A stretch of DNA of 64,000 nt, taken from NCBI GenBank assembly GCA_051294375.1, contig CM119271.1, positions 10,667,376 to 10,731,375 on the forward strand, in the 5' to 3' direction. Source of the DNA: Paraspadella gotoi (taxonomy: Eukaryota; Animalia; Chaetognatha). Below are positions 1 to 64,000 of the stretch, piece after piece (positions within the stretch are counted from its first letter, which is position 1; the number at the start of each line of letters is the position of its first letter). Under the pieces are notes generated by a model. It was not told where the DNA came from, searched no databases, and worked only from the letters and a program-made list of their open reading frames with translations. Position numbers and translations under genes: made by a program.

Positions 1-2278
1 GTCGTTTTGGTGCATGACGAAGAGAAAAAGGTATCACGCCTCGCTCACGTGGGAAATCAAAGACTTTAAAAGATGCGCCGCTAACAGGTTCGTGGGTACT
101 CTGGTCGTCCGGAGTTGTAGGGAATGACAGATTGTTTATATTCGCTCATTATATAAGTGAGAAAATTCCTTTCTCTTTCTTTCTCACTCTCTTCTTACCC
201 CCCGTTTCGTCCTTTCATCTTTTTCCATCTCCCACTATACTCAATATCGATTTCTTCTTTTCTTCTTTTCTCCGAAACCTGCAAATTCGGCTTCGCTTAA
301 CCCCATTTCCACCCCCCCCCGCCTCCCTCGGTCCCTCACCCGCCCCCCAATCCCAGAGACATTTTAAAAAAGCACCCCCATCGTGGCGGAGAACGACCCC
401 GAGAAGACGGAGTGGCACCTGAAGTGCTACCCCGGCGGGAAGAGATCCGAATTCTCCGACTACATCGGCCTCTACCTTCACTCGGAAACGCGGGACATTG
501 ACTTTTACTACGGAGACGTTGAGTTCTCCATCATCGACATCGACGGACAGAAGAGATTTTGCTACGAGTACAAGGATTACAATATCGCCGGTTCGCTCGC
601 CTTTTTTTTTTTAGTCACCTTATAAACTTAATTAAAGTCGATAATTTAAGTCTTTTAATGTCTCCATTAAGGCGAGAAAGCCATGGTCGGTCTCCATGAC
701 TACGTCAAGAGAAGCAAATTGCTGGAGGAAGAGGAGGTTTTGGTTCCCAACAACACGTTAACGCTTTTTTTCAAGCTGTCGCTTTGTTCGTCGCCCGAAT
801 CGGAAGGTTCATTGAACTCCGTGGATGATGTAATTGGTCGTTATTAGAAAAAAGTAACTCCTCCAATAATTGCTTCTTTTCAAATCCAGGTGGGCCCGAT
901 GCGCCTGAAACGTCCAAGCTTTTATCCTTGGAACATTTAAGCAACGACTTATCCGTGCTTTTAAAAAAGGAAGAACACACCTTTTCGGACGTGACTTTAA
1001 TGGTTGAAGGAAAGGTATGGAATTACTTTTCGATGCCAAATATGACCGATTTACTAATAAAAATTTACTAACGGTAAAAAATAAAACCCAGCGCTTCCAT
1101 GCCCATCGCAACATCCTCTCCGCACGAAGTTCCGTGTTTCGCGCGATGTTCGAGCACCCGTTGGAAGAGTCCGTCAACCGCCAGGTGGAAATAGCCGACG
1201 TCTCCTCCGAAACAATGTCCTTATTTATTTCCGCGCTCTACTCGGGTCGGTTGCCCGAATACTCCGCCGACGCCGCCGACGACGACGTTTTCCTCAGACT
1301 ACTCTCCGTCGCCGACAAATACAACGTGCCCTCGTTGAAGGAGGCCTGCGAAAAAAACCTCGCCCACGCCGTCGCCGCCGACAACGTCTGTCAAATCCTC
1401 GTCGTCGCCGATCTCCACGGATGCGAGGAACTCAAGCGGAAAGCCCTCGATTTCGTGGCCACGAACGGGAAGAGGGTGAGGGTAAAGGGGGGGGAAGTGT
1501 TACGGTTACGCTCATGCCTTCTCTCTCTGATCAATGGATGGTGTGATTCAATGGTGGTGCGAATTGAGGGGAAAATGTATCTGATTAGATGTTGTTACTT
1601 GGAAACCTTTTAAAAAACTGTCCCAGACGTTCAATGTTCAGCTTTATTAATGATCAAGGCTCTGTTATTTCAATGTTTAAGAAATTTGATCATTTAAGTC
1701 TCTTCGGATGCGTGGGTTCGAATGCCACCACATTTAAGTAGACAGGGATTTCAATATGAAACCAAAATGGGATTTTATTCTCAGAATATAAACAATAAAC
1801 AAGACGGTGTCAAATTCCAGGCAGAGTGAATCAATACAATTTTTGGTTCCAATTTATACAGTCCCATCGGATCGGAGTTAAGGGTAAATATTCTCGGCGG
1901 ATGGAAGCCCATCCGATCATTGGCCGGTGCCATTCGTCTCCTGGCCAATCAGAGGGTTCCATTCTACTTCCGGCGAATTTTACCCGAGTCTTTGATCCGA
2001 TTTCGTTTCTTGAGTTTGATTCCTCCGCGATGCGATCATAAGCTGACAAAATGTAGTGATGGAAATAAGTGAGTTGTAATGATTTTAACTCACCCCATCG
2101 ATCCCCCCCCCTAATCCAGATAATGAAGACGACGGAATGGCGGGAGATCGAAAAGAGTTACCCTTCCCTCCTCGCCGACGCCTTTCGCGCCATCGCCAAC
2201 AAATACATTCCGGATTCGACGGCGCCCGCCGACGCTCAACCCCCGCGGAAGAAGAGAAAACTCAAGTCCGCCTGGTGA
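1..2278 (+). CDS. SPOP-like MATH-BTB protein (Cullin-3 adaptor), 5' end outside window; about 6 exons
   Basis: Spliced reading SFWCMTKRKRYHASLTWEIKDF...EWHLKCYPGG...YIGLYL is a MATH domain. FHAHRNILSARSSVFRAMF...LLSVADKYNVPSLKEACE is a BTB domain. The last exon IMKTTEWREIEKSYPSLLADAF ends in an NLS-like PPRKKRKLK, as in SPOP. Confidence 0.88.
1691..1739 (+). pseudogene. tRNA-Leu-like 3' fragment (variable arm + T-arm) in a SPOP intron, flanked by the 9-bp direct repeat CATTTAAGT
   Basis: AGTCTCTTCGGATGCGTGGGTTCGAATGCCACCA closely resembles the eukaryotic tRNA-Leu 3' half (AGTCTCTTCGGAGGCGTGGGTTCGAATCCCACC). CATTTAAGT occurs at 1691-1699 and 1731-1739. Confidence 0.6.
1866..2002. mobile_element. 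Degenerate fold-back (MITE-like) element in a SPOP intron
   Basis: The left arm ATCGGATC..GGGTAAA..ATGGAA..ATTGGCC is an imperfect reverse complement of the right arm GGCCAAT..TTCCAT..TTTACCC..GATCCGAT. Confidence 0.55.
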
Positions 2279-2854
2279 ATCGCGGCGGCGCCTCGGGAGA
2301 GCCGAGCCGTGCCGCTCCGACTCTCACGGAATGAGGTTTTTTTTAGTTTCTAGTTTGTTGAGTCGAACCAGTTTATTGTATAATTTTATAGTTTCGTCCG
2401 TCGCGTTCGGTTTTTTTTTTCGCGAATATTACGTAGGATTGAAGATCGATTTTTTTTTTTTCAGAGATTTCTCGATGGGGTTTAGTTTTCATTGCGCAAA
2501 GCCTATTTATAATAGGGGCCGGAGCATTTTTAGATTCGAGTGGGGAGGTATTCATTAGACGTAATGAACATTTCCAAAAATAATTACAATCACACTGAGC
2601 CCAAAATATCTCGCATATCTTGGCGCACAATTAAAAGCGATTGAATTATTCTGCCTATTTTTATGCTCTATTTTTTAATAAATCAGCCTGGCTGAACATT
2701 TGGAAACCAGGCAATTCAATTGTTTAGAAAGAAAATAATGTATTTAATATTATAATTTTAGAAAGTATATTATGTATATACTCTCTTTTCGTTGTTTTTG
2801 AAGTATTAGGAGAAAAACAATTTTGGTTTGACAACGATTTTTTTGACATAATTA

Positions 2855-2895
2855 GCCAGACATGTTTCGGCTCATTCAGTTAGAGCCTTCATCAG
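2855..2895 (-). ncRNA. Minimal (Penelope-type) hammerhead ribozyme core, stem I disrupted
   Basis: Minus strand reads CTGATGA-A-GGCTC-taactgaat-GAGCC-GAAA-CATGTC: conserved core boxes, a 5-bp stem II, palindromic stem III (ACATGT) and a GUC cleavage triplet. Confidence 0.75.
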
Positions 2896-3142
2896 AAAGT
2901 ATATTATAAATAAACATTGTATTTAAAATTTATGTTATTTATACACATATATATATATATAATTTTTATATTATTAGAAGGTGAGATTCTGGTGAAAGTT
3001 ATTTGAGACTTCACACCCGCGGATACGAATATTGTTGTTTTGCCTTTAACAAAATGTATTGATATTATTTGTAGGAAAAGTAGATATTTAATATTTAAAA
3101 TGTTTATTTACTTATTTAAATAAATTATTTAGAGATTAGGAT

Positions 3143-3382
3143 AGTGTCTTTTCATAAAATCGAAACATTCTTTGAAATATTATACCACTTCATTGATAGG
3201 GAGCCAGGTTCTCGGGGATTGAGTAAACGATACTGTGAGAAAGTCTTGATTGAAAACTTGCAGGGACCTGCTATGCCATTATCTTGTAAGAATGAGGCCT
3301 TAAACCACCAAAGCCTGTGCAAAGTCAGGGACAAGATAGCTTATTTATTGAATAAATAGATAATTTTTATATTGGTTGTACC
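3143..3382 (+). repeat. Interspersed repeat, copy 1 (homologous to 15161-15405)
   Basis: Near-identical stretches TTCTTTGAAATATTATACCACTTCATTGATAGGG...CTTGATTGAAAACTTGCAGGGACCTGCTATG...GATAATTTTTATATTGGTTGTACC occur at both loci. Confidence 0.9.
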
Positions 3383-6300
3383 TATTAAGTACAGTAAGTG
3401 TAGCCTCAGCTAAAAACTATCTATCTCCATGAAGCCCATGTTCATAACGAATTGATGTTTATTGTAGTATGATGTGTTGTTAAAACCTTCAAAGGCATAA
3501 ATGGTAAGTTCATGTCAAACAATAATAGTTCATTGCAAAGTAGTAACATACTAAGTAGGCTCCATCCGGGGAGTGTAGAAAAACCGATGTTCACTTGTCG
3601 TTCATCTCTCGTCAGCTGGCGATCCCTGGCGTTCACTTAGACTGTACTGACAAATTCTACTCCGTAGTAACGTATTCGACAAAAGATCAGTGTTTATACG
3701 TCGACGCCAAGTATCGCACGCGTACGATCTCTCTTTACACTCCCACCTGTACGTGCTAACGGACAATACAATACAATACTAGAGAGATCGTACACACCGC
3801 TGGACTTCGCCCTGAGGCAGTAGACTTTGCGGCTGCAACTGAGTTCATTCACCACTCCCTTGAAGAGTCACAGGCCCCTCTTGACGATCCCATTGAGGCA
3901 CCCCACTCTGGCGTGAGATCTGCGTCACCCAACTCCCACCACTGGCGCCCTTGTTGACCGTCACCCGGCGTTTCTCAGCATCACCTCCTTGAAGATGACC
4001 GACCGACTTCCCGGCGTCGACGTCAAGCAGCGCCAGTTGACCGACTTAATGATGACCGAGATAGCCGCCGCCGGCGTCGCCTCCCTGACGACGCCTCAAA
4101 CGGCGACTCTGCCTCTTTAGTCCTCTAGCAGTGAATTTTAAACTATTCCGGAGTTTTCTTTTCACTCCAGAATATTTTTGACTCACATCTTTATCCTCTA
4201 GAATGTGAGTTCCAACAAAAAATTTTAGTTTCCCCCTCCAACTTTGTCGGCTGCTCCAGTGCAGTAAGTTAAGGGAGTTCTCCTTGCGTATGAACGTGTC
4301 CTCCTAGACACTTCCTCGTCTTTCTTCGTCTCTTAAGAAGAGCATCATAAACTAAATATTGGCATTTTTTATCAATATTAGAATATTGAGTGTGTGACCA
4401 AGGTAGCCAGATTTGTAAAAAAATGACGTCATAAATCTTTATTTTCATTTCTTTAATCTTGTAGCCCAGCAATGTTTATTCGTCAAACACATGAATTTTT
4501 CTCTTTATCCTTACATTTTACTAAAAGGAGATGTGATCAAACCATAGTGACGAGTTTGTGATAATTCGTTGAACCAAACCGTAGTGTCATGAACTATAAT
4601 TTCATACAGATACTACATACTCATCAATATTCAAAAAACGTCCTTATTCTGAATCGAGAGAAACAGGCAAACCTTATATCTTTAAATGGCAGATTGAAGC
4701 GCATTTGTAGGTGCTCATAAGGCCAGCCCCGGAAGAATTCTCAAGTGAGCGGCATAGTAAACTATGAAAAGCAGCCTTAATGATTGGATCTCCAATAAGA
4801 GAAAGCAAGGGCCAGTTAATACAATCCAGGCATTCCTACACTTTGGCTCAAAATATTTAACATAATTATAAGACTGACACATGTTGTAAAGAAACTTTTG
4901 AATTCATTCGTCATCTGATTTATTCATACATTCATTCTTTCTGTCATTTATTCGTTCATAAGATTTGTCCTCTTACCCAAAAATAGGTAAGAATAAGTAT
5001 AAAAGCTTTAAAGAAATTAATATGAATTATTATTAACATAAACATATCAAAAGAGAATAAATCATCATAAAATTGTAATCGTAAAAGTTAATCTCTTACG
5101 TTTTAAGGTACATGATTTTAGTGGTATAGGGTAAATTCTTGGACATTCTGATCTGTCTTATTTTTTTCAACTTTTGTTGTCATGGAGGCAGGTAATTTAA
5201 AAACTATCCTCAGAATTTTATCTTATCATCAAGTTAATATCATTCACACTTTGAGTCAACCCTCATAAGAAATGTGAAATTGTCTAAATTGATATCTCAA
5301 GTAAAAATTTCATAAGAAAATTTGTTGTCATTTTTTTAAGAATTTTTTTTTTTTTTTAAGAACTTGAACTTTTTTTTGTGATACAATAAGGAGGGAAAAA
5401 ACAACTGATTTGTATTCACCTAAAAAAACATTTTAAGTGATATTTATTTTTAATCGTTATTTCATGTTGAGAAAAGGAAATAATTGAATTATTTTTCTTA
5501 TTTAAAAACTATTATCATCCATTTGAAACTATGGGACAAACCATATATTGTAGGTCTATGATTAGCTGATTCCTATCAATGGTTCAATGAAAGGCAAAGA
5601 CAAGAGGATTAAACGACTTCTGTTGTTTTTTTCTCTTGACATTAAAGAATCCAAAAAGGGTGTTATATTATTATAATGATAGTTTTAGGCGCTGAAGAAA
5701 CATTAAAAAAAACCTTTTCTAATAGTATCATAAACAATCTTTTTTCCGGCTATGCAAGTTGGAAACAGATACGCATCCAAACACTTAGTCCCGTCAGTCC
5801 CGCAGCCATAACTCAATATTTTTAAAATATATATTGTGAGATTTGCCGACTTTTTCTCATGCTAGTGAGGACGAGCGTTTTGAGATTCACCCGCCAAGGA
5901 AAACTTTTATTTGTAGAATGTTTAGTATTTATTAGCTGAAAATCCCTCGGAAACTCATAAAAACGAGGTTTCTCCGGGTGAAATACATTTTGTGAGTTTA
6001 CAATTTAAATCCATTTACCTCGTTAAACTCACTCAGATATCAAGGTTAAAAGTAAAGTTAAAATAAGAGCCAAAAAATGGACCGGTTTTAAATTGACTGA
6101 GAAAGAGAGAAACGAGGCAATATATCTTTCACATATATGAAATTGGTACAACCAATTATATAATTTATATTATTTTATTATTTTATATTATTTATATATG
6201 GTGAAATCTAATCCAGTAACATTATTTAATGTTTTTATTATATATTACATGTAGATACTAAATTTTGATACTGAAATACAATAAAGTTGTATTGATATTA

Positions 6301-6646
6301 ATAAACAATCGTTTACCGTTATAAATATATATAAAATATTTTAATATTTTAAAACCGTTTTCGATAAAAAAATTTGACCTCATTTGCATATTATAGTTAC
6401 GTAATTCGAGTGACGCCAGGACATGTGAGATTTTTGTTGGCTGTTTTAAGTTTAAATATCTCGTAATTACGCCACTACATGAATTAAAAACCTCCCCATA
6501 GGCATAACGGCACTAAAGCATATTTTTATAGAGATTGCTCCTCCCCCTATTTATAAATAAGGAAATTAAATCCGAAACTTTTTACTGATATTCTTTCAAA
6601 AGAATGAAATTTAGGTGCAATTTAATCTTCTATTAGTTTGTAAATA

Positions 6647-6835
6647 ACACGCGAGGGTTCGGACAAGAGTTGTATTGGGACTGGGGGAGGCTTATAGTTC
6701 TGTGGCGGTTACAGTTCTGCCACCCTTTGGTCTGTTTTGTTCAGGCCCTTTTTGCTTTGAGAAATCCCGGGTATAACGCTGACCGGGCGACTCTCCAATA
6801 CCCTACGATTGCAGCAACTCCCTTGCGTGTTTTTT
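6647..6835 (+). ncRNA. Unclassified multi-stem structured RNA candidate followed by a T-tract
   Basis: Nested pairings ACACGCGAGGG/CCCTTGCGTGT, GAGTTG/CAACTC and GTATTGG/CCAATAC, plus hairpins GTGGCGG/CTGCCAC, GGTCTG/CAGGCC and CCCGG/CCGGG. G-U wobbles favour the + strand. Confidence 0.5.
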
Positions 6836-7053
6836 ATAAGATAAATTTTAATCTTTCTCTTACCTAGTTCTTTGGTACTTGATGCGCATGGCGCCCTGGC
6901 TCGGAATTCAGAACTTAAAATTTTTATATTCCATTACTTGTCCTTAATCGCTTTCCCTGTGATATTATTTATTTATTACCTGGATACATTGAAGCTCGAC
7001 AGTCAGAAAGTTTCAAATCCGGTTTCATTTGTATCAACATTTGACGTTTTTAG

Positions 7054-10000
7054 ATGAGCGCCGTTTCAGCGGCGGACGAAGCGGCGCCGGCGCCGCCGAG
7101 CGCCGATTCTTTGGAATCCAATTCCGTTTTTTCCCCGAAAACTCTAAAAATGGAAGCGGAGGAGGAAGAGCGACAGAGCGAATCGGATGGAGCTTGCCGA
7201 AATCAAAACATGAAAACTAAAAAAGTCGCCTCCATTTTCCCGCCTCCGCCGCCATCGACTACGACCTCGGACGCTTTGGAACGCCGCGTCGTCGTCGAGG
7301 ACGTTCTGCCGCCGCCGCCGCCGCTCGAAACTCCGTTGCCGCCGATTCCCCCGCCCCTGGCGGCGTCCCTTCCCGCTTCCTCGGATCCATTTCCTCCTTT
7401 CCCCGACTTGGTCCGATCCTCCGCCGTGGGCCTAGTCCCGGCGCCGCCGCCCCTGGCACCGCAGCCGATGGCGCCGCAGCCGATGGATGATGACGTAGCG
7501 GCGGCATCGCTTTCGGCGACAGAGGAAGATCTCGGTCTCTTGCGGCGTCATCGCCATCCGTTGAGAGTCACGCCGGATTTGATCGCGTCATATCGCTCCA
7601 CCGAGGAATTGGTCGAGGACATGGAAGACGAAATGGACCGCGCACTCGAGCGCGAGATGCACCGCAACTACGCGCGGCTGCGGCAAATCGCCGAGGAGCG
7701 CGCGCGGCGTCAGCGGCTGCGTCGCAGTCGACTAATGTCTGCCGTTCCGCCAGCCCCCGTTAATTTTGCGTCGAGCGCTTCCGCTCTGCCGCTGGACGAG
7801 TTTCCACTGGGTAGGTCACGTGTTTTTGTTTGTATTGATATTAAATGATTATTGAATATTTAATAATTATTAATTTTGTCTTAAACGTTACAAATGTCTA
7901 TGGGAGAATTGATGTTCAGATTATCCACTGAAATATTCGAAAACATAAATTGATAAGCGGACGAATAAAAACTAAACTAAATTAAATTAAATTAAATAAA
8001 ACATTCTGGGCGAAAATTTATCTCGAGCTTTAATTCGTAGTTATTTTTCTTCTCCTGTAGAATATGAACATATGAACAATTGAACATTCGTTGTTAAAAT
8101 AATAATCATATTAATTATTGATATTGATGGCCTAATATTTGTTCTTATTTGTGTTTCCGTTATCCACCCTCCATGTCTCCTTCCCGAAGAGCCGTGGAGG
8201 TTCGACGAGGAACGTCGGTCCTGTCGCCCGAAGCGTCCCGCCGATTCCTCGCTGGAATTTCGCGAGGCCAAGCACCGCCCTTCCGCCGAGACCTCGAGAT
8301 GGCGTCGCCCCTCTCGCCGTCTCCCCTTTCACCATCGCCAGATGCCTCCCTTGGAGATCAACTTCTACGACGACGACTCCTCGGACGACGAGATGGAGGA
8401 GAGCGGCGCCGAGTCGACGAGGGAGTTGAGCTCGCCCCCTTCATCTCCTCGTCGACGCGAGAACGTCCCGGGAGTCGGGAAGGGAAAGGGGAAGATGTTG
8501 AAGAGGAGCGATTCCGTCAACGAATCCAGATCGAAGGCGAAGAATCAAAATCGGGAAGATCAGGATGGATCCGCCGCGTCTTCTTCCGCGTCTGGGTCTA
8601 AAACGGCGGCGGCGTCATCTTCGGCGACGTCGTCTTCGAGTCACGCCCACATCTTCAGCCCCGTCAGCGTCGTCGAAGCGACGAGCATCGCGGAAAATTC
8701 CTCCGTCAACAGCCCCGTCGCCGAGCGATCCTCGGAACTCAACGTCGACCCGGGAGAACTTTATCCCGACCTGGCGATCGACACCAGCGAGGACGAAGAC
8801 GACGACGACTTGGAGGTCGTGGAGATCGGACGCTCGGAGCAGCAGAGCCGAGAGGAGGCCTCTTCGGAAGCCGAGGTGGTGGCGATCCCCGACGGCGACC
8901 GGTCGCGACCGATTCACCTCGTTGATCTAACAGAATCGGACGACGAGAATTCTTGCAGACGAACTACCGCCGTCGCTTGCAAATCACGGAGCGGCGGAGA
9001 CTCACAAAGCGCCGCCGCTTTCCCAACCGTCAAATTGGACGACGTGGTACTGATTGGAGACGCGTCACAATCATCGTCGGAGCATTCTTCAGAGACGCGG
9101 ACCGACGAATCCGAGCGCGCGATTAATAGAGACGCGCGCGATGGTGCGCGTTCTAATCATTCGGCCGCCGGTTCCAGCTCCGGCGTTCAAGAGTCCGGTA
9201 ACCGACGTCACGGCTCTCATCATCGCGGCACTTTAAGGGAACGGACCACATTGTCGGAAATGGTCGAGCCGTTCGTCTTCGAACAGACCCTGGAAGAGGA
9301 GGAAGAAGAAATGGCGGAGGGACCCTGCCCTGGTCACCAGGCCCCGGCGGCGATCATCTCTGCCCACGAATCCCCGCAAATCCATTCTCGTCACGAGTCC
9401 GTTCCCGCTCCTCGGGATTCGCCCTCCACGGGATGTCCGCGTTGTCTCTGGACCGAAAGGGGACTCCGCGTTCGCCGCTGCTCTTCCTGCTCGCGGCCCG
9501 CGCCCGACCCGGCGCCCGACGGATCCGCGGTTTTTCGACGTTCGCGTTCGCCTACGCCGCCGCGCTACTGCTCGCCCCCTTGCCTGCTGCTCCGCGGTTC
9601 CGCCGAGGGGCGCTCGGTACGCCGCTCCCGTTCTCATTACAACCCGACGTTCTGCTCTTCTTCCCGCGGTGGCCTCAGACGTGTTGAGCTGACCGGCGCG
9701 GTGAGCGAAGACGCCGTTTCCGCCCCTGAAGAATCTGCGGCGGAGAGACAGCAGCCGCTACAGCAAGTGGAAGGGCGAGAAACGAAGCATTCCAGGGAGC
9801 GAGAGAGAGACGGCGCGGCGACGTCGGCATCGGCGGAAAGGCAGGAGAGCCCCGCCGATCCGGTCCCGTCGCGATTCTGGGAACCGAGCGGCCGCGAATC
9901 CCCGCGAAGGAACCTTCTTCCGCAACAGCCCCTTTCCTCCGCGAGATCCAGTCTCAGTTCTTCCGTCTCGGATTTTTATCCGCGCGACGATTTTCACGGG

Positions 10001-11284
10001 TCGCCCTACTCGAGCTCCCACGTTCATCGCATGATGAACGTTCCTCAATATTCGCACTCTCGAAGAACGCTGCCCCTACATCACCAGCGGCTGTTGGATC
10101 AACATCAGAGCCAACAAGAGCGTCATCGTCGAGCTTATGATCAACACATTATGTCGTTTCGCAGGCAGCACGAGTCGGCGATGATGCAACAATACAGCTT
10201 CGGGACGCCGGGTCCGGTTCCTCCGCTTCCTTCCTCGTCGGCGCTGGAGTCGAACGTCTCGAGCGCGTCGGCCTCCACGCCGTCCAACGCCGCCCCTTCC
10301 GACTCTAGGATCGTCCGCAACCTCGTCGATTCCTGGGCAACGAGGAGTCATTTAATCAATCAGCATTTTCGTATTCGACAAGCGGCAGCGGCTGCGGCAG
10401 CCGCCGCCGCGGAGAGCGCCGCCGCTTACAGCTTGGATCTGAGGTCTTCCCCGACCTCGCTTTCGTTAAACTCATCTTCGTTTCCGTCGTCCCAGACGCA
10501 GCACCGACCGGAACCCCCTCTCCCCGCCGCTCCGACGACGGCCGAGACGGGGCTCCAGAATCCCCCGCCCTTTTCGTCCGCCCAAGTGGGGCCTTACGTG
10601 ACTTACCCCAACGTCCTCGCGGAAACCTCTGGCGCCATTTTCGCGCCTCCCTTCGGTCGACCAGTGCTCCACCCGCCGCCCCAAAGCGTCAACGGTTCCG
10701 CGGGCGTCCATCAGTTTCTCTCGGCGCCGACGGGCGTCGCCAACGCCGGCCAATTCCCGCCGGCCATGGAACGACCCTACGCCGGCCATCACCCCGAGAG
10801 GGCGTTGCACCTTCGCTTTCACCCCAACCGGATGTGGCACGGCAACATCATCGCTTCCTACGAGGAGCTCCTCAACCTGGAAGAGAGGATGGGCATCGTC
10901 AATCGGGGTGCTTCGCGCGAGACGATCGAACGCAATACTTTTCCTCACAAATACAAGAGGCTGAAAAAAAAGGGGGCGCTCGCGGAAAAAACCGAGGGCG
11001 TCGGAAACGGCGGCGGCGAAGGAGAAGGATCGAGTCGAAAAGACGACGACGTCGACACGAAGCTGACGTCCGCGGGGGAGGAAAACGACAAGGACGACTC
11101 CGTCGACAAATGCACGATTTGTTTGTCGGATTTCGAGGAGGAAGAGGACGTTCGTCGATTGCCTTGCATGCACTTGTTCCACGTGGATTGCGTGGACCAG
11201 TGGTTGAAGACCAACAAGTGCTGCCCCATATGCAGGGTGGACATCGAGGCTCATAGCTCCATTCATTACTTCAGTTCCAAGTGA
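7054..11284 (+). CDS. RNF111: Arkadia-family RING-H2 E3 ligase (RNF111/RNF165-like); one intron at about 7811-8189
   Basis: C-terminal [34 protein letters not shown] (NRG/TIER motifs) and RING-H2 [32 protein letters not shown]...[12 protein letters not shown]-like motifs LEVVEI, EVVAI and [10 protein letters not shown]. Splicing 7810 to 8190 keeps the frame. Confidence 0.82.
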
Positions 11285-11660
11285 CCCGTTGTTGTTGGTG
11301 GGGAGGGATGAATTTGATTGTACGAAAACGCTTAATGGGTTTCCAGTTTAATACTTTCTCGTAGTTAAAACTTTTTTGTTCCTTTACTTTTGTTTGCTTG
11401 GTTTCCTTTCTTGGAAACGTTTGGGAACAACAGAGGGAGAAATCGTTTAACTTGAAAAAAAAAAGAAGCTAATAGTGGTTGAATTAGGGGGAAAATATTT
11501 CTTTCCTGTCGCAGCTTGAGCAATACGAAATTATGAATTATTAGCGTTTTCTTATTTAAACCAAAACAAAGATTGTACATATAACCGTTTACTTCCAGAA
11601 CCGGTTATCGATTAATGGATTTTACAAAAATGAAACGGTAAAAAAAAAGGAAAAAATACA

Positions 11661-13717
11661 ATGTCCTGCACGATGCCGTCGTTGGACTCCATATTAAAAG
11701 ACACGAACGGCGGTGAGGCCTCGCCGACGTCTTTCGGCTCCGGCTCCGCCTTCTCCTCGGAAACGGACTACCTGCAAAAGTCATTGTCGGTCTGGATCGA
11801 GGGACAGTTCGCGACGCCGCCCGGATCGTGGCGGAGAGAGCCCACGCTCGATCCCCCGGTCCCGCTGGACATTTGCACGGCGGCGAGTATTGGAAAAATC
11901 GAACTCGTCAAGACGATCGTGGAATCGAGCGACGCCGCCGGTCGAGACTTGAACCGACGAAATCGCGGCGGATGGACGCCTCTCATGTACGCCGCTCACA
12001 ACCGCCACGACGCCATCGTATCTTTACTTCTCGACCACGCCCTCGACGTCGACGTCAACGTGAAGAGCGGCGGCGGAAAGGACGTCACGGCGTTGATCCT
12101 CGCCGCCTCTTGCGGCAACGAGTCCATCTGCCAAGCGTTGATTCGCCGCGGCGCCGACGTAGACGCCCGCGATCGCAAGGGATGGACGCCGCTCTTCCAC
12201 GCCACCAACGGCGGCCACGCCAACGTGGTGCAACTCTTGCTGCGCGAAGGCGCCGCTCCCGAATGCTACGAGCCCAAGCACGAATTCACGCCGCTCATGC
12301 TCGCCGTTTGGGAGAAGCAGGAGATGATCGTCAAGAGTTTCCTCGATCACGCGACGACGTCGGCCGACGCCGCCAAGCGGATCTGCCGCTGCGTGGCGAT
12401 GAAGAACGCCGGCGGCGACACGGCCAGATCCATCGCGCTCAAGCGGGAATTCGACAAGATCGTCTCCCTCATCGACGAGTTTCTGACGGGAGCTCGATCG
12501 GGGAATCATCGAAGATCCGACGCCGACAATTTCCCCAGCATTCTCGACGGACCCAAAGCCTTTGAGAAACTCGTGACGCGAAAACCCAATCACGATCGCG
12601 CGGCGACGAGACTCGCGGCGCCGGTGGCGCCCGCGGAACCGGAACCCGACGCCGATGATGATCCTTTCGGCAACACCGCTGCCGTCACGGTTCGTTCCAA
12701 CGGGAGTCGGAACCCGACGCAAGGACTGGCGACTGCGTTTGGGGAAAGGTTTGTGACTTTAGTTGGTGTTTTATAAGCATTAATCGCGTCTTGATAAGAC
12801 CTTTTTTTGGTGTCAGTCTTTATCTCTCTTATTGTTAAAAAATAATAGAAATTTTTAGGGTGGAGAATTTTTAATAATGAAAAAAAAAATAAAGCTGCAA
12901 TATTAAGCATTATTATTTAATTCTGTTTAAACTTTAACGCAATCCTTTTATTTCGACCCGATTCTCTTACAGACTCAAAGTCAAAGATCCTCCATCTCTC
13001 CCGCCTCCAACCGTTCCTCGTCCCCACGAATGCGACGCCTCCGAACTCCCCGACCTCTCCAAGATCCTGGCCTCCCTCGGCCAACACAAATACCTTTCCC
13101 TCTTCGAAGAGCAAGACATCGATTTCCCCGTCTTCTTGACTCTCACCGACGCCGACCTCAAGGAGATCGGCGTCAACCTCCTCGGACCGAGGCGCAAGAT
13201 GACCTCCGCCATCGCTCGATTCAACGCCTCCGTCGGCGCCGCCAGAGATTTCGGCGGAGAGAGAGAGGTCGGAACCGACGCCGCCGCTGCGGGAAAGACC
13301 GAAGCTCGAAGGGACGCCGCGTTTCGGCCGGACGGCGCGACTGCTTCGGAGGAGAGAGCGGTGCGCGCTGCGCTGCGTCAGACTCTTCTCTGCTTGGAGG
13401 AGCTCCGCGAATCCGTCTCGCTCGGCCGACGACGCGGCGAAGAGTTGGAGAGAGAGTTGGAACCCTTTCTGGCGCCGACGCGGTCGCAGCGGCAGCGGCA
13501 GCGGCAGGCGACGACGTCCCGGGAGCAGCAGCCGCGGAATTCCTGTGATATTTGCCGGACTGAGTCGGAGTCGGTCGTCGACGTCGCGGATCGATTCAGG
13601 ATCGAAGTGGATCGATTGTTGGCGACGCAGGCGGAGTGCATCGAGGAGACGATGAGGAGGATCGGAGGAGGAGGAGGAGGAGACGGGCCGGGTTATCGTG
13701 CAAATTCTTTGTTATAA
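11661..13717 (+). CDS. ANKS3: Ankyrin repeat and SAM domain protein 3; intron at about 12749-12972
   Basis: PLDICTAASIG followed by ankyrin repeats (GWTPLMYAA, TALILAASCGNE, GWTPLFHA). SAM domain LGQHKYLSLFEEQDIDFPVFLTLTDADLKEIGVNLLGPRRKMTSAI. Confidence 0.88.
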
Positions 13718-14650
13718 ATCTCTCGATATACTATTATGTTTTATTAATTTTTTTTTCATGCTCAATGGACAAGAGATTCTATTTTTTTTATTTGACGCTT
13801 TTATATCGATTTTTTTTTTAAAATACTATTAGACTAGAAAATTTTTTTTTCTGAGATAGATGTTTCGTTGTTTCTTAAATTTGAAATTTGTTCGTTATAA
13901 AATGCCTTTTTAATTAGACATTCCTGAAACTAGTTATCTGTACAAGATAAAGATAGTTTTATCGATTTTTTTTTGTCAATGTTTAAGTGTATCTTCGTGT
14001 TATTTGCGAGTCTTTAGTTTGGAATTTAAATTTTTGTTGTTGTTTAAGAGTTGTTTAAAAAAGTTGGATTTTTACGAAGACCTTAATTATGCTGTTTTGA
14101 TCAAACTTAATCGTGCCGTTAAACCGCCTAAAGTGCTATTGCTTTGTCCTACAGATTTTCAGCGATTGTCTTTTGTTGATTGTGCGATGATTCGCTCGAA
14201 TTCGACACCAGGGCATTTTTGAGGATTGCTAAGGATTACGTCCTCTTAGCTCGCAGGAATTTTGTTCTTAAGTAAATTTTTATCTCCTCTGTCTCGACGT
14301 CTTTGGCCCAAAGTTTGGGGAGTAAATGCTGCATAATTCATTAAGAGGACAATCTTCCCCAGGAATGCCCTTTCTTTTTACATCTTCCTCTTTTCTCTCA
14401 AAAGAAGGATTCGCTAATTTAATTGTCATTGTTTCCTCGACAAAAAGACTAAGTTGCGGAAACGAACGTAGTCTGAATTTAATCTCTTCTCGATGCAATA
14501 GTATTTCTCTTCGATTCTCTAATGTCCTTAGGGCCAAGTCAAGTGTCATTTTTAGACCTAAAAGGAAAACAAAAATTTGATCCGAGTTTCCTTCGCCCGA
14601 TTTATTTTTCAGAAATATATCTTGAATAATTTTTTCAGAATATCTTGATT

Positions 14651-16294
14651 ATGCCAAACGTTTCTCGATGTTCATCGATGTTGACGACGAAAAAACTTCT
14701 CATTCTCTACGCGTTTTCATCCTTCGTCGCTCTTCTTTATTTGATGATCTGGTGTTCGGCCGACAAGGATCGTTCCAGGAGAATATACGAGGCCAGTTTA
14801 ATGGGTTATACCTTGAGTTTTTTGGTCTGATATTCTTAATTTACAATTTATGAAACATAATTTACAGGCCCAAATCGAACGCGATAGGGAGAGTTTGCAC
14901 GAATCCAAACTCAGTCTCCGAAAACTCGAAATCGAGTTGAGAAAAAAATATCCCCAAGAGTCGCGATCCATACAAGAAAAGGCGGCGACTGAGGTACCAA
15001 TATTATCAGATAAATCTATAGGCAGTTCTAGACTGTTAAATAACATTAAATGAATGGATAATTTTTATATTGGTTGTACCAATTTCATAAAATTCAGCTC
15101 CTTGTATTTTGATGCTAGTGCGGAGTACAATAAGTATTCCCCGATCTAATACTTAAGGGAGTGGTCTTTTCATACAATTTAAACCTTCTTTGAAATATTA
15201 TACCACTTCATTGATAGGGAAGCCAGGTACTCTGGGAGTGAATAAACGAGACTGTGAAAGAGTCTTGATTGAAAACTTGCAGGGACCTGCTATGTAATTA
15301 TCTTGTAAGAGTGATGGAGGCCTTAAACCACCAAAGCCTGTCCAAAGTCAGGGGCAAGATAGCTTATTTATTAAATGAATGGATAATTTTTATATTGGTT
15401 GTACCAATTTCATATTGAGGCGATCAAATCGACAAAAAATTAATCTACAAAAGCCCGCCGTTATCATTTTCTTATACCATCTTATACCATTCTCAATCTT
15501 ATACCATTCCCCTATTTTCTTAGCTGCCATGGATCTACGCCATCACCCCCACCTACAAACGGCTCGTCCAGAAGGCGGAACTGACCCGCCTCTCCCAAAC
15601 TCTCGTCCACCTCCCCAAATTCCACTGGATCGTCGTTGAGGACGCCGAGGAAACGAGCGCCCTCGTCGCCGATCTCCTCGCCTCATCCGGCATTGTCTTC
15701 ACTCACCTCCACGCCACCACCCCGCCAGATTATAAACTGGAAACCAATCAGCCCAACTGGTTCAAGCCCCGCGGCGTGCTGCAGCGGAATCGCGGGTTGG
15801 CCTGGCTCCGCGCCAACCGATTCCCGTGGCGCGACGATGGCGTCGTCTATTTTCTCGACGACGACAACACCTACGACCTTCGTCTCTTCGAGGAAATGCG
15901 CTCCGTCGATCGAGTCGGCGTCTGGCCCGTCGGCCTCGTCGGCGCCCTTCTCTACGAGGCGCCGATCGTCGGCGTCGACGGCGGCGTCGTTGGATGGCAC
16001 TCGGGATGGAAACCCGAGGAAAGGCCGTTCGCTATGGACATGGCCGGGTTCGCCGTCAGGCTCAAACTCATCTTTCTCTTTCCCGACGCGGTCTTTGGGC
16101 TGAGGGTCAAGAGGGGATATCAAGAAGGGTCACTGTTGGCCAAGATGAACGTGAGCCTGGCCGATCTCGAACCAAAGGCCAACAACTGCACCGAGGTCCT
16201 CGTCTGGCACACGCGAACGGAGAAGCCGGAGATGAAGATGGAGAGAAAGTATCAGCGGTTGGGGAAAGGGTCGAGGATGGATGTCGTCGTTTGA
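14651..16294 (+). CDS. GT43 beta-1,3-glucuronyltransferase (B3GAT/GlcAT family); 3 exons
   Basis: N-terminal type II TM segment, then LPWIYAITPTYKRLVQKAELTRL, VYFLDDDNTYD, RPFAMDMAGFAV and LEPKANNCTEVLVWHTRTEKP. The paralogue (B3GAT1/2/3) cannot be resolved by eye. Confidence 0.93.
15045..15414 (+). repeat. Interspersed repeat, copy 2, bounded by 45-bp direct repeats, in a B3GAT intron
   Basis: ATTAAATGAATGGATAATTTTTATATTGGTTGTACCAATTTCATA at 15045-15089 and 15370-15414. The interior matches 3143-3382. Confidence 0.88.
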
Positions 16295-16593
16295 GGCGTC
16301 GCTGAAGGAATTTCGAGCCTCTCATCACTCTTTATGCGTTTTACTTTTAATGCTATAATGCCCTAATGCCCTAATGTCATGAAAAAGAACGATTATGAAC
16401 GAGTGCAATCCAGAAATTTGTTCTATTTCCCCGAGCGATCAAAAATCTTTAGTACAAAATACGCGTTTTACGAAGTTTTACGACAGCTACTGTCCTTAAC
16501 TTCGCGCATTTTTTTTCACACATCTCATTGTTAACTAAGTCATTGTTGTTGTTGGTTATTTTTTACCTTTTCAATCCTTCAGCTTTGGTCCAA

Positions 16594-17386
16594 ATGATCG
16601 GCCCCCCCTGTCGATTGAAAATGATAGAAATTGACTCCGGCTCGTCTTCCTCCGAAGACGATTTCATTCCCTTGTGGAACGAAAAGCCCAAACCCTTGGT
16701 ATCGCGAATCAAGTTGCCGCAGGCGATGGTAATCGCTTTTTAGAGAATCATCGGTTGGTCGATCGATCCGTCCAAACAACATGATCGAATCTGTTTTCAC
16801 TTACAGCTTTCACACGAACGAAAGTCGCTGCCGCCTTCGATGACCCTTTCTAAAAAAGTGGCGTCATCGCCGACGACGATTCCTAAACGCTCCGCAGGTC
16901 GGGGACGGGGAAAGAATTCTCTAGCGCCGTCAGTCGGTAAAGCGGCTTCTTCAACGGCGTCGTCCTCATCGCTCGAAGTCATCGACGACCCTGCCGCACC
17001 TGGCGATCCATTCGGACTGGGTTTCGTTCAGCTGAACCAAAGGTGAAGCGGGGAACTTGGATTGGGTTTTTTTTTTTTACGGTGACGTTTGAGAAGTTTA
17101 GAATTTAATCGTTCTCAAAAGTTAATCGTTCAACTGTAGTAATTATGGTAACTGTAGTAATAATTTGTTATATAGTGATTAAAATTTAACGAATCTACGA
17201 TTCTCCAAAATGTTTCTTGTTTCTTTTTAACTTCTCCCCCATTTTATCATGGCCAGAGCATCCCCGCCCACCCTCAATCTCACGCCGGACGAATACAAGA
17301 CGACGGTGGAACGGACGCCTCTCGGCGGCGCCGAACGGATGGAATCTCAGGCGGAGAAAATGGCCAGATTCGGGCTCAACGTCTAG
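16594..17386 (+). CDS. Uncharacterised ~170-aa Ser/Pro-rich protein; 3 exons (about 16594-16728, 16807-17042, 17257-17386)
   Basis: Three GC-rich segments are joined in frame by GT-AG introns (ATG|gtaatc..ttacag|CTT; CAA AG|gtgaag..ggccag|A), ending ...QAEKMARFGLNV*. No recognised domain. Confidence 0.62.
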
Positions 17387-17663
17387 GGCTCTTCTTGAAA
17401 CTTTTATTGTTGTTACAATCATTCCGGATATTAAAAACAAATTATACAATTATACAAGTAAACAAATACTATTAATAAAATTAGGTTATTAGCTTATTAG
17501 ATTAATTTCTTTAATATTGTTGGACTTTGGTGATTGTTAACATTAAATAGTTGTTTTCGCTCCGATCGTGTCTTAAAAATTATATTTTTCTTTATTTATT
17601 GTTCGCTTTATACTTCTCGTCACATTTGCAATTTGGCATGTATATTCTCTACTAGAAGTCAAA

Positions 17664-19604
17664 ATGAACGGCAATGAAAAAGATAATCCCGCGGAGCCGT
17701 CGGTCAACGACGACTCCGAGTCTCGACCAGAAACTCCTTCCAAAAGTTCAGTCGCGCCCTCTGGTGCATCCGCCGACCCAGCGACCGCCTCGGCATCTCC
17801 GCTTCGCTCCAACGCCATCGTAATTTCCGGCGGCGGAAAGCGTCGCCGTCTTTTGTCCGGTTCCGGACCTTCCAGCGGACTCTTGGGCGCCGTCCCACCT
17901 TCGCCACCAAAATTCGCAACCTTGGACGAGATTATGAGAGCGGCGTCGGGCGTCACTAATATGGTATCGGATCGGATCTCAATCATTTCCTTTTTTCCAT
18001 TCGACTTGGTAAAACTTCCTTTTGCCTTCAAATCCCATCCCAGGCGTTGGCGCACGAGATTGCCGTTGACAAGGACTTCAAGCTGGAAAAAGCGGATCCG
18101 CCTTCATCTTCATTCCAGGGCGCGCTCAAGTCGATGGTACACCGTGCCTTCTGGGACATTTTGGAAGAGAGGCTCAACAGCGACCCTCCGGAGTACGAGC
18201 GCGCCGTCAAGATCTTCGAGGACATACGCGAGATGCTCAAGGGCCTGCTATTGCCGCAGCACGAGCGTCTCAAGCGGCAGATCGAACAAGTTTTGGACAT
18301 GGACGTCATCGCGCAGCAGGCGGAAGCAGGGACAATCGATCCCTACGGGTGAGTTTTTTGAATAAAAAATTGTGAAAAATTGAGTTAAATTTATTTTTTT
18401 TTAAATTTATTTTGTTTATACATATAATGATATATAATGATATATAAAATGATATATATTTTGTTCAGTTACACCGACTTTGTGCTCAACTTAATGGCGA
18501 AGCTTTGCGCGCCAGTTCGCGACGACGACATCGCTTCCCTCCGCAGCCGCCAAGAGTCCCGCTCCGACCTCGTCGCCCTCTTGCGATCCATCGTGGAAAC
18601 TCTCGAGCTGATGAAGATCGACATGGCCAACTTCACCATCCAACAGCTTCGGCCCTTTATCCAAAGTCAGTCCGTCGAGTACGAAAAGCAAAAATTTTCC
18701 GAGTTTCTGCAAACGCAATCTGACGGCCTGCTCTATACTCGTAATTGGTTATCCGCGGCGTTGGAGTCTTCGTCCAAACTCAATGAACAGGCGGGCGACT
18801 CGCTGGACTCATCGACGCAATCACCACTCACGCCCGCCGCAGTTCTCGTCGACGCTTTCGTCTCCCTCTTCTTTCGCGACGAATCTCTACCATATCCCGA
18901 GACGTTGTTAATGGACGAAGGGCGTCTGCTCCACCTTCGCGATCAGTTCCATCGGATCGTTCTCGTCGGCTCCGTGCTTTTGCTCGTGTACAATGCCGTT
19001 GGAGGACCCATCGCCGGATTGGCGGCGCTCAAGTCGCAGCTGAAATCTTCCGTCCAAGTGCTGCTCGGGGCGCTACCTTCCGAGGCGCAGGTGAGAAATT
19101 TGTAGGGAAGAGAAGAGTTTTGAATACTTAAGTTTTCAACCTCTGAAAAGAATTATGCTTTCTAATTTTATTGTAATTTAAAATTCGATATCTTCCAAGG
19201 GGGATTCTAGCGAAGGAGCGTCGTCAAACGCCGATTCCGAACTCGCGGAAAAACTGAGCCAAATCTTCGAGCGCGTTAAGGCCGACGTGGAATCCAGTCT
19301 CACATCCCACGGATTCCGTTCTCCCTCCGATGAGACTTGGTCCGCCCTTCGTCTCCAAATTACCGGCCTTCGCAGCCCCGACCAACCCGTCGTCGTCATC
19401 GTGTCCAAGCGGCTCGGCGACTTCGTCAAGGCCGTCATCGAAGCCAAAGACTCTCTGCAGATTCCCGCGGGCCTCTCGGGGCTGCAAAAGGAGATCCTCG
19501 ACATGGTTTCCGCCTTCATGAGGATCGTAACACACAACAGGGCCGTCTATGGCGATTACTATCAGGACATCATTCAGACTTTGACTCGACCAATCAGTCA
19601 GTAG
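17664..19604 (+). CDS. T-complex protein 11-like (TCP11L1/2 family); 4 exons
   Basis: NMALAHEIAVDKDFKLE, MVHRAFWDILEERL, LMAKLCAPVRDDDI, LELMKIDMANFTIQQLRP and YPETLLMDEGRL are TCP11 family motifs. Confidence 0.9.
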
Positions 19605-20033
19605 CTGGATTAGAAGTTCATCAACCCGTTTGGACGTGCAGGATTTGGGTGATCTGTGTCGTCGTCGAACCCATGATTTCAAACGACGATAGGTTAAAGA
19701 TCGATCGTCTTAGTTTGTTTTTATTAGCCGTAGTTTTTCATTGTTTTTGATTGTGAGTTTGAAAATCACAGTGGTGTGATGCAAGTCAGTATATCTTATT
19801 GTGTTTGCGGCAGATATCTTCTTGTTCCCATTAGTTAGTGATACGAGATATCTTCTAGTCTTTTGTCGTTCATCTAGTTTTTGTTTTTCTCACGTCCATG
19901 GGTCAAAGAGACGTAATTTTTTTTTTCCGTTGATTTCGATGTTTATAAACTTATATTCGAAATAAAATTATTTCATTAATTTCAATTTGTTTCGTATTGA
20001 CTCCATATTTTACGAACCACGACGCCTCCTTAG

Positions 20034-21226
20034 ATGAAAGACCACAGCCCGTCCCGCGCCCCTAAATGGCGCAAGATTCTGTACGAGCGTCTCCCGTTCG
20101 CTGACAACCACGTCGACGCCTCTTTCCTCGTCGAACTTCGCAAGAACATCTCGACCCGCATCCACTCGTTGGGCGTCGTGATTCGCGAGGCTGAGGTCGT
20201 CTCCCGTCAACTCAGCTGCGTCGCTCTTTTCGTCGCCGTCTTCGCCGGCCTCTCAACCGGCGTCGCGGCGCCCGTCAACGTCGTTGCCGCCGGCGTCGGC
20301 TGCGTCGTTGCCGGCGGCGTCATTTTTCGCTCCATCGAGCCGGACCGCGTCTCCTGGTTCCGTTTGGCTCTTTCCTGCATTCCTTATCTCGCGCTTTGTT
20401 TCGGTTTGTCTCCGATTTTGATGACGCTGACGCGGACGATATCGGAAGACACGCTTTATGCGATGACGGTCGGAATGTTGCTCTGCTACCTCATTTTCTA
20501 CGATTACAGGTAGCTGGAATCTTGGAAGAGAGATCGTTATTGCAGAATATTGAGATCCTTGGAGCTTATTGGCGTAAATTTGTTGTTGTCTTCTTCTCCT
20601 GGAAGCGTGCTAAAATCTTTATCCTTTTGCCTTTTTCAAGCTATTGTTTTTTCTTCTTGTGAGATGAGAATTGGGAAGGTGAGGTTAGGGGAGTCCTTGA
20701 GACGAGGAAAATTTGTCCTGGTAAGATCGGAGAATTCTATAGAGCGGTTCAATATTTGGCGACCCGCTTCCGTCTTCTGCTTTTAGTTCCACGGCGTCGA
20801 TGGTGTCGTCGCCGGTTTCTCTCAACGCCGCCTTCTTCGCCTCTATCTGTCTCGCGTCGCGCCTTCCATCGGTCCTTCACACTTTCGTCATTGTCACCGT
20901 CGCTTTGGTCACTTTCGCTCTCTGGCCCGAGCTTCATAGGTGCCAAGCATTTTTTAATCTGTGCTCCGTGATTCCATCGTAATCGCCCATTTGACGTAAA
21001 TAGGAAACTCTGCGCCCGTACGCCGCCTTGGTTCCAGGACGGAATGACCCTAGTCTTTGCGGCGACGTCGGTCGGCGTCACCTCGCGATTTTCTGGCGTT
21101 GGCGCGATTCTCTTGTCGCTCTCTCACCTTTTCGTCGTCGTCCTCTGCCCCGCCATCTTCGTCAGAATGCAGAAGGACAAACACAACATCTACGGACCCT
21201 GGGACGAGGCCGTCATTTCTGATTGA
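20034..21226 (+). CDS. PIGC: Phosphatidylinositol N-acetylglucosaminyltransferase subunit C; 3 exons
   Basis: WRKILYERLPFADNHVDASFL, LSPILMTLTRTISEDTLYA, SLNAAFFASICLASRL and C-terminal KHNIYGPWDEA. Confidence 0.93.
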
Positions 21227-21354
21227 CATTTACTTTCTTCAACGCGCGACCACCGTTATTTTTGGTTTTACGTTTTGGAAAGAATCTCTTCTATTTATTC
21301 ATTGATTATTGATCGATTTATTCAGCCAATTCAGTCTATTTATTTTGATAAACA

Positions 21355-25355
<4,001 letters not shown>

Positions 25356-25531
25356 CTTTTTTTTTTTTGTGATCCTCTCCGGCTTTTACGAATTTTTGCC
25401 GATCGTTTTGCCAAAAACTATAAGTATTTTATATGGAAATCTAAATGTTAGTTCGATTTCTCAATTTTTGTTATTGAAGTCGTTTGTTCTTGACTAAAAC
25501 GAAAAAAAAAAAAAAACCGCGAAAAAAAAAA

Positions 25532-26899
25532 ATGATTACTAAAAGCCCCATGGTCGTCGCCAAGCAAAACTTGTGCGCTTCTCTCAGTCAATCGGAATGG
25601 AAGTCCTACTTGGGTTTGATGAAGCAATGGTTCAAAGGCATCATCACCAAGGAGACCTTCGACGCAGAGGCTCGCTCCCTTTGCAAAGATCGTCGGAGTC
25701 TTCACCACCACAACCAACTTCTTTTGGCGCTCTTTGTCTCGTGCAACTCCTTCTCCGGCGGGAGCGGCGGCACTCCCTCGGCGCCTTCCCCGGCTCCCTC
25801 CGTCATCGACGATGCCAAGAAAGCTGGCGGCGTTTCGGCAACTATCGGCGCGGCGTCCAACGCCGCTTCGCCGGCGTCTTCGAGTTCCGTCGGTGCAAAA
25901 GCCAAAGACAACGCGAAGGGGAAGAAATTGAAAAAGCCGAAATCCAAGAAAATCTCATTTCATAACAATTTCACGCCGACGAATCCGCTCGCGTATGCAG
26001 TACAGGTGTGGGAAGCTATTGTGTAATATTAACGGTATTTAACTTAACAATAATATATTTTTCATTATCTCATTGCAGATGGTCTCAAAAAGTCCCGAGG
26101 AAGAGCGAGGAATAGCGTTGACGTCACGCACGCGAACTTTACCCGACGCCTCCATGGTTCACGGCCGCTTGCTGGTGGGCGCCTGGGACGCCGGCCTCGA
26201 CGCCGTCCAAGAAAACGCCGTTCACTTACTCTGCAACGCCGTCGAGATGCATATGAGAGAAATCCTCGTGGCGATGGTGAGAAGATTGATATGTAACTGT
26301 CACTCTCGATTTTCCTTGTACTTACCTCTAACTTACCTTACCTTTTCATCATTTATCAACACTATTCAACAGATTAAAAATCGGAAAGCTTACCAACTTC
26401 GCGACGGACGGTTTCCGACTCACTTTGGCAGCGAACAATCTAACGGTTTTGCACGCAACTCGTCAAAAGCGTTGCCCTCGCTTCAACGGAGGGTTCGTTG
26501 TCCAAAAAGCGTCAATAAATCAATAAATAAATCCAATAAATCCAATAAATCCACCAAGCAAATTAATTAAAATCAGTCATTCACCCCCAACTTCCTCCGC
26601 AGTCGTCGACTTCCGCCGAACTCGACGAGGACGACGTCGCCTGTCACTTTGCTCAGTCGGCGGCGCCGGCCGTCAAACGGCGCCGCACGCCGCTGACTCT
26701 GATGCATCTCCGCGACGCGCTGACGCGGCACCGGAGCTGCATCGCCTCTCACACCGTCTACGCGATCAACATGGAGAGAATCCTCAACGCTTTTGATCAC
26801 CCGACGAGGGAAGACGAGGAGCAAGGGGAGCAGATAATGAAGGAGAGGGGGAGGAAGAAAGAGACCGAAGAATACAACGCGCTCGTTAAGAATTGGTAG
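25532..26899 (+). CDS. TADA1: SAGA complex subunit transcriptional adapter 1; 4 exons
   Basis: AKQNLCASL..YLGLMKQWFKGIITKETFDAEARSL..HHHNQLLLAL, LPDASMVHGRLLVGAWDAGLD and HTVYAINMERI match TADA1 motifs. Confidence 0.88.
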
Positions 26900-27305
26900 C
26901 CGGCTTTACGTAAATAGTATCGTTTTAATTCGTTAATTCGTACTGTAGTATTTCGCCAGGTTTTCGCTTATATATTGCCATTTTTATTTAATCGATTTTT
27001 CTTCTTATGTTACAATCTTATGATTTTGTGTATGCAGAAGCAAATCTAATTCAAGATTGACGTGTTTGATAAAATAATTTACTTGATAAATCTTGAAATA
27101 CATTTGTCTTCTTTTATGTTTTTCTCAAAAATTCCCACTATGCATAATATGCATTGCATATTCCTTCTGCTACCATGACTGATATTTAGCCGCGATGACG
27201 AGCGTTTCTGTGATAAAATTATCCTCCTTTTCTAGTTGTGGTTTATTTCCTTTTCCGCCCAAAGAGTAAAACAAAAAGATTTGAACTCAAGACCATCAGT
27301 CAATC

Positions 27306-29098
<1,793 letters not shown>

Positions 29099-29518
29099 GA
29101 TTTTTTTTTCCCTTGGCCGCGTTAGTAGACTTTTTTTTTTTTTAAATTAAACTATTTGCTGCCGCGTTGCGTTTAACTGGTTCGTAGTCTCTTGAGAAAT
29201 ACGTCATTGTAATAGCGCTTTATCGCTTTTTTTCCTCTTGAATCCCGCGATGTTTAATTTTTTTTCTTAATCATGAAGTCTAAAGATTTAACTGATAAGC
29301 CTGAGGTTTTCCCCATTTTCATGAAACGTAGTTTGTTAATCACAGCTATGTTTCAAAGCGTTAAGCTATTTTCACTTAGATAGAAATCTCACCCTTTGTA
29401 TCTCAAAAATCGGGATCCATTGTTTTTTCTCGTCTTTTAGTAAAAAACAAAAACAAAAACATGAACGCTGTCGCCGATCGCCAGAAAGTCCGACTATTCT
29501 CGAACTGAAAAAGCGAAG

Positions 29519-30085
29519 ATGGAGAGCGACGAGCGATTCCCCGAAGATCGCGACGCCTCGGGCGCCGGTGGCGCCGCCTCCTCCGGCGCCAGTTTCGAGT
29601 GTAACATCTGCTTCGAGGTTGCGAGCGACGCCGTCGTAAGCCTCTGCGGTCACCTTTTCTGTTGGCCCTGCATCCACCAATGGCTGGAGATGGGACCACA
29701 CCGGCAGACCTGCCCCGTCTGCAAGGCCGCCGTATCCAGGGACAAACTCGTACCGCTCTACGGTCGCGGTTCCGACAGCAACTCCGATCCCAGGGACAAG
29801 GTTCCGCCGCGACCGAGCGGGCAGCGAACTGAGCCGCCGCCGGAAAACAACTTTTACGGAGGATGGGGACATCCCGGCGCCGGTGGCGGGGGCGGCGCTA
29901 ACGGCTTCCACATGTCATTCGGCGTTGGCGCGTTTCCCTTTGGATTCTTCTCCTCGACCTTTAACGTCGGAGGCGGTGACTTCGCCGCCGGACAGCAAAG
30001 AGGTGGAGGGGAGGATCAGGAGGTCCTCTCCAAAATGTTTCTCATCATAGCTCTAGTCTTTATTTTTTGGATGATTATGGTTTAA
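29519..30085 (+). CDS. RING-HC tail-anchored E3 ligase, RNF5/RNF185 family; intronless
   Basis: [81 protein letters not shown] and a C-terminal TM segment. Confidence 0.95.
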
Positions 30086-31248
30086 AAAAAACATTTTCTT
30101 TTAACGAATGTCTTAGCTGGCGCGTCCACTGCCGTACAAATGACGAAATTATGAAATTAAGATCGGACTTAGTTCATCCGAGTTTTGCGTACGTTTATTA
30201 TTTTTGTACCGCGCCACTCGGGGAAATGGTTGAAGAGGTGGTGAAAATTTCCATGTGGGGGTTATCTGAGTTATCAATGTCAGATTAAACGTATTCGATC
30301 GAAAATCCGATTTTAGCATGCGTAATTTAGAATGGTTTTCCATTCGGCCTGTTTTTTTCGAGTCCAGCTTAAGTTCTTTTTTCATTATTAGTTGTTTTAT
30401 GTTTAGACCACTACAAGCGCAATCAGGATACGTTGGGTATTTCTAACAACTTCTTTACTTATTTTCTTTTGTTTCACTTTGTCTTTTCTGTCACTTTTCA
30501 GACAAATACCGTTACTGTTTTTAATTGAACAAATTTTTCCGCAATTTATTTATCAGATATCTAAACTTTTCTGTATTTTTAAAATAGTAATAGTCTGTAC
30601 TTCTTTCGAGAATTTTTTGTCGATTAGACAATAAAAATGTCGGTCGCAGCCTTTCTCCGATGAAGCTCACTCCGTCACCAACTATGAACTTTTTATGACT
30701 CAAATTAGATAGGTCTTAAATGTGTCGGTGATAATTAAATCTTGGGTCGCGAAGATTCTTTCCAAATTATTATAGAGGCTTCGTACTTTGAGCTCAATCA
30801 TCTACTGCTATTGGTTCTGCGTAACCGGTCCCGTTTCACTTTTTTTCAGCGGAACGATGGCCAGGGATCCAGCCCTGAAGGCAAAGCGCAGTCGGGTAAA
30901 CCGGCTCAACCATTGAGTCAGGCAGTTTGAATGCGAGAATGAGACGGTTTCGTGGCCGCCGCTTTTTTTTACTCGGAATTTAATTTTTTTTCAATTTCAC
31001 AGCTAAGAAAATTATAACAATTGTAACTTATGTTTTATCCTAAATATTTTGTATGCCCGAGGGAAAAATCAATTAGCTCTGATATGCTGACCGCAAATGT
31101 AATGAACGATTTTCAAGTTACCGCAATAATCAGTATTCTCTTTCCAAAAAAGTACACATTTAATGAAACAAATGTATGAAACCTTCGCTTTGCTCTTCGA
31201 CTTTTACTTCGTTCTTCGACATCCCTTCCGCCCCCTAAGTCGCTCGTC

Positions 31249-31530
31249 ATGAATCCCCCTCCTTCCGCCGCGCCTACCCCTTCGCCGCCGGCCCTCAACG
31301 CCGCCCTCGTCCGACGCCTTCTCGATTCCTCCATCGAGACGCCGGGCGGTCTCCGCGTCACCGCCGACGCGGTCATCCTCACGCGGGATTTGCTCGATCG
31401 ATTCTTGACGGAAGCGTGCCTCCGCGCTGCCGCGCTGCGGCGCCAGGAGGCGGGCGACGAAGTCGACGAAAAAGTGACGGAGGAACATTTGCTGCGGATT
31501 CTGCCGCAGCTGCTGCTCGACTTTTCTTGA
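31249..31530 (+). CDS. CENPX: Centromere protein X / STRA13 / MHF2 (histone fold); intronless
   Basis: 93-aa ORF with RVTADAV..LLDRFLTEACLRAA and the C-terminal signature LPQLLLDF. Confidence 0.85.
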   Translation: MNPPPSAAPTPSPPALNAALVRRLLDSSIETPGGLRVTADAVILTRDLLDRFLTEACLRAAALRRQEAGDEVDEKVTEEHLLRILPQLLLDFS

Positions 31531-31689
31531 GTCTTCGAGTGTCTGTTTATTTTAATTTTTTAAAGTTTTTGATGCAGCCTTTTTTTTTCAGATCTAAGAC
31601 CTCACCCAAACTGACTCTTTAACTTGACCCAAACTTGACCCCAATCCCGACCTGAACTCCCAAACGCAACCCCCAACTCTTTCGTCGAC

Positions 31690-34600
31690 ATGAGTTTCTC
31701 CGGCGTCGCATTCGAGAATTTCTCGGTGACGGCGAGGGACGACGCGTTGGCGACGCAGCGCACCGCCGCCCTTCCAAGCTCCTCCCCCTCCTCTTCCTCC
31801 GCAACCAGCGGCGTCATGAATAGAATCGGCAGCAGGGGCGCCGCGTCGCCGCCTTCCTCCAACGGTCGGATCCCCGTCCTGCAGCGGCTCGGCGGTCCGC
31901 CGCGGATGGAGACGTCGTGGTCTCGATCGATGCACGATGATAGACAACCGAGACATCGTGACAGGTTGTTGTTGTTGATGGCGATGATGTTGATGATGAT
32001 CATGATGATTAATTATTTTAAAAATCCCTCGATTTTATTTATTTATTTATCTTATTATATTGATGAAAACAAATATTACTACAATTCTCTAAAAAATTTT
32101 TTTCCTTAGTACAAAATGAGCGTATGACCACGCTTTTAAACTAAAGGTTTACATGGTAACAATTTGAAAACCGGCCCCTAGTAAAAAGCTGCCATTTGCA
32201 AACGCGTAGTGATTTTATTAATTAATATCGATAACAAATATTAAATTTCTCTTGCAGGGGACGAGGCGGAGTGCCCTCCGGTCATTGGCGAGGCGGAAAT
32301 CGTGGCGCCCCTGGCGGATATCGCAATCAGCGCGGTGGTCCACGTGGCGGACCCCGTGGCGGAGGCGGCGGCTACGGCGGCTACGGAGGACATGGCGGCC
32401 GAGGATCGTATCGTCCAAGGTTGCAGTTTTACAGGCGGTTGGATTTTTTGTCGGACAGAGAGCAACTTAACTTTTTGAGGGGTGGGGAAGGGGGAATGAA
32501 AAAATTTTTAAAAAACGTCATTGACATAAAAGATATCCGTTTTTTTGTGGTCCAAAATTTAGTTCAAAATATTTTTTAAAAAAATATTGCCAACAACCTT
32601 ATGCGAGTAATTCCCTTTCCTAACGGTTGGCTCTAAAATTCTCGTCAAACTCTTATCTCATCTTCGCCCCCAATGTTTGATCCGATCTCGCGCCAGGGGT
32701 AATTATCACCGACGGAACGATCAGAACTTCCGGGGAGACGGAGACGTCGCCATGAATCCGTCCGAGGATTCCCGAAGGAGGCCCATCGCGCAATATCGCG
32801 GCAGGGAAGATCGGAGGTGAGGAAAGAGAGTTGGCTCGGCTTCATCGTCGAACCCTTTCGATATTCTTAATTCCCTCTCCTTATCCCGATGATTCCCTTG
32901 TATCGGAATAATTGTAGCGACCCGACTTGACAATTGTTTTGAATATAAAAAAATAACGGGGTCGGTTTGCTCAAACTGAATTCGTCCCTTAAATTTTTAT
33001 TTATTTGTACAATATTTAGATTTTATTTTTTCCCTGTCGCTTCGTTAATATCATTATCGATGTCATTACGCGACATTTCAGGGACTTTTTTAGGTAAATT
33101 ATTTTACTTTATAAAATTATTTCTTTGTTTTATTTCTTTCTTTTCGTTGATTTTCGAAGCATTAAAGGAAAAAGTTTTAATTTTTGTTTCAACAACGAAT
33201 GTAATTAGCATGAAAAGCGTATATGTTTCGGCTATATTGTTAGCATTCATCTGCGCAAAATTTGATTTAAAATTCTTTCAGATTTTTTGCCAAAAAGTGA
33301 TTTTGCGCTGATGTAGGCTAACAATATAGCCGAAACATGTCCGTTTTTCACGTTAATTACATTCGTTGTTGAAAAAAAAAAAATAAAAACTTTTTCCCTT
33401 TAAAATTATTTCTCTAATCATTATACTTATATTATCTCTCAAAATTGTTTTCCCTTCTCAACCTCAGAAGCGGTCATGACAACGCGGAGAAATGGTTTAA
33501 AGTTCGAATTCGCAACACGAGAGGGAAAATGTGGGAGAAAACGGAACTCCTCAAGATCCTCGCCGAGGGCGTGGCCACGCCCTTTAACGCCTTCAGCTAC
33601 GTGGAAGAAGAGAACAGCATCTGCTTTTGGGTGGAGGGAGTCTCGCTGGCCGGTGCGTTTATAATACGAGAGAACTTGATTTATGTGTTCAGTAGTTTAT
33701 ACTAGGAGCGGACATTTTTTTATTCAATAATCGTAGATAGTTAACTAATTAATATCTGGATTAAGTGATCTATATAGTACGTTATATAGAAGTGCCGAAT
33801 CTGTCTTAATACGAAGATAAAAATGTTTCGGTTTGATTTTATTCCGAAAAAAATGAAAATATTGAAGAGACAGTAATTATTGTTATGTGTTAGTGACAGA
33901 ACCGTTCAATATAAGCAGTCCCTGAGCTTCGGATCAGGCTGTAACACCCTGTTACAGGCGGGTTAAGCGCCCCGTCCCTCTTAACTGCCAGACGACCACC
34001 GGGCTAGAACCCCGGACCTTTGGGTTGGGAGGCGAATGACTTGCCTCCGGCACCAATGGCCGCTGATGAACGGTTGGTGGATTTTAGTCCACCATAATAT
34101 GTATTTTTTTTTATTTTCGCTCTCAGATTCTTTTCGCGCGGTCCAAAATCGGTTGACGATGCCCGACAACACGAAAATTCCCATTAACGTCATCCCTTTC
34201 CACGAATCTCCGCCCGTTAATCTGGAAGATGCGAACGTCATTGACGCTATGAAGACGGTAATTCAAGATCATCAATTGTCTATAAGAAATCTATTTGCTA
34301 CAAAAAATAGAACCACAAAAATATCAATTTTTTTTCACTTTCCACTTCTTCCTGTGTAGGCGTTAAACAATCGTTATCAGCTGGACGTAGGATCCTTGGA
34401 ATTAGCCGATTTTGATAAAGACGAAGCATTTCTATCTCAGGTGCGGAAAATATTTGTTTGTTTTTTTTTTTGGTTTGTTTTTTTTTTTCAAAATTGTCCA
34501 GAAGTCCTAACCGAAATATATATATTTTTTTAAATTAGGGTTACTATCTTCCTTTGAACAATCCTCGCGTTTTGGACGCCTTGACGAAAATCATTAAGGC

Positions 34601-36145
34601 GGTTCAAGTCCAAGTCAAAGCTTTGAGTCTTCGCAACAACCGACTCGTCGTTCTTGATCACGTCGCCAGATCTTTCAAAGGTGAGACAATAGACTTAGTA
34701 TTTTTATGTCTAAGAATGTCATTTATTAGCTAAAATTCAAATTAGGTGGGGGAACGAAAAACGCTGATTTAAAAAGTTTTTCTCTTCTCAACCAACCCCT
34801 CCTTCAGGCGCGGATTCCTCCATCGAGGTCCTCCATCTCGGCGACAACCGAATTCGCGGCCTCAACGAACTCGAGAAGATCAAATCCTGGCCTCTCAAGA
34901 TGCTCCACTTGGAGGGGAACAACTTCGGTCGCGGAGCCAAGACCGATCGGGAATCCTTCATCGAAACCATCCGCCGCATCTTCCCGCGCCTCGAGAGGCT
35001 CGACGAAGAGGAGATGCCGAAGGCGATCGGCTTCGCCTTGGAGAACGAGGCCGTCAACAAGGCTCTCCCGTTGGCCAAGAGATTTTTCTACGCTTCGGAA
35101 GAACCCAAGCGACTTATCTCTCAGGTTTGGTTAATTGTCTAAAGTCTTAATAAATAGTAATTTGGTTTGTCCTTGATTTCGAATGTGGTGTGAGGGATGA
35201 TTGCTATTTTTGTTACTCGATATAGGCCCTATAAGTTTCGTCTAAGTAATAAGCACCCTATATTATAGGGTGCTTATTACTTAGACGAAACTTATCTTTA
35301 ATCTTGTTATCGTTCTGTTCGCTCCCTACAGTTTCTGCAAGTTTACTTTGATTTATACGACAAAGACAAGCAGCAGCTTCTGCCCGCTTATCATTCGACG
35401 GCGGTCTTCTCCCTTTCCGCCGCCTACAACAAAGCCGTCCCCGGGAAACAATCACCGTTCGACGAGTACTTCAAGGGCAAAAGCAGGAATCTTATGAGAT
35501 CGGGTAAGTGAAAGGGGGGGAAGGTGTGTTAACGTCGTTCTTTCTCTTGAGGTGATGATAAACTCTTTGTCGTTTTCAGTCGCTCCCCCCATCGCCTTGA
35601 AATCCTGCCCGCTCGACATTTTGGCTTTTCTCAACGGACTCCCCAAGACGCAACACGATCCCAACTCTTTCACCATCGACACCGGATTCGTTTCCGCGTC
35701 GCTCATGACCTTCGTCGTCACGGGTAAATTATGACTTAAAATTAATATTAATTTTGATTATTATTAATATTAATCCCCCTTTTTCAGGCGTCTTCCGCGA
35801 GGAGGTCGAACCTTCCTCTTCTTACTCTTCGGACGACTCGTGGACTCTTCGTTCCTTCTCTCGATCTTTCGTCACGATCCCTATCGGCACCGGTGAGTTG
35901 GAAAGGTTTTTCAGGGGATCCTAAGATCGTAAGAATTCGAATATAACTTTATTTCATAAAACGAGTCCCTTTATTTTCCGCACAAGTCTTTATTTACAAG
36001 AAGGTAAAAATGATACAAGAAAATATCGCGAGAAACCATTCGGGCCGACGTCTCGCTTTCAACCAAAGTTCGATCTTTCCCTCTCCGCCCTCGGCCCATC
36101 GAACGTCCCTCCCCTTTCACCCAGTCCCGCTTCCGCTATCGTGAT

Positions 36146-36225
<80 letters not shown>

Positions 36226-36840
36226 CTCTTCCGTTTATCCTCTAGTTCATGGTGTTAGGCGAGAGAGGGAGAGGGTGAAGATGGAGGGAGGGAGGCGGAG
36301 ATTAGAAAGTATGTATTTAAAAGTCGTTAATTTAAGGAATTTAATTTAATTTAATTTAAGGAATGCAAATCATCAACGATCAACTGACGTTGACGAGCGT
36401 CACTGAAGAACAGAAGAAATCTTCTTTTCTCTCCGTCGAAGCTTCAGCAGCCGTCAACTCCCAGCCGAACGTGGTTCTGACCGAGGAACAAAAGCAAATC
36501 ATGGCGCAGTACATGCAGGTGAAGCGAGAGCGCAAAGATTTAATTAATTAGTACCTCATTCTCTTTTACTTATAGTCGTGTTTTGATCAAGTATTCGAGT
36601 AATTTTATTCTGATACTTAAAAGTTTATTACTACTTGAAACCTCTCATAACGGGAACAGTTATGGTGATTAATTTTTTACGAAATCTTCTTACTAACCGG
36701 TTTTCCAGGCGACGAACCTTGCCGAGAGTTTCGCGTTCGAGGCTTTGACGAAGTCCAACTGGAATTTAGTCGCGGCTCAAACTCTCTTCAGCGAACTCCG
36801 CGAGACCATTCCCCCTCACGCCTTTCGCACTCAGCAGTAG
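31690..36840 (+). CDS. NXF1: Nuclear RNA export factor (NXF1/TAP family); about 14 exons
   Basis: RGG-rich N-terminus, RBD (WFKVRI), LRR (LSLRNNRL, LHLEGNN, IRRIFPRLERLD), NTF2-like domain (LPKTQHD, FVVTGVFRE, RSFSRSFV, IINDQL) and TAP-C/UBA (NWNL..IPPHAF). Confidence 0.88.
33163..33402. mobile_element. ~100-bp inverted repeat with a minimal hammerhead in each arm (Penelope-like pLTR remnant) in an NXF1 intron
   Basis: Arms at 33163-33261 and 33300-33402. The + copy reads GCG-CTGATGT-A-GGCTA-acaata-TAGCC-GAAA-CATGTC-CGT. The - copy reads GCG-CAGATGA-A-TGCTA-acaata-TAGCC-GAAA-CATATA-CGC. Confidence 0.8.
33915..33988 (-). ncRNA. Twister ribozyme, circularly permuted type-P5 architecture
   Basis: Minus strand reads GCAGTT(P5) AA GAGG(P2') GA CGG(T1') GGCGCT TAA CCC(P2) GC(T2) CTGTAACA-ggg-TGTTACAG(P3) CCTGA-TCCGAAGC-TCAGG(P4/L4) GACTGC(P5'). 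Confidence 0.72.
33992..34063 (-). mobile_element. tRNA-like (tRNA-Gly-related) 72-nt head, probably a SINE Pol III promoter module
   Basis: Minus strand has acceptor stem GCGGCCA/TGGTCGT, A-box-like TGGTGCCGGAGG, TTCGCCTCCCA as in tRNA-Gly(CCC), and T-arm CCGGG-GTTCTAG-CCCGG. The anticodon stem pairs poorly. Confidence 0.7.
35231..35295. repeat. Perfect 65-bp palindrome (32-bp arms, 1-nt spacer) in an NXF1 intron
   Basis: ATAAGTTTCGTCTAAGTAATAAGCACCCTATA-T-TATAGGGTGCTTATTACTTAGACGAAACTTAT. Confidence 0.95.
36153..36229. repeat. (CT)n microsatellite in an NXF1 intron
   Basis: Long CT tract with one interruption. Confidence 0.95.
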
Positions 36841-39361
36841 CCGACAAAAGTCATCCGGAGCCGGAGAAGAAAAAAAAAAATTTTCGCCATCGGCCTTATC
36901 ATCTTTTTTTCCCCCATCGACTCTAGTTTGTGTCCGCGTGTTCGTGCGATGAACCTCGAAAGAAAAGAGAATATGATCGTCCTGTATTAGCTTTCTCGCC
37001 CCCACACATTTTTGTCTCATTCTTATTGCTCTCGTACCCGTGTAGATAATCGGTAAAGCGTTTCACGCTCTTACTTGGGTCTCATTTCTTTTTTTAAACT
37101 TCTTGTTATATTTCGAAGTCTTAGGTTAACAAATACTACATACACATGTGTCGGAGAAAACGGAAGTGGGGGAATGGGTTCGAACGCTTGGATTTAGATT
37201 CTTTCTCGCCGTCAAAATCGGTCGAAGGGTCGATATTTTTACGGCTGGGAAATTGATTTCGAAAATCCCACGACCACGCGTTTTCAAACCTTCGTCTTTT
37301 TTTTACCGAGGAGAAGTCCCCGATAAAAAGACGAGTCTGTCCCTTTTCTCCCCATTCCGACCGACACCTACCCTCACCCCCTCACCCCCCCCCCTTATTT
37401 CCCAACAGGGGATTTCATTGTTTGGGAATTTTTTCTTCAGTTTAATCCACCGCTGAATTATAGTCCGCGTTCTCGCTCCGAGACGACAACCTTGTATTTT
37501 TTTTGGTGGCAGATTATTAACGACGTCGCTAGATCTCATTTCGCTCTTTAGAATTTTATTTATTCATTCGTTTAAAAAAAGAAGAAAATTTGGGTAATTT
37601 AAAAGTAAGTCGCCTCAGTTAAATGTTTAAAAAATCCGAAAATGCCATTCGTTTTATATCACCTTAAGTCTTGACGCCTGCTCCCGTTTTCTAATGTTCA
37701 TGAATAACCTGGTTGTCTCTATTCATAAGCAGAATTATCCGTTCTTCGCGGAAATCGACTTTTTTGTGAGGGAGGATAAATAAATCTCGGAAGAAAAGTG
37801 ATCTCTAACTCTGGTGTGGAAAACAAAATTCTCGACTAGTCTTAAAATCAGTTCTCTCTTCAAGTGAAACTTCTACGTCAAATCCTCGTCCTACGAACGA
37901 CCGAAACTAAAAAGGAATCTCATAGACTCTCGTGATAATAACATATCCGCGCGAATCTCCGACACGAAAACCCGCGAAAACTTTTTTTTTCCTTCTCGTC
38001 GACGAACCCGTCCCCCCCGCTTACCTCAACCACCGCCCCGACCCGATGTTGACGGGAAGTTTGCTGAGTCACCGACGTCGACGCCCGAATCAGGGTCGCG
38101 GCCAAATCTACATCCCCAACGGCGAATACTCCTCGGCGATACATCACCGATTCACCCCGGAGGGCCTCACTCGATCCAGAGCCAGCGGAAGAGTCAGTCA
38201 GTCATGGTCAGTTTTAGGGTTCGCGGTTTTTCGGGGAAATATTGGATTTTTTTTCTCATTCAATTTTTTTTGGTTGTCGGCAAAAAAAATATCTTTACTT
38301 TTTGGAGTCAAGTATTTAACAAAATATTTTTTTGACAACATTGAAACTTATCATTGTGATTGCATTGCTAATTTTTATTTTGTTTTTCCCTTTTTTTTTT
38401 AAATATTAGATTTTAACAGATTTATAAACATTATTAAAAAGTATAATTTATCTTTAAAGGTTAGTATATGTTTGGAGTTTAGGGGAAAAGTAGGGTAATT
38501 CCTGTTAATTATTTAATTTTTTTGTTGTGATTAAATATTTCATGTTATGACATTATGTGTGGTCATCTGATATTAATTTTAGAAAGAATCTGTAAATGTA
38601 AACTGGAATTACTTTACTTTTCCCTTATGTGACATATTTTTTTAGATTTATTTATCATAGACCTAAATCTTCTTTAAGGCTAAAGATATTATATATACAT
38701 TTGAATTTGGTGATGTAGAATTTTCTAAGTGTAAAAGTCTTTGCTAAAATTAGTATAGCAGTTAATTTCCTCAGTTTCAAAACAAGCTATAACTTTCACT
38801 GTCTTTTATAGATATTTCCAAAGCTTAGCCTAGGTAGATGGCATATGATATTTTCAGATAGAAGAGCCCTTATGAAACTTTATATGATTGTAATTTTTTA
38901 ATTTAAGAATATGAGGTTACTGAGTAAAAATTGAGTAAAAATAATAAATCGGGGCTTGAGTCAAAAATGGGCTAAATATTTTAAAAAAACTTAAAATCAT
39001 AACGTTTCCGAATCATAAGGGCGACATTCTATGGAGAGATTTAATGTGAATGTTTGGGTTGATGTAATAACTATTAAAACGAAATTGACGGGAAGCATCA
39101 TCTCGTTCACTGCGCGATGACACGATTCTATCATATCATTTTTTAAATTATGTTTATATTGGTTAATGGTTATACCAACTTCATTATCTAACGGACGAGT
39201 GGTTTTGAGTTTACGACCCCCCCTCCAAAAAAAAAGAGCCCAATCTTTCAAATCTTCTCCTCCTCCCAACAACGATTCCATCTCTTCCTCTTACAATTTT
39301 CAGTTCCACAAACTCGCTCGAAAACTCTCACCCTTCGACGCCGACTTCCCCCGGCCCGGCC

Positions 39362-42300
39362 ATGCCCGGCTTGAACACCGCCGTCGCTCCCGTCAGCGAC
39401 CGGGTCAGCTTTCCCCCTCACCCCACCGCATCGCTACCCGTCTATATGTCCTTGTCGCTGGAGACGGAGGCTCAAATGAACAAGGTAAGTTTCATCATCT
39501 CAATGTTTTACATTATTAACTTATTCAAAAATTATCAATGACTCAATGATTCAGGTACTCAACGAATTCGTGCTCAGCGACGACACATTGAAGAAGATCA
39601 TGGCCTTGATGAACAACGAGATGGACAAGGGCTTAGACCCGGCGACTCACGAGGAGGTCAGTTGTGAAACAATGGGGAGAAGTCACATTTCCAAAAGAAA
39701 GATATAAACTTGGCCGAATTAAGATATACTTAGAACCGACAAAAATTTTCCCGAGAAAGTCTCTAACCACGGTTAGATTTTAGGAGGATTAGTTTTTCGT
39801 TAATCTGGGTTGTTTTTGAGGAGGAATATTGGTTAATCTTTCCCCTTTTTGAGGAGGAATATTGCTTAATCTTTCCCCTTTTTGAGGAGGAATATTGCTT
39901 CATCTTTCCCCCTTTTTTCTCAGGCGGACATCAAAATGTTTCCGACTTTCGTCCGTTCGGTTCCGGACGGAAGCGAACACGGAGATTTCTTGGCTCTGGA
40001 TCTGGGCGGGACCAACTTTCGAGTCCTTTGGGTCCACATACCCGAAGAGGACTCCGGTGAGTTCGAGCTCAAATTTATATTGAGTTTCATTTAATATATT
40101 TACATTCATATATACAATAAGCCGGTTCAAATTCTCATCAGTACAAACTTTAGTTTTTTCAAAAGGCTTTAATATCATAATCTCTTTTACTTGCAAGATT
40201 CTAAATACCAAAAATAACAAAAGTGCATCGATTGTATCAGAAAAATCTATTCAATAGATGGAGTTTTTTTTAAAGTGAAAAGTTATGGCCTGACAATGTC
40301 AAAAAATTTAATATATATATATATGTATATATGTACCAATTTCTTAAAACCTCTATCTCTACCCTCCCTTGAAAAGGTTCGACGGAGAAGCAAGAGATTA
40401 AAATGAAATCTCGCATCGTCGTCATCCCGGTGAAGCTGATGAAAGGCCCCGGCGAAGACCTCTTCGATCACATCGTCAAGGGGCTCGCCTCTTTTATGGA
40501 GAAGGAGAAGCTCATAGGTCTGTCGACGACCTTCAGAAAGAAAAATAAAAGGGTCAACCACTAATATTTTTTCATTTATTCTCAAAAAAGGAAAATCCCT
40601 GCCTTTGGGATTCACCTTTTCGTTCCCGGTGAAGCAAGAAGGTCTGGACAGGGGACGTCTGGTCACCTGGACGAAAGGCTTCACCTGCGGCGGCGTCGTT
40701 GGTGAAGATGTCGTTGGACTCCTGCACGAGGCCATCCAGCGTCACGCCAAAGCCGTGGAGGTCGTTCTTTTCTTTTGAATCATTGATTCATTGATTGATT
40801 GTTTCCATTTAGCGATTAATACAATTTTAAGCAAATGCCCAATGATTGGTTTCTATTGGTATATTGCTAAAATAGTTTGTGTTACTTCTTATTATTAAAT
40901 TTTTCAAAATCTTTATTAATTATCATTCTTAATTTTTCATCGTGAACGTCAATTACTATACTATTGCGTATTGACAAAATTAAATTTAAAATTTGAATCT
41001 ATGAAATGACCTGGGTACTTAATTCGCGTTGAATTAACGCCAGAACGACTATATGCAAAAGAGATTCACGAACTCTTATCATTTTCCAGCGAATAAAGAG
41101 TCTATCTCTTATATACAGGCTCATCGTGGGATCGAAAACGTGAAATGCGTCGCTATCGTAAACGATACGACGGGGACTCTCATGGCGTGCGCCCATAAGT
41201 GAGTAATCCATCTTAAAATAAGCTCAGCGAAAAGTCTTAACGCAATTCGTTAAATCTACTCGTAACGAAATGTTTCTCTTGGTTGCTCCCGCAGAAATCC
41301 CAGGTGCCTGGTCGGTTTGATCTTGGGAACGGGATCCAACGCTTGCTACGTTGAAAAGTTGGACAAAGTGAAAACGTGGACTGGGGACAAAGATCCTCCG
41401 GACGAAGTGAGCCCGGAAAACGGGAGAATAAAATATATATATTATATTAGTTATAATCGCGATCCTTCGAAAAAAACCCGCAGGTGCTTATCAACACGGA
41501 ATGGGGGGCTTTCGGCAACGGCGGTTGTCTCGAATTCATTCAGACGGAATTCGACAAAGACGTGGACGCTCATTCTCCGAACGCGAGACAACAAATTTTC
41601 GAAAAGATGATATCCGGGATGTACATGGGGGAGATCGTGCGACTCGTCATGTGCAAGTTAGTATTTAAGGAGAAACGCTTCATCGTTGAAATCATTCATA
41701 ATTCGTCGAGAATATTACGTAAAATTTGACGAATGATTTACACTAATTAATATGCACTATTAATCATGAGAAATCTAAATATGCAACTACTTAAAAAGCA
41801 TAACACAAAAACAAATGAAGAATTTGGATAATACAAATACAAATAGAAATGAAGAATTTGGATAATCATTTACGAACGTCTTTTTTCTTGCGCAGATTAT
41901 TCGCAAAAGGAGTTTTGTTTTCCCACCATCGCGACTCGAAGACGCAGTTTTTCGTTCCCGAAAGTCCGACGACGTCAGGAGCGCCGACCCCAGGAGCGCT
42001 TGCGCCGGGATCGTCCGAAACCAAATTAGCGGAGCCAGAAATGCTGAATTGGGGCAACAAAGGAACCTTTTTTACAAAATACATTTCCGAAATAGAAGGG
42101 TAAGAGATGGGGGGGGGGGAGAGCTGTCGTTGCAATTTTTTTTTCTGTAGTCCAGATATAGCGTGATACTTTGTAGTATATTAGACTGAAAGAACGGTAG
42201 TCGCGGGTTGACTAGTTTCACTCTTAATTAAGTTTAAAAATGTATATTTGATTTTTGCGGAGATTAATTTTAAAAAGTGTTTGTATTCAGGGCGAATCCC

Positions 42301-43082
42301 CCTGTTTATTTTGTGAAGACAACTCCTCGCGCTTGCTTCTCGGATGGTATTTTTTTTAATTCGTTAACAACCTAACTTTTAGTTTAAATCGACCGTAGAA
42401 AAGTAGCAAGAAGCGAACAAGTGTAGCTTAACTAATTGCAACGACTATTAATTTATTTAATAACAGTTTAATCGTTCAATGCTTGAAACAAAAGTTATCG
42501 CTTCTCGTCGTACCAACCCCTCCTCCTCCCATTCCTCAGTGATTGCACCGAAGATTTCGTGGTGACGCGAGAAATTTTGAAAGAGTGCGGAGTGACAGGC
42601 CCGACGTTGCAAGACTGCGCCATCGTCAAGAAAATTTGCGACGTAGTCTCCGTCAGAGCCGCGAATTTGTCCTCGTTGGGTTAGTTTTAAACTTGATTTT
42701 GACGTTGATCCAAAAAAAATCTACTTCGTAAACCGAAGCGACTCGAGTTTTTTTTTTTTGTGAACAGGAATAGCGGTAATTTTGAACCGCATGCAACGGC
42801 CTCACGCGACCGTCGGAATCGACGGTTCACTCTACCGATTCCATCCTCGTTTTCACACTTTGATGATGAACAAAATTCCAGGTTTGTGACATCCCAAGTT
42901 TACCACGACTTCCGATTCGTATGTTATTATTTTTAATTCATTTTTGATTTTTACCAGATTTGATTCTTCCATCGCTCACATTCGACCTGACCCTGTCCCA
43001 AGACGGAAGCGGGAAAGGGGCCGCGCTCATCGCCGCCGTGGTGAATAAGAAGAGAAATCCTTCGGGCCAATCGCAAACTTGA
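39362..43082 (+). CDS. Hexokinase (single ~50-kDa type); multi-exon; possible extra upstream coding exon at about 38046-38205
   Basis: [88 protein letters not shown] and [13 protein letters not shown]. Confidence 0.96.
39813..39918 (+). repeat. ~33-bp tandem repeat x 3 at the 3' end of a hexokinase intron
   Basis: Unit TTTTTGAGGAGGAATATTGCTTAATCTTTCCCC. Confidence 0.9.
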
Positions 43083-44627
43083 GAACACGTGCAACTCTTT
43101 TCTTTTTTTTTTCTTAGTCCTTCCAAGTTTTTTTTTTTGTTTTTTTTTAGTACCGAAAACAGTTACTATATATATATATCGTTTATCTATTTCGCATTTT
43201 AGTTCACAAATTGCTTTTTGTTATTCAAGAGATCTATATTCGTAAAAAAATATTTTTAGAGGCTATTATTTCGTAGGAGTTAGACGTATTTTACACAAAG
43301 ACTTAAATTGAAATTAATTTTTTCATTTAAGTTTATTGATTTAGAGCGTAAACAAACGTGCTATGCTGGTCATTAAAAAACGCGACGTATTCTACTAGAA
43401 TTTCTCAGACTCCACGCTGCGTAATGTGCACAACTCTTGTGCAAAGTTGGGTTATTGTGCTAATTTTGAGGCGAAAGTCGGTGCATTTCAGTTGAGCGAA
43501 GAATAGGGACATTAGAAGTTCATAGAAGATAAGATATGATAATCGCTTAGTTCGTATGAGAGTGAAGAATGAAGAAACCATAACTACTGAATAAGCGAGA
43601 CTTTCTTCTGAGACATTGAACATAAAAAAAACGAATATCCCAGGGGGAGAACTCTACCTTTTTAATTTGGGGAGGGGGTTGGGAGAGAGAAATATTTAAA
43701 GGGTTGTATAATTTTTCTCATCGACTTTCATATTATTCGTTTATAAACATCGGCTTAAACTCTTTTACTATCTAAAACTAGTCATGCGACTTTCTCATTT
43801 TTTAAAATATATTTTCTTGCTGTCGTTTTATACATTTTTTTCGTCCACTTTTCATGTTATGGTAGTCTTAGACGAGAGAAGCTACAGTGAAGCAGAGACC
43901 GATATATACTTCCGTACCAGATAAGTGAGTACAAGACTTTATCAGAGGCGACAAAAAATTGGATTCGGATGAAAAAGTCCAATAATGACCTCAAGTTGAA
44001 GGTTTTTCAAAATGAGGACTTTTCTTGGTAAGATATATATAAAAATCTTTGAAAAGACAGTTGCACGTATTGTTGTTTCACTTTTAATTCAGAATAACAC
44101 TTTCGCAATATGTGTCCACAAATAAAAATTTAGTATTTGAAAACTAAAAGTTTTTGTTAATTGCTCAATTTTTTTTACGTAGCGAAATTAACTATTTTGG
44201 ACCCAAAAATCCAAATCCGCAAAAACTAGTTTTTTTTACTAGTGGTTTCGTGGCAGTTTATTCGTTTAGCAATAGTATTGATCCCTATTTCAGCTATTTA
44301 TATTTTAAATTTGCCTCTTTTAAACCCAGACATCTGAAACACCAACTTTATATTCCGAACATAGATTTCGGCGATGCGACTATTGACTATCTCACCTTAC
44401 CCTCTCCTCGCCATTCGCGAGTTCGGAATCGCTCCTCGAGCCTGAAAAAAAAATCGTCATTCGTTATTTCGTATTCGGTTCTTTGTTTGACAGGAAATAA
44501 AAAAGAAAAACAAAGAAAAATAGTACTACTGTAGATCGCTTTGAAAAATGAGATTCAAATCAAGAACGAAACGTGAGAGAGAAAAAGATTCCCCGTCTCT
44601 ATTTTGAGACTCTTTCCTCTTTCGAAG

Positions 44628-47600
44628 ATGGTGTTGCCGTCGTCCTCGACCAACGCCCCCCGCTCTTCTTCCTCTTCCTCCTCCAAGCTGCTCGTCGTCC
44701 TCGCCCTCCTCGAGGGGCGCCACTTTCCGCGACGCCCGCGCCACCGCCTCCTCGTCGAGGCGCGCTTCGACGCCGAACTCCTCGCTTCTGATCCCGTCGC
44801 CCACTCGGAGTCGCCCACCATCTCGCAAGAGCTGGCCTGGCAGTTGGACAAGAAGTCGCTGAGGCAGCATCGACTGCAGAAGACCTCCATCAAGGTCACG
44901 CTCTTCGCCGTCGATGCCGACTCCTCCTCCGCCAAGGAGCAGGTGGAGAAGGGAGGAGGGGTGGTTGTTAGACTCTGAGAGTTTGATTCGTTTGGAGAGG
45001 ATAGAAGCGTCAGTGTATATTCAAATTGTCAATAAAATGTTTTTTTATTAAATGTTATTTTTCCGTTGAGGTGGGCTACTTGGTGATCCCTCTTCGTTCC
45101 GCCGGGCCGCGACCCGCGCCGCAATGGCACAGCCTCCTCTCCTCCAAATACTCGTTAAAGACGAAACCGGAAATTCGCGTCGGCGTCTACGTCGATGACG
45201 CCGACGCTACCGCCGCCACTTCCGGCGCGGACACGCAATCCTCAGCTTTTCCATCCGGCCTTGGGGAAACGACGGGGCCGAGTTATAAAGGTAGTTCACA
45301 TTACGCTTCACATTTTACTTGGCCCGGTCCCGCTTTATTACCCGCTATTATTCTGTCCAAAGATGGCTTATTTATTAAATTAATGCATAATTTTATCTTG
45401 GTTGTATGTACCAATTTTCTATTGAAAAAATACAGAATAGATAATTTAATATTTGTTGGGCATATTGCCTGAGATAAGAGAAGTATGTTCTTAAGTACCA
45501 AGAGATTCAATAGAAAATAGTAATAACAAACTTGCAATCTTTTAAAAAGATTCGACGGCTTCGGGTTTCCTCTCTTCCTCGCTGACGCCGACTCTCGACG
45601 AAGACGAAGGCTGGTATTCGATCGGACCCAAAGACGATCCCCGCAACAGAACTTTTCTCTTTTCCATCACCGTCGCCTTTGCCGCCAACTTGGTTCATCT
45701 CTTGCCTTCCAGTTGGTTTTCCGCGTGAAAGATCTGAATTGCGTGAGAATGTGAATTGTGATGGGTTCTTCTCCCGCGCTTTTTTTTATCAATATTTGTA
45801 TTTTTATGATAAACATTTTTTTTTCACGAACGAGTTACGATTATCGATCCCCCCCTTCCCTACTTTCCGCCAGACGTTCTGCCTCGAGATCCGGATTCGC
45901 CTCGCGGTTTCTTCTTCTTTTATTCTCTCTTCGGAAATTCCGTGACGACCGATCCTTTCCCAGATGCCGCCGATCCAGACTTTCCCAGTAAAAAAAACAA
46001 TGCCACGTTCATTTTTTTAGGGGGAAAAGTTTTTGCTTTATATTGCATGTTAAAAAAACTAAACTTAAGTAATGAAAAATAATTACGATAAGTAATTTAA
46101 TTGAACGAGCGTTAATTAAGAATGTAATGTGAACGATCGCCCGAATTGTGATAATTTATCGTTGAAAATAATTGGGGAAAAAAAATCCTCTCGGTGAAGC
46201 GAAGTTTTTTCCTCAAATTTGATGTCGTTAGGTTAAGTCGGACATCAAAATTGTATTAATTTTAAAAGAAATTACATCAACGTGTACGTGTAAATGAGTT
46301 TAAAGAATTTCCTTCTCATCATTTTTTTTCCCTCTTTCCCGCCAGCGGAACGCGCGTCCGTCCGCATCCGCTGCAGCATCGATCGCCTCCGCTCCTTTTT
46401 CCGCGCGCAACCTGGCATCGAGGTTCATCTCTGCTACGGCGCGCAGTCGCTGGGGAAAGCCTCGTTGCCCTTCGGAGGTCTCGTGGCCGGAAACGAGGCG
46501 GAGCTGTTCATGCAGGTGTCGCTGGTGTCATTTGTCGTATTTTCGCTCCGATTTCCTTATCTTCCCTTATTTTTTTCCGACAGCCGGTCAACATCGAAGA
46601 GACTTACCGAATCACTCCGCATCCAACCGTCGCCAAGACGGCGGCGCAAAGAGATGACTTTCCCATGGTGAGTCGGGGAAGATCGGGGGAAGAGTTTCCG
46701 GAGTGAATGAAGATTGATTACAATTTCCGGAGTGAATGAATATTAATGCATGATTACAATTTCTAAATGTAAACTGAAATTTGTTCCATCTCAGGTGGGC
46801 GTCGCCCTCTCCCTCAAATTGGACGAAAGACCAGACCCAAGTTCAATCACGAGGGCAGCGGGGGAGGCCGACGACGCGGAAGGAGTTTCTTCCGCCGCGG
46901 CGGCGGGGCCGGAGACGGAGGCGCGACCGAATATTTCCGGCGCCGAGAAACGAGAAGCGAGCGCCATCACTCTCGACGACACGGCGGATCGGCCCCCGGA
47001 GAAGGTCGCCCCACAAGGTGATTGAATATTAATGACAAGAAATGTAGTTTTGATTATATTTTTTTTAAAAATACTATTTCATTATAGGAGACGAGTCCGT
47101 GTTGTTCCTTCGTGAAGGACGAAAAGAGGGAACGGTGGATCTCGACGCCGGCGGCGACAGCGTTCGAATCTGCGGCGTCGGGCATTCCACGACGCCGACG
47201 CCCGGTTAGAATCGTACTAATTGAGTCCTAAAATTAGTAATTATTAATTAATATAGAGATGTAATTAGCTTACTCCTTTATTACCGAACGGCAGGAGTCG
47301 TTGGTCCGGGCGGGGATTCGGCGTCGCCTACCAAAGAGACGCCGCAGTCCGTTTCCTCTCGACGTCCGAAGATCCCGAAGTCACAGGATCCGCCTCCACT
47401 TCCTCCGCCGACTCTGCCGACGTTTTTGCCGACGCAACCCAAACAGGTCTTTTGATATGTCGAATTTATAAATTAGTCTCGTTTTGTGAGAGGGGTTTAA
47501 TAGACTCATTTGCATACATTCGTGTCGGCTTTGTGTCACCATGAATTTAGTACTTATGTCATTCAAGGGGTCTCCAATTGTCGATTCACGCGCGTTTTTA

Positions 47601-50432
47601 GTATATTAATTAATGATAATGATTGATTCAGAGTTTGGGACATTTAGCAATATTTACTATCAATAATTGATATTAGGTTTAAAATCGTATTTTCAATTTA
47701 GATCGTCGAGTCTGTGAAAACGCCGCCATCCGTCCCACCTTCCTCCCATCATTTCTCCTGCAGCGTCGATCTTCGATCTTTCCACGATTTGAAAACGTTG
47801 CTGACGAAAGATTCTTATCTTTTCTTTCGTTATCATTACCCCTTTTTCGGTTTCTCCGAAGCCATTCACATCTTTCCCGCCATCAAGGTAAATGGTCAAC
47901 TCTTTTAGTTGACATCATTGGAGCGACTTAACGATCCGATCTTTCCTTTATCTCAGCCGACTCCCTTCACCGACACGATGATACCCAACGGTTTTTGCGC
48001 TTTCGACTTCGCCTCTCCGCTCCCTCAATTGGAACACACGTTTCATAATCAACCGTTCATGCTGGAACTGTGGGGTCGATCCGCGGCCAGGTGAGAGAAG
48101 AGAGAATCAAGTTAATGGAGAAACGAAAAAATCAACGCCACACTCTCCCACCACCTTTGACAGCGGTCACCCGAATGCCCCGCAAATAGTCGATCCACGA
48201 TCGGACGCTCTTTTGGGCGTGGCCAAGCTTCCCCTCCTCCCCTTGTTGCAATCCCCCACCACCATCATCTCCCACGCCGCCGAGGTCAAGCGTCGGAGTT
48301 TCAACGCCAAAATCCCCGTCGTCTCCATCCCTACGTCCGCCGAGAGTCAGACACCGCCTCTGGGTGAAGTCGCCGTCTTCCTCTGCCTCGACGACCTCGG
48401 GTTCTTCCGACCGCCGGAGCCGCCGACGCCGCCGGCACCGGCACCGAAGACGGCGGACGCGGCGACGGCGACTTCCGACGCCGAACGGGAAACGCGTCCG
48501 GCGGCGAGAGAGACCCCGGAATACAAGGCGGCGCTGGAGCTGGAATTGTGGAAGGAGACGCAGAAGGAGGCGTTCGAGGAAAGTTTGAAGAGAAAGGAGC
48601 AGGAGCATTTGCAGGTTCGTTTGGTGAAAGGGAATGGGGTGTCGTTTTTAACATGTGTGGTCCTTGCATGTGGTCATCTTTCGACAGGCCATTTCGGAAG
48701 AGTACAAACGACGAGAGCGAGAACGCGAGCTGACGATGCGGAAACGAATCGCGGATTATTCCGAGTTGGAGACGCGATTGCGAGAGACGCTGGCGGATTT
48801 GGAAGCGAGGCAAAAGACTCTTCTACAGGCGGAGAAGGAGGCGGAGAAGTTCAAAGAGGAGGCGAAGCGAGAGCATCAGGCTCGACTGGTGGAGGTGGAG
48901 GCTGTTGCCAGGAGAAAGGCCGAGGATTTCGAGCATAAGGTCTTTTTTTTTTGTGGATGTTAATCTCGCTGGATGTCGATTTAGCAGTTGAGCTTTATTA
49001 AATTTATTGTTAAAACAACAGATAGCGTTGGAGAAGAAAAACTCGAAAGGTTTGGAGGATCAAATAAAGAGGTTGCAAGGGGATTTGGTTGAAGCCGGAC
49101 GGAAACTAGAAACGTCGGACAAAGCGTTGGAATCGCTGAAACTGTCGCAACAGCAACAACCGGAGGTCGTGTTGCAGAGAGAAGTGAACAAATTGACGGC
49201 GGAGATTAGCCAGTTGGAGAAAAAGCTCGAGGCCGGTGAGTGGGTCGTCGGTTTGGCCGTGGGCGGTGCGGTTCCGGTGGGCTGTTTGTATTTGATTTTC
49301 GTCCTTTATTTTGTCAGCTGCCAAGTCCAAGGCTCACTACAAACAGCAGTGGGGTCGCGCGTTGAAGGAATTGGCGAGATTCAAGCAGAAAGAAGCGGAA
49401 GGAGCGAAAGAGCGATTGAGGATACAGGAGCACGAGTTGGAGCATCTGAGGTGAGTTGGAGCAACGGAGGTGAGTTTTCGGTTTGACTCGTAACGGGGGG
49501 GAAGGAAAAGGGAATGAGTGGCGCGGGGAAGGGAGTTGGAAATTATCAAATTGGTACAATAAATTTCAAAATTATCCATTTTTTTATTAAACAAGCTTTG
49601 GTAGTTGGGCTCCTGTCTTTGAAATGGCTATGGTGCGTGATTGCATCAAGGTCATCGTGTCAAAAAAAGCTTTCCGTTGGGAATACATTCGAACAAAGTT
49701 AACTTTTTTGCGAATCATACATGATCTGAATAGTGAACCGAGGTGATCGGTAGAAATTTTAATGATTAAGGAGTTGAATCTGGTTTAATGCTTGTGTAAG
49801 TTTAAATGATTTAATTATGGGGTAAAATAAGTACTAATTGCTGGTACAACAGAAGAAATGAGCTTGCAGTAGTGACCGACACAAGATCAAGAAAATCTTG
49901 TGACAGATCGCAGAGAAATAATGGCCGAAAAAAAGAAGGGGGGGGTTTAAAAGAGTGCTAGGGGAAGATTCCTGTCGCAACACGTTTTCCTTTAATTTTC
50001 ATCATCTTGTGCGGCAATGAATGAAAACCAAACTTATTCCAAAGGCTTCGCTACCTCGTCGCCGAGGAAAGAGGCGTGTCCAACGCCGAACACCGGCAGA
50101 TGCAAGACTTGAAGGAGGAAATCGCGGCGCTCAAACTCGCCAACCAACGTTTTCTTCCCGTCGATCCAAACTTCGCGCGTGGCACCCGCGTCGAAAACGA
50201 CGGCAACAACAACAACGACAACGAGGAAAGCAACAAGAACCGAATTGTCGCGGATTCGCCGATGACCGTCGACGAAGACATCGCTCGTCTCGTCGAGGAG
50301 AGAGACGCGTTGCTTCAAACCGGCGTCTACTCTGACGGAGACAGAGTCATTCGCGATCTCGATCGTCGAATAAAGGAGAAAATGGCGCGAGGGATGACGT
50401 CGCGGAATCCGTTGACGTCGCTGGTCACGTGA
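44628..50432 (+). CDS. CEP120: Centrosomal protein of 120 kDa (C2 domains + coiled coil); multi-exon
   Basis: [100 protein letters not shown] and [16 protein letters not shown]. Confidence 0.94.
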
Positions 50433-51177
50433 CGTCCTCGCTGGTCACGTGACACCGTCGCTTATCGAGTGACGATTGTTTTTCTTTTTTGTTTTTCTTT
50501 TTTCTTACCACCTCGTTGTCTTAGATTTTAGAATTTTTCAATGAGCCTTAAAATAATGCGGATTAAACTGGACTATGTCTACATATATATGCAGCTCGAT
50601 TTTTTTTCCTGCTATGTATATTGTTTAAAGATAGCCTAGTGCAAGGCTGGATAGAGGGTTCCGCGTTGGAATCTTAAAATTGTGATTATTTAGGGCCCCT
50701 TCACTTATCTTTATTGAAAGCTATTTACTTTTTTAATTTTTTATTGTTAAAAGCCGTTAACAATTCTGTTTTAACTTTATGAAGCAATACTTGTTTCCTT
50801 TACAACAGCGAAATCACTCTGCACGAAAAGATTAAAAAAAACTTATACTAGTCACAAAAAAAATAAACAAATTTCACCATCACTCAACTCAGTCACTCAA
50901 GAGATCATTTAAAAAGAAAGACAACCGTCGAAAAAAAAAAATTATCTGTGATATATCTCCTCGACGGAAGACCAAGACTTCTTCCAAGACTTTCTCTTTT
51001 GGTTTTAAATTAAATTCCATTACGCATTAAAACAACCCCCCCAAAAAAAATACGTAATAATATTTGGTAATTTTAAACTATACTTCCGAGCCAAATCAAA
51101 CTCGCCTCAGGATCGAGAGAGAGAGAGAGAGAGGGAATGAACGAAGGAAAAATCCTGAGCTTCTCTCCACGATCGAC

Positions 51178-53500
51178 ATGCGATCGTCTCTTCCTCCTTT
51201 TCCTCTTTTTCTTTGGTGTCACTTTTGTTTCTTTATCTCCACCGCGCGAGCGCCCTCTCCGGGCGACGGAATGAAGACGTCCCATTCGGTCCGTTCGTCC
51301 GTCTCCGAACGCGACGCGGACGCGGCTGCGGCCGCCGCCGCCTACGGACCCTTCTGGTCCCCCACGGCCGACGCGGCCTGCCCCTCCGCCTGTTTCTGCG
51401 AGTCGCCGGATCAGGCGACTTGCGTCGGGTCCCGTGTCAAGGTCGTCCCCGTCAAACTCAACCCTTACGTCCGCGAGTTGGAGATCGTCGACGCTTCCCT
51501 CGTCAGCGTCCGCACCGACGCCTTCAAGTTCTTCCCGCGGCTGCGTCGACTGGCGCTCGTCAACTGCTCCGTCGTCAAGCTGGAGGCGTTTGCCTTTCGC
51601 GGACTCGTCGAGCTGGAGACGCTGGAGTTCAGCCTCAATCCGCTGACGCACCTTCCAAGATACGCCTTTTCGGGACTCTTCAACGTTAAGGTCGGTTGTG
51701 AGAATGTTAGGGAGTTCGGTCGTTAATAATTGCGTCTGTATTGCGTGCGAAGGATCCATTTCCACCCGCCCCCGAATATCTGTAAGAGATGATTATTTAA
51801 TATGATCTTAAATATGATCTTATATATCTCCCAGTTAATCAACCTGACCCACAACGGAATCAAACGCGTGCATTCCCTGGCGTTCGAGTCGACCTCCTTC
51901 GTCCAGCGTCTCCTCCTCCTCCACAACCCGCTGAGCCACATCTCCGCCCGTTCATTCGCGGGTCTCTCCCACGTTGACGCCCTCGTCATCTCCGACGTCG
52001 ATGCCCCCACGCCCATCGCCACCCTCGAGCCCGACGCCTTCTTCGGGCTTAGTCACGTCAAGGATCTCCATCTGGCGGGGACGCCGATGACGAGGTTGAG
52101 AAGAGAGCTAAAGGAAATTAAGGAAAAGAATTGAAGGAAAGAATGGAGAGAGAAAGAATCAAAGAAAGACAGAATCAATGAATCAATGAATAAATAAATA
52201 AATTCAATCAATCAGACAAAGAAAGAAAAATATGGAAAAGAAATTTAATCTTGGAGGGGTATTGAAGGCGTGAGGAAATAGAGGGAAAAATCGTATATTT
52301 CGCGAAGAGTAGAAACTGGAGAATGTATCGCTTGACAAAATATAACGAGGGGCAGGAGGAAAGACGAGGAAGAGGATAATGGGACGTCAAGATAAATCCT
52401 CCTCCGTTAATTAACAAAATTGATCTCTCCCAAACCCTCTCTTTTAAAAGATTGACCCCGTTCTCCTTCCGCGGTCTCCGCAACGTCGGCCACATGTACC
52501 TCCAGAGGTCAAAGGTCGTCGTCGTCGAGTCCCACGCGTTTTCCGGCCTCAACGACGTCGGTTACGTTCACCTCGACGACTGCAACATCCGACACATTCA
52601 GGTATGAATGGGGGGGGCGCTTCCAGATCGGGCGTGACCACCGACCAACCTTTTGAGTGAAGTCGTAAATGATCTCGAAACGACTTCCCGTTAGGCGGCG
52701 GGATTCGCGGACATGACGAACGTTTCCTACGTGGACCTCAGCAAGAATCGTCTCTACGAACTCACCCCGGAGAGCATGGAGGGCGTGGACGCGGCCGTGG
52801 GGCATCTCGATCTCATGGAGAATCCTTGGCACTGCAACTGCAGCATCCATTGGATGCATAAGGTTCGGGTGGTGGGATAATGGCTCGGAAATTGTTGTAT
52901 CAAATTGATAAGTGATATTAGCTCCTTTTAAAAATATAAGTACATAAGTGTATTATTAACTGAAGACGCGATTCGTGATCTCAGGCGGCGAATCAGTTGG
53001 ACGACGAGGACGTGACGGTTTTGACTCGAAGCATGATGTCCCTTCGGTGTCACACGCCGCCGGAAATGCGCGGGCGCTACCTGGCTCAGCTGGACGATCG
53101 GGTCATGCGGTGCCCCACCGTCGCCGTCGAGCGGCGCGCCCGGGAAGGCGACGCCCCCGTCGCCGCTTCCGGCGTCCCCAAAACAACCGCGTCCGGACCC
53201 GGCGCCGTATTTTTTGGCGCTCTCGTTATTTTAATCTCGGGTCGGACGACGGGTGGGTTCCCTTCGTTACGATGGGAAACGTCGTCGTCGCCGTACTCGT
53301 TTACTCATTGGATAACATATTTATTCGTTTATTTATTCGTGTCGTATCATTACGTGTTTATTATCGAAACTCTTTGCGATATCATCCGTTTTTCCAAGGA
53401 AAGCGTGCTGAGTTTTTCTATTGTTTGTTTCGGTTTTTTGTTTTTTTTCGCGCTGATCTCACGACGGAAGAGCGATTCCCCTTTACTTTTATTGATTTAA
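51178..53500 (+). CDS. Secreted or cell-surface leucine-rich repeat protein; about 5 exons; 3' end uncertain
   Basis: Signal-peptide-like N-terminus, LRRNT CPSACFC, repeated LxxLxLxxN/AF.GL units, LRRCT NPWHCNCSIHWM...LRCHTPPEMRG, and a hydrophobic C-terminus. Confidence 0.85.
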
Positions 53501-54942
53501 TTTTATTCGAATAGGGTTTTTTTTTATTTGTTCGTACGATTTTGAATACAGATCATCGTTCGTAGAGCATAATAATTTTTTCGTCCGTGGCAAATAGTCG
53601 AATAGGATATATTGCCTAAAAATATTTATCATGCCAACTGAGCGGCTTTGAAGAATCGTCGGTCCTTTTTTTTTTTAAATTGATTTTAGAAGAAAATTAT
53701 TTCAAAAGTTTTTTGATTTGAATGAATATCCTCATCTCCGATTTTACATGGTTATTGGTTAATAACAAGGGTTAAAATGGTGTGTCGTTTGTCAGTATGA
53801 AAGTGTGGGAGATTAAATACAAAATAACTTTTTAAATCGATTTTAACAATTGAGAAACAAATTTCTCTTAGTCTAAATATTATTTTTTTTAATTCTTAGC
53901 TTAAGTTAGCAATGTATATAAATATAATTATTTCTGCAATAGTTCCATATATATTTATATACGGACTGATGATTACAACTAGCCTTAAAAACTTTTCCCA
54001 ATCTTTCTTTACGGATTCAGGTTTTTTTTAGACAAGCTTTTTTATACGTTTTTATTTTGAAAAAATTCGCAAAGTTTTTACATATTTTTTTTTCGTCCTA
54101 ATGTTTGTGGAATGGAGATTTCAAAGAAAATATATTTTGTCCGGTTCTGTTTTTTGTTTTATTTTTAGTTTTATCATCCTTATACTTGGACAATTTGTTG
54201 CTAGTTAACTTTTACAATATAAGAGGCGTTTTGTCTCTTCAAAATTGTTTCAAAATTTATATCCATGTAGTGCAAACCGCCGTTATACTCCCTTTTGTTA
54301 CTACAACTATGATAAAACAGTGTTGAATTCAATTGTCTCTCAGTACCTCTATTCTCGCCAAGATTTTCCTGAACCCAAAGTTTGTTTCTAAACTTCATCC
54401 AGATTTCAGAGACGGTGGTATCACAGTCATCCTTGATTGATACGCTGGCTAATAAAAAATATTTTTCAAATACTTTTTCACGCGACAGTAAAAAAAATTG
54501 TGATTAATATGCGAAAAATTTTCTTTACCTAAGGGTTCGTATTTTGGCCGAGTCGAGCATTTCCGTATTATGGGTACTGAACCTCTCTCATACTTTCTAT
54601 TCTGTGATTCCCTAATTTAAAACAAAAACAAAACTATTACTATTATTGACATGGTTGGAAAGAAATGGGCCCCTTGTGCTACGAAGATTACATTAACCCC
54701 GAGTAAAAAAAAAAATTGCTAAAAAAAGATAACTTTTTCGCCCGCCTCTTTCCAATAATCGGCTATTATCCCCTCAAATTCTTGACGATTTTTTTTTTTC
54801 GCCTTAAAAAGTATTATTTAATGAAAGGGAGTCAACTCTATATTTTCGTTTGTGCTGCGCCATTAAACATACGATATTTTAAGGTTTTTTTCCGGATCTC
54901 GAATCTCTCTCCAGCCGAATACAATCATTTTTATTATACGGC

Positions 54943-54975
<33 letters not shown>

Positions 54976-55174
54976 TTGATCGCATTAACATTTACAAATC
55001 CAAATAACTCATACTTACGTGTACTCAAAAAAATAAATGTTTCTTTCACCGAAAAACCGATTCCCGTTTTTTTTTCGGATTTCTTCCTACAGAAAAAGTT
55101 ATGACAACGAAACGTTGGATCGTTTGGGTCCATAAATAAATAATCCTTTTTGCTCAAAATCGTCGACTCTCGCG

Positions 55175-57089
55175 ATGCACAAAATCGTAACTCGTCTTCC
55201 GCGCGCGAGGCTCGTCGATGGCGCCCGTCGATGCCTCTCGACTAACGTGGAGACGGATGCTTCAACGACACCCTCGACCACCTCGCCCGCACCCCTCTTC
55301 ACCCCCGAGCATCGACAGCTGCAAGAGACGGTTCGTCGCATCGTCGAGACTGAGGTCAATCCTTTCGTCGAGGAGTGGGAGGCAGCAGGACGATTTCCGG
55401 CCCACGAAGTCTTCAAGACTTTCGGCGACGCTGGACTCTTGGGCCTGACGAAACCAGTAGAGTTCGGCGGAGCGGGGCTCGATTACAGGTGTCCGGCTGG
55501 GGTCGGGCTGAGTTCGGGCAAAACTTGTCGTGATTACGACGATTACGCGATTCTTTCACTTTTCAACTCGTTCACCCATTCGTTCACTCACTCATTCACG
55601 CAATCATTTATTCATCGTGCATTCACTCTTAACCCTTGACCCGATCTCCCAGTTTCGCCGTCGCCTTCGCCGAAGAACTCGGCTCCGTCCGATGCGGCGC
55701 CATTCCGATGGCCATCGGCGTTCAGACCGACATGTCGACGCCGGCGCTTGCGAGATTCGGCAGCGACGACCTCAAAAAGCAATTCCTCGAACCATCCAGT
55801 AAGATTTCAGGGGAGATTATTAATCAATAACAACGATATTAATTGATTAAATAATTAATTTAGTCGCGGGAGACTTGGTCTCCTGCATCGGCGTCTCGGA
55901 AGTGGGCGCGGGTTCCGACGTCGCCAGCATCAAAACGACAGCGACGCGACGAGGAGACGATCTCGTCGTCAACGGCGGGAAAATGTGGATCACGAACGGG
56001 AGCCAAGCCGGTGGGTAAGGGCGAATTGTCAGATTAAGTCTAAGAGGGGAAGGCAATAAAACCTGTCGTTTTTTTTTTCTTCAAAGATTGGATGTGCCTT
56101 CTCGCTAACACGAGCGAGGGACCAGCTCATCGGAACAAGTCATTGATTTGTTTACCGCTCAATTTGCCCGGAGTTCACGTCGCGAAAACTGTGAGTGAAT
56201 TTTTGGTTCGGGAATTTAAACTTTTTTTTTTTAATGAACTCACTTGTTTACTTGTTCATTTGTCTAAATTCCTACGTTAGATCGATAAACTCGGTATGCG
56301 AAGTTCCGACACGGCGCAAATCTTTTTCGAAGACGTGAAGGTGCCAGTAACGCACATCATCGGTGAACCGGGATTCGGATTTACTTATCAGGTTTCGCCA
56401 TCTTGAATTACTTTTGTTTAGGTTTTTTTTTTTTTTTTGGGCGTCGATAATAAATTCCAATCCATTTCCTGGTTAGATGTTGCAATTTCAAGAAGAGCGC
56501 CTCTTCGGCGCCGCGAGTGTCATCAAAGCGATGGACATCCTCATCCAAGAAACTGCTGACTACACCCGAGAACGCAAGGCCTTCGGCGGACCAGTGTTGA
56601 ACAACCAAAGCGTTCATTTCAAGCTCGCCGAGCTCGCCACGGAAGTTGAGGCTTTGAGATCGTTGGTGTATAGGTTGGTTAATAAATGTAATAAAATTAA
56701 AATGTAATAAAATAAATGTAAAATGCAGGAGCTAAATCTTTCTTCCTTCAAAAGATGCGTCGCTGAATACATTTCCGGAAATGACGTGACGATGATGGCA
56801 TCAATGGCCAAGTTGAAGGCGGGAAGATTGGGTCGTCAAGTCACCGACGCTTGCCTGCAATATTGGGGCGGAATGGGATTCACCAACGAAGTGGCCGTCA
56901 GCAGGTAAAATACAAAACAATTATGCCTTTTTTGTCTCGTGATTGAGTTCCTTGATCACAACTTAACTTTTCATTTTCAGAGCGTATCGTGATTTCCGTT
57001 TGATTTCCATCGGTGGCGGAACCGACGAAGTCATGTTATCCATCATCTGCAAATACATGGACTTGTTACCATCGAAACCTAAAAGTTAA
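55175..57089 (+). CDS. Mitochondrial acyl-CoA dehydrogenase family protein; about 8 exons
   Basis: Transit-like N-terminus, [71 protein letters not shown] and [17 protein letters not shown]. Confidence 0.94.
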
Positions 57090-57447
57090 TCGGGCGCGGG
57101 ACTCGGGGAACCGCTCCAGTTTTTTTTTTTCTTTACGGATTCGCTCATTTTATACATAATTTGTTGAAAGTCATTATCATTGGTTTTTATTGGTTTCTCT
57201 GTGATTTCGATCGATCGTTATACAAATCGTTTCTCTACTTTTAAAAGGAGGCAACAAAAAAACTGCAATACATAGAAATTGCGTTCTGCGTCAGGATTCC
57301 TTTTCGCTATCTCATCGCGCCATGATGAGATAAAAATAAAGAGGAAAATGAAGATTATTTTAACTAATTAAATTAGGAGAAAAACTTATAAAACTCACAC
57401 CATCGTCTGCCTCCCTTGCCTCCGTCCTCTGCCATGCGGGTGCGAGG

Positions 57448-59481
57448 ATGGGCTGCTTCAGTTCGGCCAAGGAACACTTTTACCGAATCCGCCTCTTGGA
57501 CGACACGGAGCTGTCGGTGTCGACGAGCTCCTCCTCCAAAGGCGCTCATCTCCTCGACCAAATCTTCCGTCATCTGAATCTCGTGGAGATGGAATTCTTC
57601 GGCCTTCGCTTCTTCGATCAGGAGACGTCGTCGACGGCCTGGTTGGATGAAGAGAAGACCCTGGGCTCTCAAGTCAAGTCGCCCGAGTGGAGCCTCTTCT
57701 TCGCCGTCCGTTTCTACGCCGTCGACCCGGACAAGTTGGCGGAGGAAGTGACGCGCTATCAGTTCTTCCTCCAGCTTCGCCGCGACCTCCGCTCCGGAGC
57801 GCTGCCCGTCCAGCGGGATCTCGCCGTCCAGCTGGGTTCTCTCGCGCTGCAAGCTGAGACTGGCGACTTCGATCCTCGTCGCGGCGCGCCATCCTCGCGC
57901 GTCGTAGTGCCCGGAGAGACGGAACGCGTGCGGGCGGCGATGACCAACTTGCACGCGACGTTGTCCGGGATCGCGCCCGGCGTCGCGGAGAAGCGATTCC
58001 TCCACAAAGTCAAGTGGGCCGAACTCTACGGGACCGAGAGTCATCGCGTGACGGGCGATGGCGGCGTCGCCTACATCCTCGGACTTTCGCCCACGGGCAT
58101 CGCCGTTACCAGAAACGAGACGCGCGTCGGAAACTACCCCTGGCCGCGAATCCTGAAACTCGCCGTCAAGAAGGATCGTTTCGAGCTCTGCGTCCGAGAG
58201 GGAACTTCGTCTAGCGGGGTCGTAGCTTTCAGGGTTTCGTCCAAACCCGCCGCCAAGCACTTGTGGCGAAACGCGCAAGCGCAGAAACGGTTCTTCACGA
58301 CGGCCCGAGTGGAAAATCCCATGGTGGCGCAGAGACGTTCACAGGGGACATCGTCGGCACCGGAGAGACGAACGACGCCGGCCGTTTCTCCGAAATCGGC
58401 GCCGCCTCCGCCCGACTCACGCCTTTCCCCGCTCGGCGACGAATCCCCGCCCGTTGGACCAGAGCGGATCCTCGCGCCGCCGCCGACGGCGATCGTCGAT
58501 GGAAAACCGTCCAAAGAGGAGCCGAATGGAGAAGGCGGTGCAGCGTCGCCGCTGGTGGGCGTAGCGGAGTCGGTCGTCCCGACCGGCGGCCTCTACACGA
58601 CCAAAGGCGACTCTCCTCTGTCCGTTCGATCATCCGCCTCTTCACGCGCCGCCCGTCGCCGACCTCAATCGGACAGCGACTACAGCGCCAAGGGCGCCGC
58701 CCATCGAAGCCGTCGTGCCGCTCGCCCTGAAGGCGGCGACGGCGTCGACGAAGGCGGCGGCGGTCGGAGGAGGAGATCGCGAAAAAAGTCGGACACGAGT
58801 CGAGGATCTCGAGGAGACGGCGAGGGAGTCGACGAGGGCGTGGAGGGATCGAAGGAAGGCCGGAGGCGGAGACGTCGCCGAGAAGAGGACGTCTTCGTCG
58901 ATTCGTCCACTCAATGGGCCGCCGTTCAAAACCGCAGAAACGCTAATAATAACAACGACGAAGACGATGACGACGGATACTTGGCGGAGACTCAACTCCT
59001 AAAGACGACGCCGAAGCATCAGAGGAAGCAGCGCTCGCGCAGCAAATCGCCCAAATCCTCCAAGGCGTTGCCTCCGGAGATCCTGACGCACATCCAGCGC
59101 GACCTCGTCGATCCCCGGGGATTCTCCGACGAGCAACTCCACGACATTCCTTTCACCAACGTGGAGACTCATCAAAGACCGAGAAAAATCTCCCCGCATC
59201 GATCCGTCAAACTCCAGCGCCCCTCGCGGCCGGAAAGCGACTCGATGCAGGTGGCGCAGTTTCGTCTCGACTCGGCCGGCGACGCTCGCGTAGCCGCCGC
59301 CACTCGGGCCATGCCCTCCGAGAGACCCGAGATGGCGCCGCCCCTTCGCGGCGGAATCGGCACCGTGCCCACCGCCGGTGGTGGCGCCATTTATTTTCCC
59401 AACGGAATTCCCTCTGGTTACTTCAGCGACTCCACGACAGTCAACGTTTGGGCAGACGACGAGATGGACTTGGACCATTGA
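57448..59481 (+). CDS. EPB41L4A: Band 4.1-like FERM protein 4A; intronless, 677 aa
   Basis: MGCF N-terminus, FERM domain (HLNLVEMEFFGLRF, FAVRFYAVDPDKLAEEVTRYQFFLQL), and C-terminal HIQRDLVDPRGFSDEQLHDIPFTNVET resembling the EPB41L4A motif. Confidence 0.85.
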   Translation: MGCFSSAKEHFYRIRLLDDTELSVSTSSSSKGAHLLDQIFRHLNLVEMEFFGLRFFDQETSSTAWLDEEKTLGSQVKSPEWSLFFAVRFYAVDPDKLAEEVTRYQFFLQLRRDLRSGALPVQRDLAVQLGSLALQAETGDFDPRRGAPSSRVVVPGETERVRAAMTNLHATLSGIAPGVAEKRFLHKVKWAELYGTESHRVTGDGGVAYILGLSPTGIAVTRNETRVGNYPWPRILKLAVKKDRFELCVREGTSSSGVVAFRVSSKPAAKHLWRNAQAQKRFFTTARVENPMVAQRRSQGTSSAPERRTTPAVSPKSAPPPPDSRLSPLGDESPPVGPERILAPPPTAIVDGKPSKEEPNGEGGAASPLVGVAESVVPTGGLYTTKGDSPLSVRSSASSRAARRRPQSDSDYSAKGAAHRSRRAARPEGGDGVDEGGGGRRRRSRKKSDTSRGSRGDGEGVDEGVEGSKEGRRRRRRREEDVFVDSSTQWAAVQNRRNANNNNDEDDDDGYLAETQLLKTTPKHQRKQRSRSKSPKSSKALPPEILTHIQRDLVDPRGFSDEQLHDIPFTNVETHQRPRKISPHRSVKLQRPSRPESDSMQVAQFRLDSAGDARVAAATRAMPSERPEMAPPLRGGIGTVPTAGGGAIYFPNGIPSGYFSDSTTVNVWADDEMDLDH

Positions 59482-60405
59482 CTTTTTGACCATTTGACTT
59501 ACTGACCCCTTTTTTAAACGCTTGGCCATTTTTTTCGGGCTTTTATTTGTTTTGGGTCAGATTTTGTTCCAAATCTGTTTGTACCTCTAGTCAATCAGAC
59601 GAATTTAGATATTAACTTGCGTCTTGAAAGTTATACTAATTCTTGGTAAAAAAATGATCTTTTTAATCAGTGCCTTTGGATTTTTCCTCCGTAGTTACGC
59701 TCTTTCGCTTATCTGACAGCTTCGCTTATTACGATTCCGTTGTAGCAGATTACGAAATCTTTACAACGAATCATTGCCAGACCTAATAGCGATTGTTTTT
59801 CGCCTGGGGGAGAAGGGGAATTAAATGTGCTTCATATTCCATATTAAAGCCATTGTGTTCTAAGAATTTCCGATTTACAAGATTATACGCACAATATTAT
59901 ACAATTCTTTGGAACTATTTGATTCAGGGAAAATCTTGCGTTTTTATTTTTCAAAATTATTTCTTATCTGTCGTAATGCGTATGAAGTAATTGTTATAAT
60001 TACTTCAAATCAACTCTTTGCGCATAAGTTCTTGTCAAAGCGTCATTGTTATCGTTTTCTTCTATATTTTACAGGGAAAAAAAATTAGTTTTCTCCACTT
60101 TTTTGGTGATTTGATCGTTGGCTCCATTGTTATATCTGCTTTGTTAATTTTAGATTTAATATACGATTACTGATTACTTATATTTTTTTCCGAGTTGATA
60201 TAATCGTTTTGTTAATCGCATTTTGGATTTTCTAGCTCGTTGATCTCTCGAGACACTAATTGGTTTATTCCAAATGAAAAAATGTTCGATCCGAAGATAA
60301 ACGATTCTCGACGATAACCGCGATCTCAAAAAAAAAAGAAAAAAAAAGAGATATTGTCTCTGTCTCCCTCGTCTCCGTCTCTTGTCTTTTTCTCCCCACC
60401 CGACG

Positions 60406-63400
60406 ATGACCAGAGAGTTTCTCTCGTCGTCGTCGTCCTTGGTTCTCCTTCTTCTCAAACTTCTCCTCCGCGTCGAGGCCAATCACTTGGAGCAGTTCTT
60501 CACGATTCCCGAAGGCTCCGCCGCGCGGCTCGAGTGCTACAGGTACTCCCGTTTCCGGGTTTGTTGGGTCGTTGGCATCTCGGAAGAGAAGTTGGGGATC
60601 GTTTTTTTTTGTTGTAGATTATTCGTAATATTTCATCAACTTTACCATTTCCACCGAAGCTCCAAACCCAACGTGGTCTGGAAGAAAGCCTACGCGTCTC
60701 GCACGCAATCGGAGACGCTGTCCCGCAATGGCGTCCGCGCGGCGCCGGGCTACGACCGCGTTCTCTTCGAGCGCGAGCGGATCGAGACGGACGGCGTCGG
60801 GATGCGCGGCGTCAACGGCGCCCCGCCCGGCAACGCCCGATACAAATACGTGATGAAGCTTAAGTCCGTCGGGCTTGAGGACAGCGGTCTCTACACGTGC
60901 GACAACGTCTACAGGTTTACATCGTGTTATGTATTGTATTGTAATATATTGTAATGCAATGTTTCTCATTAATGATTTTCCAACAGGAATGATATATTCA
61001 TTTTCCAAGATGGTATAAGCTTTAAAAATATCCGCGAGCGATTGAACGCTGAAAAGCGTCTTTGTTTCCTCTCTTTTCTTCCATTCATTTATTTCAAATT
61101 CCCCCCTCCAGTTACTTCGTCTCCATCGTGACGGAGCCTTCCTGCCAGCCCATCATCGCCCTCATGAACGGCCCCCTGGTGGAGGGCGAAGTGACGCGGT
61201 TCGAGTGCGTCGCCGAAGTCAGCAGCGCCAGCCGCATCGATCCCCGGATGCGGTTCGGCGGCGACACCCTCACCGACGCCATCTCCATGGGCACCAAGTC
61301 CTCCAACGTCTACTTATCTTGGGTCATCGGGGACAAAACGTTGAAGACGAGTCAGGTGAGGAAATGGGGGAATTTTTTTTTTTTATTAGGATTGGGGGTT
61401 TGACAAAAAGGTAAGTTTGGCTTGGAGAGACGAATAGATCTGATTGGGGTTTGACAAAAAGGTAAGTTTGGCTTGGAGAGACGAATAGATCTGATTGGGG
61501 TTTGACAAAAAGGTAAGTTTGGCTTGGAGAGACGAATGGATCTGACCTCGCTCTTTGTTTTCCACCGACAAGGCCGACGACATGACCGAAATCAACGGCG
61601 GAGTGACCTCGAAGAAGCTCAGCCTAAGCCTGGCTTACGTGGCCGACGGAGACGACCATGCCAAGGCGCTCAAGTGCGTCCTCCACTCTGACGCCTGGAA
61701 GCGGAACAAGGCTTGGGAGTCGGGAGAAGGAGTGGGGGTGATGGCGCCCACCTGTCGGGTCGGGGTCCTCAACGTCGCCTTCGGACCCAAACTCGACTGC
61801 AACAAGACTCAGGTTTGGTTGACAAATGGGTTGTAGAGATTTAATTATCTAGAGGGAGGCTTCAGCTTGTGAATGATCGCTCTTTCAACGAAAACGTCCG
61901 TATTTTATACCTTCAAATATATTGAATTGTTCTCTCCTTTTCCTCCTCTTTTCTTCCTTTTTCTTTTTCCTATACTCTTCTTTTCTTTCCTCTTCTTTTA
62001 TTTCCCTTTGCTCCGCATTTCACTTTCTTTCCTCCTCATTTCCTTTCCCCTCTTCTCTCCCTTCATTTTCCCCTATTCCCCCACCCCCGCCAAAAAAAAA
62101 AGATTTTCCTCGACGGATCCCCCGCCTACAACCTGGCCTGCGACGTCCGCGCCAACCCTCTCCCTCCAACGGAGTCGGTCAAGTGGCGCGTGCTCGGCGT
62201 CGGGCTGGATCACCCCTTCCCCGGCCAAATCACCCACAAGAGAGACTTTAGGATGAAGGCCGTCGTCGACGTTAAGCCTTTGATGCAGAGCCTCTTCAGG
62301 ACCTCGCAATCTTTCAGCCTCACCGTCAACAGCTCCTTGAGAATATCTACGCAAAAGGCGAGTACAAAGAGTCGAGATGTTTCGATGATTGTGACTGTGA
62401 GTGTGATCGGTGATTTAGTGAAACCTGTTTCATACGTTGGCAATAGGGCTTGTATGCCTAGCTTCGTTAGCCCTTTCGCCATCAATGAAACGGGTCCTGG
62501 CCACGCTCTGATGGATAGCGGATAGCCTTCCGAAGGGTAGTTACCGGGTTGGGATTGAACGCCAGCTGGCTTCACTCAATGAGCCTCAGTCACAACAGAA
62601 GGAACGATGTCTTTAGGCGGAATGAACCTGATGAATGGGCAATGCCCCAGTTGCCCACTATACAGTGACTGAGTGACTTAAAAATTTCTTTCTCTCACGT
62701 ATTCAACCAGACGATCGAAGCGCGAGTGAAGAAAAGCGTGGGCGTGGTGTGCAGCAGCCGGAAGCGAATCACCACGCCCCTTACCTATTTGGTGATGTGC
62801 GTCGTCAACGCGGGAACGCGACTCACCCGGAATCACGTCAGGTGGAAATACGAAGGTGAGGTCTATTGGATTTTATTGACTTAGTAGTTATGTTTCATAT
62901 CTAATACATTTACGCATATATTTTTGTATTTCAGATCGTAGCGACATTCCCGACTCGAAGGTGGAGTATTACTCGTCTCCGCCCGCGTCTGGTGCCATTT
63001 TAAACGTGAGCGAAGCGGAGGGGAGCGTCTTCTTCATCCTCATGGGGGTCGGCCCGCTTCGAGATCTTCGACAGGTTGGTCCAGTTTTTTCGTAGTAACT
63101 TATGATCTTGCATATTTTAGAATTCCACGAATAATTTGATACTGGTATAATATGCAATTGTAATAACGACGAGTTCCTTTACTTTTATTTCGGTCATATT
63201 TTGTCGATCCCAAGAAGGTTTTAAAATAAATGATAATAACGATTCGAAAGTTTTAAAGAAACTCCAATCCTCCCAACCCCTTGCCCCCCCCTCCCCCCCC
63301 CCCAACAATCCCGCCCCAGGAGTTCAAGATCGAAGTCCCTGCAGTCCGCGACGGACTCTTCTCCTCTTGGGCGAGCCTCGCCGCGGAGACGGTCTACTTC

Positions 63401-63592
63401 GTGGCGACGAACGCGTGGGTGCTCGCCATCGTGGGCGGCGCCGTCGCCTTCGTCCTTCTCGTCTGTTGCTTCTGCGCTTCGCTCTTCCACGCGGGACTCT
63501 TGGAGCCGAAACCGGAGGACGACGACGAGGAGGACGAAGTCCGGGTCGACGTCGATCAAGTCGATAGCAAGTTTTATTATTACGAAGCTTAG
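60406..63592 (+). CDS. Immunoglobulin-superfamily type I membrane protein; multi-exon; 3' end uncertain
   Basis: Signal peptide, EGSAARLEC..VVWKK..LEDSGLYTC (Ig V/I-set), EGEVTRFEC..DDHAKALKC, CDVRANP, and TM segment WVLAIVGGAVAFVLLVCCFCASLF. Confidence 0.78.
61393..61546 (+). repeat. ~51-bp tandem repeat x 3 in an Ig-gene intron
   Basis: Unit TTGGGGTTTGACAAAAAGGTAAGTTTGGCTTGGAGAGACGAATAGATCTGA. Confidence 0.93.
62418..62680 (+). other. Highly structured ~260-nt intronic element (probable SINE or retroelement UTR remnant)
   Basis: Stems ACCTGTTTCAT/ATGAAACGGGT, TGGC/GCCA, AGGGCT/AGCCCT, CCTGG/CCGGG, CTCAGTCAC/GTGACTGAG and TGGGCAA/TTGCCCA. Confidence 0.5.
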
Positions 63593-64000
63593 AGGAGAGA
63601 GGGGGGGGACATTTTTTTTTCTTATTTTCTCTTTGTGTGTGTGTGGAGTGGGGAGAGGGGGGGTAGGTGTTGGGGGAGGGGAGGTTGGGAAGGTTGGGAA
63701 CTCTCGCGCGTGGGGGTTCCTGTTGAGGCAAGGGGCGACGAGGAGTTTGGGGTAAGGGAATTCTGAAGACGGGGTTGTTTTTGTAATTGAACGAGACGAA
63801 GCGATTTGCGAATCGGGATCGATGTCCAAGTTTGGCAATTTTTTTGGAACCATTTTTAAAATGTTACATTATATGAAAAGTCTGCAAAAATAAGCCTTGC
63901 TCCTTTCCAAAACGAATAGCGTTGCTGTTTCGATATGAAAAGGCTTCGATCCTGATTCCCATTTTTTTTGTTATTAGGTAAAGCCCACATCCTTATACTG

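Follow-up and report, generated by a model that had tools for sequence, protein, structure and literature searches.

A 64-kb run of nineteen co-oriented animal genes, likely read at least in part as one long transcript

Among chaetognaths, the RPS14–PCNA operon of Spadella cephaloptera is reported to leave 3 nt between the upstream 3′ end and the downstream acceptor (PMC2481426), and the published account of Paraspadella gotoi places 18% of genes in operons, the longest it reports holding nine genes, ribosomal proteins included (PMC12460157). The operons of Ciona intestinalis are described as mostly two-gene units with no intercistronic DNA, in which the upstream mRNA ends on the G of the acceptor AG, to which the poly(A) is added; dicistronic cDNAs that are still unresolved are encountered, AATAAA is frequently missing, and SL1-type operons of Caenorhabditis are named beside this type (PMC1488885). 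Dicistronic mRNAs of Drosophila, an animal without trans-splicing, are reported from two-gene loci (PMC2776167). Our literature search, made mostly at title and abstract level and covering few subscription journals, found neither directional clusters nor longer operons in animals. The directional clusters of kinetoplastids are long one-strand runs of unrelated genes, tens to hundreds in each, that make up the genome with rare strand switches; the genes are almost without cis introns and each message carries a leader.

The window analyzed here (the whole stretch of DNA, 64 kb) carries 19 genes that we were able to rebuild, and all 19 lie on the + strand with zero strand switch, as the original prediction had claimed. 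For sixteen the model is spliced, keeps an open frame, and has GT(GC)..AG introns, the remaining three (RNF5, CENP-X, and the FERM gene) being single ORFs. From 46 plus-strand ORFs, Pfam assigned families to 17 of the 19 genes (TADA1 scoring slightly below the curated cut-off), the two without a match being gene X and the Ig-like gene. No hidden minus-strand gene was found by Pfam among the 182 stop-to-stop frames (at least 70 aa) of that strand, where the single match, DUF5562 antisense to XPB, scored 23.4 bits where 29.5 is the cut-off; an Rfam search of the window returned zero families at gathering score. The genes had also been called unrelated, and their different Pfam families (bar two unrelated RING ligases) bear this out and rule out tandem duplication. 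The chance of 4e-6 that had been attached to the run is correct for one fixed window (2^-18 = 3.8e-6) but overstates the surprise: in a genome of 22,000 genes, runs of at least 19 are expected 0.04 times under random orientation, 0.33 times with 56.5% co-oriented neighbors (a share we estimated from the operon counts of P. gotoi), and 0.9 times with 60%. The run exceeds the random-orientation expectation, yet is not extreme given operons.

At the 5′ end of the run stands a SPOP-like MATH-BTB gene (2..2278, six-exon model; Pfam MATH, BTB, and BACK) that begins beyond the window, followed after a 4.8-kb gap (T runs filling 61 of 4701 positions) by the gene at 7054..11284, which from its domain layout we take to be an RNF111/Arkadia-like RING-H2 ligase (1283 aa; Pfam zf-RING_2). 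There follow an ANKS3-like ankyrin–SAM gene (11661..13717, 610 aa; Pfam Ank and SAM), a B3GAT-type glucuronyltransferase (14651..16294, 345 aa; Pfam Glyco_transf_43, first intron GC–AG), the three-exon gene X (16594..17386, 166 aa, an open spliced frame of no family), a TCP11-like gene (17664..19604, 543 aa; Pfam Tcp11 and an RNA joint), PIG-C/GPI2 (20034..21226, 283 aa), XPB/ERCC3 (21355..25355), TADA1 of SAGA (25532..26899), PSMC4/RPT3 (27306..29098, 421 aa), an intronless RNF5/RNF185-like RING protein (29519..30085), CENP-X/MHF2 (31249..31530, with a possible extra 5′ exon at 30857–30895), and NXF1/TAP (31690..36840), the last gene of the tight core proposed below. Downstream lie hexokinase (38046..43082, 611 aa, with a putative first exon), CEP120 (44628..50432, 1104 aa), an LRR membrane protein (51178..53500), an acyl-CoA dehydrogenase (55175..57089, 425 aa), an intronless EPB41L4A-like FERM protein (57448..59481, 677 aa), and an Ig-like single-pass membrane protein (60406..63592). 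From PIG-C to the FERM gene the calls combine Pfam matches with spliced models or, for the three genes named above, single ORFs; gene X is backed by RNA and the Ig-like gene by its open spliced model, the label of the latter coming from sequence features (for its exon the Atlas gave no name).

Measured from stop to start, the median gap is 425 nt and 10 of the 18 gaps do not exceed 450 nt, the tightest being PIG-C/XPB (128 nt), CENP-X/NXF1 (159 nt), and XPB/TADA1 (176 nt). From NXF1 onward six junctions are wider (358–1674 nt), and the genes after NXF1, membrane-protein genes among them, may have their own promoters. T exceeds A on the + strand in 18/18 gaps. No enrichment of acceptor-like sites was seen at distances up to 110 nt from start codons (7/18 against a shuffled mean of 6.5), in a test whose matrix is weak and whose background is pyrimidine-rich, whose threshold 43 of 118 gap windows also pass, and whose scored span excludes the NXF1 site. 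Absence of AATAAA from 8 of the 11 core gaps (7.5 in shuffles) was not significant, and a pattern search of the 64-kb window found no leader RNA gene. The window is intron-rich, with 59 introns in 12 of its genes (median 96 nt) and more in further models; in this it differs from kinetoplastid clusters, which it resembles as a long one-strand run of unrelated genes.

RNA evidence came from contigs of one run (X9) compared with positions 7000–18380, that is, 11.4 of the 64 kb. We presume X9 to be RNA, a guess supported by its spliced contigs: these skip the introns 7811–8189 (in RNF111; record 22), 12749–12972 (in ANKS3; record 24), and 17964–18043, all three of which DNA run X5 continues through. 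Record 24, an intron-free contig of 4704 nt on the + strand (11599..17395), covers ANKS3, B3GAT, gene X, and, without interruption, both gaps between them (933 and 299 nt). Three of its pieces are listed and three further exons are deduced from lengths and depth, the unlisted parts matching the predicted exons of B3GAT (126 nt = 126 nt) and gene X (376 nt = 376 nt, with RNA depth bins in agreement). Thus, two of the four boundaries in 7000–18380 are crossed by one spliced contig and a third would be joined through the splice described below; contigs are not molecules, however, and overlapping UTRs could chain record 24 across genes. The fourth boundary, between gene X and TCP11, is unbridged, a break uninformative on processing because DNA run X5 stops at the identical base, 17395. 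Depth is 112 for record 22, 116 for record 24, and 174 for the TCP11 contig. Of record 22, 1654 letters lie upstream of 7000 and correspond either to unbroken DNA starting at 5346 or to SPOP after splicing, whose exons within the window total 1137 nt. Farther along, X9 contains 0.61 of sampled words from 21001–30000, where coding exons alone could give 0.54 and exons plus gaps 0.68 (a weak measure, of word content only), while run X10, from another organism, yielded short chance matches only. The chain is likely transcribed, in part at least, as a single long RNA, and the predicted chaining into polycistronic units is supported for the 5′ half, where spliced contigs join ANKS3, B3GAT, and gene X to one another and probably link RNF111 to ANKS3 as well.

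The segment between RNF111 and ANKS3 (11281..11598, + strand) runs from a donor-like GT at 11281 to an acceptor AG at 11597–11598 and holds the RNF111 3′ UTR, as delimited by record 23, depth arithmetic, and site scores. The last base of record 23 is 11598, which is the G in the acceptor AG before ANKS3, so that the upstream 3′ end coincides with the downstream acceptor at the one boundary (1/1) with an informative contig end, in one run and with no poly(A) seen. This makes the segment a likely abutting cistron boundary, similar to the last-base G described for Ciona and to the adjoining ends described for Spadella. Some transcripts probably lose the same segment as a cis intron. Record 22 stops directly before the GT at 11281, record 24 has 30 extra letters before 11599 that do not match there, and the depth residual of that bin (3722) is near 30 × 116 = 3486, a match that is suggestive only, since residuals elsewhere span 0 to >200; the three observations suggest a cis splice from RNF111 to ANKS3, which would account for all of them and would need one precursor. 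Such a splice, from an upstream coding end to a downstream acceptor, would set the locus apart from Ciona and place a stop codon 19 nt upstream of the start of ANKS3. At the TCP11 acceptor region (17636..17663, + strand; TAG at 17653–17655, 8 nt before the start codon), record 25 begins at 17656, immediately after the acceptor, with 10 letters that do not match there and are a candidate leader remnant; the gap upstream contains a single donor-like site, weaker than 51 of the 59 true donors.

With moderate confidence, we favor a chain of leader-resolved operons whose cistrons abut in the tight part. A long precursor RNA would extend over the tight genes and be divided into separate one-gene messages through spliced-leader trans-splicing, at acceptors where the upstream gene's 3′ end adjoins the 5′ end of the gene downstream. 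The bridging contigs would then reflect single precursors, the non-matching letters at the start of record 25 would be leader, and the leader reaction at the acceptor would also create the upstream 3′ end; cis introns would leave before some boundaries are cut, producing spliced dicistronic intermediates. The core would reach from RNF111 to NXF1 (12 genes, 7.0–36.8 kb), with hexokinase to the Ig-like gene constituting partly separate units. Like the operons described for Spadella and P. gotoi, the cluster joins unrelated housekeeping genes that are co-oriented and close, includes proteasome and ubiquitin genes, and, going by CpG content, probably lacks a gene-body methylation signature. It departs from the nine-gene operon reported for P. 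gotoi in its run of 19 and the absence of a ribosomal protein gene, and its tight core may, at 12 genes, surpass that length and the mostly two genes of Ciona; the published P. gotoi operon table may already record the present cluster piecewise. Animal operons being described as short chains, a 12-gene core within a 19-gene run would extend their range, and the locus would then be suited to asking what length a polycistronic unit can attain in an animal, whether the upstream 3′ end is formed by trans-splicing itself and, at RNF111–ANKS3, in what way cis- and trans-splicing vie for a shared acceptor.

Three other accounts of the run deserve weighing against chained, leader-resolved operons. Each gene might have an independent promoter in a compact genome, with 3′ UTRs that overlap or run on into the following gene and are chained by the assembler, the run being the tail end of a distribution with a slight bias. 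This would agree with the non-significant acceptor and AATAAA tests, with no leader sequence having been read, with the six wide 3′ gaps, and with the PSMC4, TCP11, and FERM proteins of relatives lying on contigs of single-gene size (1.6–2.4 kb); we nevertheless judge it unlikely, as a 3′ UTR, a promoter, and a 5′ UTR would hardly fit into the three tightest gaps, neither the contig that stops on an acceptor G nor the one that begins just past an acceptor would be expected, and random orientation yields the 0.04 such runs per genome given above. The opposite extreme, one kinetoplastid-like directional unit over all 19 genes and beyond in a genome of such clusters, is quite unlikely. It would fit the missing strand switch, membrane-protein genes included, the T skew of all 18 gaps, and record 22, which if contiguous starts at 5346 in a T run, so that the 4.8-kb gap may be transcribed; weighing against it are the reported nine-gene maximum and 18% operonic genes of P. 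gotoi, the roughly 0.3 runs of 19 per genome expected at that operon rate, and the RNA comparison, which reaches 18.4 kb. Kinetoplastid-like chromosomes in the fullest sense (a unit of >64 kb from one promoter, directional clusters genome-wide, and border-crossing splicing that gives mature multi-gene messages beside leader-capped ones) strike us as decidedly unlikely, though were the run to continue across the genome, an animal would largely do without individual promoters for controlling its genes.

Very unlikely, in our estimation, is the third account, that the contigs represent mature leaderless polycistronic mRNAs in the manner of Drosophila, with downstream frames reached by re-initiation or internal entry. 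The resemblance to the reported Drosophila messages is a spliced RNA with two or more reading frames: all introns are gone from record 24, which has three frames, its depth nearly equals that of record 22, and the putative RNF111–ANKS3 splice would leave 19 nt between a stop and the ANKS3 start. Assemblers clip short leader tips if a through path exists, so an unbroken contig is no proof that a leader is absent. Unlike at the Drosophila loci, contig ends here sit on splice acceptors, record 23 ending at one and the TCP11 contig starting alone at another, with foreign letters and its own depth of 174; a 933-nt spacer is long for re-initiation. That the bridging contigs are genomic DNA in an RNA library is extremely improbable, even with the RNA status of X9 a guess: the bin over most of intron 7811–8189 has a residual depth of 0.4 against 116–118 within the 933-nt gap, and this empty intron rules DNA contamination out as their source.

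The animal is, at a guess, probably a chaetognath (arrow worm); should it belong elsewhere, it would add one more lineage to those with operons. The nearest relatives of the proteins are environmental (PSMC4 at 94–96%, TCP11 at 62–64%), and no named chaetognath sequence is among the protein matches. The spliced PSMC4 contig of one relative (L001) has 245 nt upstream of the start codon without a published chaetognath leader, which weighs against the leader-based reading. A pattern scan for relatives gave one metagenome contig (a single-gene transcript) and none in genome_contigs or viral_contigs; the 5′ region of this contig aligned with the window at chance level (23 of 300 shuffles equal). 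In a quick tree of 39 TCP11 rows (38 of 109 matches plus the protein of the window, tunicate rows absent), this protein and its environmental relatives form a long-stemmed clade of four rows outside arthropods, molluscs, echinoderms, and vertebrates, so that in a tree of this sampling the protein is not with deuterostomes, unlike Ciona. Methylation is reported in transposons only for P. gotoi (PMC12460157). The CpG pattern of the window matches this, as an indirect sign common to other lineages too: CpG o/e is 1.38 in coding DNA, an excess, whereas one copy of a high-copy repeat has 0.28 and another 0.39 (three CpG each), a depletion.

The coding content of the window was built up as spliced models whose frames are open and whose introns are all of the GT..AG or GC..AG kind, and all 19 genes lie on the + strand, as the original prediction had held. 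Pfam families were assigned to 17 of the 19 in a profile search (46 ORFs submitted); the Ig-like gene has none, and the one exon searched of gene X (16594–17386; three exons, 166 aa, expressed), the middle one, gave no match. The minus strand offers 182 frames of at least 70 aa, which yielded a single Pfam match, under the cut-off and antisense to XPB, and the 12 Rfam matches in the window (up to E = 1) include none at gathering score. The hexokinase model carries a Ser/Pro/Ala-rich insertion in its C-terminal half (41896–42099), and introns harbor minisatellites at 24588–25014, 39813–39917, and 61390–61545 (periods 52, 33, and 51).

Stop-to-start gaps measure, from SPOP to NXF1 in order, 4775, 376, 933, 299, 277, 429, 128, 176, 406, 420, 1163, and 159 nt, and from NXF1 to the Ig-like gene 1205, 1545, 745, 1674, 358, and 924 nt (median 425 nt; 10 of 18 at or below 450 nt, 3 of 18 at or below 250 nt). 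The 12 genes from RNF111 to NXF1 (7.0–36.8 kb) form a tight core of housekeeping genes, and the six junctions 3′ of it are mostly wider than the core gaps. T exceeds A on the + strand in 18/18 gaps (skew 0.105; introns 0.137), an excess that U-rich 3′ UTRs alone could explain. The gaps contain 12 copies of the motif TGTGAT on the + strand, against 4 copies on −. The RNF5–CENP-X gap (30086–31248) holds several acceptor-like sites (30501, 30849, 31002, and 31239), and a short frame with its ATG at 30857 could splice in frame onto CENP-X or be part of a further small spliced gene.

Transcription across gene boundaries was examined by comparing four sequencing runs with 7000–18380 (nine runs of one organism contain window DNA, none recorded as RNA). 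Run X9, which we take as RNA, is spliced, omitting 7811–8189, 12749–12972, and 17964–18043, whereas the DNA run X5 continues through all three. Four X9 contigs are informative here. Record 22 (depth 112) joins 7000–7809 to 8189–11280, and record 23 (depth 74) spans 11251–11598, finishing on the final G of an acceptor AG. In record 24 (4704 nt, depth 116), 30 additional letters precede 11599–12746, 12971–14789, and 15522–16727. Record 25 (depth 174) starts at 17656, where the three preceding bases are an acceptor TAG and the TCP11 start codon lies 8 nt downstream; it also carries 10 letters that do not match at this position. By length arithmetic the remaining parts of record 24 (126 + 376 nt) equal the predicted B3GAT and gene X exons exactly, so that record 24 comprises three complete reading frames (ANKS3, B3GAT, and gene X) and both gaps, all introns removed, although such a cross-gene contig, from one run, does not establish a single molecule. 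The X9 record lengths also support a GC–AG intron in B3GAT (14792–14867). Record 22 has 1654 more letters upstream of 7000; if contiguous (5346–7053), 1.7 kb before RNF111 is transcribed, starting within a T run (5346). Further 3′, X9 contains 0.61 of the sampled words of 21001–30000, a weak hint; coding exons could give 0.54 and exons plus gaps 0.68.

The contig ends inform on how these boundaries may be processed. For the 10 letters at TCP11, the end of a candidate spliced leader is the preferred reading, because the gap before the gene offers a single donor-like site, outscored by 51 of 59 true donors; the alternative is a splice from further upstream. The 30 letters before ANKS3 are probably the last 30 of record 22, cis-spliced from RNF111 to ANKS3, since record 22 stops just 5′ of a GT that outscores 13 of 59 true donors, adjacent contigs overlap by the same 30 letters in length, and the depth residual is 3722 against 3486 expected for 30 letters (residuals elsewhere vary widely); that they are a leader is unlikely. 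The cis splice would lengthen RNF111 by 10 residues, with 19 nt between its new stop and the start of ANKS3. Assemblers clip short tips, and the passage of record 24 over the B3GAT and gene X acceptors is therefore compatible with leaders there. Record 24 may be a spliced intermediate whose boundaries are still uncut, resembling the dicistronic cDNAs that occur in Ciona (PMC1488885). The end of record 23 on an acceptor G matches operon 3′ ends, where published accounts describe an acceptor G that receives the upstream poly(A) in Ciona (PMC1488885) and a poly(A) site and acceptor 3 nt apart in Spadella (PMC2481426).

Polycistronic transcription, originally proposed as very long or chained units, is likely in the 5′ part and unproven over the whole run. 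We lean toward chained operons of abutting genes, resolved by a putative leader. Independent promoters, with UTRs chained by the assembler, would suit the absence of acceptor enrichment before start codons (7/18 against a shuffled mean of 6.5) and of AATAAA depletion (missing in 8/11 core gaps against 7.5 in shuffles), and we consider them improbable. In relatives, the contigs that encode the PSMC4, TCP11, and FERM proteins are each about the size of one gene, which fits resolved messages and independent genes equally. No published chaetognath leader occurs in L001, a spliced PSMC4 contig and the only relative's transcript retrieved (245 nt upstream of the start). The upstream region of PSMC4 aligns overall with L001 no better than chance; the word TTCTGTGATAAA occurs at 27207–27218 of the window and 158–169 of L001, 88 and 76 nt upstream of the start codon.

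A single kinetoplastid-like directional unit over all 19 genes is slightly less probable still. The window genes carry cis introns, which sets them apart from kinetoplastid clusters, and the length of the run does not demand such a unit: the quoted chance of 2^−18 (3.8e−6) holds for a fixed window. Per 22,000-gene genome, runs of at least 19 are expected 0.04 times under random orientation and 0.33 times at ~56.5% co-oriented neighbors (our own conversion from the 2,151 candidate operons and 5,061 genes given for P. gotoi; PMC12460157), and a run of 19 accordingly points to operons. Mature multi-gene messages without a leader are quite doubtful, and a DNA artefact behind the bridging contigs is scarcely credible, X9 having a residual depth of 0.4 in the bin over the first intron (7811–8189).

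The locus may work like a Ciona- or chaetognath-type operon, leader and single promoter both being putative. Chaetognath operons were described in Spadella in 2008 (PMC2481426) and counted in P. gotoi in 2025, where about half of genes are trans-spliced, 18% lie in operons, and the longest operon has nine genes under a 250-bp rule (PMC12460157). Six gene names of the window are absent from its three supplementary PDFs, the portion examined of an F. enflata genome preprint does not mention operons, and the sources reached by our literature search contained no animal with directional gene clusters. What would be new, if true, is the length (a core of 12 genes within a co-oriented run of 19, against the nine-gene maximum) and the cross-gene cis splice.

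The closest PSMC4 relatives, from environmental and run assemblies, are 94–96% identical. TCP11 reaches 62–64% with the closest such proteins against at most 48% with named species, and a rapidly computed tree with 39 rows (the window protein and 38 of 109 matches) groups it with three other rows in a long-stemmed clade outside arthropods, molluscs, echinoderms, and vertebrates. The FERM protein is 46% identical to its closest match, followed by nemertean, annelid, and chiton proteins. We regard the animal as probably a chaetognath. CENP-X is present (31249–31530), although a loss of 12 of the 20 genes for centromere assembly is reported for gnathiferans.

A high-copy repeat of ~325 nt, bounded on both sides by a 45-nt direct repeat, occupies B3GAT intron 2 (15045–15414), with a copy at 3146–3386 and partial copies at 45360–45425 and 49532–49635 (−). 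It is CpG-poor (o/e 0.28 and 0.39, three CpG each) against CpG-rich coding DNA (1.38), as would follow from methylation confined to transposons, a pattern described for P. gotoi, some nematodes, and ctenophores (PMC12460157). Contig depths over the repeat add up to as much as 1.6 million in DNA run X1 (unique DNA ~95) and 49,000 in RNA run X9 (~115 otherwise). The repeat folds no better than shuffles, and a weak Twister-P5 ribozyme match (15310–15352, +; 25.8 bits against a gathering score of 37.6 in Rfam) has no counterpart in the second copy; the repeat may be a retrozyme-like element.

Follow-up and report, generated by a model that had tools for sequence, protein, structure and literature searches.

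The row of same-strand genes that runs from RNF111 through B3GAT to at least RNF5 in Paraspadella gotoi is likely one polycistronic unit, which we would on balance expect to be resolved by leader trans-splicing at unpaired acceptors. Same-strand genes, very short gaps and RNA contigs crossing from gene to gene together make one long transcript likely. In the proposed scheme, the row would be transcribed as a single precursor from RNF111, trans-splicing of a spliced leader to an unpaired 3′ splice site before each start would release single messages, and this acceptor would double as the upstream gene's 3′ end, the gaps being mostly 3′ UTR. Where a cryptic donor lies upstream, as at the RNF111 stop, the same acceptor could be cis-spliced instead, and intron-free multi-gene RNA that stayed uncut is likely also present. 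We infer the identity of the leader, the position of the poly(A) site, the single promoter and the extent past TCP11L; the unit may reach NXF1 and would then comprise 12 genes.

Arrangement of the gene row

Gene models were built from open frames and canonical splice sites over the whole stretch of 64,000 nt, referred to as the window. The genes of the proposed unit and their immediate neighbours in the row are:

7054..11284, + strand: RNF111-like RING E3 gene (Pfam RING; name from the earlier note)
11661..13717, + strand: ANKS3-like ankyrin+SAM gene, intron 12749-12972 (RNA, Pfam, gene model)
14651..16294, + strand: B3GAT (GT43), 345 aa (RNA, Pfam, gene model)
16594..17386, + strand: orphan ORF, 166 aa, 3 exons (both introns spliced out in RNA)
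17664..19604, + strand: TCP11-like gene (TCP11L), 543 aa (Pfam, gene model)
20034..21226, + strand: PIGC, 283 aa (Pfam); AG abuts ATG (20033), AATAAA at 19961
21355..25355, + strand: XPB/ERCC3, 802 aa (Pfam)
25532..26899, + strand: TADA1, 362 aa (Pfam); 176 bp gap with weak AGs only (25424, 25479)
27306..29098, + strand: PSMC4/RPT3, 421 aa (Pfam); candidate acceptor 27264 (11.5 bits)
29519..30085, + strand: RNF5-like RING gene, 188 aa, single exon (Pfam); candidate acceptor 29440
31249..31530, + strand: CENP-X, single exon (Pfam); candidate acceptor 31239
31690..36840, + strand: NXF1, 707 aa (Pfam, gene model); 2521 bp free downstream

All 19 genes of the window lie on the + strand, a count comprising 17 genes with Pfam matches (among them B3GAT, TCP11L, PIGC, XPB, TADA1, PSMC4, the RNF5-like RING, CENP-X and NXF1), the orphan, placed by RNA splicing on the + strand, and the last gene, placed by reading. 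Random orientation would yield 19 alike with p = 4e-6, a calculation that takes genes as independent, and none of the 39 minus-strand open stretches tested gave a Pfam match (82 stretches of ≥100 aa exist in the window). Exons 1 and 3 of the orphan have no Pfam match, exon 3 also neither an Atlas match nor a homologue. The last gene of the window (ATG 60406), called from reading alone, has no Pfam match.

Ten stop-to-ATG gaps given in the earlier note (299, 277, 429, 128, 176, 406, 420, 159, 376 and 358 bp) were reproduced exactly, and two that it did not list measure 933 bp (ANKS3-B3GAT) and 1163 bp (RNF5-CENPX). Neighbours in the row are unrelated, share a strand and stand only a short distance apart, as in an operon. 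RNF111, with 4775 bp free upstream, is the likely head of the unit, and the 1163 bp gap before CENPX is the likeliest place for it to break.

RNA across gene boundaries

For the region 11200-18340, contigs of one public RNA run (X1) were compared with the gene models. All six predicted introns of this region are spliced out in X1 contigs and depth tracks the exon model, so X1 represents RNA and its cover of the gaps is not DNA; RNA status was judged from the missing introns, not from the database record. Runs X2 and X3 held two short records each, which were given no weight. The features at the gene boundaries are:

11281..11598, + strand: RNF111 3′ UTR doubling as GT-AG intron (joint 11280->11599 in record 2)
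13718..14650, + strand: ANKS3-B3GAT gap, 933 bp, retained in spliced contig, without AATAAA/ATTAAA
16295..16593, + strand: B3GAT-orphan gap, 299 bp, retained in spliced contig
17655..17656, + strand: acceptor before TCP11L (start of RNA record 3 and predicted site)

Record 2 (4704 nt) carries ANKS3, B3GAT and the orphan in one contig with introns removed and both gaps retained. Its joint 11280->11599 uses a cryptic donor at 11280/11281, which overlaps the last codon and stop of RNF111, and an acceptor whose G is 11598; both are the top-scoring sites of the RNF111-ANKS3 gap. Read as a cis-splice, this GT..AG joint in one contig of one run requires a precursor that spans RNF111 and ANKS3. Record 1 (11251-11598) ends on the G of the same acceptor AG, the 376 bp gap containing 16 AGs in all. 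Bridging evidence covers 3 of the 11 junctions from RNF111 to NXF1, all within 11200-18340, and consists of contigs from one run, in which a contig over two genes does not equal a single transcript.

The co-transcription proposed in the earlier note thus holds up for the part compared with RNA, while its choice of B3GAT as head, with RNF111 and ANKS3 left outside, is likely wrong: RNA contigs join B3GAT to ANKS3 and RNF111, and the unit probably begins upstream of B3GAT.

Record 3, the TCP11L contig, begins at 17656, directly after AG 17655 (one of seven AGs in the 277 bp gap), and carries 10 non-genomic letters ahead of this position, which makes 17656 a candidate leader addition site. These letters could alternatively come from an adapter or from a short exon joined in cis. 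The match does not take in the G of this AG, whereas 51 of 57 cis exons in the window end in G; the last letter of the chaetognath leaders in the literature is A (PMC2481426 Table 3). The stretch 17414-17652 of the orphan-TCP11L gap has no X1 cover, a hole that counts neither way. Within the window, no SL RNA gene and no tRNA were found, a leader-like motif gave 2 matches with 1.2 expected, and Rfam gave none at gathering score. Between 29000 and 39400 lie 18 weak Rfam hairpin matches, all far under that score.

B3GAT intron 1 (14792-14867) was read as GC-AG, with its start fixed by RNA, and intron 2 (14994-15523) contains a repeat; contig joints and loose ends between 15000 and 15420, together with the joint 14638->15341, were discarded as high-copy repeat.

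Acceptors, donors and message ends

For each of the 11 genes from ANKS3 to NXF1, the best-scoring acceptor no more than 110 nt from the ATG was taken. The mean best score is 6.45 bits, compared with 4.19±0.78 for shuffled sequence (equalled in 1 of 500 shuffles) and 2.6 on the reverse strand; shuffle and intron controls were scored with a floor for windows lacking AG. An acceptor-like site precedes 10 of 11 starts, with TADA1 as the exception. This is a modest effect: a score of 4 bits, a threshold chosen after the scores were seen, is also reached by 26 of 44 windows inside introns. Contig ends confirm two of the 11 sites, and three are clearly unpaired. Scores below 3 were obtained for RNF111, EPB41L4A and the last gene of the window. 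Besides those listed with their genes, candidate sites are:

14612 (7.6 bits) and 14638 (6.3 bits), + strand: 933 bp gap (acceptor scoring)
16582 (8.3 bits), + strand: orphan gap, 11 nt before ATG, usable donor absent
21334, + strand: XPB gap, 128 bp, without usable donor
31591, + strand: NXF1 candidate acceptor, 61 nt past the CENPX stop (acceptor scoring)

Upstream donors of ≥4.2 bits, the 10th percentile for true donors, occur in 8 of the 11 gaps, and any of these could therefore hold an ordinary 5′ UTR intron, whereas the best donors of the XPB, TADA1 and orphan gaps reach −1.4, −5.0 and 2.0 bits, i.e., none is usable. The eight gaps with donors would also suit a compact promoter for each gene, with bridging contigs produced by read-through or overlap of long 3′ UTRs and the RNF111-ANKS3 joint as a read-through chimera. 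No leader sequence was seen, contigs can indeed merge overlapping transcripts, and read-through cis-splicing of neighbours occurs in operon-less animals. We nevertheless regard separate promoters as quite improbable, in view of one contig end and one contig start falling exactly at predicted acceptor AGs, the three gaps lacking a usable donor and the common strand of all genes.

No gap has AATAAA or ATTAAA within 50 nt of the acceptor (0 of 11), which is weak evidence since such absence is common by chance, and 7 of 11 gaps lack both hexamers altogether. The PIGC and TCP11L gaps each carry a poly(A) hexamer, 72 and 113 nt upstream of the acceptor respectively and with T-rich DNA after it, which fits ordinary cleavage plus a real spacer. 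The sense-strand T-richness pointed out in the earlier note is real, and mostly reflects a general sense-strand bias: the 8 gaps have a median T skew of 0.17, compared with 0.11 for the 25 introns that measure ≥100 nt (p=0.028), and the T fraction is 0.395 in gaps and 0.365 in introns (p=0.053). These two gaps and the slight excess in T skew are what an SL2-type organisation as in C. elegans would predict, where a poly(A) site is followed by a spacer of ~100 bp containing a U-rich element and a specialised leader is used. Such an organisation is highly improbable here, given the seven gaps without hexamer, the RNF111 3′ UTR contig that extends to the acceptor G and published work in which chaetognaths yielded no operon-specific leader (PMC2481426, PMC12460157). 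The idea that the gaps are intercistronic U-rich spacers is likely wrong; they look more like the 3′ UTR of each upstream gene, running as far as the acceptor of the next.

A further option, doubtful though more credible than the preceding two, keeps leader trans-splicing but gives the larger gaps (933 and 1163 bp, perhaps also 406-429 or 277 bp) promoters of their own, so that the row falls into a chain of between two and four short operons or of single genes that are trans-spliced. Of Ciona operons, 93% comprise two genes (PMC1488885), and many trans-spliced genes of P. gotoi lie outside operons (PMC12460157). CEP120 and ACAD, with >1.5 kb upstream, likewise have an acceptor-like site before them, and the hexamers of the orphan-TCP11L and TCP11L-PIGC gaps point the same way. 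Against this division, the 933 bp gap, the roomiest in the RNA-compared part, is spanned by a spliced contig and T-skewed along its full length, resembling transcribed DNA.

The single polycistronic unit up to at least RNF5, which we prefer, could be extended to a 12-gene, 30 kb unit from RNF111 to NXF1, cut only at acceptors doubling as 3′ ends, where trans-splicing, cis-splicing and non-resolution would compete at each junction, within a 19-gene single-strand array approaching a kinetoplastid-like directional cluster. We consider this extended form unlikely, slightly more so than the division into short operons.

Protein relatives and known operon systems

In the B3GAT tree, the protein falls with five environmental proteins (99/97), and Ciona, molluscs, annelids and vertebrates lie outside this group, on which ground a tunicate was rejected as the source. 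PSMC4 matches five proteins at 94-96%, followed by ≤87% among full-coverage matches. No named chaetognath sequence occurs among the 120 + 120 matches or the cluster members listed, and in metagenome contigs (alignment A1) 80 loci gave a best full-length match of 59%, the clade motif in 0 of 80 and no clade member. CpG o/e is 1.37 in coding sequence and 1.18 in introns versus 0.25-0.26 in two repeat copies (5 CpGs in 652 nt), a contrast that, as judged from base composition, would fit transposon-only methylation (PMC12460157). Protein relatives, by elimination, and CpG pattern together point to a probable chaetognath, although methylated transposons without gene-body methylation are also known from some nematodes and ctenophores (PMC12460157).

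With C. elegans operons, the row shares polycistronic clusters of housekeeping genes. The SL2-type layout with its ~100 bp spacer (PMC7986045) differs: no more than 2 of the 11 gaps would fit it, and T content is barely above that of introns; rare SL1-type operons have little or no spacer (PMC1488885). Our literature search found nothing on polyadenylation at trans-splice sites of SL1-type operons, on cis-splicing to operon trans-splice sites giving dicistronic mRNA, or on spliced-leader operons in Xenoturbella.

Closer parallels exist in Ciona, where operons mostly lack AATAAA near the boundary and polyadenylation takes place at the acceptor G (PMC1488885). In its intercistron-less operons the last base of the upstream RNA is the G of the acceptor, where record 1 likewise stops before ANKS3, and Ciona shares with this locus the absence of AATAAA near the acceptor, unresolved multi-gene RNA (here likely) and cis-splicing of a paired acceptor. 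In contrast, Ciona operons mostly hold two genes, with up to seven predicted (PMC7986045), and the window's B3GAT shows 56% identity, Ciona forming a separate 100/100 clade. The locus supplies exact, testable junctions for the question raised in Ciona of whether trans-splicing itself creates the upstream 3′ end (PMC1488885), including RNF111-ANKS3 as a junction where cis-splicing captures the acceptor.

Spliced-leader operons have been described before in arrow worms and sea squirts, and the system itself is not new. P. gotoi has 3,565 genes in 1,470 validated operons (PMC12460157), and this locus may already be among those tabulated there; a name search of three supplements of that paper, the operon table lying outside them, found none of the row's gene names. 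Like published chaetognath operons, the row combines housekeeping genes on one strand (proteasome, ubiquitin, RNA export), unmethylated-looking genes next to CpG-poor repeats and an upstream 3′ end at or beside the acceptor (here one contig end, G 11598), as in the RPS14-PCNA operon of Spadella cephaloptera with 3 nt from poly(A) site to acceptor (PMC2481426). It lacks ribosomal proteins, which are described for the longest published chaetognath operon, of nine genes (PMC12460157). A 12-gene unit would top this maximum, and distance-based operon counts would then understate unit length.

RNA across the gene row

Twelve plus-strand genes follow one another from RNF111 through ANKS3, B3GAT, an orphan ORF, TCP11L, PIGC, XPB, TADA1, PSMC4, RNF5 and CENPX to NXF1. 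Gene models were derived from sequence, with domains checked by Pfam; gene names follow the earlier note and Pfam, and those of RNF111, ANKS3, RNF5 and EPB41L4A are labels, not orthology assignments. The public sequencing run X1 contains 64% of sampled words from 14620-24580. RNA alignment covered assembled contigs of this one run on 11200-18340, where 191 loose ends and 1276 pieces were obtained besides the records described below and the orphan-TCP11L gap had no coverage. All six predicted introns of this region are skipped and bin depth tracks the exon share per bin, the sole covered intron being the repeat-bearing one; X1 is therefore spliced RNA without visible DNA. It departs from the window by three listed differences outside the repeat and one 1-base gap.

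Record 2, of 4704 nt, extends from 11599 across ANKS3, a 933 bp gap, B3GAT and a 299 bp gap into the orphan, with introns removed and gaps retained, and its end is joined 11280->11599 by a GT..AG junction. The donor of this joint overlaps the last codon and stop of RNF111, and the AG lies 62 nt upstream of the ANKS3 start. Across the joint, the RNF111 frame is extended by 13 residues to a stop at 11639, which leaves 19 nt to the ATG of ANKS3; the product is a two-ORF RNA rather than a fusion protein. Record 1 (11251-11598) ends on the G of the same AG. Record 3 (TCP11L) starts at 17656, immediately after an AG, and is preceded by 10 non-matching letters. B3GAT intron 1 (14792-14867) reads as GC-AG from its RNA joint.

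Most likely, a single promoter upstream of RNF111 would drive a precursor spanning the row, a leader would be spliced on at each unpaired AG, and the cut would place the 3' end of the preceding message at or close to that AG. This model accounts jointly for the bridging by record 2, the 11280->11599 joint, the end of record 1 and the start of record 3, and we lean towards one long transcription unit. The earlier operon proposal, with B3GAT to RNF5 as a single eight-gene unit, is supported in part, but the probable head and junction type are not those proposed. That the row is instead a chain of short operons is rather unlikely. The overhang of record 3 could, as a speculation, be a 3' end that several leader forms have in common in an assembly graph; in Table 3 of PMC2481426, some forms are identical in their 10 terminal letters.

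Acceptors, poly(A) signals and base composition of the gaps

A splice weight matrix derived from 11 gene models (57 introns) ranks 11598 and 17655 first among the acceptors of their windows; both are sites that the RNA shows in use. From ANKS3 to NXF1 (11 genes), the best acceptor at most 110 nt from the ATG scores 6.45 bits on average versus 4.19±0.78 in dinucleotide shuffles (1/500) and 2.6 bits on the reverse strand; over all 18 genes tested the values are 5.97 versus 4.43 bits (2/500). The effect is modest: acceptors of at least 4 bits precede 10 of the 11 genes, yet windows inside introns reach this score as well (26 of 44; rank test p=0.008). TADA1 has no good acceptor before its start. 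Independent promoters with read-through appear improbable. Usable donors are found in eight gaps and are missing before XPB, TADA1 and the orphan.

A C. elegans-type SL2 layout, i.e., a poly(A) site followed by a U-rich spacer of ~100 bp, is very improbable: the hexamer-to-acceptor distance is 72 nt in the PIGC gap and 113 nt in the TCP11L gap, but seven of the 11 gaps lack any poly(A) hexamer. None of the 11 acceptors has such a hexamer within 50 nt. The T-rich gaps noticed earlier are real, with a T skew of 0.17 versus 0.11 in introns (p=0.028) and a T fraction of 0.395 versus 0.365 (p=0.053); since introns are T-rich too, a U-rich element special to gaps is not demonstrated. DNA from acceptor to ATG is 40% A, and that upstream of the acceptor 42% T. 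The LRR-ACAD and EPB41L4A-last gene gaps show a T skew resembling transcribed DNA.

Short upstream ORFs lie between predicted acceptor and main ATG in RNF5 (29461-29508, 15 codons) and ANKS3 (11618-11641), and leader addition would leave both in place. The ACAD-EPB41L4A gap (57090-57447, 358 bp) marks a second candidate pair, with a weak acceptor (1.7 bits) and AATAAA at 57335. Within the NXF1-hexokinase gap, a GC-richer patch with donor-like sites (37900-38220) is a possible promoter and non-coding first exon at the unit's end.

Gene content, protein relatives and repeats

All ten gap lengths given earlier were reproduced exactly; the ANKS3-B3GAT gap and the RNF5-CENPX gap (1163 bp) were absent from that list. 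The row is flanked by 4775 bp before RNF111 and 2521 bp after NXF1. The plus strand carries all 19 genes found in the window, a bias beyond random-orientation expectation even if they are counted as 7-9 units, and none of the 39 minus-strand open stretches tested (of 82) matches Pfam. XPB and NXF1 have 12 introns each, whereas RNF5, CENPX and a 2 kb FERM gene have none. The spliced orphan (16594-17386, 166 aa, GC3 0.63), for which no homologue was found, may be lineage-specific.

The best B3GAT matches are five environmental proteins (63-68%), with one partial bird model scoring among them, followed by named molluscs, a brachiopod and vertebrates (57-63%). In a tree of 41 rows, including 40 chosen matches, the window protein groups with the five at 99/97; the sequences of Ciona, molluscs, annelids and vertebrates fall elsewhere. 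One cluster member bears the source label 'merc', presumably a marine eukaryote catalogue. PSMC4 likewise has five environmental matches (94-96%) sharing its N-terminus, and four relatives (P0142-P0145) end where its 787 nt first exon (27306-28092) does. Among the B3GAT and PSMC4 matches and cluster members listed, there is no named chaetognath protein.

CpG o/e is 1.37 in coding DNA and 1.18 in introns, and 0.25 and 0.26 in two copies of a dispersed repeat, which reaches a summed contig depth of 35,000-70,000 in X1. CpG kept in genes and lost in the repeat is what methylation confined to transposons would produce, a pattern which PMC12460157 reports for P. gotoi and which few other animals share. 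By elimination, this pattern, together with close relatives that are frequent in environmental sequence and include no named protein among the matches, makes a chaetognath source fairly probable. No tRNA was found by ARAGORN in the SINE-like stretch, which was recognised by eye.

Repeats in the window
15000-15420, 3170-3400, 45360-45394 and 49532-49597: dispersed CpG-poor repeat (o/e 0.25)
33181-33380: inverted repeat, 81 nt arms, 89%, NXF1 intron
33940-34075, minus: tRNA-derived SINE-like stretch, NXF1 intron
24588-25014: intronic minisatellite, 52 bp period
39813-39917: intronic minisatellite, 33 bp period
61390-61545: intronic minisatellite, 51 bp period

Relation to known operon systems

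According to PMC12460157, nearly half of P. gotoi genes are trans-spliced and 18% lie in operons, the longest having nine genes. The leader-spliced system is thus already known and, if the source is indeed a chaetognath, the row would be a further example, which the published operon list may already include. What may be new is a length of up to 12 genes (7054-36840) and cis-splicing across a cistron boundary, for neither of which a precedent was found in the thinly covered literature on related topics. In Spadella, poly(A) site and acceptor lie three bases apart (PMC2481426). Ciona operons, as described in PMC1488885, work as proposed here: poly(A) is added on the acceptor G, mostly without AATAAA, unresolved two-gene cDNAs occur, and cis-splicing takes place at acceptors that have a donor upstream.

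Follow-up and report, generated by a model that had tools for sequence, protein, structure and literature searches.

Repeat unit in an intron of NXF1

The window (the whole stretch of 64,000 nucleotides that was analyzed) contains on its plus strand an NXF1 gene with Pfam matches to Tap-RNA_bind and LRR_NXF1-5. Its RRM-coding part is interrupted by an intron of 474 nt with GT..AG ends, which carries a repeat unit of 234 bp (5'-TA...CA-3') in antisense orientation. A preliminary description of this DNA had placed in an NXF1 intron a cassette composed of a tRNA-like module and a twister ribozyme and bracketed by 9-bp complementary ends. The location was correct, with the amendment that both the cassette and the unit are antisense to NXF1. 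The 9-bp ends, here called the clamp, do pair fully, but they do not bracket the whole unit, which spans 33863-34096 and not 33900-34075. The unit and its surroundings contain the following features.

33653..34126, plus strand: intron in the RRM-coding part of NXF1
33859..33862, no strand: left copy of the target-site duplication ATAT, from the sequence
34097..34100, no strand: right copy of the target-site duplication ATAT, from the sequence
33863..34096, minus strand: whole repeat unit; loose ends in runs X1, X4, and X5 peak at its limits, 33863 and 34096
34075..34094, minus strand: 5'-terminal hairpin of the unit (7 bp, pair probabilities 0.5-1.0), upstream of the tRNA module
34067..34075, minus strand: 5' arm of the 9-bp clamp (9/9 Watson-Crick pairs)
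33900..33908, minus strand: 3' arm of the clamp, pairing with 34075-34067
33863..33899, minus strand: AT-rich 3' segment ending in CA, the likely U5 end and the most variable part among copies (5 of 11 common non-CpG variants, among the variants listed)

Contigs from 11 of 15 sequencing runs contained part of the window; 9 runs, all from organism A, contained at least half of its words. Because the NXF1 intron is spliced out in run X4, this run was treated as RNA; the intron is removed normally through a joint 33651>34126 at a depth of 268.5. In run X1, the 19,337 aligned contigs gave a summed depth of 4-5.9 million on the unit, compared with 220-235 on its flanks. This raw ratio of 1.9-2.7 x 10^4 is not a copy number, since overlapping contigs inflate it; from the X1 depth, we infer that the copies number in the thousands, on the order of 10^4 at most. 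Repeat sequence was also found in the X4 RNA contigs at 266-401 times the depth of the NXF1 exons, in contigs that do not show strand or transcript ends and many of which are embedded in other transcripts.

The edges of the unit were sharp, and the flanking sequence differed between copies in the run contigs. Among the X1 rows listed, 147 contigs had their left edge at 33863, with 64, 39, and 42 at nearby places, and 120 had their right edge at 34096, with 56 at 34097; the same edges were found in X4 and X5. The earlier proposal of a mobile, retrozyme-like family present in multiple copies was correct. At the NXF1 copy, a 5-bp duplication (AATAT) would also fit if the unit ended at 34095; the family edge, however, is at 34096. 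Head-to-tail joints with a period of 238 (234 + 4) were present in at least two X1 contigs, with one partial joint in X4, and this period fits the same 4-bp target duplication. A 7-bp TA-led duplication was considered, since 7 of the 8 consensus rows for the left edge had T and A at -7 and -6; we dropped it and prefer a target of alternating A and T that is duplicated over 4 bp.

Among the variant places in X1, 60/81 were C>T or G>A, which points to decay of the methylation type in a family that is young. Only 1 of the 11 common non-CpG variants breaks a predicted pair, compared with 49% structured positions (p ~0.006, for the variants listed, which are not independent).

No second copy of the unit was found within the 64-kb window, nor was a PBS- or PPT-like motif tied to the unit found elsewhere in it, and inspection of its long open reading frames by eye, with 7 of them scanned against Pfam, gave no transposon ORF. 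Family matches in sequence collections (7 viral and 6 metagenomic) were rejected and read as chance, the element being present in none of them, and two exact family motifs had 0 matches in the genome-contig and viral-contig collections. The matches in X10 (organism B, two low-depth contigs) and X11 (biofilm, one contig) are too thin to argue for spread to other species; runs X14 and X15, from other organisms, had no matching contigs, which is no proof of absence. We also rejected a connection with the retained intron of NXF1 and its CTE: the insert is antisense, and the retained intron, which we take to be later in the gene than intron 33653-34126, is a different one. The NXF1 copy is likely a passenger, being antisense, without an adjoining PBS or PPT, and located in an intron that is spliced.

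tRNA-like module and twister-type fold

The tRNA-like module, the twister parts, and the clamp were each found again at the same minus-strand coordinates as in the preliminary description. The RNA features of the unit are listed below.

33991..34063, minus strand: tRNA-Gly(CCC)-like module (degenerate A box at ~34056-34046, B box GGTTC at 34012-34008; ARAGORN at the 80% threshold only)
33915..33988, minus strand: type-P5 twister fold in the order P5, P2', GA, T1', a 6-nt linker replacing P1, UAA, P2, T2, P3, P4 (descriptor match and chance controls)
33964..33965, minus strand: U33965|A33964, the self-cleavage site predicted from homology with the twister consensus (available text of PMC5408937 and PMC8501958)
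33958..33976, minus strand: competing decoy hairpin, 33976-33971 with 33962-33958, holding the cut site in its 8-nt loop (pair probability ~0.96)

The module has an acceptor-like stem of 7 bp, including two G.U pairs (34063-34057 with 33998-33992), and a T-arm at 34015-33999, which reached a pair probability of 0.04 in folding. Family variants at 33992 (66%) and 33995 (22%) convert both acceptor G.U pairs to G-C. Box A contains CGG and box B is GGTTC, in agreement with the boxes defined for Helenus elements, and TRGCY is matched only partly. ARAGORN made 0 tRNA calls at the 100% (default) and 90% thresholds, and the tRNA character claimed earlier was recovered at 80%, as a tRNA-Gly(CCC)-like gene together with an overlapping call across the twister region. 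Unmatched by ARAGORN at 100% and 90% and by Rfam, the module is likely not a working tRNA; its sequence is that of a likely Pol III promoter.

The twister begins three bases past the module. P5 pairs 33988-33984 with 33919-33915, the catalytic GA is at 33976-33975, and U|AA is at 33965-33963. T1' (CGG, 33974-33972) is complementary to CCG in the loop (33932-33930), T2 contains GC at 33959-33958, P3 has 8 bp, and P4 has 5 bp with the loop UCCGAAGC. The core is complete, with GA, U|AA, L4 UNNNAAGC, pseudoknots T1 and T2, and P4 all present and complementary. The CCG/CGG swap had been called compensatory, which is true relative to the usual twister consensus only. A twister descriptor, written after the motif had been seen, gave a single match across the two strands of the window, at this locus. 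Locally matched Markov controls contained 0.017 P5-order matches per window (60 replicates), and 150 replicates yielded 0 matches to the full descriptor and 1 loose match, in support of the type-P5 order assigned in the preliminary description. Sparing of the twister alone among the common non-CpG variants listed was not significant (p 0.18), and CpG-type changes affect T1 at 3-13%. Folding z-scores were modest (-2.2 for the cassette and -1.2 for the twister) and favored neither strand.

Rfam, proposed as a check in the preliminary description, supplied no confirmation: at gathering score, it gave 0 matches in the 64-kb window, and at E<=10, no twister or tRNA was among the 5 weak matches for 1 kb of sequence or the 3 for 83 nt. 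The fold does not reach the gathering cut-off of RF02684. There was no Rfam match to a hammerhead either, and the motif is of the twister type. We compared the fold with a natural set of at least 145 phage loci collected with three patterns (at least 128, 9, and 8 loci), of which 76 unique ones parse as twisters and 11 are of type P5; the patterns excluded the T1 swap, so that the set is uninformative on the CCG/CGG change. When 20 natural loci were given to Rfam, 5 passed, 3 of them with a 3-nt P2 strand, and 5/5 clear twisters in P1/P3 order were missed. Because of these misses, the blank result for our fold carries little weight.

P1 is reduced to one G.U pair, compared with 5-8 bp in 11/11 natural type-P5 twisters among the matches listed. 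P2 has two contiguous pairs and one across a bulge, compared with 3-4 contiguous pairs in the same 11/11, and 6 of these 11 listed matches have a P2 strand of 3 nt. The near absence of P1 and the short P2 had been taken as signs that this copy may be inactive. The near absence of P1 was confirmed, but the 3-nt P2 strand is a trait of the family, no indel at this place being among the rows listed, and does not reflect decay of one copy. P1 could be deleted in vitro in another twister topology, and a changed P2 length was suggested to possibly disturb the active site (both in the available text of PMC5408937).

In the window copy, the decoy fold lies 9.5 kcal/mol below the two-dimensional twister fold, pseudoknot energy not being counted. 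With other constraints, leaving the minimum free energy fold costs 11.6 kcal/mol, compared with 2.5-7.1 in the natural type-P5 matches listed, and 7/65 listed parses in P1/P3 order, some of them possibly false, cost at least 9.5 kcal/mol. Invasion of the cut site by a free clamp arm was considered and is unsupported by folding. With no Rfam match, a 1-bp P1, and this decoy in folding models that leave out pseudoknots, the ribozyme activity of the fold is doubtful; the decoy may mark a dead ribozyme, or it may act as a switch, favorable to ligation and protective of a circle.

LTR-type signals, proposed life cycle, and alternatives

As run X5 covers the unit but not its single-copy flanks, most of its junction contigs stem from junctions that are repeated. 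In 27 such contigs at the 3' edge, the consensus has TGG one base past the final CA, and in 30 contigs at the 5' edge, it has a 10-base purine tract with six G that ends two bases before the unit (agreement 0.40-0.53 at both edges). The same few letters stand next to both edges in X1, and they are weak or absent in X4. TGG and the purine tract have the positions and orientation of a PBS (primer binding site) and a PPT (polypurine tract), so we describe them as PBS-like and PPT-like. None of the tRNAs in the Helenus PBS figure (available part of PMC10886601) matches the PBS-like sequence beyond 6 bases. The sense strand of the unit lacks TTT. The unit is likely a solo LTR of a noncoding TRIM of the Helenus type, that is, an LTR element with a tRNA promoter, and we regard the LTR reading as a whole as highly probable.

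For the life cycle of this element, we favor, with a probability of roughly 0.5, a Pol III-transcribed TRIM in which predicted twisters cut in both LTRs, the RNA is circularized, and a gypsy helper copies it. Full-length copies would consist of LTR, PBS, a short internal part, PPT, and LTR; in the run contigs we saw no such copy and no internal sequence, helper, Pol III start, cleavage end, or circle. Transcription by Pol III would begin in the 5' LTR, at its tRNA module, and read through, because the usual oligo-T is missing from the LTR. The twister would then cut the element RNA once in each LTR and release a unit RNA, whose two cut ends the decoy hairpin could hold close to each other for a tRNA ligase; the same hairpin could prevent recutting of the circle. 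A Ty3/gypsy helper would prime with a tRNA at the PBS, copy round the circle, and integrate the product, and integration would yield full-length copies and solo LTRs. A T-run in the internal part, if there is one, could stop Pol III. In its fullest form, this reading makes the element an animal LTR retrozyme, a Pol III TRIM in which a twister replaces both the terminator and the R region, the cutting fold turns into a ligation hairpin, and the family spreads as a small circular RNA through its gypsy helper; to this form we hold tentatively, at somewhat less than even odds.

The twister may instead be an inactive relic, or be locked in the decoy, within a Helenus-type TRIM that uses ordinary termination and normal R-region strand transfer. 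This is unlikely, although in its favor are the absence of an Rfam match, the 1-bp P1, the two contiguous P2 pairs, and a decoy more stable by 9.5-11.6 kcal/mol; moreover, a young family appears intact with or without selection on the motif. Against a relic, the core nucleotides, both pseudoknots, P3, P4, and P5 are all present together, the LTR has no T-run to end a Pol III RNA, and the Rfam blank is weak, as the 5/5 missed twisters show.

Somewhat less likely still is an active twister, in the same TRIM, whose cuts fall chiefly in the 3' LTR and substitute for a terminator, leaving a linear RNA with an R region of ~100 nt (the tRNA module plus 27 nt). The twister is indeed located where published Helenus LTRs carry oligo-T (available part of PMC10886601), and many 5' ends would stay intact if cleavage is weak. 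For the whole LTR, in which the clamp is able to form, P5 has a pair probability of 1.0; a transcript from the tRNA start, without the clamp, gives 0.39, a weak hint from folding that the clamp may favor the ribozyme of the 3' LTR. However, P5 already reaches 1.0 in nascent RNA of the 5' LTR from which the 3' clamp arm is still missing, the decoy forms in both contexts, and the pseudoknots are outside the folding model.

A parasite without LTRs is very improbable, be it a tRNA SINE, as the preliminary description had it, a tandem element like Sm-alpha of Schistosoma, or a Penelope-mobilized retrozyme-like unit. A tRNA-like module beside a ribozyme is also found in Sm-alpha (available text of PMC6765202), and the AT-rich targets and rare head-to-tail joints would suit such a parasite. 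PBS/PPT-like junctions, on the other hand, are missing from animal non-LTR retrozymes (available text of PMC7761336), and our element differs from these and from the Sm-alpha type in being a monomer with such junctions and with few tandem joints listed (the at least two X1 contigs and the partial one in X4). The edges, both sharp and with a 4-bp duplication, differ from the tRNA start and from the cut site. The SINE proposal was abandoned, as 33 nt of the unit precede the module and the unit, unlike a SINE2, ends in CA with no A-rich or simple-repeat tail, in addition to its 4-bp duplication and PBS/PPT-like junctions.

Hardly probable at all is a nonautonomous DNA element (Helentron/HINE-like or Dada-like) with a captured RNA cassette, whose 9-bp repeats and terminal hairpin would be transposase signals: the plus strand has a 9-bp subterminal repeat and then a hairpin 2 bp from the end, presumably resembling Helentron ends, but the 4-bp duplication, the position of the other repeat arm 37 bp from its end, and PBS/PPT-like junctions correctly oriented for the minus strand argue against it.

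Comparison with known systems

The published systems are compared here on the available parts of the papers cited. Animal Helenus elements (TRIMp3; Kojima 2024) have a tRNA-like LTR, a PBS, a PPT, and a 4-bp target-site duplication and depend on gypsy (PMC10886601). Our element resembles them in the tRNA-like boxes of its probable LTR and the 4-bp duplication ATAT at one copy; the PBS/PPT-like consensus in X5 and X1, weak or absent in X4, may be a further likeness, and several wasp Helenus LTRs also run from TA to CA (supplement of PMC10886601). Published Helenus LTRs contain a T-run just past the tRNA module (judged by eye, uncounted), where our unit has the twister and no TTT. The available text of the Helenus paper has 0 mentions of a twister, and a search of its 108,717-character supplement with 12 twister-loop 8-mers gave 4 matches, none twister-like by eye, although line breaks or other loops could hide some. 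The arthropod members of Helenus are from parasitoid wasps only (PMC10886601), whereas RNF185 of the present host, an invertebrate, shows no close wasp link: its best named relatives are from amphipods, mites, and beetles (57-60% identity), and unnamed matches reach 60-64%. Cassandra TRIMs, which are also miniature LTR elements, likewise carry within the LTR a small-RNA promoter for Pol III but differ in that they are 5S-derived, are found in plants, end by termination with an 18-nt redundancy, and have no described ribozyme (PMC10886601).

The fold shares with type-P5 twisters (Rfam RF02684) the order of elements, GA, U|AA, T1 and T2, the UNNNAAGC loop, P3, and P5, and it differs from them in the lack of a model match, the 1-bp P1, the broken P2, the G-C swap in T1, and the strong decoy. 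Twisters are tied to RTE elements (PMC8501958), and a role at the 5' end of these non-LTR elements was the only one in retrotransposons that we found in the accessible literature. The T-variant twisters of Perere-3 (RTE) in Schistosoma mansoni have a weak or missing P1 and serve a retrotransposon, as may be the case here. However, their start is the cut site, and they occupy an autonomous non-LTR element's 5' end, whereas the present fold is internal and circularly permuted in an LTR-like unit (PMC8501958). Animal retrozymes without LTRs, PBS, or PPT are also described (PMC7761336; bioRxiv 10.64898/2026.07.22.740005; PMC7229834); the available text of the bioRxiv report has 0 mentions of twister or tRNA.

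The preliminary description had not recognized the combination of parts as a described one. LTR elements bearing tRNA sequences are already known from Helenus (PMC10886601), and what is new relative to the literature found is the twister-type fold in a probable LTR with a tRNA-like promoter. Neither a twister in an LTR or TRIM nor an animal LTR retrozyme was found in this literature, which covered the accessible parts of papers, most subscription papers and Repbase reports being outside its scope. As Rfam misses this twister-type fold, which is circularly permuted and essentially lacks P1, more of them may hide in transposable element libraries. With this element, the way in which Pol III LTR elements define the ends of their RNA could also be tested directly. 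If its ribozyme is dead, the element would be a new family of the Helenus type that has captured a relic.

The proposed circular route corresponds most closely to plant LTR retrozymes, in which cutting by a ribozyme and circularization of the RNA replace an R region (Cervera et al. 2016; PMC4918200). Those elements are noncoding, with a self-cleaving motif in each LTR, a PBS, a PPT, a 4-bp target-site duplication, solo LTRs, and a gypsy helper, and the model proposed here is alike. They differ in their type III hammerhead, their plant hosts, their LTRs of 300-400 bp, and in that no tRNA-type module was noted in the available text (PMC4918200). Moreover, their circles have been demonstrated, whereas the circle here is a proposal. 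The element may thus work like an LTR retrozyme, yet its twister-type motif sets it apart from a family defined by the hammerhead. Ribozyme-bearing LTR elements have so far been plant elements based on hammerheads, in the sources available. If the twister is active, the present element would unite two strategies that have been described separately, those of Pol III TRIMs and of retrozymes, and the cut-and-circularize route could arise in animals with a different ribozyme.

Matches and 5' hairpin of the 234-bp unit

The left part of the 234-bp unit (window 33863-33979) was matched by two low-depth contigs of a sequencing run labelled as another organism (X10) and by one contig of a biofilm metagenome (X11). 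These matches likely represent contamination or trace DNA. The 5' hairpin of the unit (window 34075-34094, minus strand) starts with TGG and ends with CCA. In sequence, one arm of this hairpin is thus similar to a PBS and the other to the 3' end of a tRNA.

Palindromes and other repeats in the window

Two palindromes lie in NXF1 introns:

33162-33403, imperfect 240-bp palindrome with arms 80% identical, in an intron upstream of that holding the unit
35231-35295, 65-bp palindrome with almost perfect arms, in an intron further along the gene

The first resembles an inserted foldback element or MITE. We also noted three short tandem arrays, with repeat lengths estimated by eye, and a second interspersed family:

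24585-25014, tandem array, roughly 53 bp
39813-39916, tandem array, roughly 33 bp
61390-61545, tandem array, roughly 52 bp
3146-3386 and 15164-15409, longer family copies, about 245 bp, 90% identity
15045-15089, 45360-45425 and 49532-49635, shorter family matches

Within the window, the shorter copies of this family have one end in common, a pattern as in 5'-truncated retroelements.

Twister look-alike and P2 length

A metagenome match (L011:601-643, minus strand) carries the CCG loop of the unit's twister, a P3-like hairpin and a nearby CGG; GA is absent before this CGG, and the twister-like features are probably due to chance. In three phage type-P5 twisters that pass Rfam (L146, L148 and L152), the P2 strand is 3 nt long, whereas the twister review (PMC5408937) gives four pairs for P2.
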